Assembly (NCBI GenBank): GCA_964409865.1
Contig: CAYPGE010000004.1
Span: forward strand, 1,740-65,739
Direction: 5' to 3'
Length of the DNA: 64,000 bases
DNA from: an uncultured Pirellulaceae bacterium
Lineage (GTDB): Bacteria; Planctomycetota; Planctomycetia; Pirellulales; Pirellulaceae
The position numbers and the translations under genes are program-made. Positions 1 to 64,000 of this stretch are shown piece after piece. Every line of letters begins with the position of its first letter. Position 1 is the first letter of the stretch. Under the pieces are notes generated by a model that did not search any database, was not told where the DNA came from, and saw nothing but the letters and a program-made list of their open reading frames with translations.

Positions 1-609
1 CTGGTATTCGATGCAACCCGTTCCGGGCCGTACGAGCCTGCGGCCGTGGTCGCCGGCCCACCTCCCGTCGACGTCTGGACGAACCCCGTCAATCCGCTTG
101 ACGTCAACAGCGAAGGAATCGTCAGTCCGTTGGACGCGCTGGAAACGATCAACTACATCAACATTCGGGTGGGCCAAACGGAGATCCCGGCGCAGCAGTT
201 CTATCCGCCGCGTTTCTTCGACGTCACTGAAGACGGTGCGATCACGCCCGCGGACGTGCTGCTGGTCGTCAACTATCTCAACGGTCCTCCGGGAGGTTTC
301 GGTGAGGGGGAGTCAAGAACACTAATGGAAGGCATGGTCGAGAGATTGCGTTTCCTCCCCGCCGTGCTTGACGCTGCAGCACCCCGCAGCGAATCTCCAA
401 CGTTCGATCACCCGGCTCAGCCAACCGCCGCCTTCCAAGACACAGGTCTGGTGCCGAATGCCGAGCGGTCTTCGCCGGTCGTCGAGCGGGATTCTCCCAG
501 AGTATTGGACCGGCCGGATCCGTGGCTTGAGGATCCCGACCTGTTTGGCCTGGAGGCGGTCTTGGAGGAAATCTCGCCGGAGATTGCCGCACCGTGGCTG
601 GGAAAGTAG
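1..609 (+). CDS. 3' fragment of a larger protein ending in two dockerin-type (EF-hand-like) Ca-binding repeats; 5' end lies outside the window
   Basis: Frame 1 is open from nt 1 to TAG 607-609 (track ORF 46..609 is its 3' part). The repeats PLDVNSEGIVSPLDALETINYIN and FFDVTEDGAITPADVLLVVNYLN fit the dockerin type I pattern (assignment from memory). Confidence 0.55.
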   Translation: MVFDATRSGPYEPAAVVAGPPPVDVWTNPVNPLDVNSEGIVSPLDALETINYINIRVGQTEIPAQQFYPPRFFDVTEDGAITPADVLLVVNYLNGPPGGFGEGESRTLMEGMVERLRFLPAVLDAAAPRSESPTFDHPAQPTAAFQDTGLVPNAERSSPVVERDSPRVLDRPDPWLEDPDLFGLEAVLEEISPEIAAPWLGK

Positions 610-667
610 TGGGGGGCGAGCACGGCCTTGCCTTGTTCATCGCCAGCGGGTAGGCTCGGTCAATCCA

Positions 668-749
668 GGCGAGCGGGGTGGCGTGAGCCCCCCGGTTCTG
701 AACCGGACGACTAGCTGGGAACCGGGGGGCTCACGCCACCCCGCTCGCC
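668..749. repeat. REP-like hairpin element, family A (31-bp stem, 20-nt loop)
   Basis: ggcgagcggggtggcgtgagccccccggttc (668-698) pairs perfectly with gaaccggggggctcacgccaccccgctcgcc (719-749). It is followed by gccaggatgcgcgca. A second copy lies at 28606-28687. Confidence 0.8.
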
Positions 750-853
750 ACGCCAGGATGCGCGCACGGCGCGCGCATCGTACGGAGTGAGACTCGAAGG
801 CATCTTGTGGACCAGGCTCCCGACCGCGGAGGGGCCGTTTTTGGGAGGCGACG

Positions 854-3157
854 ATGAAACGATTTGCGTCATGGGTGGGGCTTGCGGCGTGGACTTGGGC
901 CGCTCTGGCCGCGGCAGCCGAGGAAAGTAACGTTGCCAACGTGGAACCCGTGCGGGTCGCGGACGGCAAGTTGCAGATCGGGCTGGACCCGGCCAACGGA
1001 ACGCTCCTGGAACTGGTCCAGTTGCCTGACGGCTGCAATCAACTCGCCGGCGGTCCGGAGCCCTTGGGGCTGTGGCAGATCACCGTCCGCGACGGCGAGA
1101 CTGCGCACGAATTGAGCGCCGAGCGCGCTGGTCCTCCCAAAATCGAGCGACTGACGGCGGATCAATCTGGATTGCGGCTGGTGTGGGACCAGGTTGCAGC
1201 CGAAGGGACGCAACCGCTGCGCGTGGAGGTCCTGATCCGGCTCGGCCAACAGGGCGAATCGCTCAGCCGCTGGGATCTGTCGGTCGTGAAGCCGAAAGGC
1301 GTGCGGCTGACGCAAGTCCGGTTTCCCCGCGTCCCCAGCCTGCGGGAGCGTACCGAGGAAGTGCTCGCCATTCCGCGCGAGTTGGGCGCTCTGGCCCGCA
1401 ACCCCCGCGCTCTGATCCAAGGCAAGAACAAGCAGGGCGCCCGCCTCGCCTGGCGCTATCCGTTTCCCCTGAACATGCCGTGCCTGGCCTTCTATCAGGA
1501 CCATGGTCCCGGCTTCTACGCGGCTTGCGACGACCCGCAGAACTACCGCAAGGAGTTCGCGCTGTGGGGTGACGGGCAGGGACGAGTGCATTTCGAAATC
1601 CTGCACGAGCCGGAACAGGAGGCCGCCGAGCTGGCCGAGTTCCACCTTCCCTTTGCGGTCGTGCTGGGCGCGTTCCACGGCGATTGGACGACCGCGGCGC
1701 GATTGTATCGCCAGTCGCCGGCAGCCAAGACGATTGCCGGCCGCGGCCGGTTGCGCCGCCAGTTGACGCCGGCCTGGTTGCCCGAGACCGGACTCTGGGT
1801 GTGGAATCGCGGCCGGTCGCCGGGCGTGTTGGAGCCGGCGACGGTGATGCGGAAGCACCTGCAGACGCCGGTCAGCGTGCTGTGGCACTGGTGGCACAAC
1901 TGCGCCTACGACGCCGGTTTTCCCGAATACCTGCCGCCTCGCGAAGGCAGCGAACGGTTCCAGGCCGCCTTGGCCGCGGCGCAGCAGCAGGACGTCCACG
2001 CGATCCTGTACATGAACCAACGTCTGTGGGGAATGCAGACCCAGAGTTGGATCGACGAGGGCGCCGAGGCGTACGCCGTCAAGGGACCGGACGGCCAGGT
2101 CCGGCCGGAGGTGTACAATGTGTTCATGAAGGCGCCCTGCGTGCCGATGTGCATCGGCACTCGATTCTGGCGCGACAAGTACGCCGGTCTGGCGCAAGAA
2201 GTCTTCTGCGGCCTGAAAGCCGACGGTGTCTACATGGATCAGACGGGCGTCTTAGCCAATTGCTACGATCCCAGTCACGGCCATATCTTGGGAACCGGCC
2301 GGTATTGGACGGACGGTTTGGCGATGCTCACCGCCGAGATCCGCGATCGCGGCTCCACGCGCGGCCGCGTGGCGTTGGGAGGCGAATTCTGCGGCGAGCC
2401 GTGGATCGGGAGCCTGGACTTGACGTTGGCCCTGAGCGTCAGCGCCGACCGCATCGGTTCGAGTCCCGTCTGGGAGCCGATCCCGTTTTTTCAAGCGGTG
2501 TACCACGGCAGCACGATCGTCTTCGGCAACTATGCCGGACTGGTTCATCCGCCCTATGACGAGAAATGGCCGCCGGAAAAGACCCTGCCGGGAACTCTGA
2601 CGTTGCTGGATCGCAAGTTCAGCAAGCAATTCCTGCTGGAGCAGTCGCGGACCTTTGCCTGGGGCATGCAGCCCATGCTCGCGAATTTCCTGCCTTCGCA
2701 ACTGCAGGAACGCCCCGAGGAAATCGACTTCGTGACGCGGTTGGTCCGCACGCGGATGCAGGCGCTCAAGTACCTGCTGCACGGCACATGGGTTCGCCCA
2801 CCGGCGCTCGACGTACCGCAGCAGGAAATCGACGTCGCACAAATCGGAGTCTACACGCCCCTGCGAGCCTCCAAACGGACCCACCCCGTGGCGTTAGCCG
2901 GCGCGTGGCAAGCCGCGGACGGGGACGTGGCCATTGTTCTGGCCAGCATTCACGACCAGAAACTCAGACTGCGGCTGCCCATCGACGCCCAAGCGTACGG
3001 TCTACGTGCCCGCTGTGCCGTGTATCGCATCGACGAGGCTGGCCGGCAGCGTCTGGGCATGTTCGATTCGCGCGATCCGGTTTGGCAGCTTGATCTGCCT
3101 CCGCGCGGGCTCTGCCTGCTCGAGTTCTCCCGCGAGGAGAACTGCGATTTACCTTGA
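854..3157 (+). CDS. Secreted uncharacterised 767-aa protein (possibly glycoside-hydrolase-like; family not recognised with certainty)
   Basis: Long ORF with a signal peptide (MKRFASWVGLAAWTWAALAAAAE) and G/C-rich third codon positions. The antisense ORF 869..2197 is Arg/Gly/Ala-rich shadow. Confidence 0.8.
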   Translation: MKRFASWVGLAAWTWAALAAAAEESNVANVEPVRVADGKLQIGLDPANGTLLELVQLPDGCNQLAGGPEPLGLWQITVRDGETAHELSAERAGPPKIERLTADQSGLRLVWDQVAAEGTQPLRVEVLIRLGQQGESLSRWDLSVVKPKGVRLTQVRFPRVPSLRERTEEVLAIPRELGALARNPRALIQGKNKQGARLAWRYPFPLNMPCLAFYQDHGPGFYAACDDPQNYRKEFALWGDGQGRVHFEILHEPEQEAAELAEFHLPFAVVLGAFHGDWTTAARLYRQSPAAKTIAGRGRLRRQLTPAWLPETGLWVWNRGRSPGVLEPATVMRKHLQTPVSVLWHWWHNCAYDAGFPEYLPPREGSERFQAALAAAQQQDVHAILYMNQRLWGMQTQSWIDEGAEAYAVKGPDGQVRPEVYNVFMKAPCVPMCIGTRFWRDKYAGLAQEVFCGLKADGVYMDQTGVLANCYDPSHGHILGTGRYWTDGLAMLTAEIRDRGSTRGRVALGGEFCGEPWIGSLDLTLALSVSADRIGSSPVWEPIPFFQAVYHGSTIVFGNYAGLVHPPYDEKWPPEKTLPGTLTLLDRKFSKQFLLEQSRTFAWGMQPMLANFLPSQLQERPEEIDFVTRLVRTRMQALKYLLHGTWVRPPALDVPQQEIDVAQIGVYTPLRASKRTHPVALAGAWQAADGDVAIVLASIHDQKLRLRLPIDAQAYGLRARCAVYRIDEAGRQRLGMFDSRDPVWQLDLPPRGLCLLEFSREENCDLP

Positions 3158-3200
3158 AAGACGACGGCGGATCAGTCGGGTCAGCCCCATCTCGACGATC

Positions 3201-4517
3201 CTACGCCAGCTTGGTGATCCCCGGAATCGGCACCGGATAGGTCCCGTCGGCGCCGGGCTTGGCAGGCGGGTCCATGTCCCAACTGACGTTGTCCGGGCCG
3301 GCGCGCCACGGCGAGTTGAGGGCCTGTTCCCACGTCATCTGCTGGCCCGTGTAGCAGACCATCTGGCCCAGCAGCGACAGCATCGTGCTGCGGACCATGC
3401 GGAGGCCGTCGTTCACGGTCTGGCCGCTGCGGACGGCGTCGAACAGCACCACGTGCTCGGCATCGTACATGTTGGCTTTCGGTCCGCTGTACTCCCAGTT
3501 CGTGGCGCCTTCGATGCGGCATTTGTTGGGCAAGTACGCGCGGCCCTTGGTGCCCAGAATCGTGTCCGAGACCTCGCTGTAGCAGCCGTCCTGGGCGCGG
3601 ACGTTGGCATACAGCCGCACGCCGTTGGCGTACTCGTAGACGATCGCGTCGTGGTCGAACACGTCGCCGTGGACGGGCGAGAAGCAGGACGAACGGCCGC
3701 CGGAACCGAAGGCTTTGACCGGCGTTTCCTCGCGCAACGCCCAGGCGGCCTTGTCGATGCTGTGCAACAGCGACTGCGGACCGTCGTCGCCCGACAGCCA
3801 GCGGAAGTGGTACCAGTTGCGGAACTGGTACTCCAGTTCGCTCCACCCCGCCTGGCGTTCGATGTTGCGGTAGGTCGAACGCATGTAGGTTTCCTGGATC
3901 GCAACGATGTCGCCGATCGCGCCGTCCAGCACGCGCTGGATCGTTTCCTGCACCGCTTTGTCGTAGCGCCAGCACAGCCCGGAGACGATGCTCAGCTTCT
4001 TTTTCTGGGCCTCGTCGACCGCTTGCTGGACGACATGAATCCCCGGCGGATCGATGGCGTGGGGCTTCTCCACGAACACGTGCTTGCCGGCGTCGACGGC
4101 GGCCTTCAAGTAGAGGGGATGATATTTGGACGTGCAGGCGATCAGCACGACGTCGACTCCGCTGTCGATCACTTTCTGGTAGGCGTCAAAGCCGACGAAG
4201 CAGTGGTCGTCGTCCACCGCCACCTGGTCGGGCTTGTTGTTCTTAAGGTTCGCACGGCTGGTCTTCACCTTGTCGTCGAAGATGTCGGACATGGCGATCA
4301 GGCGAACGTCAGGCCCGGCGTTCATGGCATTGACCGCCGCGCCGCTGCCGCGGCCACCGCAGCCGATCAAGCCAACCTTGATCACATCGCTGCCGGCGGC
4401 ATGGACGCTGCGAGCCAGGGGCAGCGTGCCTAATGCCGTTCCGGCTGCGGCCGAGGCGGCCAGGAACTGACGGCGGGAAAAACGTTGGCGGGAGGTTGGC
4501 TCGTGGCGTTCGTTCAT
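3201..4517 (-). CDS. Gfo/Idh/MocA-family oxidoreductase with twin-arginine signal
   Basis: Track ORF 3201..4625 trimmed to ATG 4517, which is preceded by AAGGAG (8-nt spacer). The N-terminus MNERHEPTSRQRFSRRQFLAASAAAG is a Tat signal. VGLIGCGGRGSGAA is a Rossmann motif typical of the family. Confidence 0.9.
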   Translation of the reverse strand: MNERHEPTSRQRFSRRQFLAASAAAGTALGTLPLARSVHAAGSDVIKVGLIGCGGRGSGAAVNAMNAGPDVRLIAMSDIFDDKVKTSRANLKNNKPDQVAVDDDHCFVGFDAYQKVIDSGVDVVLIACTSKYHPLYLKAAVDAGKHVFVEKPHAIDPPGIHVVQQAVDEAQKKKLSIVSGLCWRYDKAVQETIQRVLDGAIGDIVAIQETYMRSTYRNIERQAGWSELEYQFRNWYHFRWLSGDDGPQSLLHSIDKAAWALREETPVKAFGSGGRSSCFSPVHGDVFDHDAIVYEYANGVRLYANVRAQDGCYSEVSDTILGTKGRAYLPNKCRIEGATNWEYSGPKANMYDAEHVVLFDAVRSGQTVNDGLRMVRSTMLSLLGQMVCYTGQQMTWEQALNSPWRAGPDNVSWDMDPPAKPGADGTYPVPIPGITKLA

Positions 4518-4690
4518 CGGGAGACTCCTTGGGATGGGACTTGAGGGATCACGGTTGTGCATGGTAACGATCTGCGGGCCGCATGTCATCCAGGGGGGAG
4601 AAGTTCCAGCATCCATCGCCACCAAACGCGACGCATGCTATGCTGGTGAGCGATCGGTCAGCCCTTCCAAGACGCCCCAGGAGTGAAACC

Positions 4691-6202
4691 ATGCACCGAC
4701 GCGATCTGCTCAAAGCCGGCGCGGCAGCCGCTGGAATACTGGCTGTTCCCGCGAACCGTTCGACGGGCGCGGGCCACGCGATTTCTGCGATGCCGGCGGA
4801 TACACCCGCCGTCTTGGCCGGCTACGGCGCCGCGGATCACCGGCGACGGCTGATGAACATCGGCTTCTGCCAGCGGGCCATTCGTACATGTTTGCGCAAG
4901 CATCTGGTCACCGGTTACCTGCCGGGCCAGTGCTGTTACAACTTGGGCGAGTACCCCTGCCGCAAGCCTTGGGATCCCGATGATTGGGACGAGCAGGAAT
5001 TGGACCGCCTGCGGGACCACGGCATTCGCTTGCTCCAAGTCCACGAGGAATGGAACGATTCGCAACGTCTGTTCGGCGGCCACAAGCTCGCGCCGCTGAA
5101 CCCCGCCGGCTTTCGCCGCTTCGTGGACATGGTACACCGGCGAGGCATGAAGCTGATCGTGTATGTGTCCAGCGGCTACTTCGAGAAAAACGATCCCGAC
5201 TTCCGGCCGGAATGGACCGCGAAGGACGATCATCCGCTGGTCGAGATCTACTTCCGCTACGCCCACTGTTCGCCGGCCAGTCCAGGTTGGCGGGCGTACT
5301 TCTTCAAGCATCTGGTCCGCATCTTGGACGACTACGGCATCGACGGCGTCTACAACGACCTCGGCTATCGTCAGCCACCAGACGTCGCGGGCCAGCCGAG
5401 CGGCGATCAAGTGCTGGCCTTCGAGGAAAACGCCGGCCACGACGGAGCATTGTCGGATCTGCTGGCCCTGATCTACGCCGAAGTCCATCGTCGCGGGGGT
5501 GTGGTCAAAGTTCATCGGGGCAACGTCCTTGCTCCCAAGACCGATCTGACGGTGTACGACTACCTCTGGGTCGGCGAAGGAGCGAAGCAAGGCGACCGTT
5601 TTCGCGAGGCCGTCAAGGGGCATGTGCCGTACGTCGTCCCGTGCCTGGACATGAGCCGAGCCACGATTGCCAGCGAGGACGAATTGTACTTGCACGCGAT
5701 CCCCTACCTGCAATTCCCGCTGCTGCTGGCGGGGCGGCCGTTCACAGGCGAACGGGCCGCGATTTCCGGCATCGAGTATCCGCCCGAAGAACGCTGTTTC
5801 TGGACGCGGCACTGCCGGGCGATCTGGAAACACTACCAAGCCCACCCGAACGGCCCCTTCAGCTACGGCTGGTGGGATTCCGTGCCGGGGCGGCCGGAAG
5901 CCCGCCCCACACACGCCCGCTGGCTGAAGCAGTACCTGCCGATGGTCGAAGAGGGCACCTGGGCCTGGCTGGAAATCGGCCAGTCGGAATTGTTCCGCCA
6001 GGCGTTGCCCACGGATGTGGTCGCGTCTGCGTTTGCCAACCGTGAACTCTATCTGGTGTTGGCGAACTACGGCCAGCAGCCGGCGCAAGTCGAGACGCGC
6101 GACCAATACGTGGCAGTGGCGGACGCTGCCGCCGCTCCCAAGACAACGTGGCGTTTGGAGGGACGATCGCTGGCCATCTTGCGACGCTGTGTCCCATCGT
6201 AG
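4691..6202 (+). CDS. Tat-signal uncharacterised protein, possibly TIM-barrel glycosidase-like
   Basis: Track ORF 4583..6202 trimmed to ATG 4691, preceded by AGGAG. MHRRDLLKAGAAAAG is a Tat signal. The function call is weak (segments such as GMKLIVYVSSGYF and DGVYNDLGY resemble glycosidase barrels). Confidence 0.8.
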   Translation: MHRRDLLKAGAAAAGILAVPANRSTGAGHAISAMPADTPAVLAGYGAADHRRRLMNIGFCQRAIRTCLRKHLVTGYLPGQCCYNLGEYPCRKPWDPDDWDEQELDRLRDHGIRLLQVHEEWNDSQRLFGGHKLAPLNPAGFRRFVDMVHRRGMKLIVYVSSGYFEKNDPDFRPEWTAKDDHPLVEIYFRYAHCSPASPGWRAYFFKHLVRILDDYGIDGVYNDLGYRQPPDVAGQPSGDQVLAFEENAGHDGALSDLLALIYAEVHRRGGVVKVHRGNVLAPKTDLTVYDYLWVGEGAKQGDRFREAVKGHVPYVVPCLDMSRATIASEDELYLHAIPYLQFPLLLAGRPFTGERAAISGIEYPPEERCFWTRHCRAIWKHYQAHPNGPFSYGWWDSVPGRPEARPTHARWLKQYLPMVEEGTWAWLEIGQSELFRQALPTDVVASAFANRELYLVLANYGQQPAQVETRDQYVAVADAAAAPKTTWRLEGRSLAILRRCVPS

Positions 6203-6257
6203 AGGCCCTCACCCCCAGCCCGTCTCCCATACGGCGCGGGGAGGTTTGTTAGGTCCC

Positions 6258-7454
6258 ATGTCCCAAGTTGTATTCCTCGAACAACTGCGGCAGGAAGCGG
6301 TCCGACGCTATGGCGTGCGGCCGGGCGGCGTGCGCGTCGTGCGGTCGCCGTATCGCATCTGCCCGTTGGGCGCTCACATCGACCATCAGTTGGGGCCCGT
6401 GACGGCCATGGCCATCGATCAGGCCGTCCACGTGGCCTATGCTCCGTTGGCAGGCGAAGTGCGGCTGAGCAGCTTGGACTTCGCGGGAGACGTTCAGTTT
6501 TCCTTGGATCACGTCCCCGAGCGGCGCGGCGGCGATTGGGGGAACTTTGCCCGCGGGGCGGTCCGTTCGTTACAGCAGCACTATCCTCTGCCATGCGGGA
6601 TCCAAGGAGTGACCGCCGGCCGTCTGGACGGCGGCGGGCTCAGTTCCTCCGCCGCGATCGGCGTAGCCCTGCTGCTGGCCCTGGAGGAGGCTAACGGCCT
6701 GACGGTTACCGCGCAGGAGAACATCGCCCTGGACCAGGCGATCGAAAACGAGTACCTGGGCCTGCGGAACGGCATCCTGGACCAGTCGGCGATCTTGCTG
6801 TCGCGGCGAGGCCATCTGACGTACCTTGATTGCCGAACACGCGAACACGAATTGATCCCGTCCACGGTACCTGCCGGATCCCCGGCGATCCTGTTGGCGT
6901 TCTCCGGACTCAAGCAGGCGCTGGTCGGTACGGACTACAACCGGCGGGTCGACGAGTGCCGCGCGGCGGCAGAAGTGCTGCTGCGGGCGCTGGGCCGGCC
7001 GGATGCGGTGCCCGTCTTGCGGAACATTGAACCCGACGAGTACGCGAAATATCGGCACCTGTTGAACGGTCCCCCCGCCCGCCGCGCGGCGCACTTTTTC
7101 TCCGAAGTCCAACGCGTCCGGGAAGGGGTCGAATGCTGGCGTCGCGGTGACTTGGCCGGCTTCGGCCGTCTGGTCTCCGCCTCCGGCGAGAGTTCCATTC
7201 AGAATTACGAATGCGGCTGCCCGCCGTTGGTCGATTTGTACGAGATTCTGATCGCCACCGAGGGCGTGTACGGTACACGCTTCAGTGGCGCGGGTTTCCG
7301 CGGTTGTTGTGTGGCTCTGGTGGAGCGTCAAGCGGCAGAGGCGGCTGTGGAATCCGTCCTGGACCGGTATCGCCAGCGTCAGCCGCAACTGGCCGGCGAC
7401 GCCTTCGCCCTGGTGTGCGGCAGCGACGACGGGGCAAGGCACCTGCGAGAGTAG
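6258..7454 (+). CDS. GHMP-family sugar kinase (galactokinase / galacturonokinase-like)
   Basis: Track ORF 6015..7454 trimmed to ATG 6258 (GGAGG upstream). It has the N-terminal motif RSPYRICPLGAHIDHQ and the GHMP ATP motif GGGLSSSAA. The N-motif resembles galacturonokinases more than classical GalK (from memory). Confidence 0.85.
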   Translation: MSQVVFLEQLRQEAVRRYGVRPGGVRVVRSPYRICPLGAHIDHQLGPVTAMAIDQAVHVAYAPLAGEVRLSSLDFAGDVQFSLDHVPERRGGDWGNFARGAVRSLQQHYPLPCGIQGVTAGRLDGGGLSSSAAIGVALLLALEEANGLTVTAQENIALDQAIENEYLGLRNGILDQSAILLSRRGHLTYLDCRTREHELIPSTVPAGSPAILLAFSGLKQALVGTDYNRRVDECRAAAEVLLRALGRPDAVPVLRNIEPDEYAKYRHLLNGPPARRAAHFFSEVQRVREGVECWRRGDLAGFGRLVSASGESSIQNYECGCPPLVDLYEILIATEGVYGTRFSGAGFRGCCVALVERQAAEAAVESVLDRYRQRQPQLAGDAFALVCGSDDGARHLRE

Positions 7455-7457
7455 GCA

Positions 7458-7500
7458 TCTCGCTCCGCGAGATGGAAGGCGATCCTCTCGCGGAGCGAGA
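7458..7500. repeat. 15-bp-stem hairpin 4 nt after the kinase stop codon (REP-like or terminator-like, no U-tract)
   Basis: tctcgctccgcgaga (7458-7472) pairs with tctcgcggagcgaga (7486-7500); the loop is 13 nt. Confidence 0.7.
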
Positions 7501-7522
7501 GGGCTACGATGAGGAAGACGCC

Positions 7523-8638
7523 ATGACAGACTTGCCGGATTCGATCGCGATTGCGGGAGCGTGGGGGTATATCGGCCGGAAGTTCCTGGACGTCGCCCTG
7601 CGGCAGCGGATTCGCACGTTTGTGTATGACCCTGGCCCCATGCCGGCGGACATCGATCCGGACGCCTTGACCCGTCTAAACGACGAGTCGGAATTCTATC
7701 GCCTGCCGGTCGACATGTTCCACTTGGCCGCGCATCCCGATCAGCGCCGGACGGGGCAGCAGATGCTGCTCGAACGTGCCAGGTTCGAGCCGCTGGCCAT
7801 CCTGAACGAAAAGCCCATGGCCTCGCCGGAATCGCCTGAGGATTGTGACCAGTTGGTCGCCGGGGCGAGAGACAGCGGCGTCTGTATGCTGTACGATTTC
7901 CCCGAACTGTACGACCCCTTGACCGAGCGCATTATCGAACACCTCTCGTCCTATCGCGATGTGCAAATCACTGGCATCTCGATGTGCCGCTCCAAGGATC
8001 GCGAAGCCCCAGAGAATCCGCGGAACTACAAGCGGATGGTCCCGATCCAGTACCAGGAATCCGTGCATTGCCTGGCGTACGTGCTGTTCGTGCTGGCGCG
8101 TATTCGCGGCAGCCTGGACGAAGTGTTCGATGAAGGCGTTGGCATCCGCGCCGAGTCTGAGCCTTATTCGCCGCCGAACCCCGAAATCTACCCCTACGTC
8201 GTCGACGGAAAGTGCAGCTACCAGCTCACTCTGGGCAGCCTGGCGATCCAGGGCCTGACGAACTTCAAGGCCGGCGCGGAATTCACCAAACGGCGAGTTC
8301 TCTGCGGCCGCGGAGACGGCCAGCCGTTTCGCATCGAGGTGGAATACCTGGAAGGCCAGAAGCAGTTGAAGATCAATGGCGCGGACCAGCGAGTCGATCC
8401 CTGCGCGAATTCCTACGAGTCGGTCCTGAGAACGTTCACGCGCTGGCGGCGGCACGTGGGTCGCGACGAGTTGATGAGCGGCATCTATCCGAATCCGGCC
8501 TTTGCACGCATCACGTACCAGCTGTCCAGTGCGTTGTGGCGGGCCGGCCGCGCCCGCTCCGCGGTGCAACTGGCCGATGTGGATCAGCTGCTCAAGTTTG
8601 ACGCCGGCTTTCGTGAATCACTCCGTATTGGCCGATGA
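7523..8638 (+). CDS. NAD(P)-binding Rossmann-fold protein (oxidoreductase-like), function unknown
   Basis: Track ORF 7211..8638 trimmed to ATG 7523, downstream of the hairpin. The N-terminus contains IAIAGAWGYIGRKF, a dinucleotide-binding glycine motif. Confidence 0.7.
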   Translation: MTDLPDSIAIAGAWGYIGRKFLDVALRQRIRTFVYDPGPMPADIDPDALTRLNDESEFYRLPVDMFHLAAHPDQRRTGQQMLLERARFEPLAILNEKPMASPESPEDCDQLVAGARDSGVCMLYDFPELYDPLTERIIEHLSSYRDVQITGISMCRSKDREAPENPRNYKRMVPIQYQESVHCLAYVLFVLARIRGSLDEVFDEGVGIRAESEPYSPPNPEIYPYVVDGKCSYQLTLGSLAIQGLTNFKAGAEFTKRRVLCGRGDGQPFRIEVEYLEGQKQLKINGADQRVDPCANSYESVLRTFTRWRRHVGRDELMSGIYPNPAFARITYQLSSALWRAGRARSAVQLADVDQLLKFDAGFRESLRIGR

Positions 8639-8842
8639 TGGGGACTGCCAAGGCGGAAACCCACTTTTTGTCCCGCCGGTCATCCCATCATGTTGACAAA
8701 TCTGCAGCACCTACTCTACTCTAGGAACATGCCAATTCAGGTTGTCCGTCAAGGAGCCTCTGCTGGACGAGACCCGGCTGGCCGGCTGGCAAACCGTCAA
8801 GATCCCATTTTCGTTCCTAAGAACCACGCAAAGGAGGAGGCG

Positions 8843-10519
8843 ATGAACCGATGGTCGCTCGTTGCTGTCGTCGCGGGGGTGCTATCCCTCGCTTTGGGTC
8901 CGCCCCTCGGCACGGCCGCGGACCAGAACGCCAGCCAGGACTTTGTTCTGACCGGTCCGGTGGTGGTGCCGCTGGAGGAAGTGCCGGCCTTTGGAAAGGA
9001 AGAGGCGGCCGGCCGAGTCCAGTTCCGCACTCCGCGGGGCCAGTCCGCGCAGTGTGTGCCGACGGCCAGTAGCGAGGTGAAGGCCTACCCGGCGCTGAAG
9101 TCCAAGCGTCCGCTGTACGGGTCGGTCAAGTTCGAGGGCGACCCCTCCGACCCCGCAATCGGCACGACCTTTCACTTCGTCTTGGACGAAGCGGGCGAAG
9201 CGGAAAAGAAGCCCGACGCCGGTGGGGGCACCGGCGACGCGAAGCCCCCGGCCGAAACGCCGAAGACGGCTGGCCAGACGCAAACCGGCAAGCCTTCACT
9301 GCTGAAAGAGCTGGCCAAGAACCTTGCAGTCCCGTCTCGCCCGGCGGATCCGTTTGCCCGACCGCCCCTCCAGGTCATCAAGCAGACGTACGACCTGCTG
9401 TACTTTGACCGCAATGGAGATTTGGACCTGACGAACGATGGCGTCGTCCGGCTGACCGACAAACCCGTCTTCGAGGCGATGCCGGCAGGCCAAGTGCGAG
9501 GACTTTCCGGGGAGATCGAGGTGGCTTTTGACTTCGGTCCACCCCTGGGCAAACAGCCTGTCCCCATCGCGGTCACGGTTCTCCCTTATCCGCAGGTCGA
9601 CGGCCGTTTCCTTCTCCAAAACGTAAACGGGATCGGCTTTTCCTCCTATCGTGGCATGGGATATGTGAATTTCACGTCCAAGACCGTACGGCGTGGCGCG
9701 ATCAAGCTCGGCGAGGAACGGTACGTGACGTGGCTAAGCCAGGCGATGATCATCACGGGCCGGTACGACCGGCCCTACACGCGGCTGGAATTGCTGCGTG
9801 TGGATCGTCCCGCGAGCCCGGGGCTCTTGCAGCCAGGCTTTTTGGGCGGGGTCCATTTTGTCGGCCAGCAACTCGCGTCCATCTCCACGACGCCGTTGGG
9901 CGACAAGCTGATCATTGAGCCGTACCGCGGCGATACCGGCTTTCTGGAAATCGGTCCGGGTGGCAGGGCCATCACGGAAATGGGCTTGGCCGGGACACTG
10001 GTTCCCCAGACGGGGACACCGTTGATGGCAGCCCGGCTCAGTTCGTATCCTTTTCCCGCAACTCTGCCCCGCCGCTACACGCTGCCGGTGGGCGACTATA
10101 CCCTGCCGTCGCTGACCGCTCAGTATGGCCGCCTGCGATTCAGCGGCCGCATCCAGGCAGTGCCTGCCGCGGTTTCCGCATCGTCCGCCAAGCAGCCCAC
10201 GTTCCCGGTGCAAATCCGCAAAGACGCTCGGTTTTTGTTGGAATTCACCGGAAAGCCTGAGGTCGTGTTCTCAGCCCCGACCAAGGACAAGTCATTCCGC
10301 CCCGGAGACAAGGTCGCTATCCGGGCGATGTTGACCGAGCCGTGGCAGAATTTCCAGATCACGGGATTGTGGGACCTGACGAAAAAGGAACGGGACGTCA
10401 CGTACCGGAGGGAAGGCGGCGATATCGTCGTGCCTCAGTATGCCCGGCTCGATCCGACCATCGCGATCAAGAACGCCGCTGGAAAAACTGTGGCCGAGGG
10501 CACGATGCCCTTTGGCTGA
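8843..10519 (+). CDS. Secreted hypothetical protein (558 aa as conventionally called; possible UGA recoding extension to 10669)
   Basis: Track ORF 8690..10519 trimmed to ATG 8843, directly preceded by AAGGAGGAGG. Signal peptide MNRWSLVAVVAGVLSLALGPPLGTAADQ. The same frame stays open and coding-like for 49 codons beyond TGA 10517-10519. Confidence 0.8.
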   Translation: MNRWSLVAVVAGVLSLALGPPLGTAADQNASQDFVLTGPVVVPLEEVPAFGKEEAAGRVQFRTPRGQSAQCVPTASSEVKAYPALKSKRPLYGSVKFEGDPSDPAIGTTFHFVLDEAGEAEKKPDAGGGTGDAKPPAETPKTAGQTQTGKPSLLKELAKNLAVPSRPADPFARPPLQVIKQTYDLLYFDRNGDLDLTNDGVVRLTDKPVFEAMPAGQVRGLSGEIEVAFDFGPPLGKQPVPIAVTVLPYPQVDGRFLLQNVNGIGFSSYRGMGYVNFTSKTVRRGAIKLGEERYVTWLSQAMIITGRYDRPYTRLELLRVDRPASPGLLQPGFLGGVHFVGQQLASISTTPLGDKLIIEPYRGDTGFLEIGPGGRAITEMGLAGTLVPQTGTPLMAARLSSYPFPATLPRRYTLPVGDYTLPSLTAQYGRLRFSGRIQAVPAAVSASSAKQPTFPVQIRKDARFLLEFTGKPEVVFSAPTKDKSFRPGDKVAIRAMLTEPWQNFQITGLWDLTKKERDVTYRREGGDIVVPQYARLDPTIAIKNAAGKTVAEGTMPFG

Positions 10520-10838
10520 GGCGGCACCTGCGGGTACTCGTGGCGAGTACCAACGGACCTCGAAGTCTCCGGCCAGCAAGAAACCTTTGTCGCGACGCTC
10601 AGCTACGACACGCTGGAACTCTACGGCAAGATGGAGGCGACGCTGCCGATCGTCATCCAGGGGAAATGACATCACGAACGAATCGCCGACGGCCGAGGAG
10701 GCACACCGGATCTCCGCCGAACTGGACGCACCTTCGCTCCAGGCCGAGTCCCCGCCGGCGCTGCTCCTCCTGCCCAAGCTAAAGACCGCCGAGCAGGCCG
10801 CCCAGGTGCAGAAGGGCGACTGGGACGTGATGCGGTTC

Positions 10839-11144
10839 CTACGCGGCTTTCGTGTCCCGCGGCTTTGCTCGGAACTGAATCTCGACGCCTAATTCGCGAA
10901 GGACGGACATGAGACTAGAAAGTCGAGGGTTGCCGCGTTCGGAGAGCATGCTGTACAGGTTTTCGCGATTGAGCAAGGTACCCTCTGCAAGCCGTCCTAT
11001 ACCGCCGTGAGCCTCGGCGACATCGCGGATGGCCAAGAGAAAGACGTCTTCCCCTTCCTCCAAGGCGGCCGTCAAGTACCCGGCGGCATAATCAGGATCA
11101 GTTAGGTCCTCCAACAAGTGTTCTCTGTAATCAAGCGTCGGCAT
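10839..11144 (-). CDS. Addiction-module antidote protein, HigA-type HTH antitoxin
   Basis: Track ORF 10839..11177 trimmed to MPTLDYREHLLEDL. The sequence ...AAGYLTAALEEGEDVFLLAIRDVAEAHGGIGRLAEGTLLNRENLYSMLSERGNPRLSSLMSVLRELGVEI matches the 'probable addiction module antidote protein' family layout (from memory). Confidence 0.85.
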   Translation of the reverse strand: MPTLDYREHLLEDLTDPDYAAGYLTAALEEGEDVFLLAIRDVAEAHGGIGRLAEGTLLNRENLYSMLSERGNPRLSSLMSVLRELGVEIQFRAKPRDTKAA

Positions 11145-11271
11145 GATCCCCTTCCTCACGATAATTCTGCTTCGCACGATTGTCCCGCAACGACGAAAAC
11201 CATTCGAGGTATGGACAGCGACCTCGCCGGTCGCGATAGATCCTGATTGTTTTCTCCCGGACTTCTGCCAT
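11131..11271 (-). pseudogene. Truncated HigB/RelE-like 'addiction module killer' remnant (46 codons)
   Basis: Translation MAEVREKTIRIYRDRRGRCPYLEWFSSLRDNRAKQNYREEGDHADA*. The IYRDRRGRCPYLEWFSSLRDNRAK segment matches the N-terminal third of this toxin family. The roughly 60 C-terminal residues are missing, and the ORF overlaps the antitoxin ATG by 14 nt. Confidence 0.5.
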
Positions 11272-11463
11272 CTCCACAGTGTAGGCTATAACCCACACGG
11301 TGGTCAAGAGCCGAGACGTGGCGACGTGGCGTGCGGTTTTCGACCGCGCTCGGCGTTACGCCCGGGCGATCGTGTTCGCAGACGAGATCGAAGCCATCGG
11401 CCCGGCCTGTAGAAGCGGGGCCGGGGTGGGGCTGACTCCTGTCTTCGTAGGGCGCCCGATTTT

Positions 11464-12315
11464 TCATTCTTGCCCTGCGGACCGCAGGGTGAACACGGTG
11501 ATTTCCGGCCGGACGTTGAAGCGGACTTGGAGTAAGTGTCCGAGTCCGCGGTTGATGTACAGGCGTCGGCCGTCGGCCAGCGGAATCTCGCCTGCGACGT
11601 AACGCCGATTCCGCACCGGCAGGATCGGGGGTGGCAGGAAGGGCGGTTTGCACTGGCCGCCGTGCGTGTGCCCAGCGAGAATCCAGCCGCGGAATGGGCC
11701 CCACCCCGGCTTGTCGGCTCCATCTGGATTGTGGCAGAGTGCAATGGCGGCCTGCGTGGGGCTGATCCCACTCAGTGCCCGCTCCGGCGCGAAAGCCCCG
11801 CTCCACAGGTCGTCGACTCCTGCAAAGGTCAATCCGTCCACCGCGGCGGACTCATTTCGTAGCACCTGCACTCCGACTCGTGTGAGTTCTCCAGCTACGT
11901 CATCCGCCACATCGGGCATGGACCAGCGGAATCCGTAGTCGTGGTTGCCGAGTACTGCCAAAGATGCCAGACGCGGTTTGGGAAGGTGAGTCAGGATCTC
12001 GCGAAGTTGCCGCAACTGCTTCGGCTCGTGATACGTGATCAAGTCGCCGGTGATCAGCAGAATGTCCGGCTTCAATTCGGCGACCGTCTGCAGACAGTGG
12101 ACGATGTACGCATCGTCGACGCGCGGCCCCACGTGCAAATCGCTGATCTGAATCAGACGCCTACCGACCAGGGACGCCGGCAACGCCACCACCGGCAACG
12201 GGCGCTGCACCACTTCGACCCAATGCGGCTCGATGCCGAACGTGTAGCCCAGCACGCCAGCCGCCCCTGCGGCGGCGATGCCTCGAGTGTAACGCAAGAA
12301 TCGGCGGCGATTCAT
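11464..12315 (-). CDS. Metallophosphoesterase (calcineurin-like) with Tat-type signal
   Basis: Trimmed to MNRRRFLRYTRGIAAAGAAG. Phosphoesterase motifs are present: ISDLHVG, ITGDL, VLGNHDY and GHTHGG. Confidence 0.9.
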   Translation of the reverse strand: MNRRRFLRYTRGIAAAGAAGVLGYTFGIEPHWVEVVQRPLPVVALPASLVGRRLIQISDLHVGPRVDDAYIVHCLQTVAELKPDILLITGDLITYHEPKQLRQLREILTHLPKPRLASLAVLGNHDYGFRWSMPDVADDVAGELTRVGVQVLRNESAAVDGLTFAGVDDLWSGAFAPERALSGISPTQAAIALCHNPDGADKPGWGPFRGWILAGHTHGGQCKPPFLPPPILPVRNRRYVAGEIPLADGRRLYINRGLGHLLQVRFNVRPEITVFTLRSAGQE

Positions 12316-12562
12316 AGAACGAAGTGTGAGAAAGGGCGGAACTCTCCCCAGGGCAAACAAGCCAGGTCACCTGATTAGCATACGGCCGGACTCCGGCGGC
12401 GACCAGCCCTCGAGGCTTTCCACCTGGAACTTGAGCAGCATCTTGAACGTGAACGTGGCCTGTGTTGCAGGGACATTGAATTCCGGTTATCGTGTTGATA
12501 TTGTATCAGCAGTTGAAAATCGTCCTTGCTTAAGCGGCCAAGTCCGCGGGAGGAGTGACATC

Positions 12563-13498
12563 ATGTGCGATCGTTCCCGACGAGAGTTCCTGATTGGTTC
12601 GGCCGCCGCCGGGTTGTTGGCGGCTCGGCCTGATTTGCTGTTGGGGCAAACGTCTGCCAAGTCGGCCGACATGGCCGTTACGCGGTGGAGCGGGACCAAG
12701 CCGGCAGCGGATGCGGCCATGAAGGACGTCGCCGTCAAGCTTACCGAACAAGCGATCAACGCCCTGGGCGGGATGAAGCGATTTGTGAGCCGGGGCGACG
12801 TGGTTTGGGTCAAGCCCAATATCGGCTGGGATCGTACTCCCGAAACCGCGGCGAACACGAACCCCGACGTGGTGGCCACCATTATCCGTCTGTGCTTCGA
12901 TGCCGGCGCCAAGACCGTCAAGGTGGGCGACCACCCGTGCGACGTGGCCGAGAAGACATACGTGGCCAGCGGCATTGCTAACGCAGCCCGCGAAGCAGGA
13001 GCCAAGGTCGTGTTCCTGGACAAGACGCGATTCAAAGAAGCCAAGATTGGCGGCGAACTGGTGAAGACCATTCCCGTCTACCCGGAGATCATCGAGTCGG
13101 ACTTGGTGATCAACGTCCCGATCGTCAAGCATCATCGCTTGGCCGGCCTGACGATGTGCATGAAGAACTACATGGGCGTGATCGACAAGCGGAACACATT
13201 CCATCAGGCGATCGCCCCCAGTCTCGCAGACTTGACACGCTTCATGAAGCCGCGTTTGTGTATCCTGGACGCGACTCGCATGCTCAAGGCGAACGGACCT
13301 AAAGGTGGCAAACTGGAAGACGTCGAGACGAAATGGATGCTGGCCGCCGGCGTGGACATCGTGGCCTTGGACGCGTGGGGCGCGGAAGCCATCGGGCGGA
13401 AGCCGACGGACATCGAATCGATTGTCAAAGGCCAGGAGTACGGCCTCGGCAAGATCGACTACCGGTCGCTCGCGTTGCGCGAGTTGGCCGTGTCGTGA
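12563..13498 (+). CDS. DUF362-domain protein with twin-arginine signal
   Basis: Track ORF 12326..13498 trimmed to ATG 12563 (GGGAGGAG upstream). MCDRSRREFLIGSAAAG is a Tat signal. VWVKPNIGWDR...VINVPIVKHHRLAGLTMCMKNYMGVI is typical of DUF362 (from memory). Confidence 0.85.
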   Translation: MCDRSRREFLIGSAAAGLLAARPDLLLGQTSAKSADMAVTRWSGTKPAADAAMKDVAVKLTEQAINALGGMKRFVSRGDVVWVKPNIGWDRTPETAANTNPDVVATIIRLCFDAGAKTVKVGDHPCDVAEKTYVASGIANAAREAGAKVVFLDKTRFKEAKIGGELVKTIPVYPEIIESDLVINVPIVKHHRLAGLTMCMKNYMGVIDKRNTFHQAIAPSLADLTRFMKPRLCILDATRMLKANGPKGGKLEDVETKWMLAAGVDIVALDAWGAEAIGRKPTDIESIVKGQEYGLGKIDYRSLALRELAVS

Positions 13499-13520
13499 TT
13501 CCCCTTTACTTGGGACAGAG

Positions 13521-15236
13521 ATGCTGAAGTTCCGATCCCTGTGGCGCTGGGTCACGTTGCGGCGACTGGTCCAGGTCGCGATGCTGCTGGTGTTTCTCGG
13601 CCTGGTCGTGGCGGCGCAGGCGAGGGGCGGCGAACGGATGCCGAGCGCGTGGCTGAAGGCGTTTTTCGCGATCGACCCGCTGCTGTTGATCGCTACGGCG
13701 CTGTCCGCGCATGCGGTGCCGGCGCTGCTGCTCGCGTCGTTGGGACTGGTTGCCGTCACGCTGGTCCTGGGGCGCGTCTTCTGCGGCTGGGTATGCCCGC
13801 TGGGCACGCTCCACGACATCGCGAGCCGCGTGCTGTTCTGGATCTGGCCAGACCGGCGGCGGCGCGACCACTGGTCGCCGTGGCAGAGGACGAAGTACTT
13901 GCTGCTGGTCGGCCTGCTGGTCATGGCGCTGTTCGGCAGCCATTGGGGCACGATTTTCGATCCGTTGGTGCTTCTGTACCGAACGACGACTACGGCTTTG
14001 CTGCCGGCGCTTCAGTGGGGCGTGCAGGCGCCGTCGACGGCGATCTACCACTACGATCCCGAAACCGCACCCGCGCCGGTGCGGCCGGTGGCCGAACGGG
14101 TCCATCCCTTCGTACGGGACTACGCGAGCGAGCCGGCGTACGAATTCCTGCGCGATCACGTCTTCGGCCTGCGGACGCATACGTTTCTGGGCGGCGGCCT
14201 GATTCTGGGATTCTTCCTTCTCACATTGGCGTTGAACCGCTACCGGCCGCGGTTCTGGTGCCGGTATCTGTGTCCGCTGGGAGCGTTGCTGGGCATCTTC
14301 TCCCTGCGGCCACTGGTGCGCCGCGCGGTGCAAACCGGTAACTGCAACCAGTGCGATCTGTGCGCCACGTCGTGTCACGGAGCGGCCTCGGGCGCGCCGG
14401 GCGAGCAGTGGAAGGCGGCGGAGTGCCTGGGCTGTCTGAATTGTACGGATTCGTGCCGCCGGGACGGGTTGCGGTTCACACTCACGCTTCCGTGGCGCAA
14501 GGAACCGCCCGTCGAGGGCCTGGATCTGTCACGGCGATCGGTGTTTGGCGCTGCCCTGGGCGGCGTCGCCGGATTGTGCTTGTTGCGAATCACACCGCAG
14601 GCCCGCGGTTCGCTGCCGCAGGAGCACCTGATTCGTCCGCCCGGCTCGCTTCCCGAACGCGAGTTTCTCGAACGTTGCACGTCGTGCGGCATGTGCATCA
14701 AAATCTGCCCGACGCACGGCTTGCAACCGGCGTTGTGGGAAGCCGGGCTGGAGGGGCTGTGGACGCCCCGGTTGGTTCCCCGCTTGGGGTGGTGCGAATC
14801 CGAGTGCACGGCCTGCACGCACGTCTGTCCGACCCAGGCCATTCGGCCGCTGACGGTCGAGCAGAAGAAGCAAGTGCGGATCGGGCTGGCGTCGTTCGAC
14901 GTGACCCGCTGTATTCCCTACGCCTACGGCCGGGAGTGCATTGTTTGCGAGGAACACTGCCCGGTCCCCGACAAAGCGATCTACGTGGTCGAGACGGAGG
15001 TGATTGCCCGCAATGGCCAGAAGATCGTCATCAAGCAGCCGCGCGTCGATCCCAGCCGCTGTATCGGCTGCGGCATCTGCGAGAACAAGTGTCCTCTGAC
15101 CGACCACCCCGGCGTGCGCGTGCTGAGCACGAACGAAAGCCGCAGCGACTACCAAGCCATCCCCGTCACACCGGACGAAGTCCCCTTGGGCGAGCCGGCG
15201 GACGACGATGACGATCCGTACGCCGCGGACCGCTAA
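13521..15236 (+). CDS. Integral-membrane polyferredoxin (NapH/MauN-like N-terminus plus several 4Fe-4S ferredoxin motifs)
   Basis: Trimmed to MLKFRSLWRWVTLRRLVQVAMLLVFLGL. It has two CxxxCP membrane motifs (CGWVCPLG, CRYLCPLG) and the Cys clusters CNQCDLCATSC, CLGCLNCTDSC, CTSCGMCIKICP, CTACTHVCP, CIVCEEHCP and CIGCGICENKCP. It starts 22 nt after the DUF362 gene. Confidence 0.9.
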   Translation: MLKFRSLWRWVTLRRLVQVAMLLVFLGLVVAAQARGGERMPSAWLKAFFAIDPLLLIATALSAHAVPALLLASLGLVAVTLVLGRVFCGWVCPLGTLHDIASRVLFWIWPDRRRRDHWSPWQRTKYLLLVGLLVMALFGSHWGTIFDPLVLLYRTTTTALLPALQWGVQAPSTAIYHYDPETAPAPVRPVAERVHPFVRDYASEPAYEFLRDHVFGLRTHTFLGGGLILGFFLLTLALNRYRPRFWCRYLCPLGALLGIFSLRPLVRRAVQTGNCNQCDLCATSCHGAASGAPGEQWKAAECLGCLNCTDSCRRDGLRFTLTLPWRKEPPVEGLDLSRRSVFGAALGGVAGLCLLRITPQARGSLPQEHLIRPPGSLPEREFLERCTSCGMCIKICPTHGLQPALWEAGLEGLWTPRLVPRLGWCESECTACTHVCPTQAIRPLTVEQKKQVRIGLASFDVTRCIPYAYGRECIVCEEHCPVPDKAIYVVETEVIARNGQKIVIKQPRVDPSRCIGCGICENKCPLTDHPGVRVLSTNESRSDYQAIPVTPDEVPLGEPADDDDDPYAADR

Positions 15237-15275
15237 TCGCGAGTCATGTTCCGGCTTCAAGTCGAACCATGTCGG

Positions 15276-15623
15276 TCAGATCGCGCCGGGGCCGCGTTCC
15301 AGCCCGCCGATTTGCAGCGCCTGCTCCATGGGCAGCACAAAGATCTTGCCGTCGCCGATGTTGCCTTCCGGTCCCGTGCGGGCCACGTTCATGATCGTGT
15401 CCAAGGTGCGCTGGAGGAAATCGTCGTTGACGGCGATCTCCAGGGCGATCTTGCGCAACAAGTGCGTCTTGTACTCGACCCCGCGATACGTCTCGGACCT
15501 GCCTTTTTGCCGCCCGAAGCCTTGCGCGTCGCAGACGGTCATCCGTTCGACGCCAACCTTGGCCAACGCCTCTTGCACGGCCTGCAGCTTGGTGGGTTGG
15601 ATAATGGCCACGACCAGTTTCAC
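15276..15623 (-). CDS. glnB: Nitrogen regulatory protein P-II
   Basis: The sequence (V/M)KLVVAIIQPTKLQAVQEALAKVGVERMTVCDAQGFGRQKGRSETYRGVEYK... carries the canonical T-loop Tyr. I chose GTG 15623 (GGAGAG upstream, giving 115 aa). The track ATG at 15677 would add an atypical 18-aa extension. Confidence 0.9.
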   Translation of the reverse strand: MKLVVAIIQPTKLQAVQEALAKVGVERMTVCDAQGFGRQKGRSETYRGVEYKTHLLRKIALEIAVNDDFLQRTLDTIMNVARTGPEGNIGDGKIFVLPMEQALQIGGLERGPGAI

Positions 15624-15702
15624 GGCAGTCTCTCCACAGTTAGGCTCGTGAAAAAAGGGGACGGCGGTCTTTTTCAAGACAAGCCCCCTGTCCCTTTTCC
15701 GG

Positions 15703-17031
15703 TTAGATCTGCTCCGGCAGTTGGTAGGGCGCCCGCATGGGGCGCGACAAATAAGCGTTCGCTTCGTCGTCGCCTGGGAAGATCTCCCGCTGCGGGTCCC
15801 AGGTCAACTTGCGGCCTACCCAGCGCACGATGTTGCCCAGATGGCACACGATGGCGGAGCGATGGCCGATCTCGACATCGGCGATGGGCCGCTGGCGCGA
15901 TTGGATGCAAGTGATCCAGTTCGCCAGATGATCGTCGCTAACCGGCAGGCGGACCTTCCATTCGTCTTGCGGCACCTGGGCCAGTTCCGCAGGGTTGGTG
16001 GTCACCTCATTGTTGCCGATGCGGATCTTCCCGTTATCGCCGATGAATGCCGCCCCCGCCGCCGACTCGCCGGGCTCCAGTCGCACCTCGATCCCGTTGG
16101 CATATCGCATTCGCACGCGGAAGCCCTCGCTGCACAGGCGATCGCCGCGGCCGAGTGATTCGGGGGCTTCGTAGACGACGTTGGGCAGCTTGCCGCCTTC
16201 GGCCCAGATCTCGACCGGTCCCGTGTGGTCCATATCCAGGGCCCATTGGATCTGGTCAAATCCATGAGCCCCCGTGCCCGTCATTTCGCCGCCGGAGTAA
16301 GGGCGTAGCGAGATCCATCCGGGCTTGGAACGCTGAACGAAGATGTCGGTGTGGAACGGCACGGGCGCGGTCTGCCCGCACCAGGCGTCCCAATCAAGCC
16401 CCGCCGGCACGTCTTGGCCGGGAAAGCGCGCTTCCCAGGGGCTGGGGTAGTTCATGATCAGCACGGTGTGGATCTTGCCGGCGACGCCGTTGCGCACCAG
16501 TTCGCATCCCAGGCGGTGGTAGCGCATCGACCGCCGTTGCGATCCGGTTTGGAAAACGCGCTGGTACTTGCGCGCGGCCTGGACCATCAGGCGGCCTTCC
16601 TGAATGGTCAGACCGAGCGGCTTTTCGCAGTAGACATCCTTTCCTGCCTGGCAGGCCCGGATGCTGGGCAAGGCGTGCCAGTGATCGGGCGTCGCGACGA
16701 TTACGGCATCGACGTCTTTGGCGTCCAGCAGTTCCCGGTAGTCGGTGTGGGCGCGGCATTTCCGTGCCGCCGCCGTGGTTTCGGCTCGCGTCCGGTCGAA
16801 ATCGGCCACGGCGACGATCCGGCCGGCGGGAGGCAGACGCATCAACTGGTTGCCACGCCGGCCGACACCGATGTAGCCAATCCCGACGCGGTCGCTTGGA
16901 GCTGGACTTCCCGACGCGGCCAGTACGCGGGCGGGAACAAAGTTGGGGGCCAGACCTGCGGCCGCGGCTCCGGTCAGCGAGCGTTGCAGGAACGATCGGC
17001 GTGAACAATTCGTGGATTGAAATCCGTTCAT
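15703..17031 (-). CDS. Gfo/Idh/MocA-family oxidoreductase with twin-arginine signal
   Basis: Track ORF 15703..17520 trimmed to MNGFQSTNCSRRSFLQRSLTGAAAAG (Tat). It has the IGYIGVGRRG Rossmann motif and EKP (YCEKPL), the family signature. Confidence 0.9.
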   Translation of the reverse strand: MNGFQSTNCSRRSFLQRSLTGAAAAGLAPNFVPARVLAASGSPAPSDRVGIGYIGVGRRGNQLMRLPPAGRIVAVADFDRTRAETTAAARKCRAHTDYRELLDAKDVDAVIVATPDHWHALPSIRACQAGKDVYCEKPLGLTIQEGRLMVQAARKYQRVFQTGSQRRSMRYHRLGCELVRNGVAGKIHTVLIMNYPSPWEARFPGQDVPAGLDWDAWCGQTAPVPFHTDIFVQRSKPGWISLRPYSGGEMTGTGAHGFDQIQWALDMDHTGPVEIWAEGGKLPNVVYEAPESLGRGDRLCSEGFRVRMRYANGIEVRLEPGESAAGAAFIGDNGKIRIGNNEVTTNPAELAQVPQDEWKVRLPVSDDHLANWITCIQSRQRPIADVEIGHRSAIVCHLGNIVRWVGRKLTWDPQREIFPGDDEANAYLSRPMRAPYQLPEQI

Positions 17032-17100
17032 TTGTGTCGTCGCTCGGCGACCTTCCCTGTGGCTGTCGTGGTGCGCGGAAAGAACAACTTGTCCCGGTGA

Positions 17101-17137
17101 GTGAAGAAGCCCGGGTTTTTCGGAAAAGCCGGGCTGC
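17101..17137. repeat. Short hairpin repeat, family B
   Basis: gtgaagaagcccgggtttttcggaaaagccgggctgc: agcccgg pairs with ccgggct and tttt with aaaa. It is near-identical to the reverse complement of 28921-28960. Confidence 0.6.
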
Positions 17138-17539
17138 TGGCGCCTTGCCATTACGCTAACGCCTTGAGAGCGAAACATCAATCGTGTTACCGCCGATCCG
17201 CAGGTCAAAAGAAAAATTTTTTCCGGAGGGTTTGCCCGCCTGATTGGACGCGCATAAGATGATCGTGATGCCCGGAGGATGACCGGTTCAAGACGTACCG
17301 CTGCGTCAGGATGCGCAATCGGCGCGCTGTGGTTTGCCTCTGCAAACCCTGTGGTTTTGGCGGCCGTGATCGTTTGGTGTAGACTGTAACGAACTCGCCG
17401 GACTTTCCGTCGCTTTTTCGCGCCGTCTCTTTTGCACACGGGCAAATCGTGGCCTATATTCCAGCAGGCCGGATTTTGGTCCTTCCCGATTGGTCTCAGC
17501 CGGCCCGCTATCATGAGCATCCTGAAACGGCGTCAGCCA

Positions 17540-17586
17540 CCGTGCGAGGGGTTGCGTTTGACCTCGTCAATCGCCCCCTCGCACGG
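17540..17586 (+). promoter_or_regulatory. 12-bp perfect GC-rich stem-loop in the 5' leader of the S41 peptidase gene
   Basis: ccgtgcgagggg (17540-17551) pairs with cccctcgcacgg (17575-17586); the loop is 23 nt. It ends 39 nt before ATG 17626. Its function is unknown. Confidence 0.35.
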
Positions 17587-17625
17587 CAGGCTCTCGCACT
17601 TGCCCCCTTGGATGGCGAGCTGACT

Positions 17626-19320
17626 ATGGCGAGACGGTACAATCTGTGGCGGCCGATGATTTCGTCGGCGTTCGCCCGCTTCCTGTTCCTCTTCTTCCTC
17701 CCTGCCGCAATCCTTCTGGGACCAGTGCCGTCCGACGCGCCTGCCCAGGTGGTCATTCCGGCCGAAGCCCTGTCGCCTGACACCGCGGTGACGCAGTTGC
17801 TGCAACGCGGGCAAGACTTGGAGTCGCAACAGCGATGGAGCGAAGCCCTGGCCCACTACGAAGACGCGATCCGGGACTACCCGGACAAGTCGGAACTGTG
17901 GGACCGTCTCACTCAGGCACGCATGCATTACGACGTGTCTCGCCGCTATGAAGATCCCGGCTTCATGAGTTGGGTCCAGCAACTGAGCGAGCGTGACGCG
18001 CAGAACGTGTACTCCGAAGTCTTGCGGAAAATCGAGTCCTATTACGTCAAGCAGCCGTCCTGGCAGGAACTGGCGCAACGCGGCCTGGACAACTTGGATA
18101 TCGCCCTGGCATCGGTTACGTTCCGGCAGGCCAACCAGGTCCGCGGCACGGACGAAGCAGTACGGGCGTTCTGCGATCAGCTCCAGCGCCGGATGCAGGC
18201 CACGAAGGTGCGCAACCAACGGGAAGCCTGCGAGGTGGCCGGCAACGTGGCGAAACTGGCCGAGCAGCAACTGGGACTCCGTCCGGCGGCCACGGTCCTG
18301 GAATTTACCTCCGGCGCCGCCTGCGCCCTGGACCAATACTCGTGCTTCCTCACCGGCGGCCAGTTGGACGAAGTGTTCTCGCAGATTGAGGGCAATTTCG
18401 TCGGCCTGGGCATCGAACTGCGGGCGCAGCAAGACGCGTTGCTGATCGTCAATGTCCTGCCCGGCGGCCCTGCTGAAGCGGCCGGCGTCCGCAACGGCGA
18501 ACGGATCGTGGAGATCAACGGGTTGTCCGTTTCCCAGGTCAGCAGTGATGAGGCGGCGGACATGCTCAAAGGGCCGGAAGACAGCGCGGTGGAAATCGTC
18601 CTGGCGGACCCCGCCGGCGCCGCTCGCCGCCTGCGCGTCGTGCGCCGCCGCGTGGACGTGCCCAGCGTGCAGGACGTCAAGATCGTCGATCGCCAATACG
18701 GCATCGGTTACTTGCGGCTGACCAGCTTCCAGAAAACGACCAACCGCGAGTTCGACGAAGCCTTGTGGCAACTGCACCGCGACGGGATGCAGAGCCTGAT
18801 CGTCGATGTGCGCGGGAATCCGGGCGGACTGCTCCCGGCCGCTGTGGAAGTGGCGGACAAGTTCGTGGCTTCCGGCACCATCGTCTCGACGCGCGGCCGC
18901 AACTCGCACGAGGACTTCGATTATCAAGCCCACGCGGTCGGGACGTGGCAAGTGCCACTCGTGGTCCTGATCGACGGCGATACGGCCAGCGCCGGCGAGA
19001 TCTTTACCGGGGCCATCCACGATCACCGCCGCGGCACGGTGGTCGGACAACGCAGTTACGGCAAGGGGTCCGTGCAGGGCATTTTTTCCTTGAACGCCTC
19101 GAAGGCGGGCGTGCGACTGACTACCGCCAAGTTCTTCTCGCCGGGCGGACACGCCATCAGCCACAACGGCGTTTACCCCGACGTCGTCGTGCGGACCGCC
19201 AAGAAGCCGGTGACCGAAGGCCAGAGCGAAATCAGCTTCGGCGAGGACACCACGCTCGCCGCCGGCCTGCAGGTGGCCCGCAATAGCCTCCTCAGTCAAC
19301 GGCAGGCGGCGACGCCGTAG
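17626..19320 (+). CDS. S41-family C-terminal processing peptidase with PDZ domain
   Basis: Track ORF 17449..19320 trimmed to MARRYNLWRPMISSAFARFLFLFFLPAAILL (membrane anchor or signal). It has a PDZ-like LPGGPAEAAGVRNGERIVEING segment and the S41 motifs RGNPGGLL and LIDGDTASAGEIF. Confidence 0.9.
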   Translation: MARRYNLWRPMISSAFARFLFLFFLPAAILLGPVPSDAPAQVVIPAEALSPDTAVTQLLQRGQDLESQQRWSEALAHYEDAIRDYPDKSELWDRLTQARMHYDVSRRYEDPGFMSWVQQLSERDAQNVYSEVLRKIESYYVKQPSWQELAQRGLDNLDIALASVTFRQANQVRGTDEAVRAFCDQLQRRMQATKVRNQREACEVAGNVAKLAEQQLGLRPAATVLEFTSGAACALDQYSCFLTGGQLDEVFSQIEGNFVGLGIELRAQQDALLIVNVLPGGPAEAAGVRNGERIVEINGLSVSQVSSDEAADMLKGPEDSAVEIVLADPAGAARRLRVVRRRVDVPSVQDVKIVDRQYGIGYLRLTSFQKTTNREFDEALWQLHRDGMQSLIVDVRGNPGGLLPAAVEVADKFVASGTIVSTRGRNSHEDFDYQAHAVGTWQVPLVVLIDGDTASAGEIFTGAIHDHRRGTVVGQRSYGKGSVQGIFSLNASKAGVRLTTAKFFSPGGHAISHNGVYPDVVVRTAKKPVTEGQSEISFGEDTTLAAGLQVARNSLLSQRQAATP

Positions 19321-19384
19321 CGCCCAACGGTCCGTCTCGCAATCTCGTCGCCTTCCTGAACGCGTGCTTCTGCACACGTGGCAC

Positions 19385-19433
19385 GGCCTGCTTGTTGGCC
19401 GTGTCCGCCGTTTCCACGGCCAACAAGTAGGCC
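19385..19433. repeat. 19-bp-stem hairpin (one mismatch) downstream of the S41 peptidase gene; possible terminator or REP
   Basis: ggcctgcttgttggccgtg (19385-19403) pairs with cacggccaacaagtaggcc (19415-19433); the loop is 11 nt and no U-tract follows. Confidence 0.5.
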
Positions 19434-19507
19434 GGGCCACGCGGAAAGTACCTTGAAACGGAACGGCTGCCGCGCTACGATGCCAGAAAACGGGAGGCAT
19501 TTCTGCG

Positions 19508-19828
19508 ATGGACGTTTATCCGGTTAAACTGCAAATGGTCGAGCCGTCGTCGCTGCTGATCGAATGGAGCGACGGACGGAAGCAGCAGTATCCGAGCGCC
19601 GAGTTGCGGAGCCACTGCCCGTGCGCCACGTGCCGCGAGCAACAGAAAGCCGCAGGGCAGGAATCCGCCGCCCGGCCGCCGCTGTCCGAGGCCCAGACGC
19701 TGCAAGTCGTGTCCATGAAGCCCGTCGGCAACTATGCCTACTGCATCGCCTTCAGCGACGGGCACGATACCGGCATCTACACGTTCGAGCAACTCCGCAA
19801 GTTGGGGCACGAGGTGCTGGGCGGCTGA
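19508..19828 (+). CDS. DUF971-domain protein (gamma-butyrobetaine hydroxylase-like N-terminal domain)
   Basis: The sequence LLIEWSDGRKQQYPSAELRSHCPCATC...VGNYAYCIAFSDGHDTGIYTFEQLRKLG matches the DUF971 layout (from memory). Confidence 0.85.
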   Translation: MDVYPVKLQMVEPSSLLIEWSDGRKQQYPSAELRSHCPCATCREQQKAAGQESAARPPLSEAQTLQVVSMKPVGNYAYCIAFSDGHDTGIYTFEQLRKLGHEVLGG

Positions 19829-19873
19829 TCTTCTTCATTTTTCTGTCACCACGTTTTTCTGGCCCATTGCCTT

Positions 19874-20509
19874 TCATCTTTCTGCGGCCGGCGGACTCGG
19901 GGTGGACGCAGGTGCGGAGAGTTGCTGGGCCTCGGCCGAACGGTCGATCTTATGCGTGCCGTGGCAATCGGTGCAGATGACCGGCCTCTGCAGACTCAAC
20001 CTCCGTTCGGTGAAGCGGGCCAGCACTTTCTTGGCCGGCGCGTCGTGCGTGTCGTGGCATTGCTCGCAACTCTTGTCCACCTTGTCGCGCGAGTACACGA
20101 TATCCGGCTTGGTGGCCCCGATGTTCTCGTCGTTGGCGTGTTTGTCGCTCAGTCCGTGGCACTTGGCGCAGGAGATGCCTTCGGCCAAGTGTACCTTGGC
20201 CAACTCTTCCTTGACGAACGGAATGTGGCAGACGTAGCAAGCGCCGTTCAGACTCAATGGATCCAACTCCGGCGGCGGAGCCGCAGCGGGCGCCGGCGCG
20301 TCCGGCAAAGCGGGCTTGGCAGCGCCGCCGGCGGGATCGTCGGCGGCGAGAATCGCGACGGCCAAGAGCAACAGCAGGCCCGCCGCGAAAGAACTCACGG
20401 CATATCGCAGGTGGCCAACGGAGGCCGCAGCCGCGCCGGCGGGACGGGGCGGGAGACCCCTACTGCGCGAGCGCCCGCACTCCGACCGTTTTCTCAGACG
20501 TAGTGCCAT
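19874..20509 (-). CDS. Tetrahaem c-type cytochrome
   Basis: It has four CxxCH motifs (CYVCH, CAKCH, CEQCH, CTDCH) and a hydrophobic N-terminal segment (SSFAAGLLLLLAVAILAA). The start is uncertain: ATG 20509 overlaps the upstream reductase stop by 16 nt, and GTG 20398 is an alternative. Confidence 0.8.
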   Translation of the reverse strand: MALRLRKRSECGRSRSRGLPPRPAGAAAASVGHLRYAVSSFAAGLLLLLAVAILAADDPAGGAAKPALPDAPAPAAAPPPELDPLSLNGACYVCHIPFVKEELAKVHLAEGISCAKCHGLSDKHANDENIGATKPDIVYSRDKVDKSCEQCHDTHDAPAKKVLARFTERRLSLQRPVICTDCHGTHKIDRSAEAQQLSAPASTPSPPAAER

Positions 20510-21552
20510 TTGTGCAACCACTGGTAGTCCGGGGTGAGATGGGCATAGAAGTTGCGCAGGCACTGTTCGTAGGCCGCCTTGTCCGCGGGTGTCGAGGGCG
20601 TGCCTTTCTCGTGAGAGCCCTTCACGTTTTCCTCCAATTGCTCCGGGATGTTGACGCCGGGAATGATGGCGGACAAACGCGGCTCCTGCAGCATTTCCTT
20701 GACCAGCACGCGGGCGCGGCTGTCGATGCGATCCTTGATTTCCCGCGGCTTGATGCCGAAGGTCGTGCCGGCACCGAATGGCTTCAGACCGATCACGCCG
20801 ACGTTCTTCTCCTGGGCCAGCTTCAACAGGCTGTCGCCTCCCAGTTCCTTGGTCAGGAACAGATACGGGAAGATGATGACGTCAAACTGAGGATATTTTC
20901 CCAGCACCTTGCGAAAGACTTTCGGGTTGTGGGCCGAGACGCCCAGGAAGCGGACCTTGCCCTGCTGCTTGGCCTTCTCGAACACTTGAACCACCGCATC
21001 GAGCGTTTTTTCGTTGACGTCCATCAACGTGCCGAGATTGTTCTGGCCGGGCCCCCACGTCGCGCCGACGGGACGCCACATGTCCAGCATCTCGGTCTTG
21101 TACGATTTCAGCCGCGCCTCGATGTTCTTCGTCATCCCTTCGGGCGTCAGCTGGTCTTCGTAGTCCGGCGTGATCTTCTCCGGCCAGGACGCGAAACCGA
21201 TGAACCACTTGTCACGGCCGGCGGTCTTCGTTTGGGCCATTGCCGCGCCGTACAGATCGCACTCGCCGTCGATGTTGTTGTCGACGTAGTTCAGTCCTAG
21301 CTCAACTGCCTTTTCCAGCACCGGGACGCGGTCCTCCACGGATCGTCCGCCATGGCCGCCCAGCGAGATTTCCGAGATCATGAAGCCCGTTTTACCCAGG
21401 GGCCGATAAGTCATCTTCGGGTTGTAGTTCAGGATCTTGCTCGGATCGACCGGCGCGGCTTGCGCCGCGACCAAGGGCGCCAACGCGGCGCCCGCCGCAA
21501 CGGTAGAACTGGTCCTGAGAAAATCGCGCCGACTGTTGCCTGTGCATGACAT
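20494..21552 (-). CDS. Aldo/keto reductase with twin-arginine signal
   Basis: Track ORF 20494..21774 trimmed to ATG 21552 (AGGAG upstream). MSCTGNSRRDFLRTSSTVAAGAALAP is a Tat signal. The body is AKR-like (YRPLGKTGFMISEISLGG..., LGLNYVDN..., RFLGVSAHN). Confidence 0.9.
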   Translation of the reverse strand: MSCTGNSRRDFLRTSSTVAAGAALAPLVAAQAAPVDPSKILNYNPKMTYRPLGKTGFMISEISLGGHGGRSVEDRVPVLEKAVELGLNYVDNNIDGECDLYGAAMAQTKTAGRDKWFIGFASWPEKITPDYEDQLTPEGMTKNIEARLKSYKTEMLDMWRPVGATWGPGQNNLGTLMDVNEKTLDAVVQVFEKAKQQGKVRFLGVSAHNPKVFRKVLGKYPQFDVIIFPYLFLTKELGGDSLLKLAQEKNVGVIGLKPFGAGTTFGIKPREIKDRIDSRARVLVKEMLQEPRLSAIIPGVNIPEQLEENVKGSHEKGTPSTPADKAAYEQCLRNFYAHLTPDYQWLHKWHYV

Positions 21553-21798
21553 GGGGAGATCTCCTGTGGATTGAGACCGGCTCGCCACGGCGGAACCCGC
21601 CGCGGGGAAGACGCCAGAACGGTTCCTTCGCGCTTCCCACTGGCCGTCCAGTGTAACCGAAGAGCTGTCCGAATACCAAGCCGATTGTGCCAGTTTCGGG
21701 TGACCAAGGGCGGACCGCCCGAAGATCGCCGCCGAGACGAGTGCATGCCCGCCGCAGTCCACGGGCTGCTCCATTCCCGCAGCACCGCTGGCGTGCCG

Positions 21799-23625
21799 TC
21801 AACGAAGGGGGGCGGCCGTTTCCTGGCCGGCGTGAGCGGTTCTTGCCGCGGGCGGCGCGGCACCGACGAGCAGCAGTCGCTCTCGACGCAAGAAAAGCGG
21901 GCACTCGGCCAGCACGGCGGCGTGAGGCGGCAAGAGCGCTCGCAACTCCTCCCAGCGACGATCCGTCGTGATGATAAAACGGTCCTGGCCTTGCCCAAAG
22001 AACTCCGCGGCGGACGGACGCGGCTTGGGGCTCCACCTGCCTGCGCGTGATTCCTCCGCACCGGTCGTGTCCAACGCCAATTCGTCGATGGGCCGGCCAC
22101 CGTAGAAAATCCAGGTCGGCTCCAAGCGCCCGAAGGCACCGATGCGGGGCGCGCCACCCGAACGTTGGATCGCGGCCCACAAGAGATGATTCTGCTGGTG
22201 ACGGTCCACCCGCGCTGCAGCCCAGCCGAACAAGGCTGTGGTGAAAGCGACGGCGGTCACGGCCACCGTCCAGGCGGCTTGGGAAGAACGCTGTCTATGC
22301 TGGAAAACAAAGGCGGCGACGGCGCCGGCCAACGGAACCAAGCCTACGGCTGCCAGCCACGTCTCGCCGGGCAACAGCCTCTGGGCGGCAAACGGGATGG
22401 CGGCCACAATCACCAGGCCCACGACGCCCAGCGTCACAATCGCCCCGGCGGGCCAATGACGCCAGCCGGCCGCTGTGTCTCGTATCCAGTGCTGGATGAA
22501 ACAAGCCGTCAGAAGCGCCAACGCCGGATAACAGGGTGTCACGTAGCTGGGAAGCTTGGTCCGGGCCAGCGAAAACAAGGCCACGTACACGCCGATCCAG
22601 CAAACGGCAAACAGGCACGACGGCGCCCAAGACTCCTTCTTGCGGACCGACGCCGTCACGTCGGCAATCACCGGCGCTGCAAACACCGACCATGGAAAGA
22701 AACCGACGAGGATCGCGACGGGATAGAACCACGGCCCTCCCGCGTGACCTTCCATCGAATGAGCAGCCCGACCCAAGTTGTGATCCCAGAAGAAGACGCG
22801 TAGAAATTCGCCGTCCGTTCGCCAACCAACCCACGCGTACCACGGGCCGGCGACCGCCAGCACGACGGCCACGGCGGTCAAAGGCCGCATCGACCAGCAG
22901 GTGCGCAGGAAGTGCCCTGGGGCAAACGGCCGGAGGACGCGCAGCAGCCACCATCGCCAGGCAGACATTCCAGCCGGTCGAGCGATGTCAGGCAGCCGCA
23001 CGATCAGCAAAAACATCCCGATCACAGCACTGGGCAGGACTGCACCCACCGGACCCTTGGCCAGGACCGCCAGGCCCATCAGGCCGTACATGGCCGCGAC
23101 GGTCGCCCAACGCCTTGGGAAGTAGGTGCCATCGGCCGGGAACGCTCCCAGCACATAGACCAACATGGCCGCCGTGGAGAAGAAAATCAGCACCGAGTCA
23201 GGCGTTGCGATCCGCCCCGCCAGGACGAACATCAGACTGCTCGCCAAGACGATTCCGGCCCACAGCCCAACGTTGGCGTTGAATAGCCTGCGGCCGATCC
23301 CATACGTCGCCAACGCGGTTCCGATGGCCAAAGCAGCGGACCAGAAACGTGCCGCAAATTCGTTCACGCCGAACGTGTTGTAGGCTGAAATGATCAACCA
23401 GTACAGCAGGACCGGCTTGTGTGCCCGCAGCTCGGCGTTGAACACCGGCACCACCCAGTCGCCACGCTGCATCATCTCCAGCGCACAGCCCGCGTTTCGA
23501 GGCTCGTCGCGATCCCACAGCCGCGTTCCCCCCAAATTCGTGAACATGACCACCGATGCCAAGGCGATGATGACAACGCCATGAATGCCGATCTTCACGA
23601 ATTCGTGATTTCGCTGGTCGCGCAT
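21799..23625 (-). CDS. Glycosyltransferase family 39 (ArnT / PMT-like polyprenyl-phosphate-sugar transferase), polytopic membrane protein
   Basis: The N-terminus ...LWDRDEPRNAGCALEMMQRGDWVVPVFNAELRAHKPVLLYWLI is typical of ArnT-like enzymes. Many hydrophobic segments follow. Confidence 0.9.
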   Translation of the reverse strand: MRDQRNHEFVKIGIHGVVIIALASVVMFTNLGGTRLWDRDEPRNAGCALEMMQRGDWVVPVFNAELRAHKPVLLYWLIISAYNTFGVNEFAARFWSAALAIGTALATYGIGRRLFNANVGLWAGIVLASSLMFVLAGRIATPDSVLIFFSTAAMLVYVLGAFPADGTYFPRRWATVAAMYGLMGLAVLAKGPVGAVLPSAVIGMFLLIVRLPDIARPAGMSAWRWWLLRVLRPFAPGHFLRTCWSMRPLTAVAVVLAVAGPWYAWVGWRTDGEFLRVFFWDHNLGRAAHSMEGHAGGPWFYPVAILVGFFPWSVFAAPVIADVTASVRKKESWAPSCLFAVCWIGVYVALFSLARTKLPSYVTPCYPALALLTACFIQHWIRDTAAGWRHWPAGAIVTLGVVGLVIVAAIPFAAQRLLPGETWLAAVGLVPLAGAVAAFVFQHRQRSSQAAWTVAVTAVAFTTALFGWAAARVDRHQQNHLLWAAIQRSGGAPRIGAFGRLEPTWIFYGGRPIDELALDTTGAEESRAGRWSPKPRPSAAEFFGQGQDRFIITTDRRWEELRALLPPHAAVLAECPLFLRRERLLLVGAAPPAARTAHAGQETAAPLR

Positions 23626-23955
23626 GTCTTCTGGCCCACTCCGAGTTAATGATGCAACGGGCGCGGAAGTTTAGAAAGACTGGCGATGCCAGACAAGATC
23701 AACCGGCGAAGTGGCCCAAGTCGTGCGACTACGGTCTTTCGTTGCTTCACGCGAAATCCCACGACTTCGACGTCTGTGATCATCTGGCAAGGCTGCAACT
23801 TGTGCCTCAAGCACCTCTCCTGACCTTTCGTAGAATCCGCAAACCTGCTAATCTCCCATCCTCGCAACGTCAGTGGAGTTTCCTTTCGGGCGCCGGACCG
23901 AGGCTGCATTTCGCGTCGCACGCTACCGAACGGTTCTGATAGGGAGGATGGTTGC

Positions 23956-24636
23956 TTGAGTCGCCGGTTGTATTGGTTAGCCGCCTTGTTCCTCGTCGCC
24001 ACGGCGCTGGCATTGCCCGTCGACACTCCCATCGCCAAGTTCTGCAAAGACGGGTTAGTTCCCGACTTCTTTGACACGCTGCTGTCACTGGCGGAGGTCT
24101 TCGCACACGGTTTGGGGGCGGCATGCATACTGCTGACCGCTTTCGTGCTCGACGCCAGCCATCGTCGCCACATGGTTCGTGTGGTGATCAGCGTCTTCGC
24201 AGCCGGTCTGCTGGCCAACTTGGCAAAGCTGGTCGTGGGTCGCTTGCGTCCCCGGACACTGATGGTCGATCATGTCTGGGACAGCTTTATCGGCTGGTTC
24301 CCGGTGTGGAGCGGCAACGTGCCGCGGGCGAGTCGTTCTCTCGAAGTCCAATCGTTCCCATCGGGGCACGCGATTGTGGCCACGGCGCTGGCCATCGGCC
24401 TGTCGGCCCTTTATCCGCGCGGCCGGTGGCTTTTTGTTTTTTTTGCCGTACTGGCCGCGTTGCAGCGAGTCGAAGCGACGGCCCATTACCTGAGCGATAC
24501 GATGGCCGGGGCGGCGATCGCCTGCCTGTTCTGCGGCATCTGCTTCGACGCCCGGCTACTGGGCCGTTGGTTTGACCGGTGGGAAGCCAAAGCCGTCGCC
24601 AACCGTTGCGATTTCCCGGACGACCCGCTAGGATAA
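23956..24636 (+). CDS. PAP2-superfamily phosphatase (membrane)
   Basis: PAP2 motifs are present: KLVVGRLRP, SFPSGH and ATAHYLSD. The start is TTG at 23956 with AGGGAGGA upstream. Confidence 0.85.
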   Translation: MSRRLYWLAALFLVATALALPVDTPIAKFCKDGLVPDFFDTLLSLAEVFAHGLGAACILLTAFVLDASHRRHMVRVVISVFAAGLLANLAKLVVGRLRPRTLMVDHVWDSFIGWFPVWSGNVPRASRSLEVQSFPSGHAIVATALAIGLSALYPRGRWLFVFFAVLAALQRVEATAHYLSDTMAGAAIACLFCGICFDARLLGRWFDRWEAKAVANRCDFPDDPLG

Positions 24637-24675
24637 AGTCTGGGTCAAGGCAAACATAGAATTGGAGTCGCGCTC

Positions 24676-25356
24676 ATGACCATTTGGACAATTGCGCTGG
24701 GTCTGGCCCTGGTGGTTGCCGACAGCAGGCCGCCGGCGGGAGCCGACACATCGGGGACGCCCGCGGTTGCTCCGCGCCGTTACCACGAGATCGAGAATGA
24801 CATCTCCCAAGCCTTGCGAGCGGAGACGCACGCCAAGACGTCCGAGGCGCGAACTGCGGCCGTGCACATGATGTGCGACTTGTATGGCGAACTGAGCGTT
24901 GACCCGCGGCGGGAGGCGAGCGACGTTCTGAAGAGCTACCGGGCCAAGCTCTGGAGTCGCCTGACGCGGATTAAACGGGAACTCGAACAACGTCTCGCCC
25001 GCGAGTCTGGCGGCTCGTCCAGCCGATCGCTCCGCGAAGGCGAAACGCAAGCGATCCAGGACGCGGCTGCGAGCTTGGCGTCGCAGATCAGCTATTCCAG
25101 CTACACGCTGGGGGGCCCGAGCTACGTGCTGGCTTACAGCGGCGCGGCATTCGGAGGCGGAACGGCCAACGACCACGCCCAGGAGTTGATCGATCTGATC
25201 CAACGCACAATCAGCCCCCAATCCTGGGACGTCAACGGCGGCCAGGGCTCGATGTTCTACTTCCGCCCCTTGATGGCCTTGGTCGTGCGGGCGACGTCCG
25301 AAGTCCACGGCGACGTCGGCGGACTGCTCGAAGCCCTGCGTCGCGCCGGTCAGTAG
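24676..25356 (+). CDS. Secreted hypothetical protein
   Basis: Signal peptide MTIWTIALGLALVVADS and G/C-rich third codon positions. The C-terminal segment SWDVNGGQGSMFYFRPLMALVVRATSEVHGDVGGLLEALR resembles a motif I recall from secretin-N-like modules (low certainty). Confidence 0.7.
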   Translation: MTIWTIALGLALVVADSRPPAGADTSGTPAVAPRRYHEIENDISQALRAETHAKTSEARTAAVHMMCDLYGELSVDPRREASDVLKSYRAKLWSRLTRIKRELEQRLARESGGSSSRSLREGETQAIQDAAASLASQISYSSYTLGGPSYVLAYSGAAFGGGTANDHAQELIDLIQRTISPQSWDVNGGQGSMFYFRPLMALVVRATSEVHGDVGGLLEALRRAGQ

Positions 25357-25592
25357 CACGCCACGTGGTACAAAGAGTCCGTCGCGCATTTCGTTTGTTG
25401 TGCGTTTCTGTGCCTCTTGTGGCTCGGGTCTGCTGGACGGGCCTTGGGATCAGCCGGGGGCGCGCTAGCCCTGGTTTGCTCCGGTTGCCAGGTTCAGCCC
25501 CAAATTCTGGCGATGACAACGCGCCACCGTTCGGCTTGTGTCGCGACTGGTCAACCGGGGGCTAGCACCCCGCGGCTGACAAATAGGCCGAA

Positions 25593-26885
25593 CTAATTCC
25601 CCCGCTCGGCTTCCGGCCCCTGCGGAGCGTCGGTCACGGGCCGTGTCAGTCGGCGGATGACGTCCGCAGGAGGACCATATCGGCAGACCATCTGATTGCC
25701 GAAGGCCTCTGTGGCAGACACGAGGCCGGTTACGGCGCCGCACGAGTTGAAGATCGGACCACCGCTGGCGCCGTCCGCGAAATCGGCGGTGATCGACAGG
25801 CGGGTGCTGAGCCCACCGTACGAAGTCACTGCCCAGTAGCGGCTGATGTGACCTTGCGTCAGGCTGTAGAACTTGGAAGACGGATGCGAGATCACCGTGA
25901 CCGGTGTGCCCTCAGGATCGCCGTGCGACAGCGGCGCGGCGGCGAGGTCAGAGGCGTCGATCTTCAGGAGGACCACATCACCGGGCTTGTCCGCGGCCAG
26001 GATTTCGCGGATGGGGTAGATGCTGCCGTCGAGCGTCATCACACCGCGAGCCGTGACCGGCGGCGGCTTGTCAATCACGTGGTAAGCCGTGGCGATGACG
26101 CCGGAAGGGTCCAAAACGACGCCTGCGCCGACCGCAAATCCGCTTTCCCCCAGCAGCGTCCCCATCACCACGACCGCGTCGCAGCGCCGTCGGTAGATCT
26201 CGGCTGGCGTGAGTTCTTCGCCGGGCGGCTCGGACAGCGTCAGGGAGACCGATTTGCGCCGGAGTTGCCGCCGAACCGTGGCGTCGTCCAGTATCTGGCC
26301 AAGGGCCTTCATGCGGTGCAGACCGCGGCTCAGGGTACTGCTGATCTCACCGTCAAGACGCACATGGTAGTCCAGGCCGGCCGTGTCCAGCGTGCCTTCG
26401 GGCACATAGGCGGTTCCCAACGGAATCGTCCGTTGTGTCAGGCGAGTGAAACCGCGAGGAACGATCAGCCGCAAGCCGGGCAACTTCCGCTTCTCCAACA
26501 GAACCTGGATCACGCCCGACTTGCCGACTAGCAAGCGATTTTCCCCGCCGACCCAGCGGACAATCACACGGCTGTCCGCCAGATAGTCGCCCTCGCCATT
26601 CTGCAGCAAGATGTACAATGGGTAATCGTGCAGGTTTTCCCGCAGTTCCAAGCCTTCCAGGAACCCCGCCAATTCCGCCTGCGTCATGCCGGCAGCCTGA
26701 TAAAAGTCGATCACGTCCGTCTCCGCCGCCGGCGGCGGAGGCGGCGGAGGAGGAACGCTGCAACCGAGCCATGCCAGCAATCCGGCACAGATCGCCAAAC
26801 GTGAGGCGCAACTCAAGGCTGAATCCGAGATCATGGAACGAGAACGGCTGGCGATGAAAAAATCCGGCTGGGCCCGACGTGCCAC
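25593..26885 (-). CDS. Trypsin-like (S1/PA clan) serine protease, probable lipoprotein
   Basis: The catalytic-Ser region is DFADGASGGPIF. The N-terminus ...ICAGLLAWLGCSVPPPPPPPP has a lipobox-like Cys followed by a poly-Pro linker. An alternative start is ATG 26834 (MISDSAL...). Confidence 0.85.
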   Translation of the reverse strand: MARRAQPDFFIASRSRSMISDSALSCASRLAICAGLLAWLGCSVPPPPPPPPAAETDVIDFYQAAGMTQAELAGFLEGLELRENLHDYPLYILLQNGEGDYLADSRVIVRWVGGENRLLVGKSGVIQVLLEKRKLPGLRLIVPRGFTRLTQRTIPLGTAYVPEGTLDTAGLDYHVRLDGEISSTLSRGLHRMKALGQILDDATVRRQLRRKSVSLTLSEPPGEELTPAEIYRRRCDAVVVMGTLLGESGFAVGAGVVLDPSGVIATAYHVIDKPPPVTARGVMTLDGSIYPIREILAADKPGDVVLLKIDASDLAAAPLSHGDPEGTPVTVISHPSSKFYSLTQGHISRYWAVTSYGGLSTRLSITADFADGASGGPIFNSCGAVTGLVSATEAFGNQMVCRYGPPADVIRRLTRPVTDAPQGPEAERGN

Positions 26886-27114
26886 CAGGCGTGGCCCCCG
26901 GAAATCGACTCAACCGGTGCGACCACCGAGGCGGCGCAACACGTCCCAGTTTATTTGACTGACCATCCGGCGGAAGCTTACTGGTACACAAACAACCGCG
27001 GAACCGGGGGCGATCTTGCCGAGAAGACCGACTGTGCGGACAAGTACACCGCGGCAAAGGGCGCACGCACTCTTGGCTTTGGCTGCCCGCCGCATTAACA
27101 TCTTCCGTGATGAC

Positions 27115-27220
<106 letters not shown>

Positions 27221-27262
27221 AGGACCTGTCTTCGACGGGGGACCACGTTACGAGGAGGCTCA

Positions 27263-28207
27263 ATGGCTATGGAAACGATTCACCTGACTGACCCCGGCAC
27301 AGGGGCCACGGCGGCGATCTTGGCCGGCTTCGGGTTCAATTGTTACCGGTTTCGCGTGCCTGTCGACGACCGGTCTATCGAAGTGCTGTGGTCGGAGCCG
27401 GGCTTTGAAACCGGCCAGAAGCGAGCTTCCGGCAGCGGGATTCCGCTGCTGTTTCCCTACGCAGGACGGATCCGCGGTCAGGTGCTGCGTTGGAAAGAAC
27501 GCGACTGGCCTTTGGAAGGAGACGACCGGCGCGGCAATGCCATTCACGGCTACGTGCTGGCTCGACCGTGGCGCGTGCGGGAACAGTCCGCCCGCCGCGC
27601 CGTGGGGCAATTTCAGGCCTCGATCGACGCCCCACGCCTGCTGGACATGTGGCCTGCCGACTTCCGCATCACGGCCACGTACGAGCTGTCCGGAACCGCC
27701 TTGCGGTCCTCGTTCCTGATCGAGAACCCGGACACCCGGCCTTTGCCGTTTGGTTTCGGCACGCATCCCTATTTTTGCGTGCCGCTGGGCGGAAGCCGCG
27801 CGGAGTCGTGCCTGGTGGAACTGCCCGTCCGCCAGCGCTGGGAACTGGTCGAGATGTTGGCCACCGGACGGCGTGTGCCGGTCGAATCCCCAGACGCGTA
27901 TCGGGCGGGCCTGCCGTTCGGGCAAATGAACTTCGACGACGCGTTTACCGCGCTCCAGTTCGACGGCCAACGGTGCCGGTGCGGGATTGTCGACCCGGAG
28001 AGCGGGCGGCGGCTGACCGTCGAGTTCGGCCCTGAGTTTCGGGAGTGCGTCGTCTACAATCCGCCGCATCGGCAAGCCGTCTGCATCGAACCGCTGACAT
28101 GGTGCCCCAACGGGTTTGAACTCAGCGAGCGCGGAATCGACTCCGGTCTGAGGATTTTGCCGCCCGGCCAGTCACTGCAGTGCGGCGTCGTGATGCGGGT
28201 CGAATGA
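27263..28207 (+). CDS. Aldose 1-epimerase (galactose mutarotase-like) family protein
   Basis: GAGGAGG lies upstream of the ATG. The sequence ...GFNCYRFRV...GIPLLFPYAGRI...GNAIHGYV...FGFGTHPYF matches the family layout (from memory). Confidence 0.85.
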   Translation: MAMETIHLTDPGTGATAAILAGFGFNCYRFRVPVDDRSIEVLWSEPGFETGQKRASGSGIPLLFPYAGRIRGQVLRWKERDWPLEGDDRRGNAIHGYVLARPWRVREQSARRAVGQFQASIDAPRLLDMWPADFRITATYELSGTALRSSFLIENPDTRPLPFGFGTHPYFCVPLGGSRAESCLVELPVRQRWELVEMLATGRRVPVESPDAYRAGLPFGQMNFDDAFTALQFDGQRCRCGIVDPESGRRLTVEFGPEFRECVVYNPPHRQAVCIEPLTWCPNGFELSERGIDSGLRILPPGQSLQCGVVMRVE

Positions 28208-28255
28208 GCCGGTGTCTGCCGGAGTTCGAGCGGCCTTCGGAACGCAGCGAGTCGC

Positions 28256-28462
28256 CTACTTCGCAGGAGGGACAGCGGCTCGCTTCGGGCCCGCGTCAAC
28301 GGGCGGCTGGTGCGCTTCCACGCGCAGCCCCAGCCTAGCGTATTCGCGGTTGAACTCCTGGACGAACGCTTCGTCGGGGCTCGTCAACACGACGCCGCCA
28401 ACGGCCGAATTGCCTTCGTAAATGACCCCTTTCAGCGGCGGACGAGAGTCGAGGCCGGACAT
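28256..28462 (-). CDS. Small hypothetical protein (68 aa)
   Basis: GAGGAG lies 9 nt upstream of the ATG, and third codon positions are mostly G/C. I recognise no family. Confidence 0.45.
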   Translation of the reverse strand: MSGLDSRPPLKGVIYEGNSAVGGVVLTSPDEAFVQEFNREYARLGLRVEAHQPPVDAGPKRAAVPPAK

Positions 28463-28605
28463 CGACGTGAACTCCTCACGCGGGCCGGTGCCCGCAACCC
28501 AATTGGAATCGGCGAATCAATAACTGTCGCGATTTCAAAGTAGCCATTACGCTCCGTGTGATGATCGCAAACAAAAACTGGACAGTTGTTGATTCGCCGA
28601 TCCTT

Positions 28606-28687
28606 GGCGAGCGGGGCGGCGTCAGCCCCCCGGTTCTGAGTCGGGCGACTTGCCGGGAACCGGGGGGCTGACGCCACCCCGCTCGCC
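28606..28687. repeat. REP-like hairpin element, family A (second copy)
   Basis: ggcgagcggggcggcgtcagccccccggttc (28606-28636) pairs with gaaccggggggctgacgccaccccgctcgcc (28657-28687), with one C.A mismatch and a 20-nt loop. It is followed by gccaagatgcgcgca, as in copy 1. Confidence 0.8.
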
Positions 28688-28920
28688 AAGCCAAGATGCG
28701 CGCATGATACGAACTGAGACTCTCACGCGGCCAGCAGCCGCAGCCGATCGCAGGCCGCTCGCCGAGCGAGCGGCCTACGATGACGCGAGTGCGTCGCGCA
28801 CATCAGATGAACTGGGACGCCAAAAGCTCAATATACGGTCTGGGCACAAAGCTGAGAAGTGAACGGCAAGGGACTTTTCGTGCCTTTTCGTGGTTCTTGT
28901 GGCGATAACCGCTCCGCCTC

Positions 28921-28960
28921 TGAAGCCCGGCTGTTCCGAAAAAGCCGGACTTCTTCATCG
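28921..28960. repeat. Short hairpin repeat, family B (inverted orientation relative to 17101-17137)
   Basis: The reverse complement cgatgaagaagtccggctttttcggaacagccgggcttca aligns with gtgaagaagcccgggtttttcggaaaagccgggctgc. Confidence 0.6.
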
Positions 28961-29000
28961 CAGCCACGTGCCGCGTCAGGCCGGTACCGAGGTCTTCGAA

Positions 29001-31409
29001 CTACCGGATCAAGTAGATCTGGCCGCGCAGCTTGATCACGAGTTCCTCTCCCGCTTGCTGCCGGGCCAGCACCGCGTTTTCCGTCGGCGTGTTGGCAGCG
29101 ACCAGCTTGAAGTACTCGTCGCTGAACCGTTCCAGCGTCTTGACCTTGTCCGCATCACGCTTCAGATCCACGTCCCTGGCGCTGGCCGCGAACCACTGGC
29201 TGCCGCGCTTGTACAGGGTCTCGTTGCCGACGATCTGTACGGTTTGTACCGCGACCTCGCGATCCGACTCGACGTCACGATAACGGACCACGGGGCTGGA
29301 AGCACGGGCTGGCGCTGAGGCAGCCGGCATGCCGCCGGCGCCGCGCAGCCCGCCGCCCATCATGCCGGGGCCGTACGCGGCGTCCGCAGCCGCTTCCGCC
29401 ACGGGCGCAGCAAAGCCGGAGGCCAGCGGAGCGATCGTCGCCTCTTGCAGGAACTTCTTCTCCGCCCGCTGCGCAAAGCCCGCGCGGCCCTCCGCCTGAT
29501 CGAGACGGCGCAGGGCCTCGCGAGCCCGCTCCAACCCCCACGCCGGGCCGCCAGCCAGTTGCGGCGGCGGGTTCTCGTCGGCCAGGAACGACGTGTACGG
29601 GGTGAGAATCCCATGCTTGGTGGACAGCGCCACCAACTCCTGGATCAGCTCGTCGTTCTTGCCTTTCAGATCCAACTCGTCGATGATCTCGCCAATCCGC
29701 CGCATGGCCCACAGCTTTTCGACGAACGCATACGATTCATCCTTGCTCTTTTCGACCAGTTCCGCCGGAAAGTCGAACTTGTTCTCCTTGTCGCCCACCT
29801 TGCCCTTGACCACCACCTTGGCATTGCCAGGCCGTTTGTAGCGGCCGACCAGCACCAATTGCTCGCCCTCGAACAGGTCGTACACCTCGCGCGGATACAC
29901 GCGGTTCACGGGCGGCCCTTCTTCGACCTTGGCCTTCTCGACGTCCACATCGACCTTGACTTCGGTCATCACCGGGGCGCTGATGCGATTGTGCAACCGG
30001 CTGACGTGGACTTCCAAGTCCTCGTCAGGACGGACGAACTCGCTCTGGCCGTAATTGACCCGCGACAAGCGGTCCAACAAGCGGCTGTTGACATCGTAGC
30101 CCACGCCCAGGTTGACCACGCGCGTCCGGTGCTTGTTGTTTTGCCGGGCCCGGTCGACGATCTTGCTTTCGTTCGTCTCGCCCGCCGTCGGCAGTCCGTC
30201 GGTCAGGAAGATCACGTAGCTGGGCCGTTTCGCGTCCTGGATCATCCCCAAGGCGGCCGTCAGCGCTCCGTCGATGTTCGTGCTGCCGCCCGCGTACAGG
30301 CCCTCGATGAAGCCCAACGCCGCCTTCCGCGTCTCGTCATCGTGCTTCTGTAGTTCCGGCCGGAAGGACTCCACGCTGCTGTCGTAGGCGACGATGTTAA
30401 ACGTGTCTCCCTGGCGGAGATTGTTCAGCACGAATCTTAATGCTTCCTTGGCTTGTTCCATCTTTTTGCCGCTCATGCTGCCGGAGCGGTCCACGACGAA
30501 GATCGTCGTCTTGGGGGGCCGCTGAGTGGAATCCGCCTTGATTTGCGGGCTGGCTAGCAGCAAGAAGTACCCGTCGTCGTCCGCACTGGGCCGGTAGCTC
30601 AACACGCTGGCCCCGACCTCGCCCTTAGCCACGTCGTAGAACAGCCGGAAGTCCGTGGCCGGCACCTGGTTCTGAACCTCGAACTTGATCGTGGCGTGCC
30701 GATCGTCGGACCGTTTGACGTCGATCGTGTGCGTGGGGCTGTACACGCTCTTGATAGCGATGGTACTCTCGATCGAAGCTTCGATCGACACCCGTTCCAC
30801 CGGGGCCGATGTGTACTTGGCCGTCGACAACGGAAACAGGAAATCGGTCACGTGGCGGTCCTTGCGCAACAACTGGTTGTACCGCAGATTGACCTTGCGT
30901 TCGGCGCCCGGCGGTACAGGGAAGACGTTCGTCTTGAACATGCCGGTTCCGATCCACTCCAGTAGGGCGGGATCGAGGTTGCGGCGCACGTAGCCCTCGT
31001 AAATCTCTCTCGCCTCCTTCGCCGGCAGCAACTTGGCCGGGATCTCCTTGCCGTCCACCATGAACGTCAACTGGTCCACCGCTCCGTCATAGGGCAGCGG
31101 GAACACGAACGAAACCTCCATCTGGCGACTGCCGGTGTTCACAAACGACTGCGACACCTGGACGCGAGCCACCTGATCGACGATCCGAGCTTGTAGGGAC
31201 AACTCCTTGATCTTGTAAGAAGCCGGCGGCTCGGGAGGCGGAACCGGTGGCCGGGGCGGTCGCGGCGGAGGGATCCACCACGGATAAGGCCTCGGCAACG
31301 GCACCGGGTGCGGTGGATCGATGACGATCAGCACCCCCTGTGCGAAAGCCTGACTGCAGGTCAACAACAGACAAAAGAGTCCCAAACTGAGCAATAGCGC
31401 GCGTTTCAT
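29001..31409 (-). CDS. VIT-domain plus von Willebrand factor A (vWA) domain protein, secreted
   Basis: It has a signal peptide (MKRALLLSLGLFCLLLTCSQAFA) and a Pro-rich stretch. A VIT-like region follows (YKIKELSLQARIVDQVARVQVSQSFVN...FVFPLP...GTGMFKTNVFPVPPG). The vWA MIDAS is VVDRSGSMSG, with FLTDGLPT further on. Confidence 0.9.
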   Translation of the reverse strand: MKRALLLSLGLFCLLLTCSQAFAQGVLIVIDPPHPVPLPRPYPWWIPPPRPPRPPVPPPEPPASYKIKELSLQARIVDQVARVQVSQSFVNTGSRQMEVSFVFPLPYDGAVDQLTFMVDGKEIPAKLLPAKEAREIYEGYVRRNLDPALLEWIGTGMFKTNVFPVPPGAERKVNLRYNQLLRKDRHVTDFLFPLSTAKYTSAPVERVSIEASIESTIAIKSVYSPTHTIDVKRSDDRHATIKFEVQNQVPATDFRLFYDVAKGEVGASVLSYRPSADDDGYFLLLASPQIKADSTQRPPKTTIFVVDRSGSMSGKKMEQAKEALRFVLNNLRQGDTFNIVAYDSSVESFRPELQKHDDETRKAALGFIEGLYAGGSTNIDGALTAALGMIQDAKRPSYVIFLTDGLPTAGETNESKIVDRARQNNKHRTRVVNLGVGYDVNSRLLDRLSRVNYGQSEFVRPDEDLEVHVSRLHNRISAPVMTEVKVDVDVEKAKVEEGPPVNRVYPREVYDLFEGEQLVLVGRYKRPGNAKVVVKGKVGDKENKFDFPAELVEKSKDESYAFVEKLWAMRRIGEIIDELDLKGKNDELIQELVALSTKHGILTPYTSFLADENPPPQLAGGPAWGLERAREALRRLDQAEGRAGFAQRAEKKFLQEATIAPLASGFAAPVAEAAADAAYGPGMMGGGLRGAGGMPAASAPARASSPVVRYRDVESDREVAVQTVQIVGNETLYKRGSQWFAASARDVDLKRDADKVKTLERFSDEYFKLVAANTPTENAVLARQQAGEELVIKLRGQIYLIR

Positions 31410-31617
31410 GGCTCCGTTCCTTCAACATCGGGAGGGCAATGGTTGTTCCGGGTACGCCCCACTGTCGGATAAGACGAATCAGACCCTGCGAGCGTTTCGT
31501 CGTGCCCAAAATCCAAGGATGAACGCCCACCTTTCGGCTCGCATTTCTGCATTCTCGTTCGGAACTCCGCCGCATTGAACCAACCCGCCGCTTCGGTTAC
31601 GTTCACGGTATTGGTTT

Positions 31618-31648
31618 GGCGAGCGGTGGGCGTCAGCCCGCCGGTTCC
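31618..31648. repeat. Degenerate solo arm of REP family A
   Basis: ggcgagcggtgggcgtcagcccgccggttcc resembles the left arm of the 28606 copy, but no matching right arm follows. Confidence 0.4.
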
Positions 31649-31706
31649 TTTGCCAGCAGGGGAACTGCTGCAATCCCGCGCAACTCCGTTCAATTCACCG
31701 ACGATT

Positions 31707-32489
31707 ATGGAACCACTGATCCGAGTCAAGAAGCACGTACCCAGCGGTACGATCATCCTTAACCGGCCCGCAAAACGCAACGCGCTCACGCGTCAGATGA
31801 TCGACGACCTGCGGCAGGCCTTGGACGATTTTTACCAGGAGCGAAGGGTGCGGGCCGTGATCCTGACCGGCGCCGGCAGCGCATTCTGTTCGGGTGCCGA
31901 CCTGCAGGAAATCCAGGACAGCAGCCGGCAAAGCGACGCCTGGGCGCAGTGGCACACGGACGCGGTCCAGTACAAAGAGTTGTTGGAGACGATGTTACTG
32001 TATCCCAAGCCGATCATTGCCGCCGTGAACGGTCCGGCCGTGGCGGGCGGCACGGGTCTGGTTTTGGCAGCCGACATCACCCTGGCGACGCCGGAAGCCA
32101 GATTTGGCCTGCCCGAACCGCGTCGCGGCCTGGTAGCCGGCATCGTTGCCCCCCTGCTGGCCTTCCGAATCGGTGCCGGGCTGGCCGCAAACCTCCTCCT
32201 GACCGCCCGACTGGCTGAAGCGGATGAGGCCCAACGGCTGGGCATTTACCACGAGTTAACGGCCTCGGACACGATCTGGGCGCGAGCCCACCAGTTAGCG
32301 GAGGATTGTGCCAAAAGCGCGGCCGAATCCCTGCAATTGACCAAAAAAATGTTAAACGAGACCATTGGCGATCACCTGAACACGACCCTGGCCGCCGGCG
32401 CCGCCGCCAGCGCCGCCGCCCGAACCACCGAGGTGGCCGCGGAAGGCTTGGCAGCCTTCCTGGAAAAACGCGAACCCAAATGGCCTTAG
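31707..32489 (+). CDS. Enoyl-CoA hydratase/isomerase (crotonase) family protein
   Basis: Track ORF 31575..32489 trimmed to MEPLIRVKKHVPSGTIILNRPAKRNAL. Crotonase motifs are present: VILTGAGSAFCSGADL and IAAVNGPAVAGGTGL. Confidence 0.9.
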   Translation: MEPLIRVKKHVPSGTIILNRPAKRNALTRQMIDDLRQALDDFYQERRVRAVILTGAGSAFCSGADLQEIQDSSRQSDAWAQWHTDAVQYKELLETMLLYPKPIIAAVNGPAVAGGTGLVLAADITLATPEARFGLPEPRRGLVAGIVAPLLAFRIGAGLAANLLLTARLAEADEAQRLGIYHELTASDTIWARAHQLAEDCAKSAAESLQLTKKMLNETIGDHLNTTLAAGAAASAAARTTEVAAEGLAAFLEKREPKWP

Positions 32490-32586
32490 CCGCGTCACAA
32501 ATCGATCAGAAAAACCGCCTATTCCGTCAGCAACACAGGCACCACTCCATTCAAAAAAGTCACTGCCCGACCCGAATCAATACTTG

Positions 32587-32615
32587 TTGACCAAAAGCCG
32601 ATTAGTTAGCATACT
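32587..32615 (+). promoter_or_regulatory. Candidate sigma-70-like promoter for tRNA-Asn (TTGACC - 17 nt - CATACT)
   Basis: ttgacc lies at 32587-32592 and catact at 32610-32615; the mature tRNA 5' end is 13 nt further on. This is a sequence match only. Confidence 0.4.
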
Positions 32616-32628
32616 ACCCTTTCGCTGA

Positions 32629-32704
<76 letters not shown>

Positions 32705-32874
32705 CTTCTAAGTATCGCCGAATCCTAGACTTAGGATACCTGTCCGGCGTAGGGCAGTGCGGCCTGGAAGTCCTTGCCAAAGTGGTAGTACTACCACTTT
32801 GGCAAGGACTTCCAGGCCGCACTGCCCTACGCCGGACAGGTATCCTAAGTCTAGGATTCGGCGATACTTAGAAG

Positions 32875-32950
<76 letters not shown>

Positions 32951-33089
32951 TCAGCGAAAGGGTAGTATGCTAACTAATCGGCTTTTGGTCAACAAGTATT
33001 GATTCGGGTCGGGCAGTGACTTTTTTGAATGGAGTGGTGCCTGTGTTGCTGACGGAATAGGCGGTTTTTCTGATCGATTTGTGACGCGG

Positions 33090-33872
33090 CTAAGGCCATT
33101 TGGGTTCGCGTTTTTCCAGGAAGGCTGCCAAGCCTTCCGCGGCCACCTCGGTGGTTCGGGCGGCGGCGCTGGCGGCGGCGCCGGCGGCCAGGGTCGTGTT
33201 CAGGTGATCGCCAATGGTCTCGTTTAACATTTTTTTGGTCAATTGCAGGGATTCGGCCGCGCTTTTGGCACAATCCTCCGCTAACTGGTGGGCTCGCGCC
33301 CAGATCGTGTCCGAGGCCGTTAACTCGTGGTAAATGCCCAGCCGTTGGGCCTCATCCGCTTCAGCCAGTCGGGCGGTCAGGAGGAGGTTTGCGGCCAGCC
33401 CGGCACCGATTCGGAAGGCCAGCAGGGGGGCAACGATGCCGGCTACCAGGCCGCGACGCGGTTCGGGCAGGCCAAATCTGGCTTCCGGCGTCGCCAGGGT
33501 GATGTCGGCTGCCAAAACCAGACCCGTGCCGCCCGCCACGGCCGGACCGTTCACGGCGGCAATGATCGGCTTGGGATACAGTAACATCGTCTCCAACAAC
33601 TCTTTGTACTGGACCGCGTCCGTGTGCCACTGCGCCCAGGCGTCGCTTTGCCGGCTGCTGTCCTGGATTTCCTGCAGGTCGGCACCCGAACAGAATGCGC
33701 TGCCGGCGCCGGTCAGGATCACGGCCCGCACCCTTCGCTCCTGGTAAAAATCGTCCAAGGCCTGCCGCAGGTCGTCGATCATCTGACGCGTGAGCGCGTT
33801 GCGTTTTGCGGGCCGGTTAAGGATGATCGTACCGCTGGGTACGTGCTTCTTGACTCGGATCAGTGGTTCCAT
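33090..33872 (-). CDS. Enoyl-CoA hydratase/isomerase family protein (mirror copy)
   Basis: Mirror of 31707..32489; the protein is identical in track ORF 33090..34004-. Confidence 0.9.
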   Translation of the reverse strand: MEPLIRVKKHVPSGTIILNRPAKRNALTRQMIDDLRQALDDFYQERRVRAVILTGAGSAFCSGADLQEIQDSSRQSDAWAQWHTDAVQYKELLETMLLYPKPIIAAVNGPAVAGGTGLVLAADITLATPEARFGLPEPRRGLVAGIVAPLLAFRIGAGLAANLLLTARLAEADEAQRLGIYHELTASDTIWARAHQLAEDCAKSAAESLQLTKKMLNETIGDHLNTTLAAGAAASAAARTTEVAAEGLAAFLEKREPKWP

Positions 33873-34169
33873 AATCGTCGGTGAATTGAACGGAGTTGCG
33901 CGGGATTGCAGCAGTTCCCCTGCTGGCAAAGGAACCGGCGGGCTGACGCCCACCGCTCGCCAAACCAATACCGTGAACGTAACCGAAGCGGCGGGTTGGT
34001 TCAATGCGGCGGAGTTCCGAACGAGAATGCAGAAATGCGAGCCGAAAGGTGGGCGTTCATCCTTGGATTTTGGGCACGACGAAACGCTCGCAGGGTCTGA
34101 TTCGTCTTATCCGACAGTGGGGCGTACCCGGAACAACCATTGCCCTCCCGATGTTGAAGGAACGGAGCC

Positions 34170-36578
34170 ATGAAACGCGCGCTATTGCTCAGTTTGGGAC
34201 TCTTTTGTCTGTTGTTGACCTGCAGTCAGGCTTTCGCACAGGGGGTGCTGATCGTCATCGATCCACCGCACCCGGTGCCGTTGCCGAGGCCTTATCCGTG
34301 GTGGATCCCTCCGCCGCGACCGCCCCGGCCACCGGTTCCGCCTCCCGAGCCGCCGGCTTCTTACAAGATCAAGGAGTTGTCCCTACAAGCTCGGATCGTC
34401 GATCAGGTGGCTCGCGTCCAGGTGTCGCAGTCGTTTGTGAACACCGGCAGTCGCCAGATGGAGGTTTCGTTCGTGTTCCCGCTGCCCTATGACGGAGCGG
34501 TGGACCAGTTGACGTTCATGGTGGACGGCAAGGAGATCCCGGCCAAGTTGCTGCCGGCGAAGGAGGCGAGAGAGATTTACGAGGGCTACGTGCGCCGCAA
34601 CCTCGATCCCGCCCTACTGGAGTGGATCGGAACCGGCATGTTCAAGACGAACGTCTTCCCTGTACCGCCGGGCGCCGAACGCAAGGTCAATCTGCGGTAC
34701 AACCAGTTGTTGCGCAAGGACCGCCACGTGACCGATTTCCTGTTTCCGTTGTCGACGGCCAAGTACACATCGGCCCCGGTGGAACGGGTGTCGATCGAAG
34801 CTTCGATCGAGAGTACCATCGCTATCAAGAGCGTGTACAGCCCCACGCACACGATCGACGTCAAACGGTCCGACGATCGGCACGCCACGATCAAGTTCGA
34901 GGTTCAGAACCAGGTGCCGGCCACGGACTTCCGGCTGTTCTACGACGTGGCTAAGGGCGAGGTCGGGGCCAGCGTGTTGAGCTACCGGCCCAGTGCGGAC
35001 GACGACGGGTACTTCTTGCTGCTAGCCAGCCCGCAAATCAAGGCGGATTCCACTCAGCGGCCCCCCAAGACGACGATCTTCGTCGTGGACCGCTCCGGCA
35101 GCATGAGCGGCAAAAAGATGGAACAAGCCAAGGAAGCATTAAGATTCGTGCTGAACAATCTCCGCCAGGGAGACACGTTTAACATCGTCGCCTACGACAG
35201 CAGCGTGGAGTCCTTCCGGCCGGAACTACAGAAGCACGATGACGAGACGCGGAAGGCGGCGTTGGGCTTCATCGAGGGCCTGTACGCGGGCGGCAGCACG
35301 AACATCGACGGAGCGCTGACGGCCGCCTTGGGGATGATCCAGGACGCGAAACGGCCCAGCTACGTGATCTTCCTGACCGACGGACTGCCGACGGCGGGCG
35401 AGACGAACGAAAGCAAGATCGTCGACCGGGCCCGGCAAAACAACAAGCACCGGACGCGCGTGGTCAACCTGGGCGTGGGCTACGATGTCAACAGCCGCTT
35501 GTTGGACCGCTTGTCGCGGGTCAATTACGGCCAGAGCGAGTTCGTCCGTCCTGACGAGGACTTGGAAGTCCACGTCAGCCGGTTGCACAATCGCATCAGC
35601 GCCCCGGTGATGACCGAAGTCAAGGTCGATGTGGACGTCGAGAAGGCCAAGGTCGAAGAAGGGCCGCCCGTGAACCGCGTGTATCCGCGCGAGGTGTACG
35701 ACCTGTTCGAGGGCGAGCAATTGGTGCTGGTCGGCCGCTACAAACGGCCTGGCAATGCCAAGGTGGTGGTCAAGGGCAAGGTGGGCGACAAGGAGAACAA
35801 GTTCGACTTTCCGGCGGAACTGGTCGAAAAGAGCAAGGATGAATCGTATGCGTTCGTCGAAAAGCTGTGGGCCATGCGGCGGATTGGCGAGATCATCGAC
35901 GAGTTGGATCTGAAAGGCAAGAACGACGAGCTGATCCAGGAGTTGGTGGCGCTGTCCACCAAGCATGGGATTCTCACCCCGTACACGTCGTTCCTGGCCG
36001 ACGAGAACCCGCCGCCGCAACTGGCTGGCGGCCCGGCGTGGGGGTTGGAGCGGGCTCGCGAGGCCCTGCGCCGTCTCGATCAGGCGGAGGGCCGCGCGGG
36101 CTTTGCGCAGCGGGCGGAGAAGAAGTTCCTGCAAGAGGCGACGATCGCTCCGCTGGCCTCCGGCTTTGCTGCGCCCGTGGCGGAAGCGGCTGCGGACGCC
36201 GCGTACGGCCCCGGCATGATGGGCGGCGGGCTGCGCGGCGCCGGCGGCATGCCGGCTGCCTCAGCGCCAGCCCGTGCTTCCAGCCCCGTGGTCCGTTATC
36301 GTGACGTCGAGTCGGATCGCGAGGTCGCGGTACAAACCGTACAGATCGTCGGCAACGAGACCCTGTACAAGCGCGGCAGCCAGTGGTTCGCGGCCAGCGC
36401 CAGGGACGTGGATCTGAAGCGTGATGCGGACAAGGTCAAGACGCTGGAACGGTTCAGCGACGAGTACTTCAAGCTGGTCGCTGCCAACACGCCGACGGAA
36501 AACGCGGTGCTGGCCCGGCAGCAAGCGGGAGAGGAACTCGTGATCAAGCTGCGCGGCCAGATCTACTTGATCCGGTAG
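34170..36578 (+). CDS. VIT + vWA domain protein (mirror copy)
   Basis: Mirror of 29001..31409; the 802-aa translation is identical in the track. Confidence 0.9.
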   Translation: MKRALLLSLGLFCLLLTCSQAFAQGVLIVIDPPHPVPLPRPYPWWIPPPRPPRPPVPPPEPPASYKIKELSLQARIVDQVARVQVSQSFVNTGSRQMEVSFVFPLPYDGAVDQLTFMVDGKEIPAKLLPAKEAREIYEGYVRRNLDPALLEWIGTGMFKTNVFPVPPGAERKVNLRYNQLLRKDRHVTDFLFPLSTAKYTSAPVERVSIEASIESTIAIKSVYSPTHTIDVKRSDDRHATIKFEVQNQVPATDFRLFYDVAKGEVGASVLSYRPSADDDGYFLLLASPQIKADSTQRPPKTTIFVVDRSGSMSGKKMEQAKEALRFVLNNLRQGDTFNIVAYDSSVESFRPELQKHDDETRKAALGFIEGLYAGGSTNIDGALTAALGMIQDAKRPSYVIFLTDGLPTAGETNESKIVDRARQNNKHRTRVVNLGVGYDVNSRLLDRLSRVNYGQSEFVRPDEDLEVHVSRLHNRISAPVMTEVKVDVDVEKAKVEEGPPVNRVYPREVYDLFEGEQLVLVGRYKRPGNAKVVVKGKVGDKENKFDFPAELVEKSKDESYAFVEKLWAMRRIGEIIDELDLKGKNDELIQELVALSTKHGILTPYTSFLADENPPPQLAGGPAWGLERAREALRRLDQAEGRAGFAQRAEKKFLQEATIAPLASGFAAPVAEAAADAAYGPGMMGGGLRGAGGMPAASAPARASSPVVRYRDVESDREVAVQTVQIVGNETLYKRGSQWFAASARDVDLKRDADKVKTLERFSDEYFKLVAANTPTENAVLARQQAGEELVIKLRGQIYLIR

Positions 36579-36618
36579 TTCGAAGACCTCGGTACCGGCC
36601 TGACGCGGCACGTGGCTG

Positions 36619-36658
36619 CGATGAAGAAGTCCGGCTTTTTCGGAACAGCCGGGCTTCA
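36619..36658. repeat. Hairpin repeat family B (mirror copy)
   Basis: Mirror of 28921..28960. Confidence 0.6.
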
Positions 36659-36891
36659 GAGGCGGAGCGGTTATCGCCACAAGAACCACGAAAAGGCACG
36701 AAAAGTCCCTTGCCGTTCACTTCTCAGCTTTGTGCCCAGACCGTATATTGAGCTTTTGGCGTCCCAGTTCATCTGATGTGCGCGACGCACTCGCGTCATC
36801 GTAGGCCGCTCGCTCGGCGAGCGGCCTGCGATCGGCTGCGGCTGCTGGCCGCGTGAGAGTCTCAGTTCGTATCATGCGCGCATCTTGGCTT

Positions 36892-36973
36892 GGCGAGCGG
36901 GGTGGCGTCAGCCCCCCGGTTCCCGGCAAGTCGCCCGACTCAGAACCGGGGGGCTGACGCCGCCCCGCTCGCC
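36892..36973. repeat. REP-like hairpin family A (mirror copy)
   Basis: Mirror of 28606..28687. Confidence 0.8.
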
Positions 36974-37116
36974 AAGGATCGGCGAATCAACAACTGTCCA
37001 GTTTTTGTTTGCGATCATCACACGGAGCGTAATGGCTACTTTGAAATCGCGACAGTTATTGATTCGCCGATTCCAATTGGGTTGCGGGCACCGGCCCGCG
37101 TGAGGAGTTCACGTCG

Positions 37117-37323
37117 ATGTCCGGCCTCGACTCTCGTCCGCCGCTGAAAGGGGTCATTTACGAAGGCAATTCGGCCGTTGGCGGCGTCGTGTTGACGAGC
37201 CCCGACGAAGCGTTCGTCCAGGAGTTCAACCGCGAATACGCTAGGCTGGGGCTGCGCGTGGAAGCGCACCAGCCGCCCGTTGACGCGGGCCCGAAGCGAG
37301 CCGCTGTCCCTCCTGCGAAGTAG
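37117..37323 (+). CDS. Small hypothetical protein (mirror copy)
   Basis: Mirror of 28256..28462; the 68-aa translation is identical. Confidence 0.45.
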   Translation: MSGLDSRPPLKGVIYEGNSAVGGVVLTSPDEAFVQEFNREYARLGLRVEAHQPPVDAGPKRAAVPPAK

Positions 37324-37371
37324 GCGACTCGCTGCGTTCCGAAGGCCGCTCGAACTCCGGCAGACACCGGC

Positions 37372-38316
37372 TCATTCGACCCGCATCACGACGCCGCACT
37401 GCAGTGACTGGCCGGGCGGCAAAATCCTCAGACCGGAGTCGATTCCGCGCTCGCTGAGTTCAAACCCGTTGGGGCACCATGTCAGCGGTTCGATGCAGAC
37501 GGCTTGCCGATGCGGCGGATTGTAGACGACGCACTCCCGAAACTCAGGGCCGAACTCGACGGTCAGCCGCCGCCCGCTCTCCGGGTCGACAATCCCGCAC
37601 CGGCACCGTTGGCCGTCGAACTGGAGCGCGGTAAACGCGTCGTCGAAGTTCATTTGCCCGAACGGCAGGCCCGCCCGATACGCGTCTGGGGATTCGACCG
37701 GCACACGCCGTCCGGTGGCCAACATCTCGACCAGTTCCCAGCGCTGGCGGACGGGCAGTTCCACCAGGCACGACTCCGCGCGGCTTCCGCCCAGCGGCAC
37801 GCAAAAATAGGGATGCGTGCCGAAACCAAACGGCAAAGGCCGGGTGTCCGGGTTCTCGATCAGGAACGAGGACCGCAAGGCGGTTCCGGACAGCTCGTAC
37901 GTGGCCGTGATGCGGAAGTCGGCAGGCCACATGTCCAGCAGGCGTGGGGCGTCGATCGAGGCCTGAAATTGCCCCACGGCGCGGCGGGCGGACTGTTCCC
38001 GCACGCGCCACGGTCGAGCCAGCACGTAGCCGTGAATGGCATTGCCGCGCCGGTCGTCTCCTTCCAAAGGCCAGTCGCGTTCTTTCCAACGCAGCACCTG
38101 ACCGCGGATCCGTCCTGCGTAGGGAAACAGCAGCGGAATCCCGCTGCCGGAAGCTCGCTTCTGGCCGGTTTCAAAGCCCGGCTCCGACCACAGCACTTCG
38201 ATAGACCGGTCGTCGACAGGCACGCGAAACCGGTAACAATTGAACCCGAAGCCGGCCAAGATCGCCGCCGTGGCCCCTGTGCCGGGGTCAGTCAGGTGAA
38301 TCGTTTCCATAGCCAT
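37372..38316 (-). CDS. Aldose 1-epimerase family protein (mirror copy)
   Basis: Mirror of 27263..28207; the 314-aa translation is identical. Confidence 0.85.
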   Translation of the reverse strand: MAMETIHLTDPGTGATAAILAGFGFNCYRFRVPVDDRSIEVLWSEPGFETGQKRASGSGIPLLFPYAGRIRGQVLRWKERDWPLEGDDRRGNAIHGYVLARPWRVREQSARRAVGQFQASIDAPRLLDMWPADFRITATYELSGTALRSSFLIENPDTRPLPFGFGTHPYFCVPLGGSRAESCLVELPVRQRWELVEMLATGRRVPVESPDAYRAGLPFGQMNFDDAFTALQFDGQRCRCGIVDPESGRRLTVEFGPEFRECVVYNPPHRQAVCIEPLTWCPNGFELSERGIDSGLRILPPGQSLQCGVVMRVE

Positions 38317-38358
38317 TGAGCCTCCTCGTAACGTGGTCCCCCGTCGAAGACAGGTCCT

Positions 38359-38464
<106 letters not shown>

Positions 38465-38693
38465 GTCATCACGGAAGATGTTAATGCGGCGGGCAGCCAA
38501 AGCCAAGAGTGCGTGCGCCCTTTGCCGCGGTGTACTTGTCCGCACAGTCGGTCTTCTCGGCAAGATCGCCCCCGGTTCCGCGGTTGTTTGTGTACCAGTA
38601 AGCTTCCGCCGGATGGTCAGTCAAATAAACTGGGACGTGTTGCGCCGCCTCGGTGGTCGCACCGGTTGAGTCGATTTCCGGGGGCCACGCCTG

Positions 38694-39986
38694 GTGGCAC
38701 GTCGGGCCCAGCCGGATTTTTTCATCGCCAGCCGTTCTCGTTCCATGATCTCGGATTCAGCCTTGAGTTGCGCCTCACGTTTGGCGATCTGTGCCGGATT
38801 GCTGGCATGGCTCGGTTGCAGCGTTCCTCCTCCGCCGCCTCCGCCGCCGGCGGCGGAGACGGACGTGATCGACTTTTATCAGGCTGCCGGCATGACGCAG
38901 GCGGAATTGGCGGGGTTCCTGGAAGGCTTGGAACTGCGGGAAAACCTGCACGATTACCCATTGTACATCTTGCTGCAGAATGGCGAGGGCGACTATCTGG
39001 CGGACAGCCGTGTGATTGTCCGCTGGGTCGGCGGGGAAAATCGCTTGCTAGTCGGCAAGTCGGGCGTGATCCAGGTTCTGTTGGAGAAGCGGAAGTTGCC
39101 CGGCTTGCGGCTGATCGTTCCTCGCGGTTTCACTCGCCTGACACAACGGACGATTCCGTTGGGAACCGCCTATGTGCCCGAAGGCACGCTGGACACGGCC
39201 GGCCTGGACTACCATGTGCGTCTTGACGGTGAGATCAGCAGTACCCTGAGCCGCGGTCTGCACCGCATGAAGGCCCTTGGCCAGATACTGGACGACGCCA
39301 CGGTTCGGCGGCAACTCCGGCGCAAATCGGTCTCCCTGACGCTGTCCGAGCCGCCCGGCGAAGAACTCACGCCAGCCGAGATCTACCGACGGCGCTGCGA
39401 CGCGGTCGTGGTGATGGGGACGCTGCTGGGGGAAAGCGGATTTGCGGTCGGCGCAGGCGTCGTTTTGGACCCTTCCGGCGTCATCGCCACGGCTTACCAC
39501 GTGATTGACAAGCCGCCGCCGGTCACGGCTCGCGGTGTGATGACGCTCGACGGCAGCATCTACCCCATCCGCGAAATCCTGGCCGCGGACAAGCCCGGTG
39601 ATGTGGTCCTCCTGAAGATCGACGCCTCTGACCTCGCCGCCGCGCCGCTGTCGCACGGCGATCCTGAGGGCACACCGGTCACGGTGATCTCGCATCCGTC
39701 TTCCAAGTTCTACAGCCTGACGCAAGGTCACATCAGCCGCTACTGGGCAGTGACTTCGTACGGTGGGCTCAGCACCCGCCTGTCGATCACCGCCGATTTC
39801 GCGGACGGCGCCAGCGGTGGTCCGATCTTCAACTCGTGCGGCGCCGTAACCGGCCTCGTGTCTGCCACAGAGGCCTTCGGCAATCAGATGGTCTGCCGAT
39901 ATGGTCCTCCTGCGGACGTCATCCGCCGACTGACACGGCCCGTGACCGACGCTCCGCAGGGGCCGGAAGCCGAGCGGGGGAATTAG
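38694..39986 (+). CDS. Trypsin-like serine protease (mirror copy)
   Basis: Mirror of 25593..26885; the 430-aa translation is identical. Confidence 0.85.
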   Translation: MARRAQPDFFIASRSRSMISDSALSCASRLAICAGLLAWLGCSVPPPPPPPPAAETDVIDFYQAAGMTQAELAGFLEGLELRENLHDYPLYILLQNGEGDYLADSRVIVRWVGGENRLLVGKSGVIQVLLEKRKLPGLRLIVPRGFTRLTQRTIPLGTAYVPEGTLDTAGLDYHVRLDGEISSTLSRGLHRMKALGQILDDATVRRQLRRKSVSLTLSEPPGEELTPAEIYRRRCDAVVVMGTLLGESGFAVGAGVVLDPSGVIATAYHVIDKPPPVTARGVMTLDGSIYPIREILAADKPGDVVLLKIDASDLAAAPLSHGDPEGTPVTVISHPSSKFYSLTQGHISRYWAVTSYGGLSTRLSITADFADGASGGPIFNSCGAVTGLVSATEAFGNQMVCRYGPPADVIRRLTRPVTDAPQGPEAERGN

Positions 39987-40222
39987 TTCGGCCTATTTGT
40001 CAGCCGCGGGGTGCTAGCCCCCGGTTGACCAGTCGCGACACAAGCCGAACGGTGGCGCGTTGTCATCGCCAGAATTTGGGGCTGAACCTGGCAACCGGAG
40101 CAAACCAGGGCTAGCGCGCCCCCGGCTGATCCCAAGGCCCGTCCAGCAGACCCGAGCCACAAGAGGCACAGAAACGCACAACAAACGAAATGCGCGACGG
40201 ACTCTTTGTACCACGTGGCGTG

Positions 40223-40903
40223 CTACTGACCGGCGCGACGCAGGGCTTCGAGCAGTCCGCCGACGTCGCCGTGGACTTCGGACGTCGCCCGCACGACCAA
40301 GGCCATCAAGGGGCGGAAGTAGAACATCGAGCCCTGGCCGCCGTTGACGTCCCAGGATTGGGGGCTGATTGTGCGTTGGATCAGATCGATCAACTCCTGG
40401 GCGTGGTCGTTGGCCGTTCCGCCTCCGAATGCCGCGCCGCTGTAAGCCAGCACGTAGCTCGGGCCCCCCAGCGTGTAGCTGGAATAGCTGATCTGCGACG
40501 CCAAGCTCGCAGCCGCGTCCTGGATCGCTTGCGTTTCGCCTTCGCGGAGCGATCGGCTGGACGAGCCGCCAGACTCGCGGGCGAGACGTTGTTCGAGTTC
40601 CCGTTTAATCCGCGTCAGGCGACTCCAGAGCTTGGCCCGGTAGCTCTTCAGAACGTCGCTCGCCTCCCGCCGCGGGTCAACGCTCAGTTCGCCATACAAG
40701 TCGCACATCATGTGCACGGCCGCAGTTCGCGCCTCGGACGTCTTGGCGTGCGTCTCCGCTCGCAAGGCTTGGGAGATGTCATTCTCGATCTCGTGGTAAC
40801 GGCGCGGAGCAACCGCGGGCGTCCCCGATGTGTCGGCTCCCGCCGGCGGCCTGCTGTCGGCAACCACCAGGGCCAGACCCAGCGCAATTGTCCAAATGGT
40901 CAT
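40223..40903 (-). CDS. Secreted hypothetical protein (mirror copy)
   Basis: Mirror of 24676..25356. Confidence 0.7.
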   Translation of the reverse strand: MTIWTIALGLALVVADSRPPAGADTSGTPAVAPRRYHEIENDISQALRAETHAKTSEARTAAVHMMCDLYGELSVDPRREASDVLKSYRAKLWSRLTRIKRELEQRLARESGGSSSRSLREGETQAIQDAAASLASQISYSSYTLGGPSYVLAYSGAAFGGGTANDHAQELIDLIQRTISPQSWDVNGGQGSMFYFRPLMALVVRATSEVHGDVGGLLEALRRAGQ

Positions 40904-40942
40904 GAGCGCGACTCCAATTCTATGTTTGCCTTGACCCAGACT

Positions 40943-41623
40943 TTATCCTAGCGGGTCGTCCGGGAAATCGCAACGGTTGGCGACGGCTTTGGCTTCCCAC
41001 CGGTCAAACCAACGGCCCAGTAGCCGGGCGTCGAAGCAGATGCCGCAGAACAGGCAGGCGATCGCCGCCCCGGCCATCGTATCGCTCAGGTAATGGGCCG
41101 TCGCTTCGACTCGCTGCAACGCGGCCAGTACGGCAAAAAAAACAAAAAGCCACCGGCCGCGCGGATAAAGGGCCGACAGGCCGATGGCCAGCGCCGTGGC
41201 CACAATCGCGTGCCCCGATGGGAACGATTGGACTTCGAGAGAACGACTCGCCCGCGGCACGTTGCCGCTCCACACCGGGAACCAGCCGATAAAGCTGTCC
41301 CAGACATGATCGACCATCAGTGTCCGGGGACGCAAGCGACCCACGACCAGCTTTGCCAAGTTGGCCAGCAGACCGGCTGCGAAGACGCTGATCACCACAC
41401 GAACCATGTGGCGACGATGGCTGGCGTCGAGCACGAAAGCGGTCAGCAGTATGCATGCCGCCCCCAAACCGTGTGCGAAGACCTCCGCCAGTGACAGCAG
41501 CGTGTCAAAGAAGTCGGGAACTAACCCGTCTTTGCAGAACTTGGCGATGGGAGTGTCGACGGGCAATGCCAGCGCCGTGGCGACGAGGAACAAGGCGGCT
41601 AACCAATACAACCGGCGACTCAA
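40943..41623 (-). CDS. PAP2-superfamily phosphatase (mirror copy)
   Basis: Mirror of 23956..24636. Confidence 0.85.
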   Translation of the reverse strand: MSRRLYWLAALFLVATALALPVDTPIAKFCKDGLVPDFFDTLLSLAEVFAHGLGAACILLTAFVLDASHRRHMVRVVISVFAAGLLANLAKLVVGRLRPRTLMVDHVWDSFIGWFPVWSGNVPRASRSLEVQSFPSGHAIVATALAIGLSALYPRGRWLFVFFAVLAALQRVEATAHYLSDTMAGAAIACLFCGICFDARLLGRWFDRWEAKAVANRCDFPDDPLG

Positions 41624-41953
41624 GCAACCATCCTCCCTATCAGAACCGTTCGGTAGCGTGCGACGCGAAATGCAGCCTCGGTCCGGCGCCCGAAAGGAAA
41701 CTCCACTGACGTTGCGAGGATGGGAGATTAGCAGGTTTGCGGATTCTACGAAAGGTCAGGAGAGGTGCTTGAGGCACAAGTTGCAGCCTTGCCAGATGAT
41801 CACAGACGTCGAAGTCGTGGGATTTCGCGTGAAGCAACGAAAGACCGTAGTCGCACGACTTGGGCCACTTCGCCGGTTGATCTTGTCTGGCATCGCCAGT
41901 CTTTCTAAACTTCCGCGCCCGTTGCATCATTAACTCGGAGTGGGCCAGAAGAC

Positions 41954-43780
41954 ATGCGCGACCAGCGAAATCACGAATTCGTGAAGATCGGCATTCATGG
42001 CGTTGTCATCATCGCCTTGGCATCGGTGGTCATGTTCACGAATTTGGGGGGAACGCGGCTGTGGGATCGCGACGAGCCTCGAAACGCGGGCTGTGCGCTG
42101 GAGATGATGCAGCGTGGCGACTGGGTGGTGCCGGTGTTCAACGCCGAGCTGCGGGCACACAAGCCGGTCCTGCTGTACTGGTTGATCATTTCAGCCTACA
42201 ACACGTTCGGCGTGAACGAATTTGCGGCACGTTTCTGGTCCGCTGCTTTGGCCATCGGAACCGCGTTGGCGACGTATGGGATCGGCCGCAGGCTATTCAA
42301 CGCCAACGTTGGGCTGTGGGCCGGAATCGTCTTGGCGAGCAGTCTGATGTTCGTCCTGGCGGGGCGGATCGCAACGCCTGACTCGGTGCTGATTTTCTTC
42401 TCCACGGCGGCCATGTTGGTCTATGTGCTGGGAGCGTTCCCGGCCGATGGCACCTACTTCCCAAGGCGTTGGGCGACCGTCGCGGCCATGTACGGCCTGA
42501 TGGGCCTGGCGGTCCTGGCCAAGGGTCCGGTGGGTGCAGTCCTGCCCAGTGCTGTGATCGGGATGTTTTTGCTGATCGTGCGGCTGCCTGACATCGCTCG
42601 ACCGGCTGGAATGTCTGCCTGGCGATGGTGGCTGCTGCGCGTCCTCCGGCCGTTTGCCCCAGGGCACTTCCTGCGCACCTGCTGGTCGATGCGGCCTTTG
42701 ACCGCCGTGGCCGTCGTGCTGGCGGTCGCCGGCCCGTGGTACGCGTGGGTTGGTTGGCGAACGGACGGCGAATTTCTACGCGTCTTCTTCTGGGATCACA
42801 ACTTGGGTCGGGCTGCTCATTCGATGGAAGGTCACGCGGGAGGGCCGTGGTTCTATCCCGTCGCGATCCTCGTCGGTTTCTTTCCATGGTCGGTGTTTGC
42901 AGCGCCGGTGATTGCCGACGTGACGGCGTCGGTCCGCAAGAAGGAGTCTTGGGCGCCGTCGTGCCTGTTTGCCGTTTGCTGGATCGGCGTGTACGTGGCC
43001 TTGTTTTCGCTGGCCCGGACCAAGCTTCCCAGCTACGTGACACCCTGTTATCCGGCGTTGGCGCTTCTGACGGCTTGTTTCATCCAGCACTGGATACGAG
43101 ACACAGCGGCCGGCTGGCGTCATTGGCCCGCCGGGGCGATTGTGACGCTGGGCGTCGTGGGCCTGGTGATTGTGGCCGCCATCCCGTTTGCCGCCCAGAG
43201 GCTGTTGCCCGGCGAGACGTGGCTGGCAGCCGTAGGCTTGGTTCCGTTGGCCGGCGCCGTCGCCGCCTTTGTTTTCCAGCATAGACAGCGTTCTTCCCAA
43301 GCCGCCTGGACGGTGGCCGTGACCGCCGTCGCTTTCACCACAGCCTTGTTCGGCTGGGCTGCAGCGCGGGTGGACCGTCACCAGCAGAATCATCTCTTGT
43401 GGGCCGCGATCCAACGTTCGGGTGGCGCGCCCCGCATCGGTGCCTTCGGGCGCTTGGAGCCGACCTGGATTTTCTACGGTGGCCGGCCCATCGACGAATT
43501 GGCGTTGGACACGACCGGTGCGGAGGAATCACGCGCAGGCAGGTGGAGCCCCAAGCCGCGTCCGTCCGCCGCGGAGTTCTTTGGGCAAGGCCAGGACCGT
43601 TTTATCATCACGACGGATCGTCGCTGGGAGGAGTTGCGAGCGCTCTTGCCGCCTCACGCCGCCGTGCTGGCCGAGTGCCCGCTTTTCTTGCGTCGAGAGC
43701 GACTGCTGCTCGTCGGTGCCGCGCCGCCCGCGGCAAGAACCGCTCACGCCGGCCAGGAAACGGCCGCCCCCCTTCGTTGA
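41954..43780 (+). CDS. GT39 ArnT/PMT-like glycosyltransferase (mirror copy)
   Basis: Mirror of 21799..23625; the 608-aa translation is identical. Confidence 0.9.
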   Translation: MRDQRNHEFVKIGIHGVVIIALASVVMFTNLGGTRLWDRDEPRNAGCALEMMQRGDWVVPVFNAELRAHKPVLLYWLIISAYNTFGVNEFAARFWSAALAIGTALATYGIGRRLFNANVGLWAGIVLASSLMFVLAGRIATPDSVLIFFSTAAMLVYVLGAFPADGTYFPRRWATVAAMYGLMGLAVLAKGPVGAVLPSAVIGMFLLIVRLPDIARPAGMSAWRWWLLRVLRPFAPGHFLRTCWSMRPLTAVAVVLAVAGPWYAWVGWRTDGEFLRVFFWDHNLGRAAHSMEGHAGGPWFYPVAILVGFFPWSVFAAPVIADVTASVRKKESWAPSCLFAVCWIGVYVALFSLARTKLPSYVTPCYPALALLTACFIQHWIRDTAAGWRHWPAGAIVTLGVVGLVIVAAIPFAAQRLLPGETWLAAVGLVPLAGAVAAFVFQHRQRSSQAAWTVAVTAVAFTTALFGWAAARVDRHQQNHLLWAAIQRSGGAPRIGAFGRLEPTWIFYGGRPIDELALDTTGAEESRAGRWSPKPRPSAAEFFGQGQDRFIITTDRRWEELRALLPPHAAVLAECPLFLRRERLLLVGAAPPAARTAHAGQETAAPLR

Positions 43781-44026
43781 CGGCACGCCAGCGGTGCTGC
43801 GGGAATGGAGCAGCCCGTGGACTGCGGCGGGCATGCACTCGTCTCGGCGGCGATCTTCGGGCGGTCCGCCCTTGGTCACCCGAAACTGGCACAATCGGCT
43901 TGGTATTCGGACAGCTCTTCGGTTACACTGGACGGCCAGTGGGAAGCGCGAAGGAACCGTTCTGGCGTCTTCCCCGCGGCGGGTTCCGCCGTGGCGAGCC
44001 GGTCTCAATCCACAGGAGATCTCCCC

Positions 44027-45085
44027 ATGTCATGCACAGGCAACAGTCGGCGCGATTTTCTCAGGACCAGTTCTACCGTTGCGGCGGGCGCCGCGTTGGC
44101 GCCCTTGGTCGCGGCGCAAGCCGCGCCGGTCGATCCGAGCAAGATCCTGAACTACAACCCGAAGATGACTTATCGGCCCCTGGGTAAAACGGGCTTCATG
44201 ATCTCGGAAATCTCGCTGGGCGGCCATGGCGGACGATCCGTGGAGGACCGCGTCCCGGTGCTGGAAAAGGCAGTTGAGCTAGGACTGAACTACGTCGACA
44301 ACAACATCGACGGCGAGTGCGATCTGTACGGCGCGGCAATGGCCCAAACGAAGACCGCCGGCCGTGACAAGTGGTTCATCGGTTTCGCGTCCTGGCCGGA
44401 GAAGATCACGCCGGACTACGAAGACCAGCTGACGCCCGAAGGGATGACGAAGAACATCGAGGCGCGGCTGAAATCGTACAAGACCGAGATGCTGGACATG
44501 TGGCGTCCCGTCGGCGCGACGTGGGGGCCCGGCCAGAACAATCTCGGCACGTTGATGGACGTCAACGAAAAAACGCTCGATGCGGTGGTTCAAGTGTTCG
44601 AGAAGGCCAAGCAGCAGGGCAAGGTCCGCTTCCTGGGCGTCTCGGCCCACAACCCGAAAGTCTTTCGCAAGGTGCTGGGAAAATATCCTCAGTTTGACGT
44701 CATCATCTTCCCGTATCTGTTCCTGACCAAGGAACTGGGAGGCGACAGCCTGTTGAAGCTGGCCCAGGAGAAGAACGTCGGCGTGATCGGTCTGAAGCCA
44801 TTCGGTGCCGGCACGACCTTCGGCATCAAGCCGCGGGAAATCAAGGATCGCATCGACAGCCGCGCCCGCGTGCTGGTCAAGGAAATGCTGCAGGAGCCGC
44901 GTTTGTCCGCCATCATTCCCGGCGTCAACATCCCGGAGCAATTGGAGGAAAACGTGAAGGGCTCTCACGAGAAAGGCACGCCCTCGACACCCGCGGACAA
45001 GGCGGCCTACGAACAGTGCCTGCGCAACTTCTATGCCCATCTCACCCCGGACTACCAGTGGTTGCACAAATGGCACTACGTCTGA
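44027..45085 (+). CDS. Tat-signal aldo/keto reductase (mirror copy)
   Basis: Mirror of 20494..21552; ATG 44027 is preceded by AGGAG. Confidence 0.9.
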   Translation: MSCTGNSRRDFLRTSSTVAAGAALAPLVAAQAAPVDPSKILNYNPKMTYRPLGKTGFMISEISLGGHGGRSVEDRVPVLEKAVELGLNYVDNNIDGECDLYGAAMAQTKTAGRDKWFIGFASWPEKITPDYEDQLTPEGMTKNIEARLKSYKTEMLDMWRPVGATWGPGQNNLGTLMDVNEKTLDAVVQVFEKAKQQGKVRFLGVSAHNPKVFRKVLGKYPQFDVIIFPYLFLTKELGGDSLLKLAQEKNVGVIGLKPFGAGTTFGIKPREIKDRIDSRARVLVKEMLQEPRLSAIIPGVNIPEQLEENVKGSHEKGTPSTPADKAAYEQCLRNFYAHLTPDYQWLHKWHYV

Positions 45086-45705
45086 GAAAACGGTCGGAGT
45101 GCGGGCGCTCGCGCAGTAGGGGTCTCCCGCCCCGTCCCGCCGGCGCGGCTGCGGCCTCCGTTGGCCACCTGCGATATGCCGTGAGTTCTTTCGCGGCGGG
45201 CCTGCTGTTGCTCTTGGCCGTCGCGATTCTCGCCGCCGACGATCCCGCCGGCGGCGCTGCCAAGCCCGCTTTGCCGGACGCGCCGGCGCCCGCTGCGGCT
45301 CCGCCGCCGGAGTTGGATCCATTGAGTCTGAACGGCGCTTGCTACGTCTGCCACATTCCGTTCGTCAAGGAAGAGTTGGCCAAGGTACACTTGGCCGAAG
45401 GCATCTCCTGCGCCAAGTGCCACGGACTGAGCGACAAACACGCCAACGACGAGAACATCGGGGCCACCAAGCCGGATATCGTGTACTCGCGCGACAAGGT
45501 GGACAAGAGTTGCGAGCAATGCCACGACACGCACGACGCGCCGGCCAAGAAAGTGCTGGCCCGCTTCACCGAACGGAGGTTGAGTCTGCAGAGGCCGGTC
45601 ATCTGCACCGATTGCCACGGCACGCATAAGATCGACCGTTCGGCCGAGGCCCAGCAACTCTCCGCACCTGCGTCCACCCCGAGTCCGCCGGCCGCAGAAA
45701 GATGA
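45070..45705 (+). CDS. Tetrahaem c-type cytochrome (mirror copy)
   Basis: Mirror of 19874..20509. Confidence 0.8.
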   Translation: MALRLRKRSECGRSRSRGLPPRPAGAAAASVGHLRYAVSSFAAGLLLLLAVAILAADDPAGGAAKPALPDAPAPAAAPPPELDPLSLNGACYVCHIPFVKEELAKVHLAEGISCAKCHGLSDKHANDENIGATKPDIVYSRDKVDKSCEQCHDTHDAPAKKVLARFTERRLSLQRPVICTDCHGTHKIDRSAEAQQLSAPASTPSPPAAER

Positions 45706-45750
45706 AAGGCAATGGGCCAGAAAAACGTGGTGACAGAAAAATGAAGAAGA

Positions 45751-46071
45751 TCAGCCGCCCAGCACCTCGTGCCCCAACTTGCGGAGTTGCTCGAACGTGT
45801 AGATGCCGGTATCGTGCCCGTCGCTGAAGGCGATGCAGTAGGCATAGTTGCCGACGGGCTTCATGGACACGACTTGCAGCGTCTGGGCCTCGGACAGCGG
45901 CGGCCGGGCGGCGGATTCCTGCCCTGCGGCTTTCTGTTGCTCGCGGCACGTGGCGCACGGGCAGTGGCTCCGCAACTCGGCGCTCGGATACTGCTGCTTC
46001 CGTCCGTCGCTCCATTCGATCAGCAGCGACGACGGCTCGACCATTTGCAGTTTAACCGGATAAACGTCCAT
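45751..46071 (-). CDS. DUF971-domain protein (mirror copy)
   Basis: Mirror of 19508..19828. Confidence 0.85.
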   Translation of the reverse strand: MDVYPVKLQMVEPSSLLIEWSDGRKQQYPSAELRSHCPCATCREQQKAAGQESAARPPLSEAQTLQVVSMKPVGNYAYCIAFSDGHDTGIYTFEQLRKLGHEVLGG

Positions 46072-46258
46072 CGCAGAAATGCCTCCCGTTTTCTGGCATC
46101 GTAGCGCGGCAGCCGTTCCGTTTCAAGGTACTTTCCGCGTGGCCCGGCCTACTTGTTGGCCGTGGAAACGGCGGACACGGCCAACAAGCAGGCCGTGCCA
46201 CGTGTGCAGAAGCACGCGTTCAGGAAGGCGACGAGATTGCGAGACGGACCGTTGGGCG

Positions 46259-47953
46259 CTACGGCGTCGCCGCCTGCCGTTGACTGAGGAGGCTATTGCG
46301 GGCCACCTGCAGGCCGGCGGCGAGCGTGGTGTCCTCGCCGAAGCTGATTTCGCTCTGGCCTTCGGTCACCGGCTTCTTGGCGGTCCGCACGACGACGTCG
46401 GGGTAAACGCCGTTGTGGCTGATGGCGTGTCCGCCCGGCGAGAAGAACTTGGCGGTAGTCAGTCGCACGCCCGCCTTCGAGGCGTTCAAGGAAAAAATGC
46501 CCTGCACGGACCCCTTGCCGTAACTGCGTTGTCCGACCACCGTGCCGCGGCGGTGATCGTGGATGGCCCCGGTAAAGATCTCGCCGGCGCTGGCCGTATC
46601 GCCGTCGATCAGGACCACGAGTGGCACTTGCCACGTCCCGACCGCGTGGGCTTGATAATCGAAGTCCTCGTGCGAGTTGCGGCCGCGCGTCGAGACGATG
46701 GTGCCGGAAGCCACGAACTTGTCCGCCACTTCCACAGCGGCCGGGAGCAGTCCGCCCGGATTCCCGCGCACATCGACGATCAGGCTCTGCATCCCGTCGC
46801 GGTGCAGTTGCCACAAGGCTTCGTCGAACTCGCGGTTGGTCGTTTTCTGGAAGCTGGTCAGCCGCAAGTAACCGATGCCGTATTGGCGATCGACGATCTT
46901 GACGTCCTGCACGCTGGGCACGTCCACGCGGCGGCGCACGACGCGCAGGCGGCGAGCGGCGCCGGCGGGGTCCGCCAGGACGATTTCCACCGCGCTGTCT
47001 TCCGGCCCTTTGAGCATGTCCGCCGCCTCATCACTGCTGACCTGGGAAACGGACAACCCGTTGATCTCCACGATCCGTTCGCCGTTGCGGACGCCGGCCG
47101 CTTCAGCAGGGCCGCCGGGCAGGACATTGACGATCAGCAACGCGTCTTGCTGCGCCCGCAGTTCGATGCCCAGGCCGACGAAATTGCCCTCAATCTGCGA
47201 GAACACTTCGTCCAACTGGCCGCCGGTGAGGAAGCACGAGTATTGGTCCAGGGCGCAGGCGGCGCCGGAGGTAAATTCCAGGACCGTGGCCGCCGGACGG
47301 AGTCCCAGTTGCTGCTCGGCCAGTTTCGCCACGTTGCCGGCCACCTCGCAGGCTTCCCGTTGGTTGCGCACCTTCGTGGCCTGCATCCGGCGCTGGAGCT
47401 GATCGCAGAACGCCCGTACTGCTTCGTCCGTGCCGCGGACCTGGTTGGCCTGCCGGAACGTAACCGATGCCAGGGCGATATCCAAGTTGTCCAGGCCGCG
47501 TTGCGCCAGTTCCTGCCAGGACGGCTGCTTGACGTAATAGGACTCGATTTTCCGCAAGACTTCGGAGTACACGTTCTGCGCGTCACGCTCGCTCAGTTGC
47601 TGGACCCAACTCATGAAGCCGGGATCTTCATAGCGGCGAGACACGTCGTAATGCATGCGTGCCTGAGTGAGACGGTCCCACAGTTCCGACTTGTCCGGGT
47701 AGTCCCGGATCGCGTCTTCGTAGTGGGCCAGGGCTTCGCTCCATCGCTGTTGCGACTCCAAGTCTTGCCCGCGTTGCAGCAACTGCGTCACCGCGGTGTC
47801 AGGCGACAGGGCTTCGGCCGGAATGACCACCTGGGCAGGCGCGTCGGACGGCACTGGTCCCAGAAGGATTGCGGCAGGGAGGAAGAAGAGGAACAGGAAG
47901 CGGGCGAACGCCGACGAAATCATCGGCCGCCACAGATTGTACCGTCTCGCCAT
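46259..47953 (-). CDS. S41 C-terminal processing peptidase (mirror copy)
   Basis: Mirror of 17626..19320. Confidence 0.9.
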   Translation of the reverse strand: MARRYNLWRPMISSAFARFLFLFFLPAAILLGPVPSDAPAQVVIPAEALSPDTAVTQLLQRGQDLESQQRWSEALAHYEDAIRDYPDKSELWDRLTQARMHYDVSRRYEDPGFMSWVQQLSERDAQNVYSEVLRKIESYYVKQPSWQELAQRGLDNLDIALASVTFRQANQVRGTDEAVRAFCDQLQRRMQATKVRNQREACEVAGNVAKLAEQQLGLRPAATVLEFTSGAACALDQYSCFLTGGQLDEVFSQIEGNFVGLGIELRAQQDALLIVNVLPGGPAEAAGVRNGERIVEINGLSVSQVSSDEAADMLKGPEDSAVEIVLADPAGAARRLRVVRRRVDVPSVQDVKIVDRQYGIGYLRLTSFQKTTNREFDEALWQLHRDGMQSLIVDVRGNPGGLLPAAVEVADKFVASGTIVSTRGRNSHEDFDYQAHAVGTWQVPLVVLIDGDTASAGEIFTGAIHDHRRGTVVGQRSYGKGSVQGIFSLNASKAGVRLTTAKFFSPGGHAISHNGVYPDVVVRTAKKPVTEGQSEISFGEDTTLAAGLQVARNSLLSQRQAATP

Positions 47954-48441
47954 AGTCAGCTCGCCATCCAAGGGGGCAAGTGCGAGAGCCTGCCGTGCGA
48001 GGGGGCGATTGACGAGGTCAAACGCAACCCCTCGCACGGTGGCTGACGCCGTTTCAGGATGCTCATGATAGCGGGCCGGCTGAGACCAATCGGGAAGGAC
48101 CAAAATCCGGCCTGCTGGAATATAGGCCACGATTTGCCCGTGTGCAAAAGAGACGGCGCGAAAAAGCGACGGAAAGTCCGGCGAGTTCGTTACAGTCTAC
48201 ACCAAACGATCACGGCCGCCAAAACCACAGGGTTTGCAGAGGCAAACCACAGCGCGCCGATTGCGCATCCTGACGCAGCGGTACGTCTTGAACCGGTCAT
48301 CCTCCGGGCATCACGATCATCTTATGCGCGTCCAATCAGGCGGGCAAACCCTCCGGAAAAAATTTTTCTTTTGACCTGCGGATCGGCGGTAACACGATTG
48401 ATGTTTCGCTCTCAAGGCGTTAGCGTAATGGCAAGGCGCCA

Positions 48442-48478
48442 GCAGCCCGGCTTTTCCGAAAAACCCGGGCTTCTTCAC
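48442..48478. repeat. Hairpin repeat family B (mirror copy)
   Basis: Mirror of 17101..17137. Confidence 0.6.
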
Positions 48479-48547
48479 TCACCGGGACAAGTTGTTCTTT
48501 CCGCGCACCACGACAGCCACAGGGAAGGTCGCCGAGCGACGACACAA

Positions 48548-49876
48548 ATGAACGGATTTCAATCCACGAATTGTTCACGCCGATCGTTCCTGCAACGCTC
48601 GCTGACCGGAGCCGCGGCCGCAGGTCTGGCCCCCAACTTTGTTCCCGCCCGCGTACTGGCCGCGTCGGGAAGTCCAGCTCCAAGCGACCGCGTCGGGATT
48701 GGCTACATCGGTGTCGGCCGGCGTGGCAACCAGTTGATGCGTCTGCCTCCCGCCGGCCGGATCGTCGCCGTGGCCGATTTCGACCGGACGCGAGCCGAAA
48801 CCACGGCGGCGGCACGGAAATGCCGCGCCCACACCGACTACCGGGAACTGCTGGACGCCAAAGACGTCGATGCCGTAATCGTCGCGACGCCCGATCACTG
48901 GCACGCCTTGCCCAGCATCCGGGCCTGCCAGGCAGGAAAGGATGTCTACTGCGAAAAGCCGCTCGGTCTGACCATTCAGGAAGGCCGCCTGATGGTCCAG
49001 GCCGCGCGCAAGTACCAGCGCGTTTTCCAAACCGGATCGCAACGGCGGTCGATGCGCTACCACCGCCTGGGATGCGAACTGGTGCGCAACGGCGTCGCCG
49101 GCAAGATCCACACCGTGCTGATCATGAACTACCCCAGCCCCTGGGAAGCGCGCTTTCCCGGCCAAGACGTGCCGGCGGGGCTTGATTGGGACGCCTGGTG
49201 CGGGCAGACCGCGCCCGTGCCGTTCCACACCGACATCTTCGTTCAGCGTTCCAAGCCCGGATGGATCTCGCTACGCCCTTACTCCGGCGGCGAAATGACG
49301 GGCACGGGGGCTCATGGATTTGACCAGATCCAATGGGCCCTGGATATGGACCACACGGGACCGGTCGAGATCTGGGCCGAAGGCGGCAAGCTGCCCAACG
49401 TCGTCTACGAAGCCCCCGAATCACTCGGCCGCGGCGATCGCCTGTGCAGCGAGGGCTTCCGCGTGCGAATGCGATATGCCAACGGGATCGAGGTGCGACT
49501 GGAGCCCGGCGAGTCGGCGGCGGGGGCGGCATTCATCGGCGATAACGGGAAGATCCGCATCGGCAACAATGAGGTGACCACCAACCCTGCGGAACTGGCC
49601 CAGGTGCCGCAAGACGAATGGAAGGTCCGCCTGCCGGTTAGCGACGATCATCTGGCGAACTGGATCACTTGCATCCAATCGCGCCAGCGGCCCATCGCCG
49701 ATGTCGAGATCGGCCATCGCTCCGCCATCGTGTGCCATCTGGGCAACATCGTGCGCTGGGTAGGCCGCAAGTTGACCTGGGACCCGCAGCGGGAGATCTT
49801 CCCAGGCGACGACGAAGCGAACGCTTATTTGTCGCGCCCCATGCGGGCGCCCTACCAACTGCCGGAGCAGATCTAA
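48548..49876 (+). CDS. Tat-signal Gfo/Idh/MocA oxidoreductase (mirror copy)
   Basis: Mirror of 15703..17031; ATG 48548 begins MNGFQSTNCSRRSFL. Confidence 0.9.
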   Translation: MNGFQSTNCSRRSFLQRSLTGAAAAGLAPNFVPARVLAASGSPAPSDRVGIGYIGVGRRGNQLMRLPPAGRIVAVADFDRTRAETTAAARKCRAHTDYRELLDAKDVDAVIVATPDHWHALPSIRACQAGKDVYCEKPLGLTIQEGRLMVQAARKYQRVFQTGSQRRSMRYHRLGCELVRNGVAGKIHTVLIMNYPSPWEARFPGQDVPAGLDWDAWCGQTAPVPFHTDIFVQRSKPGWISLRPYSGGEMTGTGAHGFDQIQWALDMDHTGPVEIWAEGGKLPNVVYEAPESLGRGDRLCSEGFRVRMRYANGIEVRLEPGESAAGAAFIGDNGKIRIGNNEVTTNPAELAQVPQDEWKVRLPVSDDHLANWITCIQSRQRPIADVEIGHRSAIVCHLGNIVRWVGRKLTWDPQREIFPGDDEANAYLSRPMRAPYQLPEQI

Positions 49877-49955
49877 CCGGAAAAGGGACAGGGGGCTTGT
49901 CTTGAAAAAGACCGCCGTCCCCTTTTTTCACGAGCCTAACTGTGGAGAGACTGCC

Positions 49956-50303
49956 GTGAAACTGGTCGTGGCCATTATCCAACCCACCAAGCTGCAGGCC
50001 GTGCAAGAGGCGTTGGCCAAGGTTGGCGTCGAACGGATGACCGTCTGCGACGCGCAAGGCTTCGGGCGGCAAAAAGGCAGGTCCGAGACGTATCGCGGGG
50101 TCGAGTACAAGACGCACTTGTTGCGCAAGATCGCCCTGGAGATCGCCGTCAACGACGATTTCCTCCAGCGCACCTTGGACACGATCATGAACGTGGCCCG
50201 CACGGGACCGGAAGGCAACATCGGCGACGGCAAGATCTTTGTGCTGCCCATGGAGCAGGCGCTGCAAATCGGCGGGCTGGAACGCGGCCCCGGCGCGATC
50301 TGA
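49956..50303 (+). CDS. glnB: Nitrogen regulatory protein P-II (mirror copy)
   Basis: Mirror of 15276..15623; GTG 49956 is preceded by GGAGAG. Confidence 0.9.
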   Translation: MKLVVAIIQPTKLQAVQEALAKVGVERMTVCDAQGFGRQKGRSETYRGVEYKTHLLRKIALEIAVNDDFLQRTLDTIMNVARTGPEGNIGDGKIFVLPMEQALQIGGLERGPGAI

Positions 50304-50342
50304 CCGACATGGTTCGACTTGAAGCCGGAACATGACTCGCGA

Positions 50343-52058
50343 TTAGCGGTCCGCGGCGTACGGATCGTCATCGTCGTCCGCCGGCTCGCCCAAGGGGACT
50401 TCGTCCGGTGTGACGGGGATGGCTTGGTAGTCGCTGCGGCTTTCGTTCGTGCTCAGCACGCGCACGCCGGGGTGGTCGGTCAGAGGACACTTGTTCTCGC
50501 AGATGCCGCAGCCGATACAGCGGCTGGGATCGACGCGCGGCTGCTTGATGACGATCTTCTGGCCATTGCGGGCAATCACCTCCGTCTCGACCACGTAGAT
50601 CGCTTTGTCGGGGACCGGGCAGTGTTCCTCGCAAACAATGCACTCCCGGCCGTAGGCGTAGGGAATACAGCGGGTCACGTCGAACGACGCCAGCCCGATC
50701 CGCACTTGCTTCTTCTGCTCGACCGTCAGCGGCCGAATGGCCTGGGTCGGACAGACGTGCGTGCAGGCCGTGCACTCGGATTCGCACCACCCCAAGCGGG
50801 GAACCAACCGGGGCGTCCACAGCCCCTCCAGCCCGGCTTCCCACAACGCCGGTTGCAAGCCGTGCGTCGGGCAGATTTTGATGCACATGCCGCACGACGT
50901 GCAACGTTCGAGAAACTCGCGTTCGGGAAGCGAGCCGGGCGGACGAATCAGGTGCTCCTGCGGCAGCGAACCGCGGGCCTGCGGTGTGATTCGCAACAAG
51001 CACAATCCGGCGACGCCGCCCAGGGCAGCGCCAAACACCGATCGCCGTGACAGATCCAGGCCCTCGACGGGCGGTTCCTTGCGCCACGGAAGCGTGAGTG
51101 TGAACCGCAACCCGTCCCGGCGGCACGAATCCGTACAATTCAGACAGCCCAGGCACTCCGCCGCCTTCCACTGCTCGCCCGGCGCGCCCGAGGCCGCTCC
51201 GTGACACGACGTGGCGCACAGATCGCACTGGTTGCAGTTACCGGTTTGCACCGCGCGGCGCACCAGTGGCCGCAGGGAGAAGATGCCCAGCAACGCTCCC
51301 AGCGGACACAGATACCGGCACCAGAACCGCGGCCGGTAGCGGTTCAACGCCAATGTGAGAAGGAAGAATCCCAGAATCAGGCCGCCGCCCAGAAACGTAT
51401 GCGTCCGCAGGCCGAAGACGTGATCGCGCAGGAATTCGTACGCCGGCTCGCTCGCGTAGTCCCGTACGAAGGGATGGACCCGTTCGGCCACCGGCCGCAC
51501 CGGCGCGGGTGCGGTTTCGGGATCGTAGTGGTAGATCGCCGTCGACGGCGCCTGCACGCCCCACTGAAGCGCCGGCAGCAAAGCCGTAGTCGTCGTTCGG
51601 TACAGAAGCACCAACGGATCGAAAATCGTGCCCCAATGGCTGCCGAACAGCGCCATGACCAGCAGGCCGACCAGCAGCAAGTACTTCGTCCTCTGCCACG
51701 GCGACCAGTGGTCGCGCCGCCGCCGGTCTGGCCAGATCCAGAACAGCACGCGGCTCGCGATGTCGTGGAGCGTGCCCAGCGGGCATACCCAGCCGCAGAA
51801 GACGCGCCCCAGGACCAGCGTGACGGCAACCAGTCCCAACGACGCGAGCAGCAGCGCCGGCACCGCATGCGCGGACAGCGCCGTAGCGATCAACAGCAGC
51901 GGGTCGATCGCGAAAAACGCCTTCAGCCACGCGCTCGGCATCCGTTCGCCGCCCCTCGCCTGCGCCGCCACGACCAGGCCGAGAAACACCAGCAGCATCG
52001 CGACCTGGACCAGTCGCCGCAACGTGACCCAGCGCCACAGGGATCGGAACTTCAGCAT
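50343..52058 (-). CDS. Membrane polyferredoxin, NapH/MauN-like (mirror copy)
   Basis: Mirror of 13521..15236. Confidence 0.9.
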   Translation of the reverse strand: MLKFRSLWRWVTLRRLVQVAMLLVFLGLVVAAQARGGERMPSAWLKAFFAIDPLLLIATALSAHAVPALLLASLGLVAVTLVLGRVFCGWVCPLGTLHDIASRVLFWIWPDRRRRDHWSPWQRTKYLLLVGLLVMALFGSHWGTIFDPLVLLYRTTTTALLPALQWGVQAPSTAIYHYDPETAPAPVRPVAERVHPFVRDYASEPAYEFLRDHVFGLRTHTFLGGGLILGFFLLTLALNRYRPRFWCRYLCPLGALLGIFSLRPLVRRAVQTGNCNQCDLCATSCHGAASGAPGEQWKAAECLGCLNCTDSCRRDGLRFTLTLPWRKEPPVEGLDLSRRSVFGAALGGVAGLCLLRITPQARGSLPQEHLIRPPGSLPEREFLERCTSCGMCIKICPTHGLQPALWEAGLEGLWTPRLVPRLGWCESECTACTHVCPTQAIRPLTVEQKKQVRIGLASFDVTRCIPYAYGRECIVCEEHCPVPDKAIYVVETEVIARNGQKIVIKQPRVDPSRCIGCGICENKCPLTDHPGVRVLSTNESRSDYQAIPVTPDEVPLGEPADDDDDPYAADR

Positions 52059-52080
52059 CTCTGTCCCAAGTAAAGGGGAA

Positions 52081-53016
52081 TCACGACACGGCCAACTCGC
52101 GCAACGCGAGCGACCGGTAGTCGATCTTGCCGAGGCCGTACTCCTGGCCTTTGACAATCGATTCGATGTCCGTCGGCTTCCGCCCGATGGCTTCCGCGCC
52201 CCACGCGTCCAAGGCCACGATGTCCACGCCGGCGGCCAGCATCCATTTCGTCTCGACGTCTTCCAGTTTGCCACCTTTAGGTCCGTTCGCCTTGAGCATG
52301 CGAGTCGCGTCCAGGATACACAAACGCGGCTTCATGAAGCGTGTCAAGTCTGCGAGACTGGGGGCGATCGCCTGATGGAATGTGTTCCGCTTGTCGATCA
52401 CGCCCATGTAGTTCTTCATGCACATCGTCAGGCCGGCCAAGCGATGATGCTTGACGATCGGGACGTTGATCACCAAGTCCGACTCGATGATCTCCGGGTA
52501 GACGGGAATGGTCTTCACCAGTTCGCCGCCAATCTTGGCTTCTTTGAATCGCGTCTTGTCCAGGAACACGACCTTGGCTCCTGCTTCGCGGGCTGCGTTA
52601 GCAATGCCGCTGGCCACGTATGTCTTCTCGGCCACGTCGCACGGGTGGTCGCCCACCTTGACGGTCTTGGCGCCGGCATCGAAGCACAGACGGATAATGG
52701 TGGCCACCACGTCGGGGTTCGTGTTCGCCGCGGTTTCGGGAGTACGATCCCAGCCGATATTGGGCTTGACCCAAACCACGTCGCCCCGGCTCACAAATCG
52801 CTTCATCCCGCCCAGGGCGTTGATCGCTTGTTCGGTAAGCTTGACGGCGACGTCCTTCATGGCCGCATCCGCTGCCGGCTTGGTCCCGCTCCACCGCGTA
52901 ACGGCCATGTCGGCCGACTTGGCAGACGTTTGCCCCAACAGCAAATCAGGCCGAGCCGCCAACAACCCGGCGGCGGCCGAACCAATCAGGAACTCTCGTC
53001 GGGAACGATCGCACAT
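52081..53016 (-). CDS. Tat-signal DUF362 protein (mirror copy)
   Basis: Mirror of 12563..13498. Confidence 0.85.
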   Translation of the reverse strand: MCDRSRREFLIGSAAAGLLAARPDLLLGQTSAKSADMAVTRWSGTKPAADAAMKDVAVKLTEQAINALGGMKRFVSRGDVVWVKPNIGWDRTPETAANTNPDVVATIIRLCFDAGAKTVKVGDHPCDVAEKTYVASGIANAAREAGAKVVFLDKTRFKEAKIGGELVKTIPVYPEIIESDLVINVPIVKHHRLAGLTMCMKNYMGVIDKRNTFHQAIAPSLADLTRFMKPRLCILDATRMLKANGPKGGKLEDVETKWMLAAGVDIVALDAWGAEAIGRKPTDIESIVKGQEYGLGKIDYRSLALRELAVS

Positions 53017-53263
53017 GATGTCACTCCTCCCGCGGACTTGGCCGCTTAAGCAAGGACGATTTTCAACTGCTGATACAATATCAACACGATAACCGGAATT
53101 CAATGTCCCTGCAACACAGGCCACGTTCACGTTCAAGATGCTGCTCAAGTTCCAGGTGGAAAGCCTCGAGGGCTGGTCGCCGCCGGAGTCCGGCCGTATG
53201 CTAATCAGGTGACCTGGCTTGTTTGCCCTGGGGAGAGTTCCGCCCTTTCTCACACTTCGTTCT

Positions 53264-54115
53264 ATGAATCGCCGCCGATTCTTGCGTTACACTCGAGGCA
53301 TCGCCGCCGCAGGGGCGGCTGGCGTGCTGGGCTACACGTTCGGCATCGAGCCGCATTGGGTCGAAGTGGTGCAGCGCCCGTTGCCGGTGGTGGCGTTGCC
53401 GGCGTCCCTGGTCGGTAGGCGTCTGATTCAGATCAGCGATTTGCACGTGGGGCCGCGCGTCGACGATGCGTACATCGTCCACTGTCTGCAGACGGTCGCC
53501 GAATTGAAGCCGGACATTCTGCTGATCACCGGCGACTTGATCACGTATCACGAGCCGAAGCAGTTGCGGCAACTTCGCGAGATCCTGACTCACCTTCCCA
53601 AACCGCGTCTGGCATCTTTGGCAGTACTCGGCAACCACGACTACGGATTCCGCTGGTCCATGCCCGATGTGGCGGATGACGTAGCTGGAGAACTCACACG
53701 AGTCGGAGTGCAGGTGCTACGAAATGAGTCCGCCGCGGTGGACGGATTGACCTTTGCAGGAGTCGACGACCTGTGGAGCGGGGCTTTCGCGCCGGAGCGG
53801 GCACTGAGTGGGATCAGCCCCACGCAGGCCGCCATTGCACTCTGCCACAATCCAGATGGAGCCGACAAGCCGGGGTGGGGCCCATTCCGCGGCTGGATTC
53901 TCGCTGGGCACACGCACGGCGGCCAGTGCAAACCGCCCTTCCTGCCACCCCCGATCCTGCCGGTGCGGAATCGGCGTTACGTCGCAGGCGAGATTCCGCT
54001 GGCCGACGGCCGACGCCTGTACATCAACCGCGGACTCGGACACTTACTCCAAGTCCGCTTCAACGTCCGGCCGGAAATCACCGTGTTCACCCTGCGGTCC
54101 GCAGGGCAAGAATGA
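53264..54115 (+). CDS. Metallophosphoesterase (mirror copy)
   Basis: Mirror of 11464..12315. Confidence 0.9.
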   Translation: MNRRRFLRYTRGIAAAGAAGVLGYTFGIEPHWVEVVQRPLPVVALPASLVGRRLIQISDLHVGPRVDDAYIVHCLQTVAELKPDILLITGDLITYHEPKQLRQLREILTHLPKPRLASLAVLGNHDYGFRWSMPDVADDVAGELTRVGVQVLRNESAAVDGLTFAGVDDLWSGAFAPERALSGISPTQAAIALCHNPDGADKPGWGPFRGWILAGHTHGGQCKPPFLPPPILPVRNRRYVAGEIPLADGRRLYINRGLGHLLQVRFNVRPEITVFTLRSAGQE

Positions 54116-54307
54116 AAAATCGGGCGCCCTACGAAGACAGGAGTCAGCCCCACCCCGGCCCCGCTTCTACAGGCCGGGCCGATGGCTTCGATCTCGTCTG
54201 CGAACACGATCGCCCGGGCGTAACGCCGAGCGCGGTCGAAAACCGCACGCCACGTCGCCACGTCTCGGCTCTTGACCACCGTGTGGGTTATAGCCTACAC
54301 TGTGGAG

Positions 54308-54448
54308 ATGGCAGAAGTCCGGGAGAAAACAATCAGGATCTATCGCGACCGGCGAGGTCGCTGTCCATACCTCGAATGGTTTTCGTCGTTGCGGGACAAT
54401 CGTGCGAAGCAGAATTATCGTGAGGAAGGGGATCATGCCGACGCTTGA
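54308..54448 (+). pseudogene. Truncated HigB/RelE-like killer remnant (mirror copy)
   Basis: Mirror of 11131..11271; I translated it codon by codon from ATG 54308 to TGA 54446-54448. Confidence 0.5.
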
Positions 54449-54740
54449 TTACAGAGAACACTTGTTGGAGGACCTAACTGATCCTGATTATGCCGCCGGG
54501 TACTTGACGGCCGCCTTGGAGGAAGGGGAAGACGTCTTTCTCTTGGCCATCCGCGATGTCGCCGAGGCTCACGGCGGTATAGGACGGCTTGCAGAGGGTA
54601 CCTTGCTCAATCGCGAAAACCTGTACAGCATGCTCTCCGAACGCGGCAACCCTCGACTTTCTAGTCTCATGTCCGTCCTTCGCGAATTAGGCGTCGAGAT
54701 TCAGTTCCGAGCAAAGCCGCGGGACACGAAAGCCGCGTAG
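54435..54740 (+). CDS. HigA-type antidote protein (mirror copy)
   Basis: Mirror of 10839..11144. Confidence 0.85.
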   Translation: MPTLDYREHLLEDLTDPDYAAGYLTAALEEGEDVFLLAIRDVAEAHGGIGRLAEGTLLNRENLYSMLSERGNPRLSSLMSVLRELGVEIQFRAKPRDTKAA

Positions 54741-55059
54741 GAACCGCATCACGTCCCAGTCGCCCTTCTGCACCTGGGCGGCCTGCTCGGCGGTCTTTAG
54801 CTTGGGCAGGAGGAGCAGCGCCGGCGGGGACTCGGCCTGGAGCGAAGGTGCGTCCAGTTCGGCGGAGATCCGGTGTGCCTCCTCGGCCGTCGGCGATTCG
54901 TTCGTGATGTCATTTCCCCTGGATGACGATCGGCAGCGTCGCCTCCATCTTGCCGTAGAGTTCCAGCGTGTCGTAGCTGAGCGTCGCGACAAAGGTTTCT
55001 TGCTGGCCGGAGACTTCGAGGTCCGTTGGTACTCGCCACGAGTACCCGCAGGTGCCGCC

Positions 55060-56736
55060 TCAGCCAAAGGGCATCGTGCCCTCGGCCACAGTTTTTCCAG
55101 CGGCGTTCTTGATCGCGATGGTCGGATCGAGCCGGGCATACTGAGGCACGACGATATCGCCGCCTTCCCTCCGGTACGTGACGTCCCGTTCCTTTTTCGT
55201 CAGGTCCCACAATCCCGTGATCTGGAAATTCTGCCACGGCTCGGTCAACATCGCCCGGATAGCGACCTTGTCTCCGGGGCGGAATGACTTGTCCTTGGTC
55301 GGGGCTGAGAACACGACCTCAGGCTTTCCGGTGAATTCCAACAAAAACCGAGCGTCTTTGCGGATTTGCACCGGGAACGTGGGCTGCTTGGCGGACGATG
55401 CGGAAACCGCGGCAGGCACTGCCTGGATGCGGCCGCTGAATCGCAGGCGGCCATACTGAGCGGTCAGCGACGGCAGGGTATAGTCGCCCACCGGCAGCGT
55501 GTAGCGGCGGGGCAGAGTTGCGGGAAAAGGATACGAACTGAGCCGGGCTGCCATCAACGGTGTCCCCGTCTGGGGAACCAGTGTCCCGGCCAAGCCCATT
55601 TCCGTGATGGCCCTGCCACCCGGACCGATTTCCAGAAAGCCGGTATCGCCGCGGTACGGCTCAATGATCAGCTTGTCGCCCAACGGCGTCGTGGAGATGG
55701 ACGCGAGTTGCTGGCCGACAAAATGGACCCCGCCCAAAAAGCCTGGCTGCAAGAGCCCCGGGCTCGCGGGACGATCCACACGCAGCAATTCCAGCCGCGT
55801 GTAGGGCCGGTCGTACCGGCCCGTGATGATCATCGCCTGGCTTAGCCACGTCACGTACCGTTCCTCGCCGAGCTTGATCGCGCCACGCCGTACGGTCTTG
55901 GACGTGAAATTCACATATCCCATGCCACGATAGGAGGAAAAGCCGATCCCGTTTACGTTTTGGAGAAGGAAACGGCCGTCGACCTGCGGATAAGGGAGAA
56001 CCGTGACCGCGATGGGGACAGGCTGTTTGCCCAGGGGTGGACCGAAGTCAAAAGCCACCTCGATCTCCCCGGAAAGTCCTCGCACTTGGCCTGCCGGCAT
56101 CGCCTCGAAGACGGGTTTGTCGGTCAGCCGGACGACGCCATCGTTCGTCAGGTCCAAATCTCCATTGCGGTCAAAGTACAGCAGGTCGTACGTCTGCTTG
56201 ATGACCTGGAGGGGCGGTCGGGCAAACGGATCCGCCGGGCGAGACGGGACTGCAAGGTTCTTGGCCAGCTCTTTCAGCAGTGAAGGCTTGCCGGTTTGCG
56301 TCTGGCCAGCCGTCTTCGGCGTTTCGGCCGGGGGCTTCGCGTCGCCGGTGCCCCCACCGGCGTCGGGCTTCTTTTCCGCTTCGCCCGCTTCGTCCAAGAC
56401 GAAGTGAAAGGTCGTGCCGATTGCGGGGTCGGAGGGGTCGCCCTCGAACTTGACCGACCCGTACAGCGGACGCTTGGACTTCAGCGCCGGGTAGGCCTTC
56501 ACCTCGCTACTGGCCGTCGGCACACACTGCGCGGACTGGCCCCGCGGAGTGCGGAACTGGACTCGGCCGGCCGCCTCTTCCTTTCCAAAGGCCGGCACTT
56601 CCTCCAGCGGCACCACCACCGGACCGGTCAGAACAAAGTCCTGGCTGGCGTTCTGGTCCGCGGCCGTGCCGAGGGGCGGACCCAAAGCGAGGGATAGCAC
56701 CCCCGCGACGACAGCAACGAGCGACCATCGGTTCAT
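55060..56736 (-). CDS. Secreted hypothetical protein with possible UGA-recoded extension (mirror copy; the extension would reach 54910)
   Basis: Mirror of 8843..10519. Confidence 0.8.
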   Translation of the reverse strand: MNRWSLVAVVAGVLSLALGPPLGTAADQNASQDFVLTGPVVVPLEEVPAFGKEEAAGRVQFRTPRGQSAQCVPTASSEVKAYPALKSKRPLYGSVKFEGDPSDPAIGTTFHFVLDEAGEAEKKPDAGGGTGDAKPPAETPKTAGQTQTGKPSLLKELAKNLAVPSRPADPFARPPLQVIKQTYDLLYFDRNGDLDLTNDGVVRLTDKPVFEAMPAGQVRGLSGEIEVAFDFGPPLGKQPVPIAVTVLPYPQVDGRFLLQNVNGIGFSSYRGMGYVNFTSKTVRRGAIKLGEERYVTWLSQAMIITGRYDRPYTRLELLRVDRPASPGLLQPGFLGGVHFVGQQLASISTTPLGDKLIIEPYRGDTGFLEIGPGGRAITEMGLAGTLVPQTGTPLMAARLSSYPFPATLPRRYTLPVGDYTLPSLTAQYGRLRFSGRIQAVPAAVSASSAKQPTFPVQIRKDARFLLEFTGKPEVVFSAPTKDKSFRPGDKVAIRAMLTEPWQNFQITGLWDLTKKERDVTYRREGGDIVVPQYARLDPTIAIKNAAGKTVAEGTMPFG

Positions 56737-56940
56737 CGCCTCCTCCTTTGCGTGGTTCTTAGGAACGAAAATGGGATCTTGACGGTTTGCCAGCCGGCCA
56801 GCCGGGTCTCGTCCAGCAGAGGCTCCTTGACGGACAACCTGAATTGGCATGTTCCTAGAGTAGAGTAGGTGCTGCAGATTTGTCAACATGATGGGATGAC
56901 CGGCGGGACAAAAAGTGGGTTTCCGCCTTGGCAGTCCCCA

Positions 56941-58056
56941 TCATCGGCCAATACGGAGTGATTCACGAAAGCCGGCGTCAAACTTGAGCAGCTGATCCAC
57001 ATCGGCCAGTTGCACCGCGGAGCGGGCGCGGCCGGCCCGCCACAACGCACTGGACAGCTGGTACGTGATGCGTGCAAAGGCCGGATTCGGATAGATGCCG
57101 CTCATCAACTCGTCGCGACCCACGTGCCGCCGCCAGCGCGTGAACGTTCTCAGGACCGACTCGTAGGAATTCGCGCAGGGATCGACTCGCTGGTCCGCGC
57201 CATTGATCTTCAACTGCTTCTGGCCTTCCAGGTATTCCACCTCGATGCGAAACGGCTGGCCGTCTCCGCGGCCGCAGAGAACTCGCCGTTTGGTGAATTC
57301 CGCGCCGGCCTTGAAGTTCGTCAGGCCCTGGATCGCCAGGCTGCCCAGAGTGAGCTGGTAGCTGCACTTTCCGTCGACGACGTAGGGGTAGATTTCGGGG
57401 TTCGGCGGCGAATAAGGCTCAGACTCGGCGCGGATGCCAACGCCTTCATCGAACACTTCGTCCAGGCTGCCGCGAATACGCGCCAGCACGAACAGCACGT
57501 ACGCCAGGCAATGCACGGATTCCTGGTACTGGATCGGGACCATCCGCTTGTAGTTCCGCGGATTCTCTGGGGCTTCGCGATCCTTGGAGCGGCACATCGA
57601 GATGCCAGTGATTTGCACATCGCGATAGGACGAGAGGTGTTCGATAATGCGCTCGGTCAAGGGGTCGTACAGTTCGGGGAAATCGTACAGCATACAGACG
57701 CCGCTGTCTCTCGCCCCGGCGACCAACTGGTCACAATCCTCAGGCGATTCCGGCGAGGCCATGGGCTTTTCGTTCAGGATGGCCAGCGGCTCGAACCTGG
57801 CACGTTCGAGCAGCATCTGCTGCCCCGTCCGGCGCTGATCGGGATGCGCGGCCAAGTGGAACATGTCGACCGGCAGGCGATAGAATTCCGACTCGTCGTT
57901 TAGACGGGTCAAGGCGTCCGGATCGATGTCCGCCGGCATGGGGCCAGGGTCATACACAAACGTGCGAATCCGCTGCCGCAGGGCGACGTCCAGGAACTTC
58001 CGGCCGATATACCCCCACGCTCCCGCAATCGCGATCGAATCCGGCAAGTCTGTCAT
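56941..58056 (-). CDS. NAD(P)-binding Rossmann-fold protein (mirror copy)
   Basis: Mirror of 7523..8638. Confidence 0.7.
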   Translation of the reverse strand: MTDLPDSIAIAGAWGYIGRKFLDVALRQRIRTFVYDPGPMPADIDPDALTRLNDESEFYRLPVDMFHLAAHPDQRRTGQQMLLERARFEPLAILNEKPMASPESPEDCDQLVAGARDSGVCMLYDFPELYDPLTERIIEHLSSYRDVQITGISMCRSKDREAPENPRNYKRMVPIQYQESVHCLAYVLFVLARIRGSLDEVFDEGVGIRAESEPYSPPNPEIYPYVVDGKCSYQLTLGSLAIQGLTNFKAGAEFTKRRVLCGRGDGQPFRIEVEYLEGQKQLKINGADQRVDPCANSYESVLRTFTRWRRHVGRDELMSGIYPNPAFARITYQLSSALWRAGRARSAVQLADVDQLLKFDAGFRESLRIGR

Positions 58057-58124
58057 GGCGTCTTCCTCATCGTAGCCCTCTCGCTCCGCGAGAGGATCGC
58101 CTTCCATCTCGCGGAGCGAGATGC

Positions 58125-59321
58125 CTACTCTCGCAGGTGCCTTGCCCCGTCGTCGCTGCCGCACACCAGGGCGAAGGCGTCGCCGGCCAGTTGCGGCTGA
58201 CGCTGGCGATACCGGTCCAGGACGGATTCCACAGCCGCCTCTGCCGCTTGACGCTCCACCAGAGCCACACAACAACCGCGGAAACCCGCGCCACTGAAGC
58301 GTGTACCGTACACGCCCTCGGTGGCGATCAGAATCTCGTACAAATCGACCAACGGCGGGCAGCCGCATTCGTAATTCTGAATGGAACTCTCGCCGGAGGC
58401 GGAGACCAGACGGCCGAAGCCGGCCAAGTCACCGCGACGCCAGCATTCGACCCCTTCCCGGACGCGTTGGACTTCGGAGAAAAAGTGCGCCGCGCGGCGG
58501 GCGGGGGGACCGTTCAACAGGTGCCGATATTTCGCGTACTCGTCGGGTTCAATGTTCCGCAAGACGGGCACCGCATCCGGCCGGCCCAGCGCCCGCAGCA
58601 GCACTTCTGCCGCCGCGCGGCACTCGTCGACCCGCCGGTTGTAGTCCGTACCGACCAGCGCCTGCTTGAGTCCGGAGAACGCCAACAGGATCGCCGGGGA
58701 TCCGGCAGGTACCGTGGACGGGATCAATTCGTGTTCGCGTGTTCGGCAATCAAGGTACGTCAGATGGCCTCGCCGCGACAGCAAGATCGCCGACTGGTCC
58801 AGGATGCCGTTCCGCAGGCCCAGGTACTCGTTTTCGATCGCCTGGTCCAGGGCGATGTTCTCCTGCGCGGTAACCGTCAGGCCGTTAGCCTCCTCCAGGG
58901 CCAGCAGCAGGGCTACGCCGATCGCGGCGGAGGAACTGAGCCCGCCGCCGTCCAGACGGCCGGCGGTCACTCCTTGGATCCCGCATGGCAGAGGATAGTG
59001 CTGCTGTAACGAACGGACCGCCCCGCGGGCAAAGTTCCCCCAATCGCCGCCGCGCCGCTCGGGGACGTGATCCAAGGAAAACTGAACGTCTCCCGCGAAG
59101 TCCAAGCTGCTCAGCCGCACTTCGCCTGCCAACGGAGCATAGGCCACGTGGACGGCCTGATCGATGGCCATGGCCGTCACGGGCCCCAACTGATGGTCGA
59201 TGTGAGCGCCCAACGGGCAGATGCGATACGGCGACCGCACGACGCGCACGCCGCCCGGCCGCACGCCATAGCGTCGGACCGCTTCCTGCCGCAGTTGTTC
59301 GAGGAATACAACTTGGGACAT
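58125..59321 (-). CDS. GHMP-family sugar kinase (mirror copy)
   Basis: Mirror of 6258..7454. Confidence 0.85.
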   Translation of the reverse strand: MSQVVFLEQLRQEAVRRYGVRPGGVRVVRSPYRICPLGAHIDHQLGPVTAMAIDQAVHVAYAPLAGEVRLSSLDFAGDVQFSLDHVPERRGGDWGNFARGAVRSLQQHYPLPCGIQGVTAGRLDGGGLSSSAAIGVALLLALEEANGLTVTAQENIALDQAIENEYLGLRNGILDQSAILLSRRGHLTYLDCRTREHELIPSTVPAGSPAILLAFSGLKQALVGTDYNRRVDECRAAAEVLLRALGRPDAVPVLRNIEPDEYAKYRHLLNGPPARRAAHFFSEVQRVREGVECWRRGDLAGFGRLVSASGESSIQNYECGCPPLVDLYEILIATEGVYGTRFSGAGFRGCCVALVERQAAEAAVESVLDRYRQRQPQLAGDAFALVCGSDDGARHLRE

Positions 59322-59376
59322 GGGACCTAACAAACCTCCCCGCGCCGTATGGGAGACGGGCTGGGGGTGAGGGCCT

Positions 59377-60888
59377 CTACGATGGGACACAGCGTCGCAA
59401 GATGGCCAGCGATCGTCCCTCCAAACGCCACGTTGTCTTGGGAGCGGCGGCAGCGTCCGCCACTGCCACGTATTGGTCGCGCGTCTCGACTTGCGCCGGC
59501 TGCTGGCCGTAGTTCGCCAACACCAGATAGAGTTCACGGTTGGCAAACGCAGACGCGACCACATCCGTGGGCAACGCCTGGCGGAACAATTCCGACTGGC
59601 CGATTTCCAGCCAGGCCCAGGTGCCCTCTTCGACCATCGGCAGGTACTGCTTCAGCCAGCGGGCGTGTGTGGGGCGGGCTTCCGGCCGCCCCGGCACGGA
59701 ATCCCACCAGCCGTAGCTGAAGGGGCCGTTCGGGTGGGCTTGGTAGTGTTTCCAGATCGCCCGGCAGTGCCGCGTCCAGAAACAGCGTTCTTCGGGCGGA
59801 TACTCGATGCCGGAAATCGCGGCCCGTTCGCCTGTGAACGGCCGCCCCGCCAGCAGCAGCGGGAATTGCAGGTAGGGGATCGCGTGCAAGTACAATTCGT
59901 CCTCGCTGGCAATCGTGGCTCGGCTCATGTCCAGGCACGGGACGACGTACGGCACATGCCCCTTGACGGCCTCGCGAAAACGGTCGCCTTGCTTCGCTCC
60001 TTCGCCGACCCAGAGGTAGTCGTACACCGTCAGATCGGTCTTGGGAGCAAGGACGTTGCCCCGATGAACTTTGACCACACCCCCGCGACGATGGACTTCG
60101 GCGTAGATCAGGGCCAGCAGATCCGACAATGCTCCGTCGTGGCCGGCGTTTTCCTCGAAGGCCAGCACTTGATCGCCGCTCGGCTGGCCCGCGACGTCTG
60201 GTGGCTGACGATAGCCGAGGTCGTTGTAGACGCCGTCGATGCCGTAGTCGTCCAAGATGCGGACCAGATGCTTGAAGAAGTACGCCCGCCAACCTGGACT
60301 GGCCGGCGAACAGTGGGCGTAGCGGAAGTAGATCTCGACCAGCGGATGATCGTCCTTCGCGGTCCATTCCGGCCGGAAGTCGGGATCGTTTTTCTCGAAG
60401 TAGCCGCTGGACACATACACGATCAGCTTCATGCCTCGCCGGTGTACCATGTCCACGAAGCGGCGAAAGCCGGCGGGGTTCAGCGGCGCGAGCTTGTGGC
60501 CGCCGAACAGACGTTGCGAATCGTTCCATTCCTCGTGGACTTGGAGCAAGCGAATGCCGTGGTCCCGCAGGCGGTCCAATTCCTGCTCGTCCCAATCATC
60601 GGGATCCCAAGGCTTGCGGCAGGGGTACTCGCCCAAGTTGTAACAGCACTGGCCCGGCAGGTAACCGGTGACCAGATGCTTGCGCAAACATGTACGAATG
60701 GCCCGCTGGCAGAAGCCGATGTTCATCAGCCGTCGCCGGTGATCCGCGGCGCCGTAGCCGGCCAAGACGGCGGGTGTATCCGCCGGCATCGCAGAAATCG
60801 CGTGGCCCGCGCCCGTCGAACGGTTCGCGGGAACAGCCAGTATTCCAGCGGCTGCCGCGCCGGCTTTGAGCAGATCGCGTCGGTGCAT
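59377..60888 (-). CDS. Tat-signal uncharacterised glycosidase-like protein (mirror copy)
   Basis: Mirror of 4691..6202. Confidence 0.8.
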   Translation of the reverse strand: MHRRDLLKAGAAAAGILAVPANRSTGAGHAISAMPADTPAVLAGYGAADHRRRLMNIGFCQRAIRTCLRKHLVTGYLPGQCCYNLGEYPCRKPWDPDDWDEQELDRLRDHGIRLLQVHEEWNDSQRLFGGHKLAPLNPAGFRRFVDMVHRRGMKLIVYVSSGYFEKNDPDFRPEWTAKDDHPLVEIYFRYAHCSPASPGWRAYFFKHLVRILDDYGIDGVYNDLGYRQPPDVAGQPSGDQVLAFEENAGHDGALSDLLALIYAEVHRRGGVVKVHRGNVLAPKTDLTVYDYLWVGEGAKQGDRFREAVKGHVPYVVPCLDMSRATIASEDELYLHAIPYLQFPLLLAGRPFTGERAAISGIEYPPEERCFWTRHCRAIWKHYQAHPNGPFSYGWWDSVPGRPEARPTHARWLKQYLPMVEEGTWAWLEIGQSELFRQALPTDVVASAFANRELYLVLANYGQQPAQVETRDQYVAVADAAAAPKTTWRLEGRSLAILRRCVPS

Positions 60889-61061
60889 GGTTTCACTCCT
60901 GGGGCGTCTTGGAAGGGCTGACCGATCGCTCACCAGCATAGCATGCGTCGCGTTTGGTGGCGATGGATGCTGGAACTTCTCCCCCCTGGATGACATGCGG
61001 CCCGCAGATCGTTACCATGCACAACCGTGATCCCTCAAGTCCCATCCCAAGGAGTCTCCCG

Positions 61062-62378
61062 ATGAACGAACGCCACGAGCCAACCTCCCGCCAACGTTTT
61101 TCCCGCCGTCAGTTCCTGGCCGCCTCGGCCGCAGCCGGAACGGCATTAGGCACGCTGCCCCTGGCTCGCAGCGTCCATGCCGCCGGCAGCGATGTGATCA
61201 AGGTTGGCTTGATCGGCTGCGGTGGCCGCGGCAGCGGCGCGGCGGTCAATGCCATGAACGCCGGGCCTGACGTTCGCCTGATCGCCATGTCCGACATCTT
61301 CGACGACAAGGTGAAGACCAGCCGTGCGAACCTTAAGAACAACAAGCCCGACCAGGTGGCGGTGGACGACGACCACTGCTTCGTCGGCTTTGACGCCTAC
61401 CAGAAAGTGATCGACAGCGGAGTCGACGTCGTGCTGATCGCCTGCACGTCCAAATATCATCCCCTCTACTTGAAGGCCGCCGTCGACGCCGGCAAGCACG
61501 TGTTCGTGGAGAAGCCCCACGCCATCGATCCGCCGGGGATTCATGTCGTCCAGCAAGCGGTCGACGAGGCCCAGAAAAAGAAGCTGAGCATCGTCTCCGG
61601 GCTGTGCTGGCGCTACGACAAAGCGGTGCAGGAAACGATCCAGCGCGTGCTGGACGGCGCGATCGGCGACATCGTTGCGATCCAGGAAACCTACATGCGT
61701 TCGACCTACCGCAACATCGAACGCCAGGCGGGGTGGAGCGAACTGGAGTACCAGTTCCGCAACTGGTACCACTTCCGCTGGCTGTCGGGCGACGACGGTC
61801 CGCAGTCGCTGTTGCACAGCATCGACAAGGCCGCCTGGGCGTTGCGCGAGGAAACGCCGGTCAAAGCCTTCGGTTCCGGCGGCCGTTCGTCCTGCTTCTC
61901 GCCCGTCCACGGCGACGTGTTCGACCACGACGCGATCGTCTACGAGTACGCCAACGGCGTGCGGCTGTATGCCAACGTCCGCGCCCAGGACGGCTGCTAC
62001 AGCGAGGTCTCGGACACGATTCTGGGCACCAAGGGCCGCGCGTACTTGCCCAACAAATGCCGCATCGAAGGCGCCACGAACTGGGAGTACAGCGGACCGA
62101 AAGCCAACATGTACGATGCCGAGCACGTGGTGCTGTTCGACGCCGTCCGCAGCGGCCAGACCGTGAACGACGGCCTCCGCATGGTCCGCAGCACGATGCT
62201 GTCGCTGCTGGGCCAGATGGTCTGCTACACGGGCCAGCAGATGACGTGGGAACAGGCCCTCAACTCGCCGTGGCGCGCCGGCCCGGACAACGTCAGTTGG
62301 GACATGGACCCGCCTGCCAAGCCCGGCGCCGACGGGACCTATCCGGTGCCGATTCCGGGGATCACCAAGCTGGCGTAG
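61062..62378 (+). CDS. Tat-signal Gfo/Idh/MocA oxidoreductase (mirror copy)
   Basis: Mirror of 3201..4517; ATG 61062 is preceded by AAGGAG. Confidence 0.9.
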   Translation: MNERHEPTSRQRFSRRQFLAASAAAGTALGTLPLARSVHAAGSDVIKVGLIGCGGRGSGAAVNAMNAGPDVRLIAMSDIFDDKVKTSRANLKNNKPDQVAVDDDHCFVGFDAYQKVIDSGVDVVLIACTSKYHPLYLKAAVDAGKHVFVEKPHAIDPPGIHVVQQAVDEAQKKKLSIVSGLCWRYDKAVQETIQRVLDGAIGDIVAIQETYMRSTYRNIERQAGWSELEYQFRNWYHFRWLSGDDGPQSLLHSIDKAAWALREETPVKAFGSGGRSSCFSPVHGDVFDHDAIVYEYANGVRLYANVRAQDGCYSEVSDTILGTKGRAYLPNKCRIEGATNWEYSGPKANMYDAEHVVLFDAVRSGQTVNDGLRMVRSTMLSLLGQMVCYTGQQMTWEQALNSPWRAGPDNVSWDMDPPAKPGADGTYPVPIPGITKLA

Positions 62379-62421
62379 GATCGTCGAGATGGGGCTGACC
62401 CGACTGATCCGCCGTCGTCTT

Positions 62422-64000
62422 TCAAGGTAAATCGCAGTTCTCCTCGCGGGAGAACTCGAGCAGGCAGAGCCCGCGCGGAGGCAGATCAAGCTGCCAAACC
62501 GGATCGCGCGAATCGAACATGCCCAGACGCTGCCGGCCAGCCTCGTCGATGCGATACACGGCACAGCGGGCACGTAGACCGTACGCTTGGGCGTCGATGG
62601 GCAGCCGCAGTCTGAGTTTCTGGTCGTGAATGCTGGCCAGAACAATGGCCACGTCCCCGTCCGCGGCTTGCCACGCGCCGGCTAACGCCACGGGGTGGGT
62701 CCGTTTGGAGGCTCGCAGGGGCGTGTAGACTCCGATTTGTGCGACGTCGATTTCCTGCTGCGGTACGTCGAGCGCCGGTGGGCGAACCCATGTGCCGTGC
62801 AGCAGGTACTTGAGCGCCTGCATCCGCGTGCGGACCAACCGCGTCACGAAGTCGATTTCCTCGGGGCGTTCCTGCAGTTGCGAAGGCAGGAAATTCGCGA
62901 GCATGGGCTGCATGCCCCAGGCAAAGGTCCGCGACTGCTCCAGCAGGAATTGCTTGCTGAACTTGCGATCCAGCAACGTCAGAGTTCCCGGCAGGGTCTT
63001 TTCCGGCGGCCATTTCTCGTCATAGGGCGGATGAACCAGTCCGGCATAGTTGCCGAAGACGATCGTGCTGCCGTGGTACACCGCTTGAAAAAACGGGATC
63101 GGCTCCCAGACGGGACTCGAACCGATGCGGTCGGCGCTGACGCTCAGGGCCAACGTCAAGTCCAGGCTCCCGATCCACGGCTCGCCGCAGAATTCGCCTC
63201 CCAACGCCACGCGGCCGCGCGTGGAGCCGCGATCGCGGATCTCGGCGGTGAGCATCGCCAAACCGTCCGTCCAATACCGGCCGGTTCCCAAGATATGGCC
63301 GTGACTGGGATCGTAGCAATTGGCTAAGACGCCCGTCTGATCCATGTAGACACCGTCGGCTTTCAGGCCGCAGAAGACTTCTTGCGCCAGACCGGCGTAC
63401 TTGTCGCGCCAGAATCGAGTGCCGATGCACATCGGCACGCAGGGCGCCTTCATGAACACATTGTACACCTCCGGCCGGACCTGGCCGTCCGGTCCCTTGA
63501 CGGCGTACGCCTCGGCGCCCTCGTCGATCCAACTCTGGGTCTGCATTCCCCACAGACGTTGGTTCATGTACAGGATCGCGTGGACGTCCTGCTGCTGCGC
63601 CGCGGCCAAGGCGGCCTGGAACCGTTCGCTGCCTTCGCGAGGCGGCAGGTATTCGGGAAAACCGGCGTCGTAGGCGCAGTTGTGCCACCAGTGCCACAGC
63701 ACGCTGACCGGCGTCTGCAGGTGCTTCCGCATCACCGTCGCCGGCTCCAACACGCCCGGCGACCGGCCGCGATTCCACACCCAGAGTCCGGTCTCGGGCA
63801 ACCAGGCCGGCGTCAACTGGCGGCGCAACCGGCCGCGGCCGGCAATCGTCTTGGCTGCCGGCGACTGGCGATACAATCGCGCCGCGGTCGTCCAATCGCC
63901 GTGGAACGCGCCCAGCACGACCGCAAAGGGAAGGTGGAACTCGGCCAGCTCGGCGGCCTCCTGTTCCGGCTCGTGCAGGATTTCGAAATGCACTCGTCCC
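62422..64000 (-). CDS. Secreted uncharacterised protein, 3' part only (mirror copy of 1579..3157; the 5' end runs off the window)
   Basis: Mirror of the 854..3157 gene; the frame is open to nt 64000, and track ORF 62422..63993 is identical to the C-terminal 523 aa. Confidence 0.8.
   Translation of the reverse strand, partial: GRVHFEILHEPEQEAAELAEFHLPFAVVLGAFHGDWTTAARLYRQSPAAKTIAGRGRLRRQLTPAWLPETGLWVWNRGRSPGVLEPATVMRKHLQTPVSVLWHWWHNCAYDAGFPEYLPPREGSERFQAALAAAQQQDVHAILYMNQRLWGMQTQSWIDEGAEAYAVKGPDGQVRPEVYNVFMKAPCVPMCIGTRFWRDKYAGLAQEVFCGLKADGVYMDQTGVLANCYDPSHGHILGTGRYWTDGLAMLTAEIRDRGSTRGRVALGGEFCGEPWIGSLDLTLALSVSADRIGSSPVWEPIPFFQAVYHGSTIVFGNYAGLVHPPYDEKWPPEKTLPGTLTLLDRKFSKQFLLEQSRTFAWGMQPMLANFLPSQLQERPEEIDFVTRLVRTRMQALKYLLHGTWVRPPALDVPQQEIDVAQIGVYTPLRASKRTHPVALAGAWQAADGDVAIVLASIHDQKLRLRLPIDAQAYGLRARCAVYRIDEAGRQRLGMFDSRDPVWQLDLPPRGLCLLEFSREENCDLP

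Follow-up and report, generated by a model that had tools for sequence, protein, structure and literature searches.

A perfect 62-kb palindrome beside a planctomycete tRNA-Asn island is probably an assembler fold-back at a native 22-bp palindrome

The window, by which is meant the whole stretch of 64,000 nucleotides analysed from an uncultured Pirellulaceae bacterium, begins in ordinary chromosomal DNA. Its left arm (1579..32789, + strand) is genuine chromosome of Candidatus Anammoximicrobium, judging by Pfam content and by 99.97-100% identity to the non-palindromic contigs L024, L033/L058, L059 and L060. The genes of this arm are, by Pfam, ordinary housekeeping and envelope genes, and its end carries, in order, a VIT-VWA gene, an enoyl-CoA hydratase gene (31707..32489, +), a tRNA-Asn gene with a GTT anticodon (32629-32702, +) and 87 nt of leader belonging to a genomic island. 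No further chromosomal protein gene lies between the enoyl-CoA hydratase gene and the tRNA, and the hydratase gene was the anchor for locating the same locus in other assemblies. A Pfam search of the window found nothing in the arms that would maintain a giant palindrome. The preceding nucleotides (1..1578, +) are also genuine chromosome, and lie within a segment (1-13157) that is 100% identical to L024, a JGI contig reaching farther upstream than the window.

From position 1579 to position 64000 the window is a perfect reverse-complement palindrome. In a base-by-base mirror test there were 0 mismatches and no indels, each base x in 1579..64000 pairing with the complement of base 65579-x. The apex lies at 32789|32790 with 0 loop bases, 31,211 positions are mirrored, and a match of this kind cannot have arisen by chance. 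All ORFs and both tRNA-Asn genes are mirrored about the apex, the second tRNA falling at 32877-32950 (−) by the mirror rule. The right arm (32790..64000, −) is the exact reverse complement of the left; it is judged to be an artefactual second print-out that replaces the native integrase island, and its tRNA an artefactual duplicate. Positions 1-1578 have no partner inside the window, as their mirror copy would fall past its right edge, and this fits a longer source contig. The original prediction had described just such a spacerless palindrome, free of indels, in which only about half of the sequence is unique, and the mirror test bears it out; its arms of at least 31,211 bp, with nucleotides 1-1578 mirrored beyond the edge, agree with the two arms of 34,528 nt proposed below.

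The apex coincides with the exact centre of a short perfect palindrome of 22 bp, AAAGTGGTAGT|ACTACCACTTT (32779..32800, no strand assigned), and is situated 87 nt after the tRNA-Asn gene. This sequence is native, since contigs L008 and L033 agree with the window through position 32800 and part from it at 32801. On the native chromosome 21 nt separate its end from the downstream start codon of an integrase gene. It is present in a single copy in the window, where the chance expectation is 0. The identical 22-mer recurs in 38 other loci and, wherever both neighbours could be identified, has a tRNA on one side and an integrase gene on the other; its invariance among the compared loci is a consequence of how they were found. 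The 14 named genomes among these 38 loci are all Planctomycetota, and all 38 keep the palindrome intact, including those on contigs of 0.49 and 5.17 Mb. A simple terminator scan did not call the apex hairpin, because its tail holds only 4 T. A sequence-specific operator was considered and rejected; distant integrase relatives show other hairpins at the same place, and for that reason a structural role for the apex hairpin is favoured.

What follows the palindrome on the native chromosome can be read from a 104,328-bp JGI contig, Ga0116242_10000346 (L033/L058), which matches window positions 15593-32800 with 3 mismatches (99.98% identity) and has about 50 kb flanking the site on each side. Past the palindrome it continues into an integrase gene (387 aa), a gene for a 451-aa protein, and genes with HTH_17 and DnaB_C domains. 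The site is crossed in the same native manner in L001/L062, L008, L063, L064 and L070, while L065 begins 56 nt left of the apex. These other same-strain assemblies are 99.97-100% identical to the left arm and are without the fold-back. One of the native crossings, L070, comes from JGI sample 3300009782, a number adjacent to that of a sample with the fold-back (3300009780). Contigs L001 and L003 diverge from the window at 32706 and were considered as a possible different island; this was rejected, as the divergence is a 1-nt indel and both have the same leader, with a 20-bp palindrome. In a relative that is 83.5% identical (L067, a 144-kb contig), similarity fades about 18 nt past the tRNA. A 31-mer specific to the junction of this species had no match in the metagenome_contigs and viral_contigs collections, which evidently do not include relevant samples.

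The integrase is 387-394 aa long in this island; its counterparts at related loci reach about 420 aa and adjoin tRNA genes of several specificities. The island integrase matches PF00589 (Phage_integrase) only, with Int_N below the cut-off. For the island-side contigs L063 and L064, the match to the window begins at 32656, which suggests that the att core lies in the 3' part of the tRNA, comprising its last 47 nt (32656-32702). The other end of the island (attR), sought as a repeat of this 3' part, was not found within about 11 kb of the integrase gene. With a tyrosine integrase adjoining a tRNA whose 3' part the element carries, the native context of the apex appears to be that of a tRNA-integrated genomic island, with tRNA-Asn as its integration target.

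Between the tRNA and the palindrome, the island carries a structured element of three helices, a closing stem and two hairpins (32717..32763, +; mirror copy 32816-32862, −). In the alignment of related loci 97.7% of cells are paired, and 8 pairs show compensatory changes; the covariation score is 0.495, compared with 0.157 for shuffles and at most 0.09 for slid partners. The layout is constant across these loci, with the three-helix element followed by a terminal hairpin at a fixed distance of 85-88 nt, and the leader matched no Rfam family. A conserved, covarying leader of this structure is shared by a family of planctomycete integrative elements, and as a candidate RNA or single-strand DNA element it may merit a separate look.

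The fold-back is not confined to the window. One such contig, L002, is a GenBank MAG contig (DAOOXP010000138.1, GCA_035393565.1) of 11,676 bp, or 2 x 5,838 nt, that is palindromic from end to end and has its genes annotated twice (HPM80643-HPM80646). Two others are folded more briefly. MEGAHIT appears to fold palindromic segments so that a tail of (k+1)/2 nt is left, and k=59 is on its default k-list. L006, a MEGAHIT k141 contig, stops 30 nt past the apex, which equals (59+1)/2, and L031 from JGI stops 52 nt past it, equal to (103+1)/2; the JGI k-list for MEGAHIT is 23,43,63,83,103,123 (PMC6126044). For tails of these lengths, the fold-back junction must have been present in at least some of the reads or pseudo-reads, as 60-mers in one data set and as 104-mers in another. 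Overall, 6 contigs reach the apex with the exact 22-bp version, and 4 of them fold back; among the 38 loci in other species that share the 22-mer, 0 do so. This recurrence is higher than a rare random chimera would suggest, although several assemblies probably reuse the same reads.

The company of MEGAHIT short-read products bears on whether a long-read artefact (nanopore template-complement read-through or a missed SMRTbell adapter) or an MDA chimera could have given the palindrome. Such fold-backs are well documented (PMC12870357, PMC6218980), but here the sister contigs with the same fold-back come from short reads, the two arms do not differ by a single independent error in 31 kb, and the turn falls on the centre of a palindrome and not on an arbitrary fragment end. 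In addition, the proposed arm start coincides with a scaffold boundary of a short-read assembly; this boundary falls within a tandem repeat, which long reads would have crossed. An origin of this kind is exceedingly improbable.

The outer end of the arm can be placed indirectly. Proteins identical to those of the window are found on a 69,056-bp contig, and half of that length, 34,528 nt, would place the start of the arm at L024:7409. At exactly this position, inside a 351-nt tandem array, the scaffold of another short-read assembly resumes after a 100-N gap. From the halving and the coincidence of boundaries, the window is most likely a slice of the 69,056-bp contig, which would consist of two arms of 34,528 nt. 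L002 and L031, by comparison, share an arm start at 26952. A second rearrangement junction at 26952 was considered and rejected in favour of a coverage gap: the neighbouring contig of the fold-back sample stops 34 nt short of L031, and coverage in that sample is for this reason taken to be low.

The arm ends also bear on the proposal that the chromosome itself was rearranged and is faithfully reported by the contig: once the island was lost, fold-back repair at the palindrome would have produced a giant inverted duplication whose arms measure at least 31 kb. When a double-strand break is followed by fold-back priming, as established from yeast and bacterial work on tandem-inversion-duplications, a perfect palindrome centred on a short native one is the expected outcome; moreover, the integrase genes of this island variant are seen on one complete contig only. 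Against this, the likely arm end corresponds to the base with a repeat-induced assembly boundary rather than with a second novel junction, and arm size varies among assemblies (5,838 compared with at least 31,211 nt), one arm ending at a coverage gap. A genuine duplication should have its second junction at the same position in all assemblies, which is not the case; in the contigs examined there is no such novel junction, and no right arm exits into new sequence. JGI samples with adjacent numbers show the native junction in this same strain, and long spacerless palindromes are unstable in bacteria. A real duplication is therefore very improbable.

A less drastic alternative is that fold-back DNA molecules were physically present in some samples, making the junction real but without a stable 62-kb palindrome in the chromosome. 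They could form if a break or nick at the hairpin allowed the 3' end to snap back on the palindrome and be extended, in the cell or during end repair, or if the tyrosine recombinase of the island or a structure-specific nuclease made hairpin-capped ends. The 30- and 52-nt tails require input sequence that spans the junction, the event recurs at one site in several assemblies, some of them of low coverage, and its apex marks the exact midpoint of a palindrome with a tyrosine recombinase gene next to it. A palindrome in this position has a superficial resemblance to telRL-telN of phage N15. However, the neighbouring protein is a typical tRNA-site integrase with PF00589 only, whose att core seems to lie in the tRNA and not in the palindrome, and none of the contigs that reach the integrase side shows a mirror-image fold-back there. 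The palindrome is intact at the 38 other loci, and samples of the same strain carry the native junction. As for the tails, one palindromic library molecule would yield two identical reads, and with a minimum k-mer count of 2 these would probably be retained. Physical fold-back molecules are on balance improbable. The narrower proposal that the island itself makes a real junction, its integrase or a nuclease cutting the symmetric site to give hairpin-capped or self-primed ends, is less probable again; if true, this family of tRNA islands in planctomycetes would give rise, at a programmed position, to inverted chromosome dimers or to hairpin ends.

The explanation we consider very probable is that an assembler wrote one chromosomal stretch of 34.5 kb twice, turning at the native 22-bp palindrome, and the contig indeed looks like the product of a short-read de Bruijn graph. 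It would consist of one graph segment of 34,528 nt, U, followed by its own reverse complement, U being genuine Candidatus Anammoximicrobium chromosome that ends in tRNA-Asn and the first 87 nt of the tRNA-integrated island. At the end of U lies the 22-bp palindrome, the stem of the conserved hairpin just upstream of the island integrase gene. A graph edge from U to its own reverse complement would have come either from a few fold-back read pairs (snap-back or chimeric) with this palindrome at their middle, or from a local failure to bridge to the integrase side, and along this edge the assembler would walk back over U and not into the integrase. MEGAHIT would fold such a segment, leaving its (k+1)/2 tail, while other pipelines would print it in full, as in the window and in DAOOXP010000138.1. 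Since one graph segment would have been written out twice, the right half would not be real extra DNA.

A fold-back artefact had been proposed for this DNA in the original prediction, and the proposal gains from the native integrase continuation, the assembler-specific tails and the coincidence of the proposed arm end with a boundary in another short-read assembly. Exact arms without a spacer, a unique continuation in independent assemblies and the tail signature of a particular assembler are all found here; symmetry of the whole contig is seen directly in L002, and for the window only by way of the presumed 69,056-bp contig. The advice that right-arm genes should not be counted as paralogues is well founded, as the same duplication has already been annotated in GenBank. 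The suggested origins can, however, be narrowed. A missed adapter or strand switch in long reads is unlikely because the contig resembles a short-read graph product, MDA is not needed, and the turn occurs at a native palindrome.

On these grounds the giant palindrome is almost certainly not a real genomic feature. Duplicated sequence would make up the right half of the window and likewise that of at least one public MAG contig (DAOOXP010000138.1), for which duplicate protein accessions already exist. Fold-back contigs of this type make genomes look larger than they are, add false paralogues and raise the apparent number of tRNA copies, and they mask the true downstream sequence, in this case an integrase island at tRNA-Asn. 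A simple screen for them would combine four signs: an apex on a short native palindrome, sister assemblies in which the sequence continues natively, a MEGAHIT tail of (k+1)/2 nt and a total length of twice the arm.

Several known systems share parts of this picture. P4-like tRNA islands, which have a tyrosine integrase beside attL, resemble the native locus in their use of a tRNA (here tRNA-Asn, with the putative att core in its 3' 47 nt), in an integrase transcribed away from the tRNA, and in the genes for an excisionase-like HTH_17 protein and a DnaB-type helicase that come after it. The present island differs in having, between tRNA and integrase, a leader with a covarying three-helix element and terminal hairpin that matched no Rfam family. 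The hairpin telomeres of N15 (TelN/telRL), Borrelia (ResT) and Agrobacterium (TelA) also combine a perfect palindrome with an adjacent gene of tyrosine-recombinase type, and a sequence read through a hairpin end would likewise turn at the centre of the site and leave a palindrome without a spacer. At the present locus the apex is a palindromic target of this sort, but the enzyme is an ordinary PF00589 integrase and not a member of the telomere resolvase family, the att core is placed in the tRNA, and the unresolved site persists, both in the same strain and in the 38 other loci, in intact form. Nor is a hairpin product of the integrase side present in L033 or L062-L065.

Illumina libraries are reported to give chimeric reads at palindromes and inverted repeats (PMC10908179). 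In the PDSM model, a single-stranded end produced while DNA is fragmented or its ends are repaired folds at a palindrome and pairs with itself, and reads of this type are the proposed source of the few that would span the junction here; that work deals with low-frequency false variants in human capture data, and the link to the present contig is our inference. A likeness in outcome is found in Mycobacterium bovis, where SPAdes contigs that are palindromic throughout are reported as assembly errors (PMC9455707). There too a sequence is followed by its exact reverse complement, with every gene doubled in identical DNA on the opposite strand and inflated gene counts. Unlike those contigs, the present one has a turning point pinned to a specific native 22-bp palindrome, and the event can be traced across assemblers, from folded MEGAHIT tails in some assemblies to the full palindrome in others.

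Every base x from 1579 to 64000 was compared directly with the base at 65579-x, and there are no mismatches and no indels, so that the perfect, spacerless palindrome of the original prediction is correct as stated. The left arm (1579–32789, + strand) turns into the right arm (32790–64000, − strand) between 32789 and 32790, without unpaired bases. The GC content is 63%. A palindrome of 62 kb cannot be reached by chance. The ORFs of the two arms mirror one another, as does the tRNA-Asn(GTT) gene (32629–32702, +; mirror copy 32877–32950, −), which ends 87 nt upstream of the apex. The left arm carries an ordinary chromosomal set of genes, those for GFO/IDH/MocA oxidoreductases, DUF6259 proteins, a GHMP kinase, a DUF362 protein with its 4Fe-4S partner, an S41 peptidase, a PMT-type glycosyltransferase, a PAP2 phosphatase, a trypsin-like peptidase, an aldose epimerase, a VIT-VWA protein and an enoyl-CoA hydratase (31707–32489, +), and none for replication, partition or telomere functions. 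Identical proteins in NCBI are from the planctomycete Candidatus Anammoximicrobium sp. Two adjoining heptamer microsatellites, (CGGGATA)n then (GAAATCT/GAGATCT)n, occupy the intergenic region directly upstream of the aldose 1-epimerase gene (27113–27220; mirror 38359–38466).

The exact hydratase protein was looked up in public assemblies, which gave contigs 99.3–100% identical to the window. In two of them, L008 (ENA, 1,576 bp) and L033, the match reaches 32800, 11 nt past the apex, and then diverges; native DNA therefore contains a perfect 22-bp palindrome (32779–32800, with AAAGTGGTAGT to the left and ACTACCACTTT to the right of its centre), and the fold-back apex is its exact centre. The window has no other copy of it, and chance alone predicts 0. 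L033, like L058 and L068, is a slice of one 104,328-bp JGI contig (3300010355, Ga0116242_10000346), which shows three mismatches to window 15593–32800 and extends about 50 kb to either side of the apex site. Past the palindrome it encodes a 387-aa tyrosine integrase, with its start codon 21 nt after the palindrome, followed by a 451-aa protein, an HTH_17 protein, a DnaB_C helicase and more genes. A second variant of the island, seen natively at L001/L062, L063, L064 and L065, has a palindrome of 20 bp because of two substitutions. At L063 and L064 the match to the window starts at 32656, and the att core therefore comprises 47 nt at the 3' end of the tRNA; leader, palindrome and integrase gene are all parts of the island. 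L063 (JGI 3300026161, Ga0265425_1036846) also has 267 nt of unrelated sequence (977–1243) after the hydratase gene, in place of that gene's end, the intergenic stretch and the 5' portion of tRNA-Asn; from the att core onwards the contig runs through leader and palindrome into the integrase gene. A variant junction, a chimeric contig or a tandem-island site could each account for this.

Other assemblies fold back at the same apex. A GenBank contig (L002/L030; DAOOXP010000138.1, GCA_035393565.1) of 11,676 nt (2 × 5,838 nt) is palindromic over its full extent, and its genes are annotated twice under consecutive accessions (HPM80643 VIT, HPM80644 and HPM80645 hydratase, HPM80646 VIT), leaving the record in need of curation. 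L031/L069 (JGI 3300009780) corresponds to window 26952–32841 and shares the 5,838-nt arm, to which 52 nt of fold-back are added, and a MEGAHIT k141 contig (L006) ends 30 nt past the apex. MEGAHIT output folds a palindromic graph segment to one arm plus (k+1)/2, and its default list includes k=59. The two tails fit this rule, with 52 = (103+1)/2 and 30 = (59+1)/2. The MEGAHIT k list used at JGI (23, 43, 63, 83, 103, 123) includes k=103 (PMC6126044).

The best explanation, and a highly probable one, is that the assembly graph folded back on itself at the native palindrome, which acted as the seed. For k larger than 22, a segment can be joined to its own reverse complement only if the input contains sequence across the fold-back junction; Illumina libraries have been documented to yield chimeric reads where there are palindromes or inverted repeats (PMC10908179). 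One hairpin-derived library molecule would give two identical mates, enough for a minimum k-mer count of 2, and where coverage is low, chance could remove the bridge that natively leads into the integrase, so that only the fold-back would continue the segment. In sample 3300009780 one contig (L059) stops at window 26917 and the next (L031) starts at 26952; the organism is therefore thinly covered in this sample, and the gap is consistent with loss of the bridge. SPAdes has been reported to output whole palindromic contigs as errors, isolate genomes included (PMC9455707). Fold-back DNA that is physically real at this site would also supply the junction sequence that the 30- and 52-nt tails need, and it would suit the recurrence here in four of the six contigs that reach the apex with the 22-bp version of the palindrome, compared with none of 38 loci of other species with the same 22-mer. 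It is nevertheless unlikely: no mirror-image fold-back is seen on the integrase side, the adjoining enzyme is an ordinary PF00589 integrase and no telomere resolvase, and the same strain has the native junction. A native junction is present in L070 (JGI 3300009782, 1,573 bp), from a sample whose number adjoins that of a fold-back sample. L070 and L008 are nearly the same contig, so that at least some ENA assemblies are probably re-assemblies of JGI reads and the fold-back cases not all independent.

The outer ends also bear on the origin of the arms. The longest contig carrying the exact hydratase and VIT-VWA proteins in the cluster table has 69,056 bp; if wholly palindromic, its arm would be 34,528 nt and would start at window coordinate -1738, which is position 7409 of L024. 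In L025, a scaffold of GCA_035393565.1, the block following a 100-N gap starts exactly there. This position falls inside a 351-nt tandem array (L024 6439–7745) of a giant CLIPPER/dockerin gene. The array, about 3.7 copies with adjacent copies 88–91% identical, lies within a 2,291-aa reading frame, ~1.4–2.7 kb upstream of window position 1, and assemblies break or differ at it (the 100-N gap in L025, N runs in L026). A to-the-base match of inferred arm start and block start is very unlikely by chance, which supports the derivation of the window from the 69,056-bp contig as one segment plus its own reverse complement, and supports outer ends that are repeat-induced short-read boundaries rather than biological junctions. 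A stable giant inverted duplication is highly improbable, since the arm end differs among assemblies, at assembly-determined points, and no exit junction is seen. A long-read or MDA origin, which had been named among the possible ones, is not borne out: the boundary coincidence argues against long reads, and with error-free arms and an inferred short-read boundary such an origin has only the slightest probability. The suspicion of an artefact is thus supported and refined by the native palindrome at the apex, the native continuation, the assembler tails and the boundary coincidence. The 62-kb palindrome is not real as a genomic feature, and the right-arm genes, as foreseen, are not paralogues; they are a second copy of the same segment, to be discarded.

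The value of the locus lies in this curation point and in a structured integrase leader. In this planctomycete family of integrase islands, tRNA and palindrome have between them a three-helix element of a closing stem and two hairpins (32717–32763, +; mirror 32816–32862, −), which covaries strongly. In an alignment of 22 loci (A1), 97.7% of its cells are paired, compensatory changes occur at eight pairs, and the covariation score is 0.495 versus 0.157 when shuffled and at most 0.09 with slid partners. Its G-U type pairs favour the + strand, that of the tRNA and the integrase gene. The leader has no Rfam match, and its three-helix element is a candidate for a structured RNA or for a single-strand DNA site. 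A terminator or attenuator role between tRNA and integrase is plausible but unproven; a simple terminator scan did not call the palindrome hairpin. A match to a sigma-70-like promoter (TTGACC and CATACT with 17 nt between them; L033 9745–9773, window 32587–32615) ends 13 nt upstream of tRNA-Asn; were tRNA and leader transcribed together, it would be the promoter of the leader.

Species-representative genomes with the 22-mer number 14, every one from Planctomycetota, and 24 metagenome contigs contain it as well; its invariance in this set only reflects the way the loci were found. Wherever neighbours are identifiable, a tRNA gene stands on one side of it and the start of an integrase (~390–420 aa) on the other; at several short loci no tRNA is detectable or the integrase side is unclear, and L044 lacks both. 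The tRNAs vary (Pro, Arg with four anticodons, Val, Gly, Asn), yet tRNA end and palindrome centre are always 85–88 nt apart. The perfect arm is 11–17 nt, except in two metagenome contigs where the same core extends, in the contig interior, to 80 bp (L038 645–724) and 82 bp (L044 2344–2425). L038 is natively flanked, by tRNA-Gly and by the integrase gene on opposite sides, and the integrase start codon falls within its arms together with its mirror copy; L044 is AT-rich and lacks a nearby tRNA or integrase gene. Both could be of natural origin, as homogenised inverted repeats, or be further effects of assembly. Four IMG/VR loci (L071, L072, L075, L082) keep the layout of tRNA, structured element, hairpin, RBS and integrase, with a hairpin of different sequence (loop ~1–9 nt) within ~100 nt upstream of the integrase start. 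Across the IMG/VR integrase relatives (34–43% identity), hairpins of other sequence stand in the palindrome's place, and it is therefore the stem-loop, not the 22-mer, that is conserved.

Follow-up and report, generated by a model that had tools for sequence, protein, structure and literature searches.

An exported planctomycete protein family with a conserved in-frame UGA and a SECIS-like hairpin, probably a family of selenoproteins

In E. coli fdhF and other FdhA-type genes, a short stem-loop follows an in-frame UGA inside the coding region and has G as its first and second loop nucleotides. The consensus for such bacterial SECIS (bSECIS) elements comprises a loop of 3–9 nt with G at both of these positions, a stem of 4–16 bp, a UGA-to-loop distance of 16–37 nt and an MFE of –7.5 kcal/mol or lower (PMC13188914, Fig 2A). 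The planctomycete gene described here has the same layout, with its UGA-to-loop distance of 21 nt inside the consensus range. In Proteobacteria the fdhA gene lies beside the genes for Sec insertion (PMC4807772), and members of the present family likewise often adjoin such genes. Unlike the fdhF/FdhA products, the family protein, to which they are unrelated, is a predicted exported all-beta protein lacking a Mo/W-pterin domain; its putative SECIS hardly varies throughout an entire phylum, and no Cys forms were found.

Other comparisons are more distant. The DUF1573 domain, a beta-sandwich, is common in Planctomycetes. A DUF1573 domain-containing selenoprotein (PF07610, UGC motif) is listed in a 2026 catalogue (PMC13188914) and shares with our family a short U...C motif and the status of a predicted selenoprotein; our family, however, has no PF07610 match (E up to 0.01), and its motif is U-G-G-T-C or C-U rather than UGC. 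As a chemical analogy only, the C-terminal GCUG selenenylsulfide of thioredoxin reductase also places Sec near or adjacent to Cys on a flexible loop, and one subfamily of ours (MPFC-U) has a vicinal Cys-Sec pair; there is no homology between the two, fold and location differ, and we only infer a redox role for the family. The structural model of one family member, P0067, bears a weak and generic likeness to Fn3 modules (best match 3pdd, E 3e-4) and to the MG domain of alpha2-macroglobulin (2p9r, target-normalised TM-score 0.65), but the family shares neither a thioester nor any other functional motif with Ig/Fn3/MG domains, and a PDB sequence search gave no similarity to any chain.

The gene and its extended product

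The window (the whole 64,000-nt stretch of DNA that was analysed, from an uncultured Pirellulaceae bacterium) carries an ORF that, as a preliminary description had noted, ends ...KTVAEGTMPFG at the TGA of 10517–10519, after which another 49 codons (GGTCGYSWRVPTDLEVSGQQETFVATLSYDTLELYGKMEATLPIVIQGK) follow in frame before a second TGA (Table 1). On the comparative evidence given below, we put at about 0.9 the probability that 8843–10669 is one gene for a single exported 608-residue selenoprotein, with the UGA at 10517–10519 decoded as Sec. The extension proposed earlier thus stands, while its length of 607 residues does not: translation from the ATG at 8843 gives one product of 558 codons, Sec (residue 559) and 49 codons, 608 residues in all. 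We favor this start over the ATG at 8690, further upstream and used by the mechanical ORF list, because the Shine-Dalgarno-like AGGAGGAGG precedes it. Homologue N-termini are equivalent to the region at 8843..8917 in the family consensus, and this region is probably a signal peptide, with the protein exported.

Table 1. Features of the candidate selenoprotein gene in the window
Feature	Coordinates	Strand	Basis or remark
Shine-Dalgarno-like AGGAGGAGG	8832..8840	+	2 nt 5' of start codon; direct sequence reading
Sec-type signal peptide, predicted (MNRWSLVAVVAGVLSLALGPPLGTAA)	8843..8917	+	Positive N-terminus, hydrophobic core and small residues in translation
Pre-Sec coding sequence, 558 codons; all-beta, multi-domain, exported (predicted)	8843..10516	+	Translation, homologues, P0067 model
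UGA putatively read as selenocysteine, residue 559	10517..10519	+	TGA in 72/72 family copies
C-terminal extension, 49 codons; predicted last three beta-strands of C-terminal beta-sandwich	10520..10666	+	Codon entropy, orthologue comparison, P0067 model
Cys codon of U-G-G-T-C motif, likely Sec partner	10529..10531	+	Cys at least 90% conserved
Candidate bacterial SECIS stem-loop, 8-bp stem, UGG loop, within codons G-Y-S-W-R-V-P	10533..10551	+	Conserved pairing
True stop TGA	10667..10669	+	Translation; tail is 49 codons in 49/72 copies
Mirror copy of whole gene	54910..56736	-	Sec TGA 55060-55062, hairpin 55028-55046

A second, minus-strand copy of the gene is present because the window is palindromic: position x is the reverse complement of position 65579-x over all of 1579–32789, with 0 mismatches, and the hairpin motif was accordingly matched on the minus strand at 55044. 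The 31-kb palindrome indicates an assembly artefact. No other in-frame TGA extension in the window was convincing.

Conservation of the UGA, the tail and the hairpin

Among relatives the UGA is conserved, as is the translated tail beyond it; the hairpin is constrained, and the gene is linked to selA, selB, selC and selD. All 72 homologous genes, drawn from about 55–60 Planctomycetota MAGs, have TGA at the Sec position, while their true stops are mixed (TAG 28, TGA 26, TAA 18), and across separate assemblies and metagenomes the same TGA recurs in over 100 independent copies of the gene. In databases, 209 of 219 homologues, down to ~30% identity, terminate at ...[FY][GC] directly before the Sec codon, and a tail-profile search found 121 tails carried as separate ORFs of 25–87 aa. 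The related loci are not copies of one contaminant, a notion contradicted by the spread of their protein identities from 25 to 91%; an independent JGI contig (P0001) encodes the identical truncated product.

The preliminary description had reasoned that homologues ending at the same residue, with no equivalent of the tail, would speak against Sec, and that Trp at the site would mean a simple nonsense change. Instead, tblastn matches cross the TGA up to query residues 605–608 in most loci, the tail is kept in frame in more than 100 copies, and two homologues (P0067 and P0317) span the Sec site and the tail uninterrupted. Where a sense residue replaces Sec it is Ser, Arg, Gln, Lys or Gly; since the position is otherwise TGA throughout and Trp is found in no homologue, a private nonsense mutation or sequencing error is excluded. 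Cys at the aligned position, which the description had suggested looking for, did not turn up either: no TGC or TGT was found in any locus, in any homologue from the representative search or in any hairpin match from the metagenome scan, and the tail-profile search for Cys homologues returned tiny tail ORFs only. An aligned Cys homologue, a criterion used by most predictors although not mechanistically required, is therefore missing here, which is unusual for selenoprotein families.

The tail is translated and is under purifying selection relative to its closest orthologues. Its codon-position entropies of 0.91/0.76/1.49 have coding periodicity, comparison with 77–78% identical orthologues gives 6–8 synonymous and 5 non-synonymous codon changes, and orthologue similarity stops at the true (second) stop codon.

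Thirteen nucleotides past the TGA lies the perfect 8-bp hairpin that had been described (ggtactcg-tgg-cgagtacc, 10533–10551). Folding of the single sequence over the 96-nt region around the TGA did no better than dinucleotide shuffles (z = 0.48), within chance, so that the significance of the hairpin comes from comparison alone. A degenerate pattern for its 17-nt core, TAYTYRTGGCRRRTR, occurs 106 times in the window and related loci, with an in-frame TGA 5–8 codons 5' of the core in 104 of these, and an independent metagenome scan with the 20-nt hairpin found an in-frame TGA in 115 of 124 evaluable occurrences. The hairpin is present in all 72 family copies with 98.6% of pair cells conserved, and two stem pairs have double changes inside the family. 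The alternative offered earlier as more realistic, a stem of 7 bp and a loop of GUGGC, is compatible with the data, since conservation is lowest (66/72) at the eighth pair, G33-C51.

Synonymous constraint and covariation show that the RNA hairpin is conserved beyond the requirement of the peptide. Within it Gly is encoded by GGG in 63 of 65 cases, Ser by UCG in 67 of 68 and Arg by CGA in 63 of 68, against backgrounds in the same genes of 18%, 32% and 11%, respectively; Val uses only GUA or GUG, whereas GUC or GUU make up 55% of background Val; and third-position entropy is 0.45, compared with 1.2–1.5 in flanking codons. Compensatory changes include UCG/CGA to UUG/CAA (S/R to L/Q), UAC/GUA to UAU/AUA, UGC/GCA or CUC/GGG (Y/V to Y/I, C/A or L/G) and GGG/CCA to GGC/GCA (G/P to G/A), some costing two amino-acid changes; the wider superfamily adds several further pairs, and distant members have an 8-bp hairpin in a shifted register. 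Scored against the consensus cited above, the 10533–10551 hairpin agrees with the bSECIS model at every point (folding energy –10.5 kcal/mol, loop UGG, 8-bp stem, UGA-to-loop 21 nt). No Rfam SECIS family matched anywhere in the window, nor did any when 10450–10700 was scanned permissively; the sole Rfam match in those scans was an IRE at E 8.9, a chance level. The absence of a U-tract 3' of the stem, also seen earlier, rules out reading the hairpin as a terminator, and no terminator-like site was found there.

Sec-decoding genes, fold and competing readings

Genes for Sec decoding (sel genes or tRNA-Sec) lie within 10 kb of the family gene in 14 of 71 related loci, where a rough estimate from locus size versus genome size would expect ~1 of 71 by chance. 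The preliminary description had named a lack of such genes as a further ground for refutation; in related genomes they are present. By Pfam domains, selA-selB lies directly upstream on the same strand in six loci (L005, L022, L035, L055, L061, L063) and selB alone is nearby in a seventh (L065); tRNA-Sec lies within 10 kb in seven more (L012, L014, L015, L033, L046, L049, L060), confirmed by Rfam RF01852 in 5 of 5 loci tested, and L060 has a SelD fusion with SelD-like AIRS domains. NapH-like Fer4_5 polyferredoxins are encoded beside tRNA-Sec. The 32.8 kb of unique sequence in the window contains no tRNA-Sec and no SelA, SelB or SelD domain; relatives, together with selection on the tail, suggest that the source genome is competent for Sec.

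We modelled the fold on P0067, one of the rare uninterrupted homologues, with Ser at the Sec position (AF2, pLDDT 87.6). In this model the tail forms strands 503–506, 517–527 and 534–544 with pLDDT >90, and Foldseek against the PDB returned only generic beta-sandwich matches and no functional lead. On this model and with its predicted export, the family protein is all-beta, Ig/macroglobulin-like and exported, and it carries a U-x3-C loop. In the motif G-U-G-G-T-C-G, Sec stands four residues before a conserved Cys, and L036, L071 and P0067 have lost both residues; the sister subfamily MPFC-U lacks the downstream Cys and has one directly before Sec (C-U) instead. Because the position or loss of Cys varies together with Sec, the alignments suggest that the two function as a pair, which could be either a selenenylsulfide redox couple or a pair of soft-metal/metalloid ligands outside the cytoplasm.

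In the mechanism that we propose, the stem-loop GGUACUCG-UGG-CGAGUACC, 13 nt 3' of the UGA, would be the SECIS element; SelB carrying Sec-tRNA(Sec) would bind it and, competing with release factor 2, bring Sec to the ribosome. Another 49 codons would then be translated after Sec, supplying the last three strands of the C-terminal Ig/macroglobulin-like beta-sandwich, with Sec located in a beta-hairpin loop. We infer actual Sec insertion in the source organism.

Against this, the UGA at 10517 might be a genuine stop, giving a 558-residue product, with the tail a separate small gene or non-coding and the hairpin acting in mRNA stability or attenuation. Gene callers everywhere annotate the locus in this way (209 proteins truncated, 121 tails called as ORFs of their own), and UGA is the true stop in 26 of 72 tails in these genomes. 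A genuine stop would drift among TAA, TAG and TGA, yet TGA is found in 72 of 72; moreover, the tail never leaves the frame of the upstream ORF and requires no start codon or RBS, two homologues have no break at the site, the P0067 model shows with high confidence that the tail completes the beta-sandwich, the hairpin lacks a U-tract and the gene is linked to sel genes. We regard a genuine stop as very unlikely. The chance is slighter still, close to negligible, that the source genome holds a pseudogene, with TGG or TGC mutated to a TGA nonsense codon, or that its sequencing or assembly is in error: the perfect 31-kb palindrome does point to an assembly artefact, but the TGA is shared by the more than 100 independent copies, the JGI contig yields the identical truncated product, and no homologue has Trp or Cys at the site.

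Hairpin-stimulated programmed read-through or recoding of the UGA to a standard amino acid (such as Trp, Cys or Arg, by a suppressor or near-cognate tRNA), independent of SelB and Sec, draws on the ability of stem-loops 3' of stop codons to stimulate read-through, on the lack of Cys homologues, on Arg (CGA) at the site in a few relatives and on the indirect nature of the case for Sec insertion here. We consider it improbable given the fit of the hairpin to every bSECIS constraint, the adjoining selA-selB, tRNA-Sec or selD in 14 of 71 loci against an estimated ~1 by chance, and a Cys that covaries with the UGA position as fits a chalcogen pair. It is also most unlikely that the hairpin is a by-product of the conserved peptide G-Y-S-W-R-V-P with no RNA function; the residues that the stem encodes are indeed highly conserved themselves, but synonymous positions are fixed on pairing-compatible codons, far from background, third-position entropy falls well below that of the flanks (0.45 versus 1.2–1.5), and peptide changes come in pairs that preserve base pairing. 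Comparative evidence thus strongly supports the earlier proposal of a previously unannotated selenoprotein with a SECIS-like hairpin.

Family size, novelty and wider meaning

A protein search found 86 homologues, and the family comprises at least 1113 representative clusters at 50% identity, with copy numbers per MAG reaching at least 8. The full protein and the tail are without a Pfam match at E up to 0.01, and neither the full protein nor the C-terminal module matches an NCBIfam family at E up to 1. By Pfam or NCBIfam model it matches none of the 119 prokaryotic selenoprotein families of the 2026 catalogue (PMC13188914, Table 1). A literature search found no earlier description of a comparable planctomycete selenoprotein. 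The few entries of the catalogue that have only cd or PTHR models (thioredoxin-like, CopZ, BtuF, Fe-S) belong to folds other than that of the all-beta model. We also weighed and discarded 'Hypothetical protein DG' (GUxG motif, NF049953), as it comes from Desulfosediminicola and the family protein matches no NCBIfam model. The UGA is almost certainly decoded as Sec, revealing a large exported planctomycete family that public annotation has split in two and that is absent as a selenoprotein from the catalogues checked.

A broader reading, which we offer tentatively and rate as rather less than an even bet, is that the Sec/Cys loop with its built-in SECIS is a self-contained 'Sec cassette' that has spread among at least four architectures, with one extracytoplasmic Se-dependent system retaining the Sec trait. 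Its hosts may be exported or membrane-anchored proteins in Planctomycetota, Brocadiaceae and Sumerlaeota, and the architectures may be the 558+49 family described here, a 180-residue beta domain followed by U and a polytopic membrane domain, a FEYG-U-GFTC family and a LEYG-U-GGTCEYAW family. They may form, with the NapH-like Fer4_5 polyferredoxins, a Se-dependent redox or metal(loid)-handling system outside the cytoplasm. If so, Cys would be unable to replace Sec, and that system, not FdhA, would maintain Sec decoding in many planctomycetes.

As a selenoprotein family, this would be a large addition to the bacterial selenoproteome, in a phylum whose selenium use has hardly been studied, and hundreds of public gene models would be truncated or split. 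Its traits are atypical for selenoproteins: exported, all-beta Ig-like rather than thioredoxin-like, and lacking Cys forms. Predictors that rely on Cys homologues are blind to families of the last kind (deep-Sep paper). The near-invariant SECIS overlapping a conserved peptide would offer a clean natural system for studying mutual constraint between RNA structure and protein, and the linkage to selA-selB and tRNA-Sec a route to understanding why these bacteria retain the Sec machinery.

An in-frame UGA followed by a translated tail

The gene starts at ATG 8843 with what looks, from the sequence, like a signal peptide, reads ...KTVAEGTMPFG before TGA 10517-10519, and continues for 49 further in-frame codons (GGTCGYSWRVPTDLEVSGQQETFVATLSYDTLELYGKMEATLPIVIQGK) up to TGA 10667-10669, giving a full product of 608 residues including the one encoded by TGA. 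Re-reading the sequence matched the preliminary description of this TGA, the open 49-codon frame (the tail) and the 8-bp hairpin; no U-tract was found 3' of the hairpin. In folding, the 96 nt around the TGA showed no gain over their dinucleotide shuffles (z = 0.48). Taken by itself the hairpin is statistically unremarkable; the case for selenocysteine (Sec) was built on comparison with other sequences. Judged by that comparison, UGA 10517 very probably encodes Sec (probability about 0.9), and the selenoprotein first proposed is supported by the invariant TGA, the coding-like tail, the conserved hairpin and the linkage of sel genes in relatives.

Querying with the extended protein, its U replaced by C, retrieved 86 homologues with identity down to 30%, 84 of which end exactly at ...MPFG; one, P0067, is uninterrupted across the site and reads ...MPFCSAGTPGYSWRVPKDLKLAGKSETFTITVRYDTLELYGKVEGARKIIVTAE. 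When a profile was run against 1.84 billion representative proteins, 1113 clusters scored E up to 1e-3, and 636 of them stayed at or below 1e-10. Among the 219 homologues in hand, 209 terminate one residue before the TGA, eight are fragments or frameshifts, and two are uninterrupted, with Ser (P0067) or Arg (P0317) at the Sec position. A tail-only profile recovered 121 database 'proteins' of 25-87 aa, every one hypothetical, which are tails of the family called as separate genes. Surveying one genome per GTDB species yielded 71 loci (L numbers below), nearly all in Planctomycetota MAGs (Thermoguttaceae, Pirellulales, Planctomycetaceae, Phycisphaerae, Sedimentisphaerales, Brocadiaceae). The preliminary description had looked to homologues as a check on the tail: in most loci it is kept past the TGA, with tblastn alignments reaching query residues 605-608, and it is uninterrupted in P0067 and P0317. 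When DNA was read for 72 family copies, the codon 3' of MPFG was TGA in all 72; their true stops were TAG (28), TGA (26) and TAA (18), and the tail was 49 codons long in 49. Family-bearing contigs also occurred in two MAGs far from Planctomycetota, L020 and L025, labelled Candidatus Nealsonbacteria and Bacillota respectively, probably through mis-binning rather than horizontal transfer; the L025 hairpin is degraded (UGC UCC).

The tail is translated. Entropy by codon position over tail codons 13-44 (0.91/0.76/1.49) has a coding-type pattern. The two closest orthologues with DNA (77-78% protein identity) retain the TGA; their tails differ from this one synonymously at 6-8 codons and through conservative non-synonymous changes at 5, and similarity to them ceases entirely at the second stop codon. 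A confident AlphaFold2 model of P0067 (all-beta, pLDDT 87.6, pTM 0.82) builds strands 503-506, 517-527 and 534-544 from the tail, with pLDDT above 90, and places the Sec-equivalent residue within loop 493-502.

The hairpin as a SECIS element

In the 72-copy alignment, 98.6% of the cells for the eight stem pairs are paired, and RNAalifold recovered the inner seven. The stem falls within codons G-Y-S-W-R-V-P, whose synonymous positions are fixed at the pairing-compatible choice: Gly is GGG in 63 of 65 (background in the same genes 18%), Ser is UCG in 67 of 68 (32%), Arg is CGA (63) or CGG (5) and no other (CGA background 11%), and Val is GUA (40) or GUG (26) and never GUC or GUU (together 55% of background). 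Entropy at third positions is 1.2-1.5 in the flanks and 0.45 within the hairpin. There are compensatory changes as well. A single substitution results from UAC/GUA to UAU/AUA (V to I, in L029, L031 and L047) and from GGG/CCA to GGC/GCA (P to A, in L006). Two substitutions are the price of UCG/CGA to UUG/CAA (S to L with R to Q, in L020, L049 and two copies in L056), of UAC/GUA to UGC/GCA (Y to C with V to A, in L061) and of UAC/GUA to CUC/GGG (Y to L with V to G, in L049). The distant members L066 and L067 have an 8-bp hairpin in shifted register, GAAUACGC-GUG-GCGUAUUC.

The consensus bacterial SECIS model (PMC13188914, Fig 2A) has a loop of 3-9 nt with G within its first two positions, a stem of 4-16 bp, a UGA-to-loop distance of 16-37 nt and an MFE at or below -7.5 kcal/mol; the hairpin in the window lies within the model on every count (UGG loop, 8 bp, 21 nt, -10.5 kcal/mol). 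Of 106 occurrences of the hairpin core in the window and the loci, 104 have an in-frame TGA upstream, the other two being homologues with recent Sec loss. An unbiased metagenome scan with the 20-nt hairpin found an in-frame TGA in 115 of the 124 evaluable occurrences among at least 119 stretches listed; exceptions among the matches listed had CAA or CGA at the site, or a TGA farther upstream, and none of these matches had TGC or TGT at the Sec position. These comparisons argue that the hairpin is a conserved SECIS.

Sec machinery and related Sec modules

No tRNA-Sec, SelA, SelB or SelD was found in the window, of which 32.8 kb is unique sequence. The remainder repeats it as a perfect palindrome, in which base x (1579-32789) is the reverse complement of base 65579-x (arms of 31,211 bp, 0 mismatches, no spacer, axis between 32789 and 32790), so that every gene is present twice; this is most likely a foldback or chimeric assembly artefact, not biology. 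In related genomes, the family gene is directly preceded, in the same orientation, by selA-selB in L005, L022, L035, L055, L061 and L063 and by selB in L065, and a tRNA-Sec is located no more than 10 kb away in L012, L014, L015, L033, L046, L049 and L060 (confirmed by Rfam RF01852 in five of five loci tested). Linkage thus holds for 14 of the 71 loci, where we estimate about one by chance (~20 kb flanks, 5-8 Mb genomes). Complete Sec machinery is documented in other planctomycetes (PMC4807772).

The surroundings of tRNA-Sec look like a selenium gene island, possibly a mobile one. A phage-type integrase directly adjoins tRNA-Sec in L012, a SelD (AIRS) fused to a CMD/AhpD-like domain adjoins it in L060, and a Fer4_5 (PF12801, NapH-like) membrane polyferredoxin gene repeatedly flanks it.

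Other proteins share the Sec module. An apparent second selenoprotein family with the same hairpin (...FEYG-U-(G)GTC[SA]YSWRVP...) has a secreted beta domain of ~180 residues, the TGA and then a polytopic membrane domain of ~290 residues; it lacks a Pfam match and is annotated at present as two adjacent ORFs. Among further architectures, ...FEYG-U-GFTC[RGS]YSWRVPKDLADEYH includes three copies in tandem within one MAG of Brocadiaceae, and LEYG-U-GGTCEYAWRIP, with the register-shifted hairpin, occurs in L067 (Sumerlaeota MAG) and L066 (unclassified metagenome-assembled chromosome). An L046 ORF with multihaem cytochrome c domains has a deiodinase-like match beginning only at profile position 115; the absent N-terminal part may lie beyond an in-frame UGA, and the ORF would then be another selenoprotein.

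Coordinates of features in the window and in related loci
Feature	Location	Strand	Remark
Strong Shine-Dalgarno AGGAGGAGG	window 8832-8840	+	read from sequence, upstream of ATG 8843
Perfect 8-bp hairpin GGTACTCG-TGG-CGAGTACC	window 10533-10551	+	13 nt 3' of TGA
DUF362 protein, then 662-residue Fer4_5 + 4Fe-4S dicluster polyferredoxin	window 12293-15233	+	polyferredoxin at 13248-15233
Palindrome	window 1579-64000
tRNA-Asn	window 32629	+
tRNA-Asn	window 32877	-
Second family	L049 11805-13220; L046 14403-15827; L035 16370-17821		TGA 12345-12347 in L049; also in L030, L026, L015, L012, L033
Further Sec-module sites	L012 7862; L014 8541; L015 7771; L033 10064; L039 4238; L065 5692, 7521, 9184; L069 6891, 8451, 10064; L066 10058; L067 1430, 3077
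tRNA-Sec surroundings with Fer4_5 gene	L012 1857-4531; L060 2257-5648; L046 17720-19048; L049 17346-20472
Multihaem/deiodinase-like ORF	L046 15943-17337	-

An apparently undescribed family and its proposed Sec-Cys pair

Compared with bacterial selenoprotein genes generally, the mechanism is ordinary; the family as such appears undescribed. The protein matched none of the domain models tested from the 2026 catalogue, which gives one for each entry among its 119 prokaryotic selenoprotein families (PMC13188914). We found no published description of protein or family in the literature, and public annotation calls both halves of the gene 'hypothetical protein'. Families without a Cys homologue may escape detection (deep-Sep paper), and this one has been overlooked so far because it has none.

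Searches of Pfam, of NCBIfam (E up to 1) and of PDB sequences gave no match for the protein. Because Foldseek gave only generic Ig/Fn3/macroglobulin-type beta-sandwiches (best E 3e-4; target-normalised TM-score 0.65 for 2p9r), we read it as a series of beta-sandwich domains, predicted to be exported, the last of which carries Sec in a loop. One subfamily (P0298, P0310, P0312, P0320, P0275) has a hydrophobic insertion before the last strand preceding ...MPFG-U that looks like a transmembrane hairpin; the loop at that point in the window protein reads KKERDVTYRREGGDIVVPQYAR.

Sec covaries across the family with a Cys four residues downstream: C becomes H where U becomes Q (L036) or K (L071), and P where U becomes S (P0067, which has a new Cys immediately before the site); in the MPFC-U-VADGVREYSW subfamily a Cys stands beside Sec and the downstream Cys is gone. 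This joint variation points to a Sec-Cys pair. The two residues may form a selenenylsulfide redox couple, or they may together bind a soft metal or metalloid. In 10 loci a membrane polyferredoxin of the NapH-like Fer4_5 type lies near the family gene; its counterpart in the window is part of the DUF362/polyferredoxin stretch, which follows the selenoprotein gene at a distance of 1.6-2.6 kb, with opposite-strand genes intervening. Speculatively, this polyferredoxin could be the electron donor.
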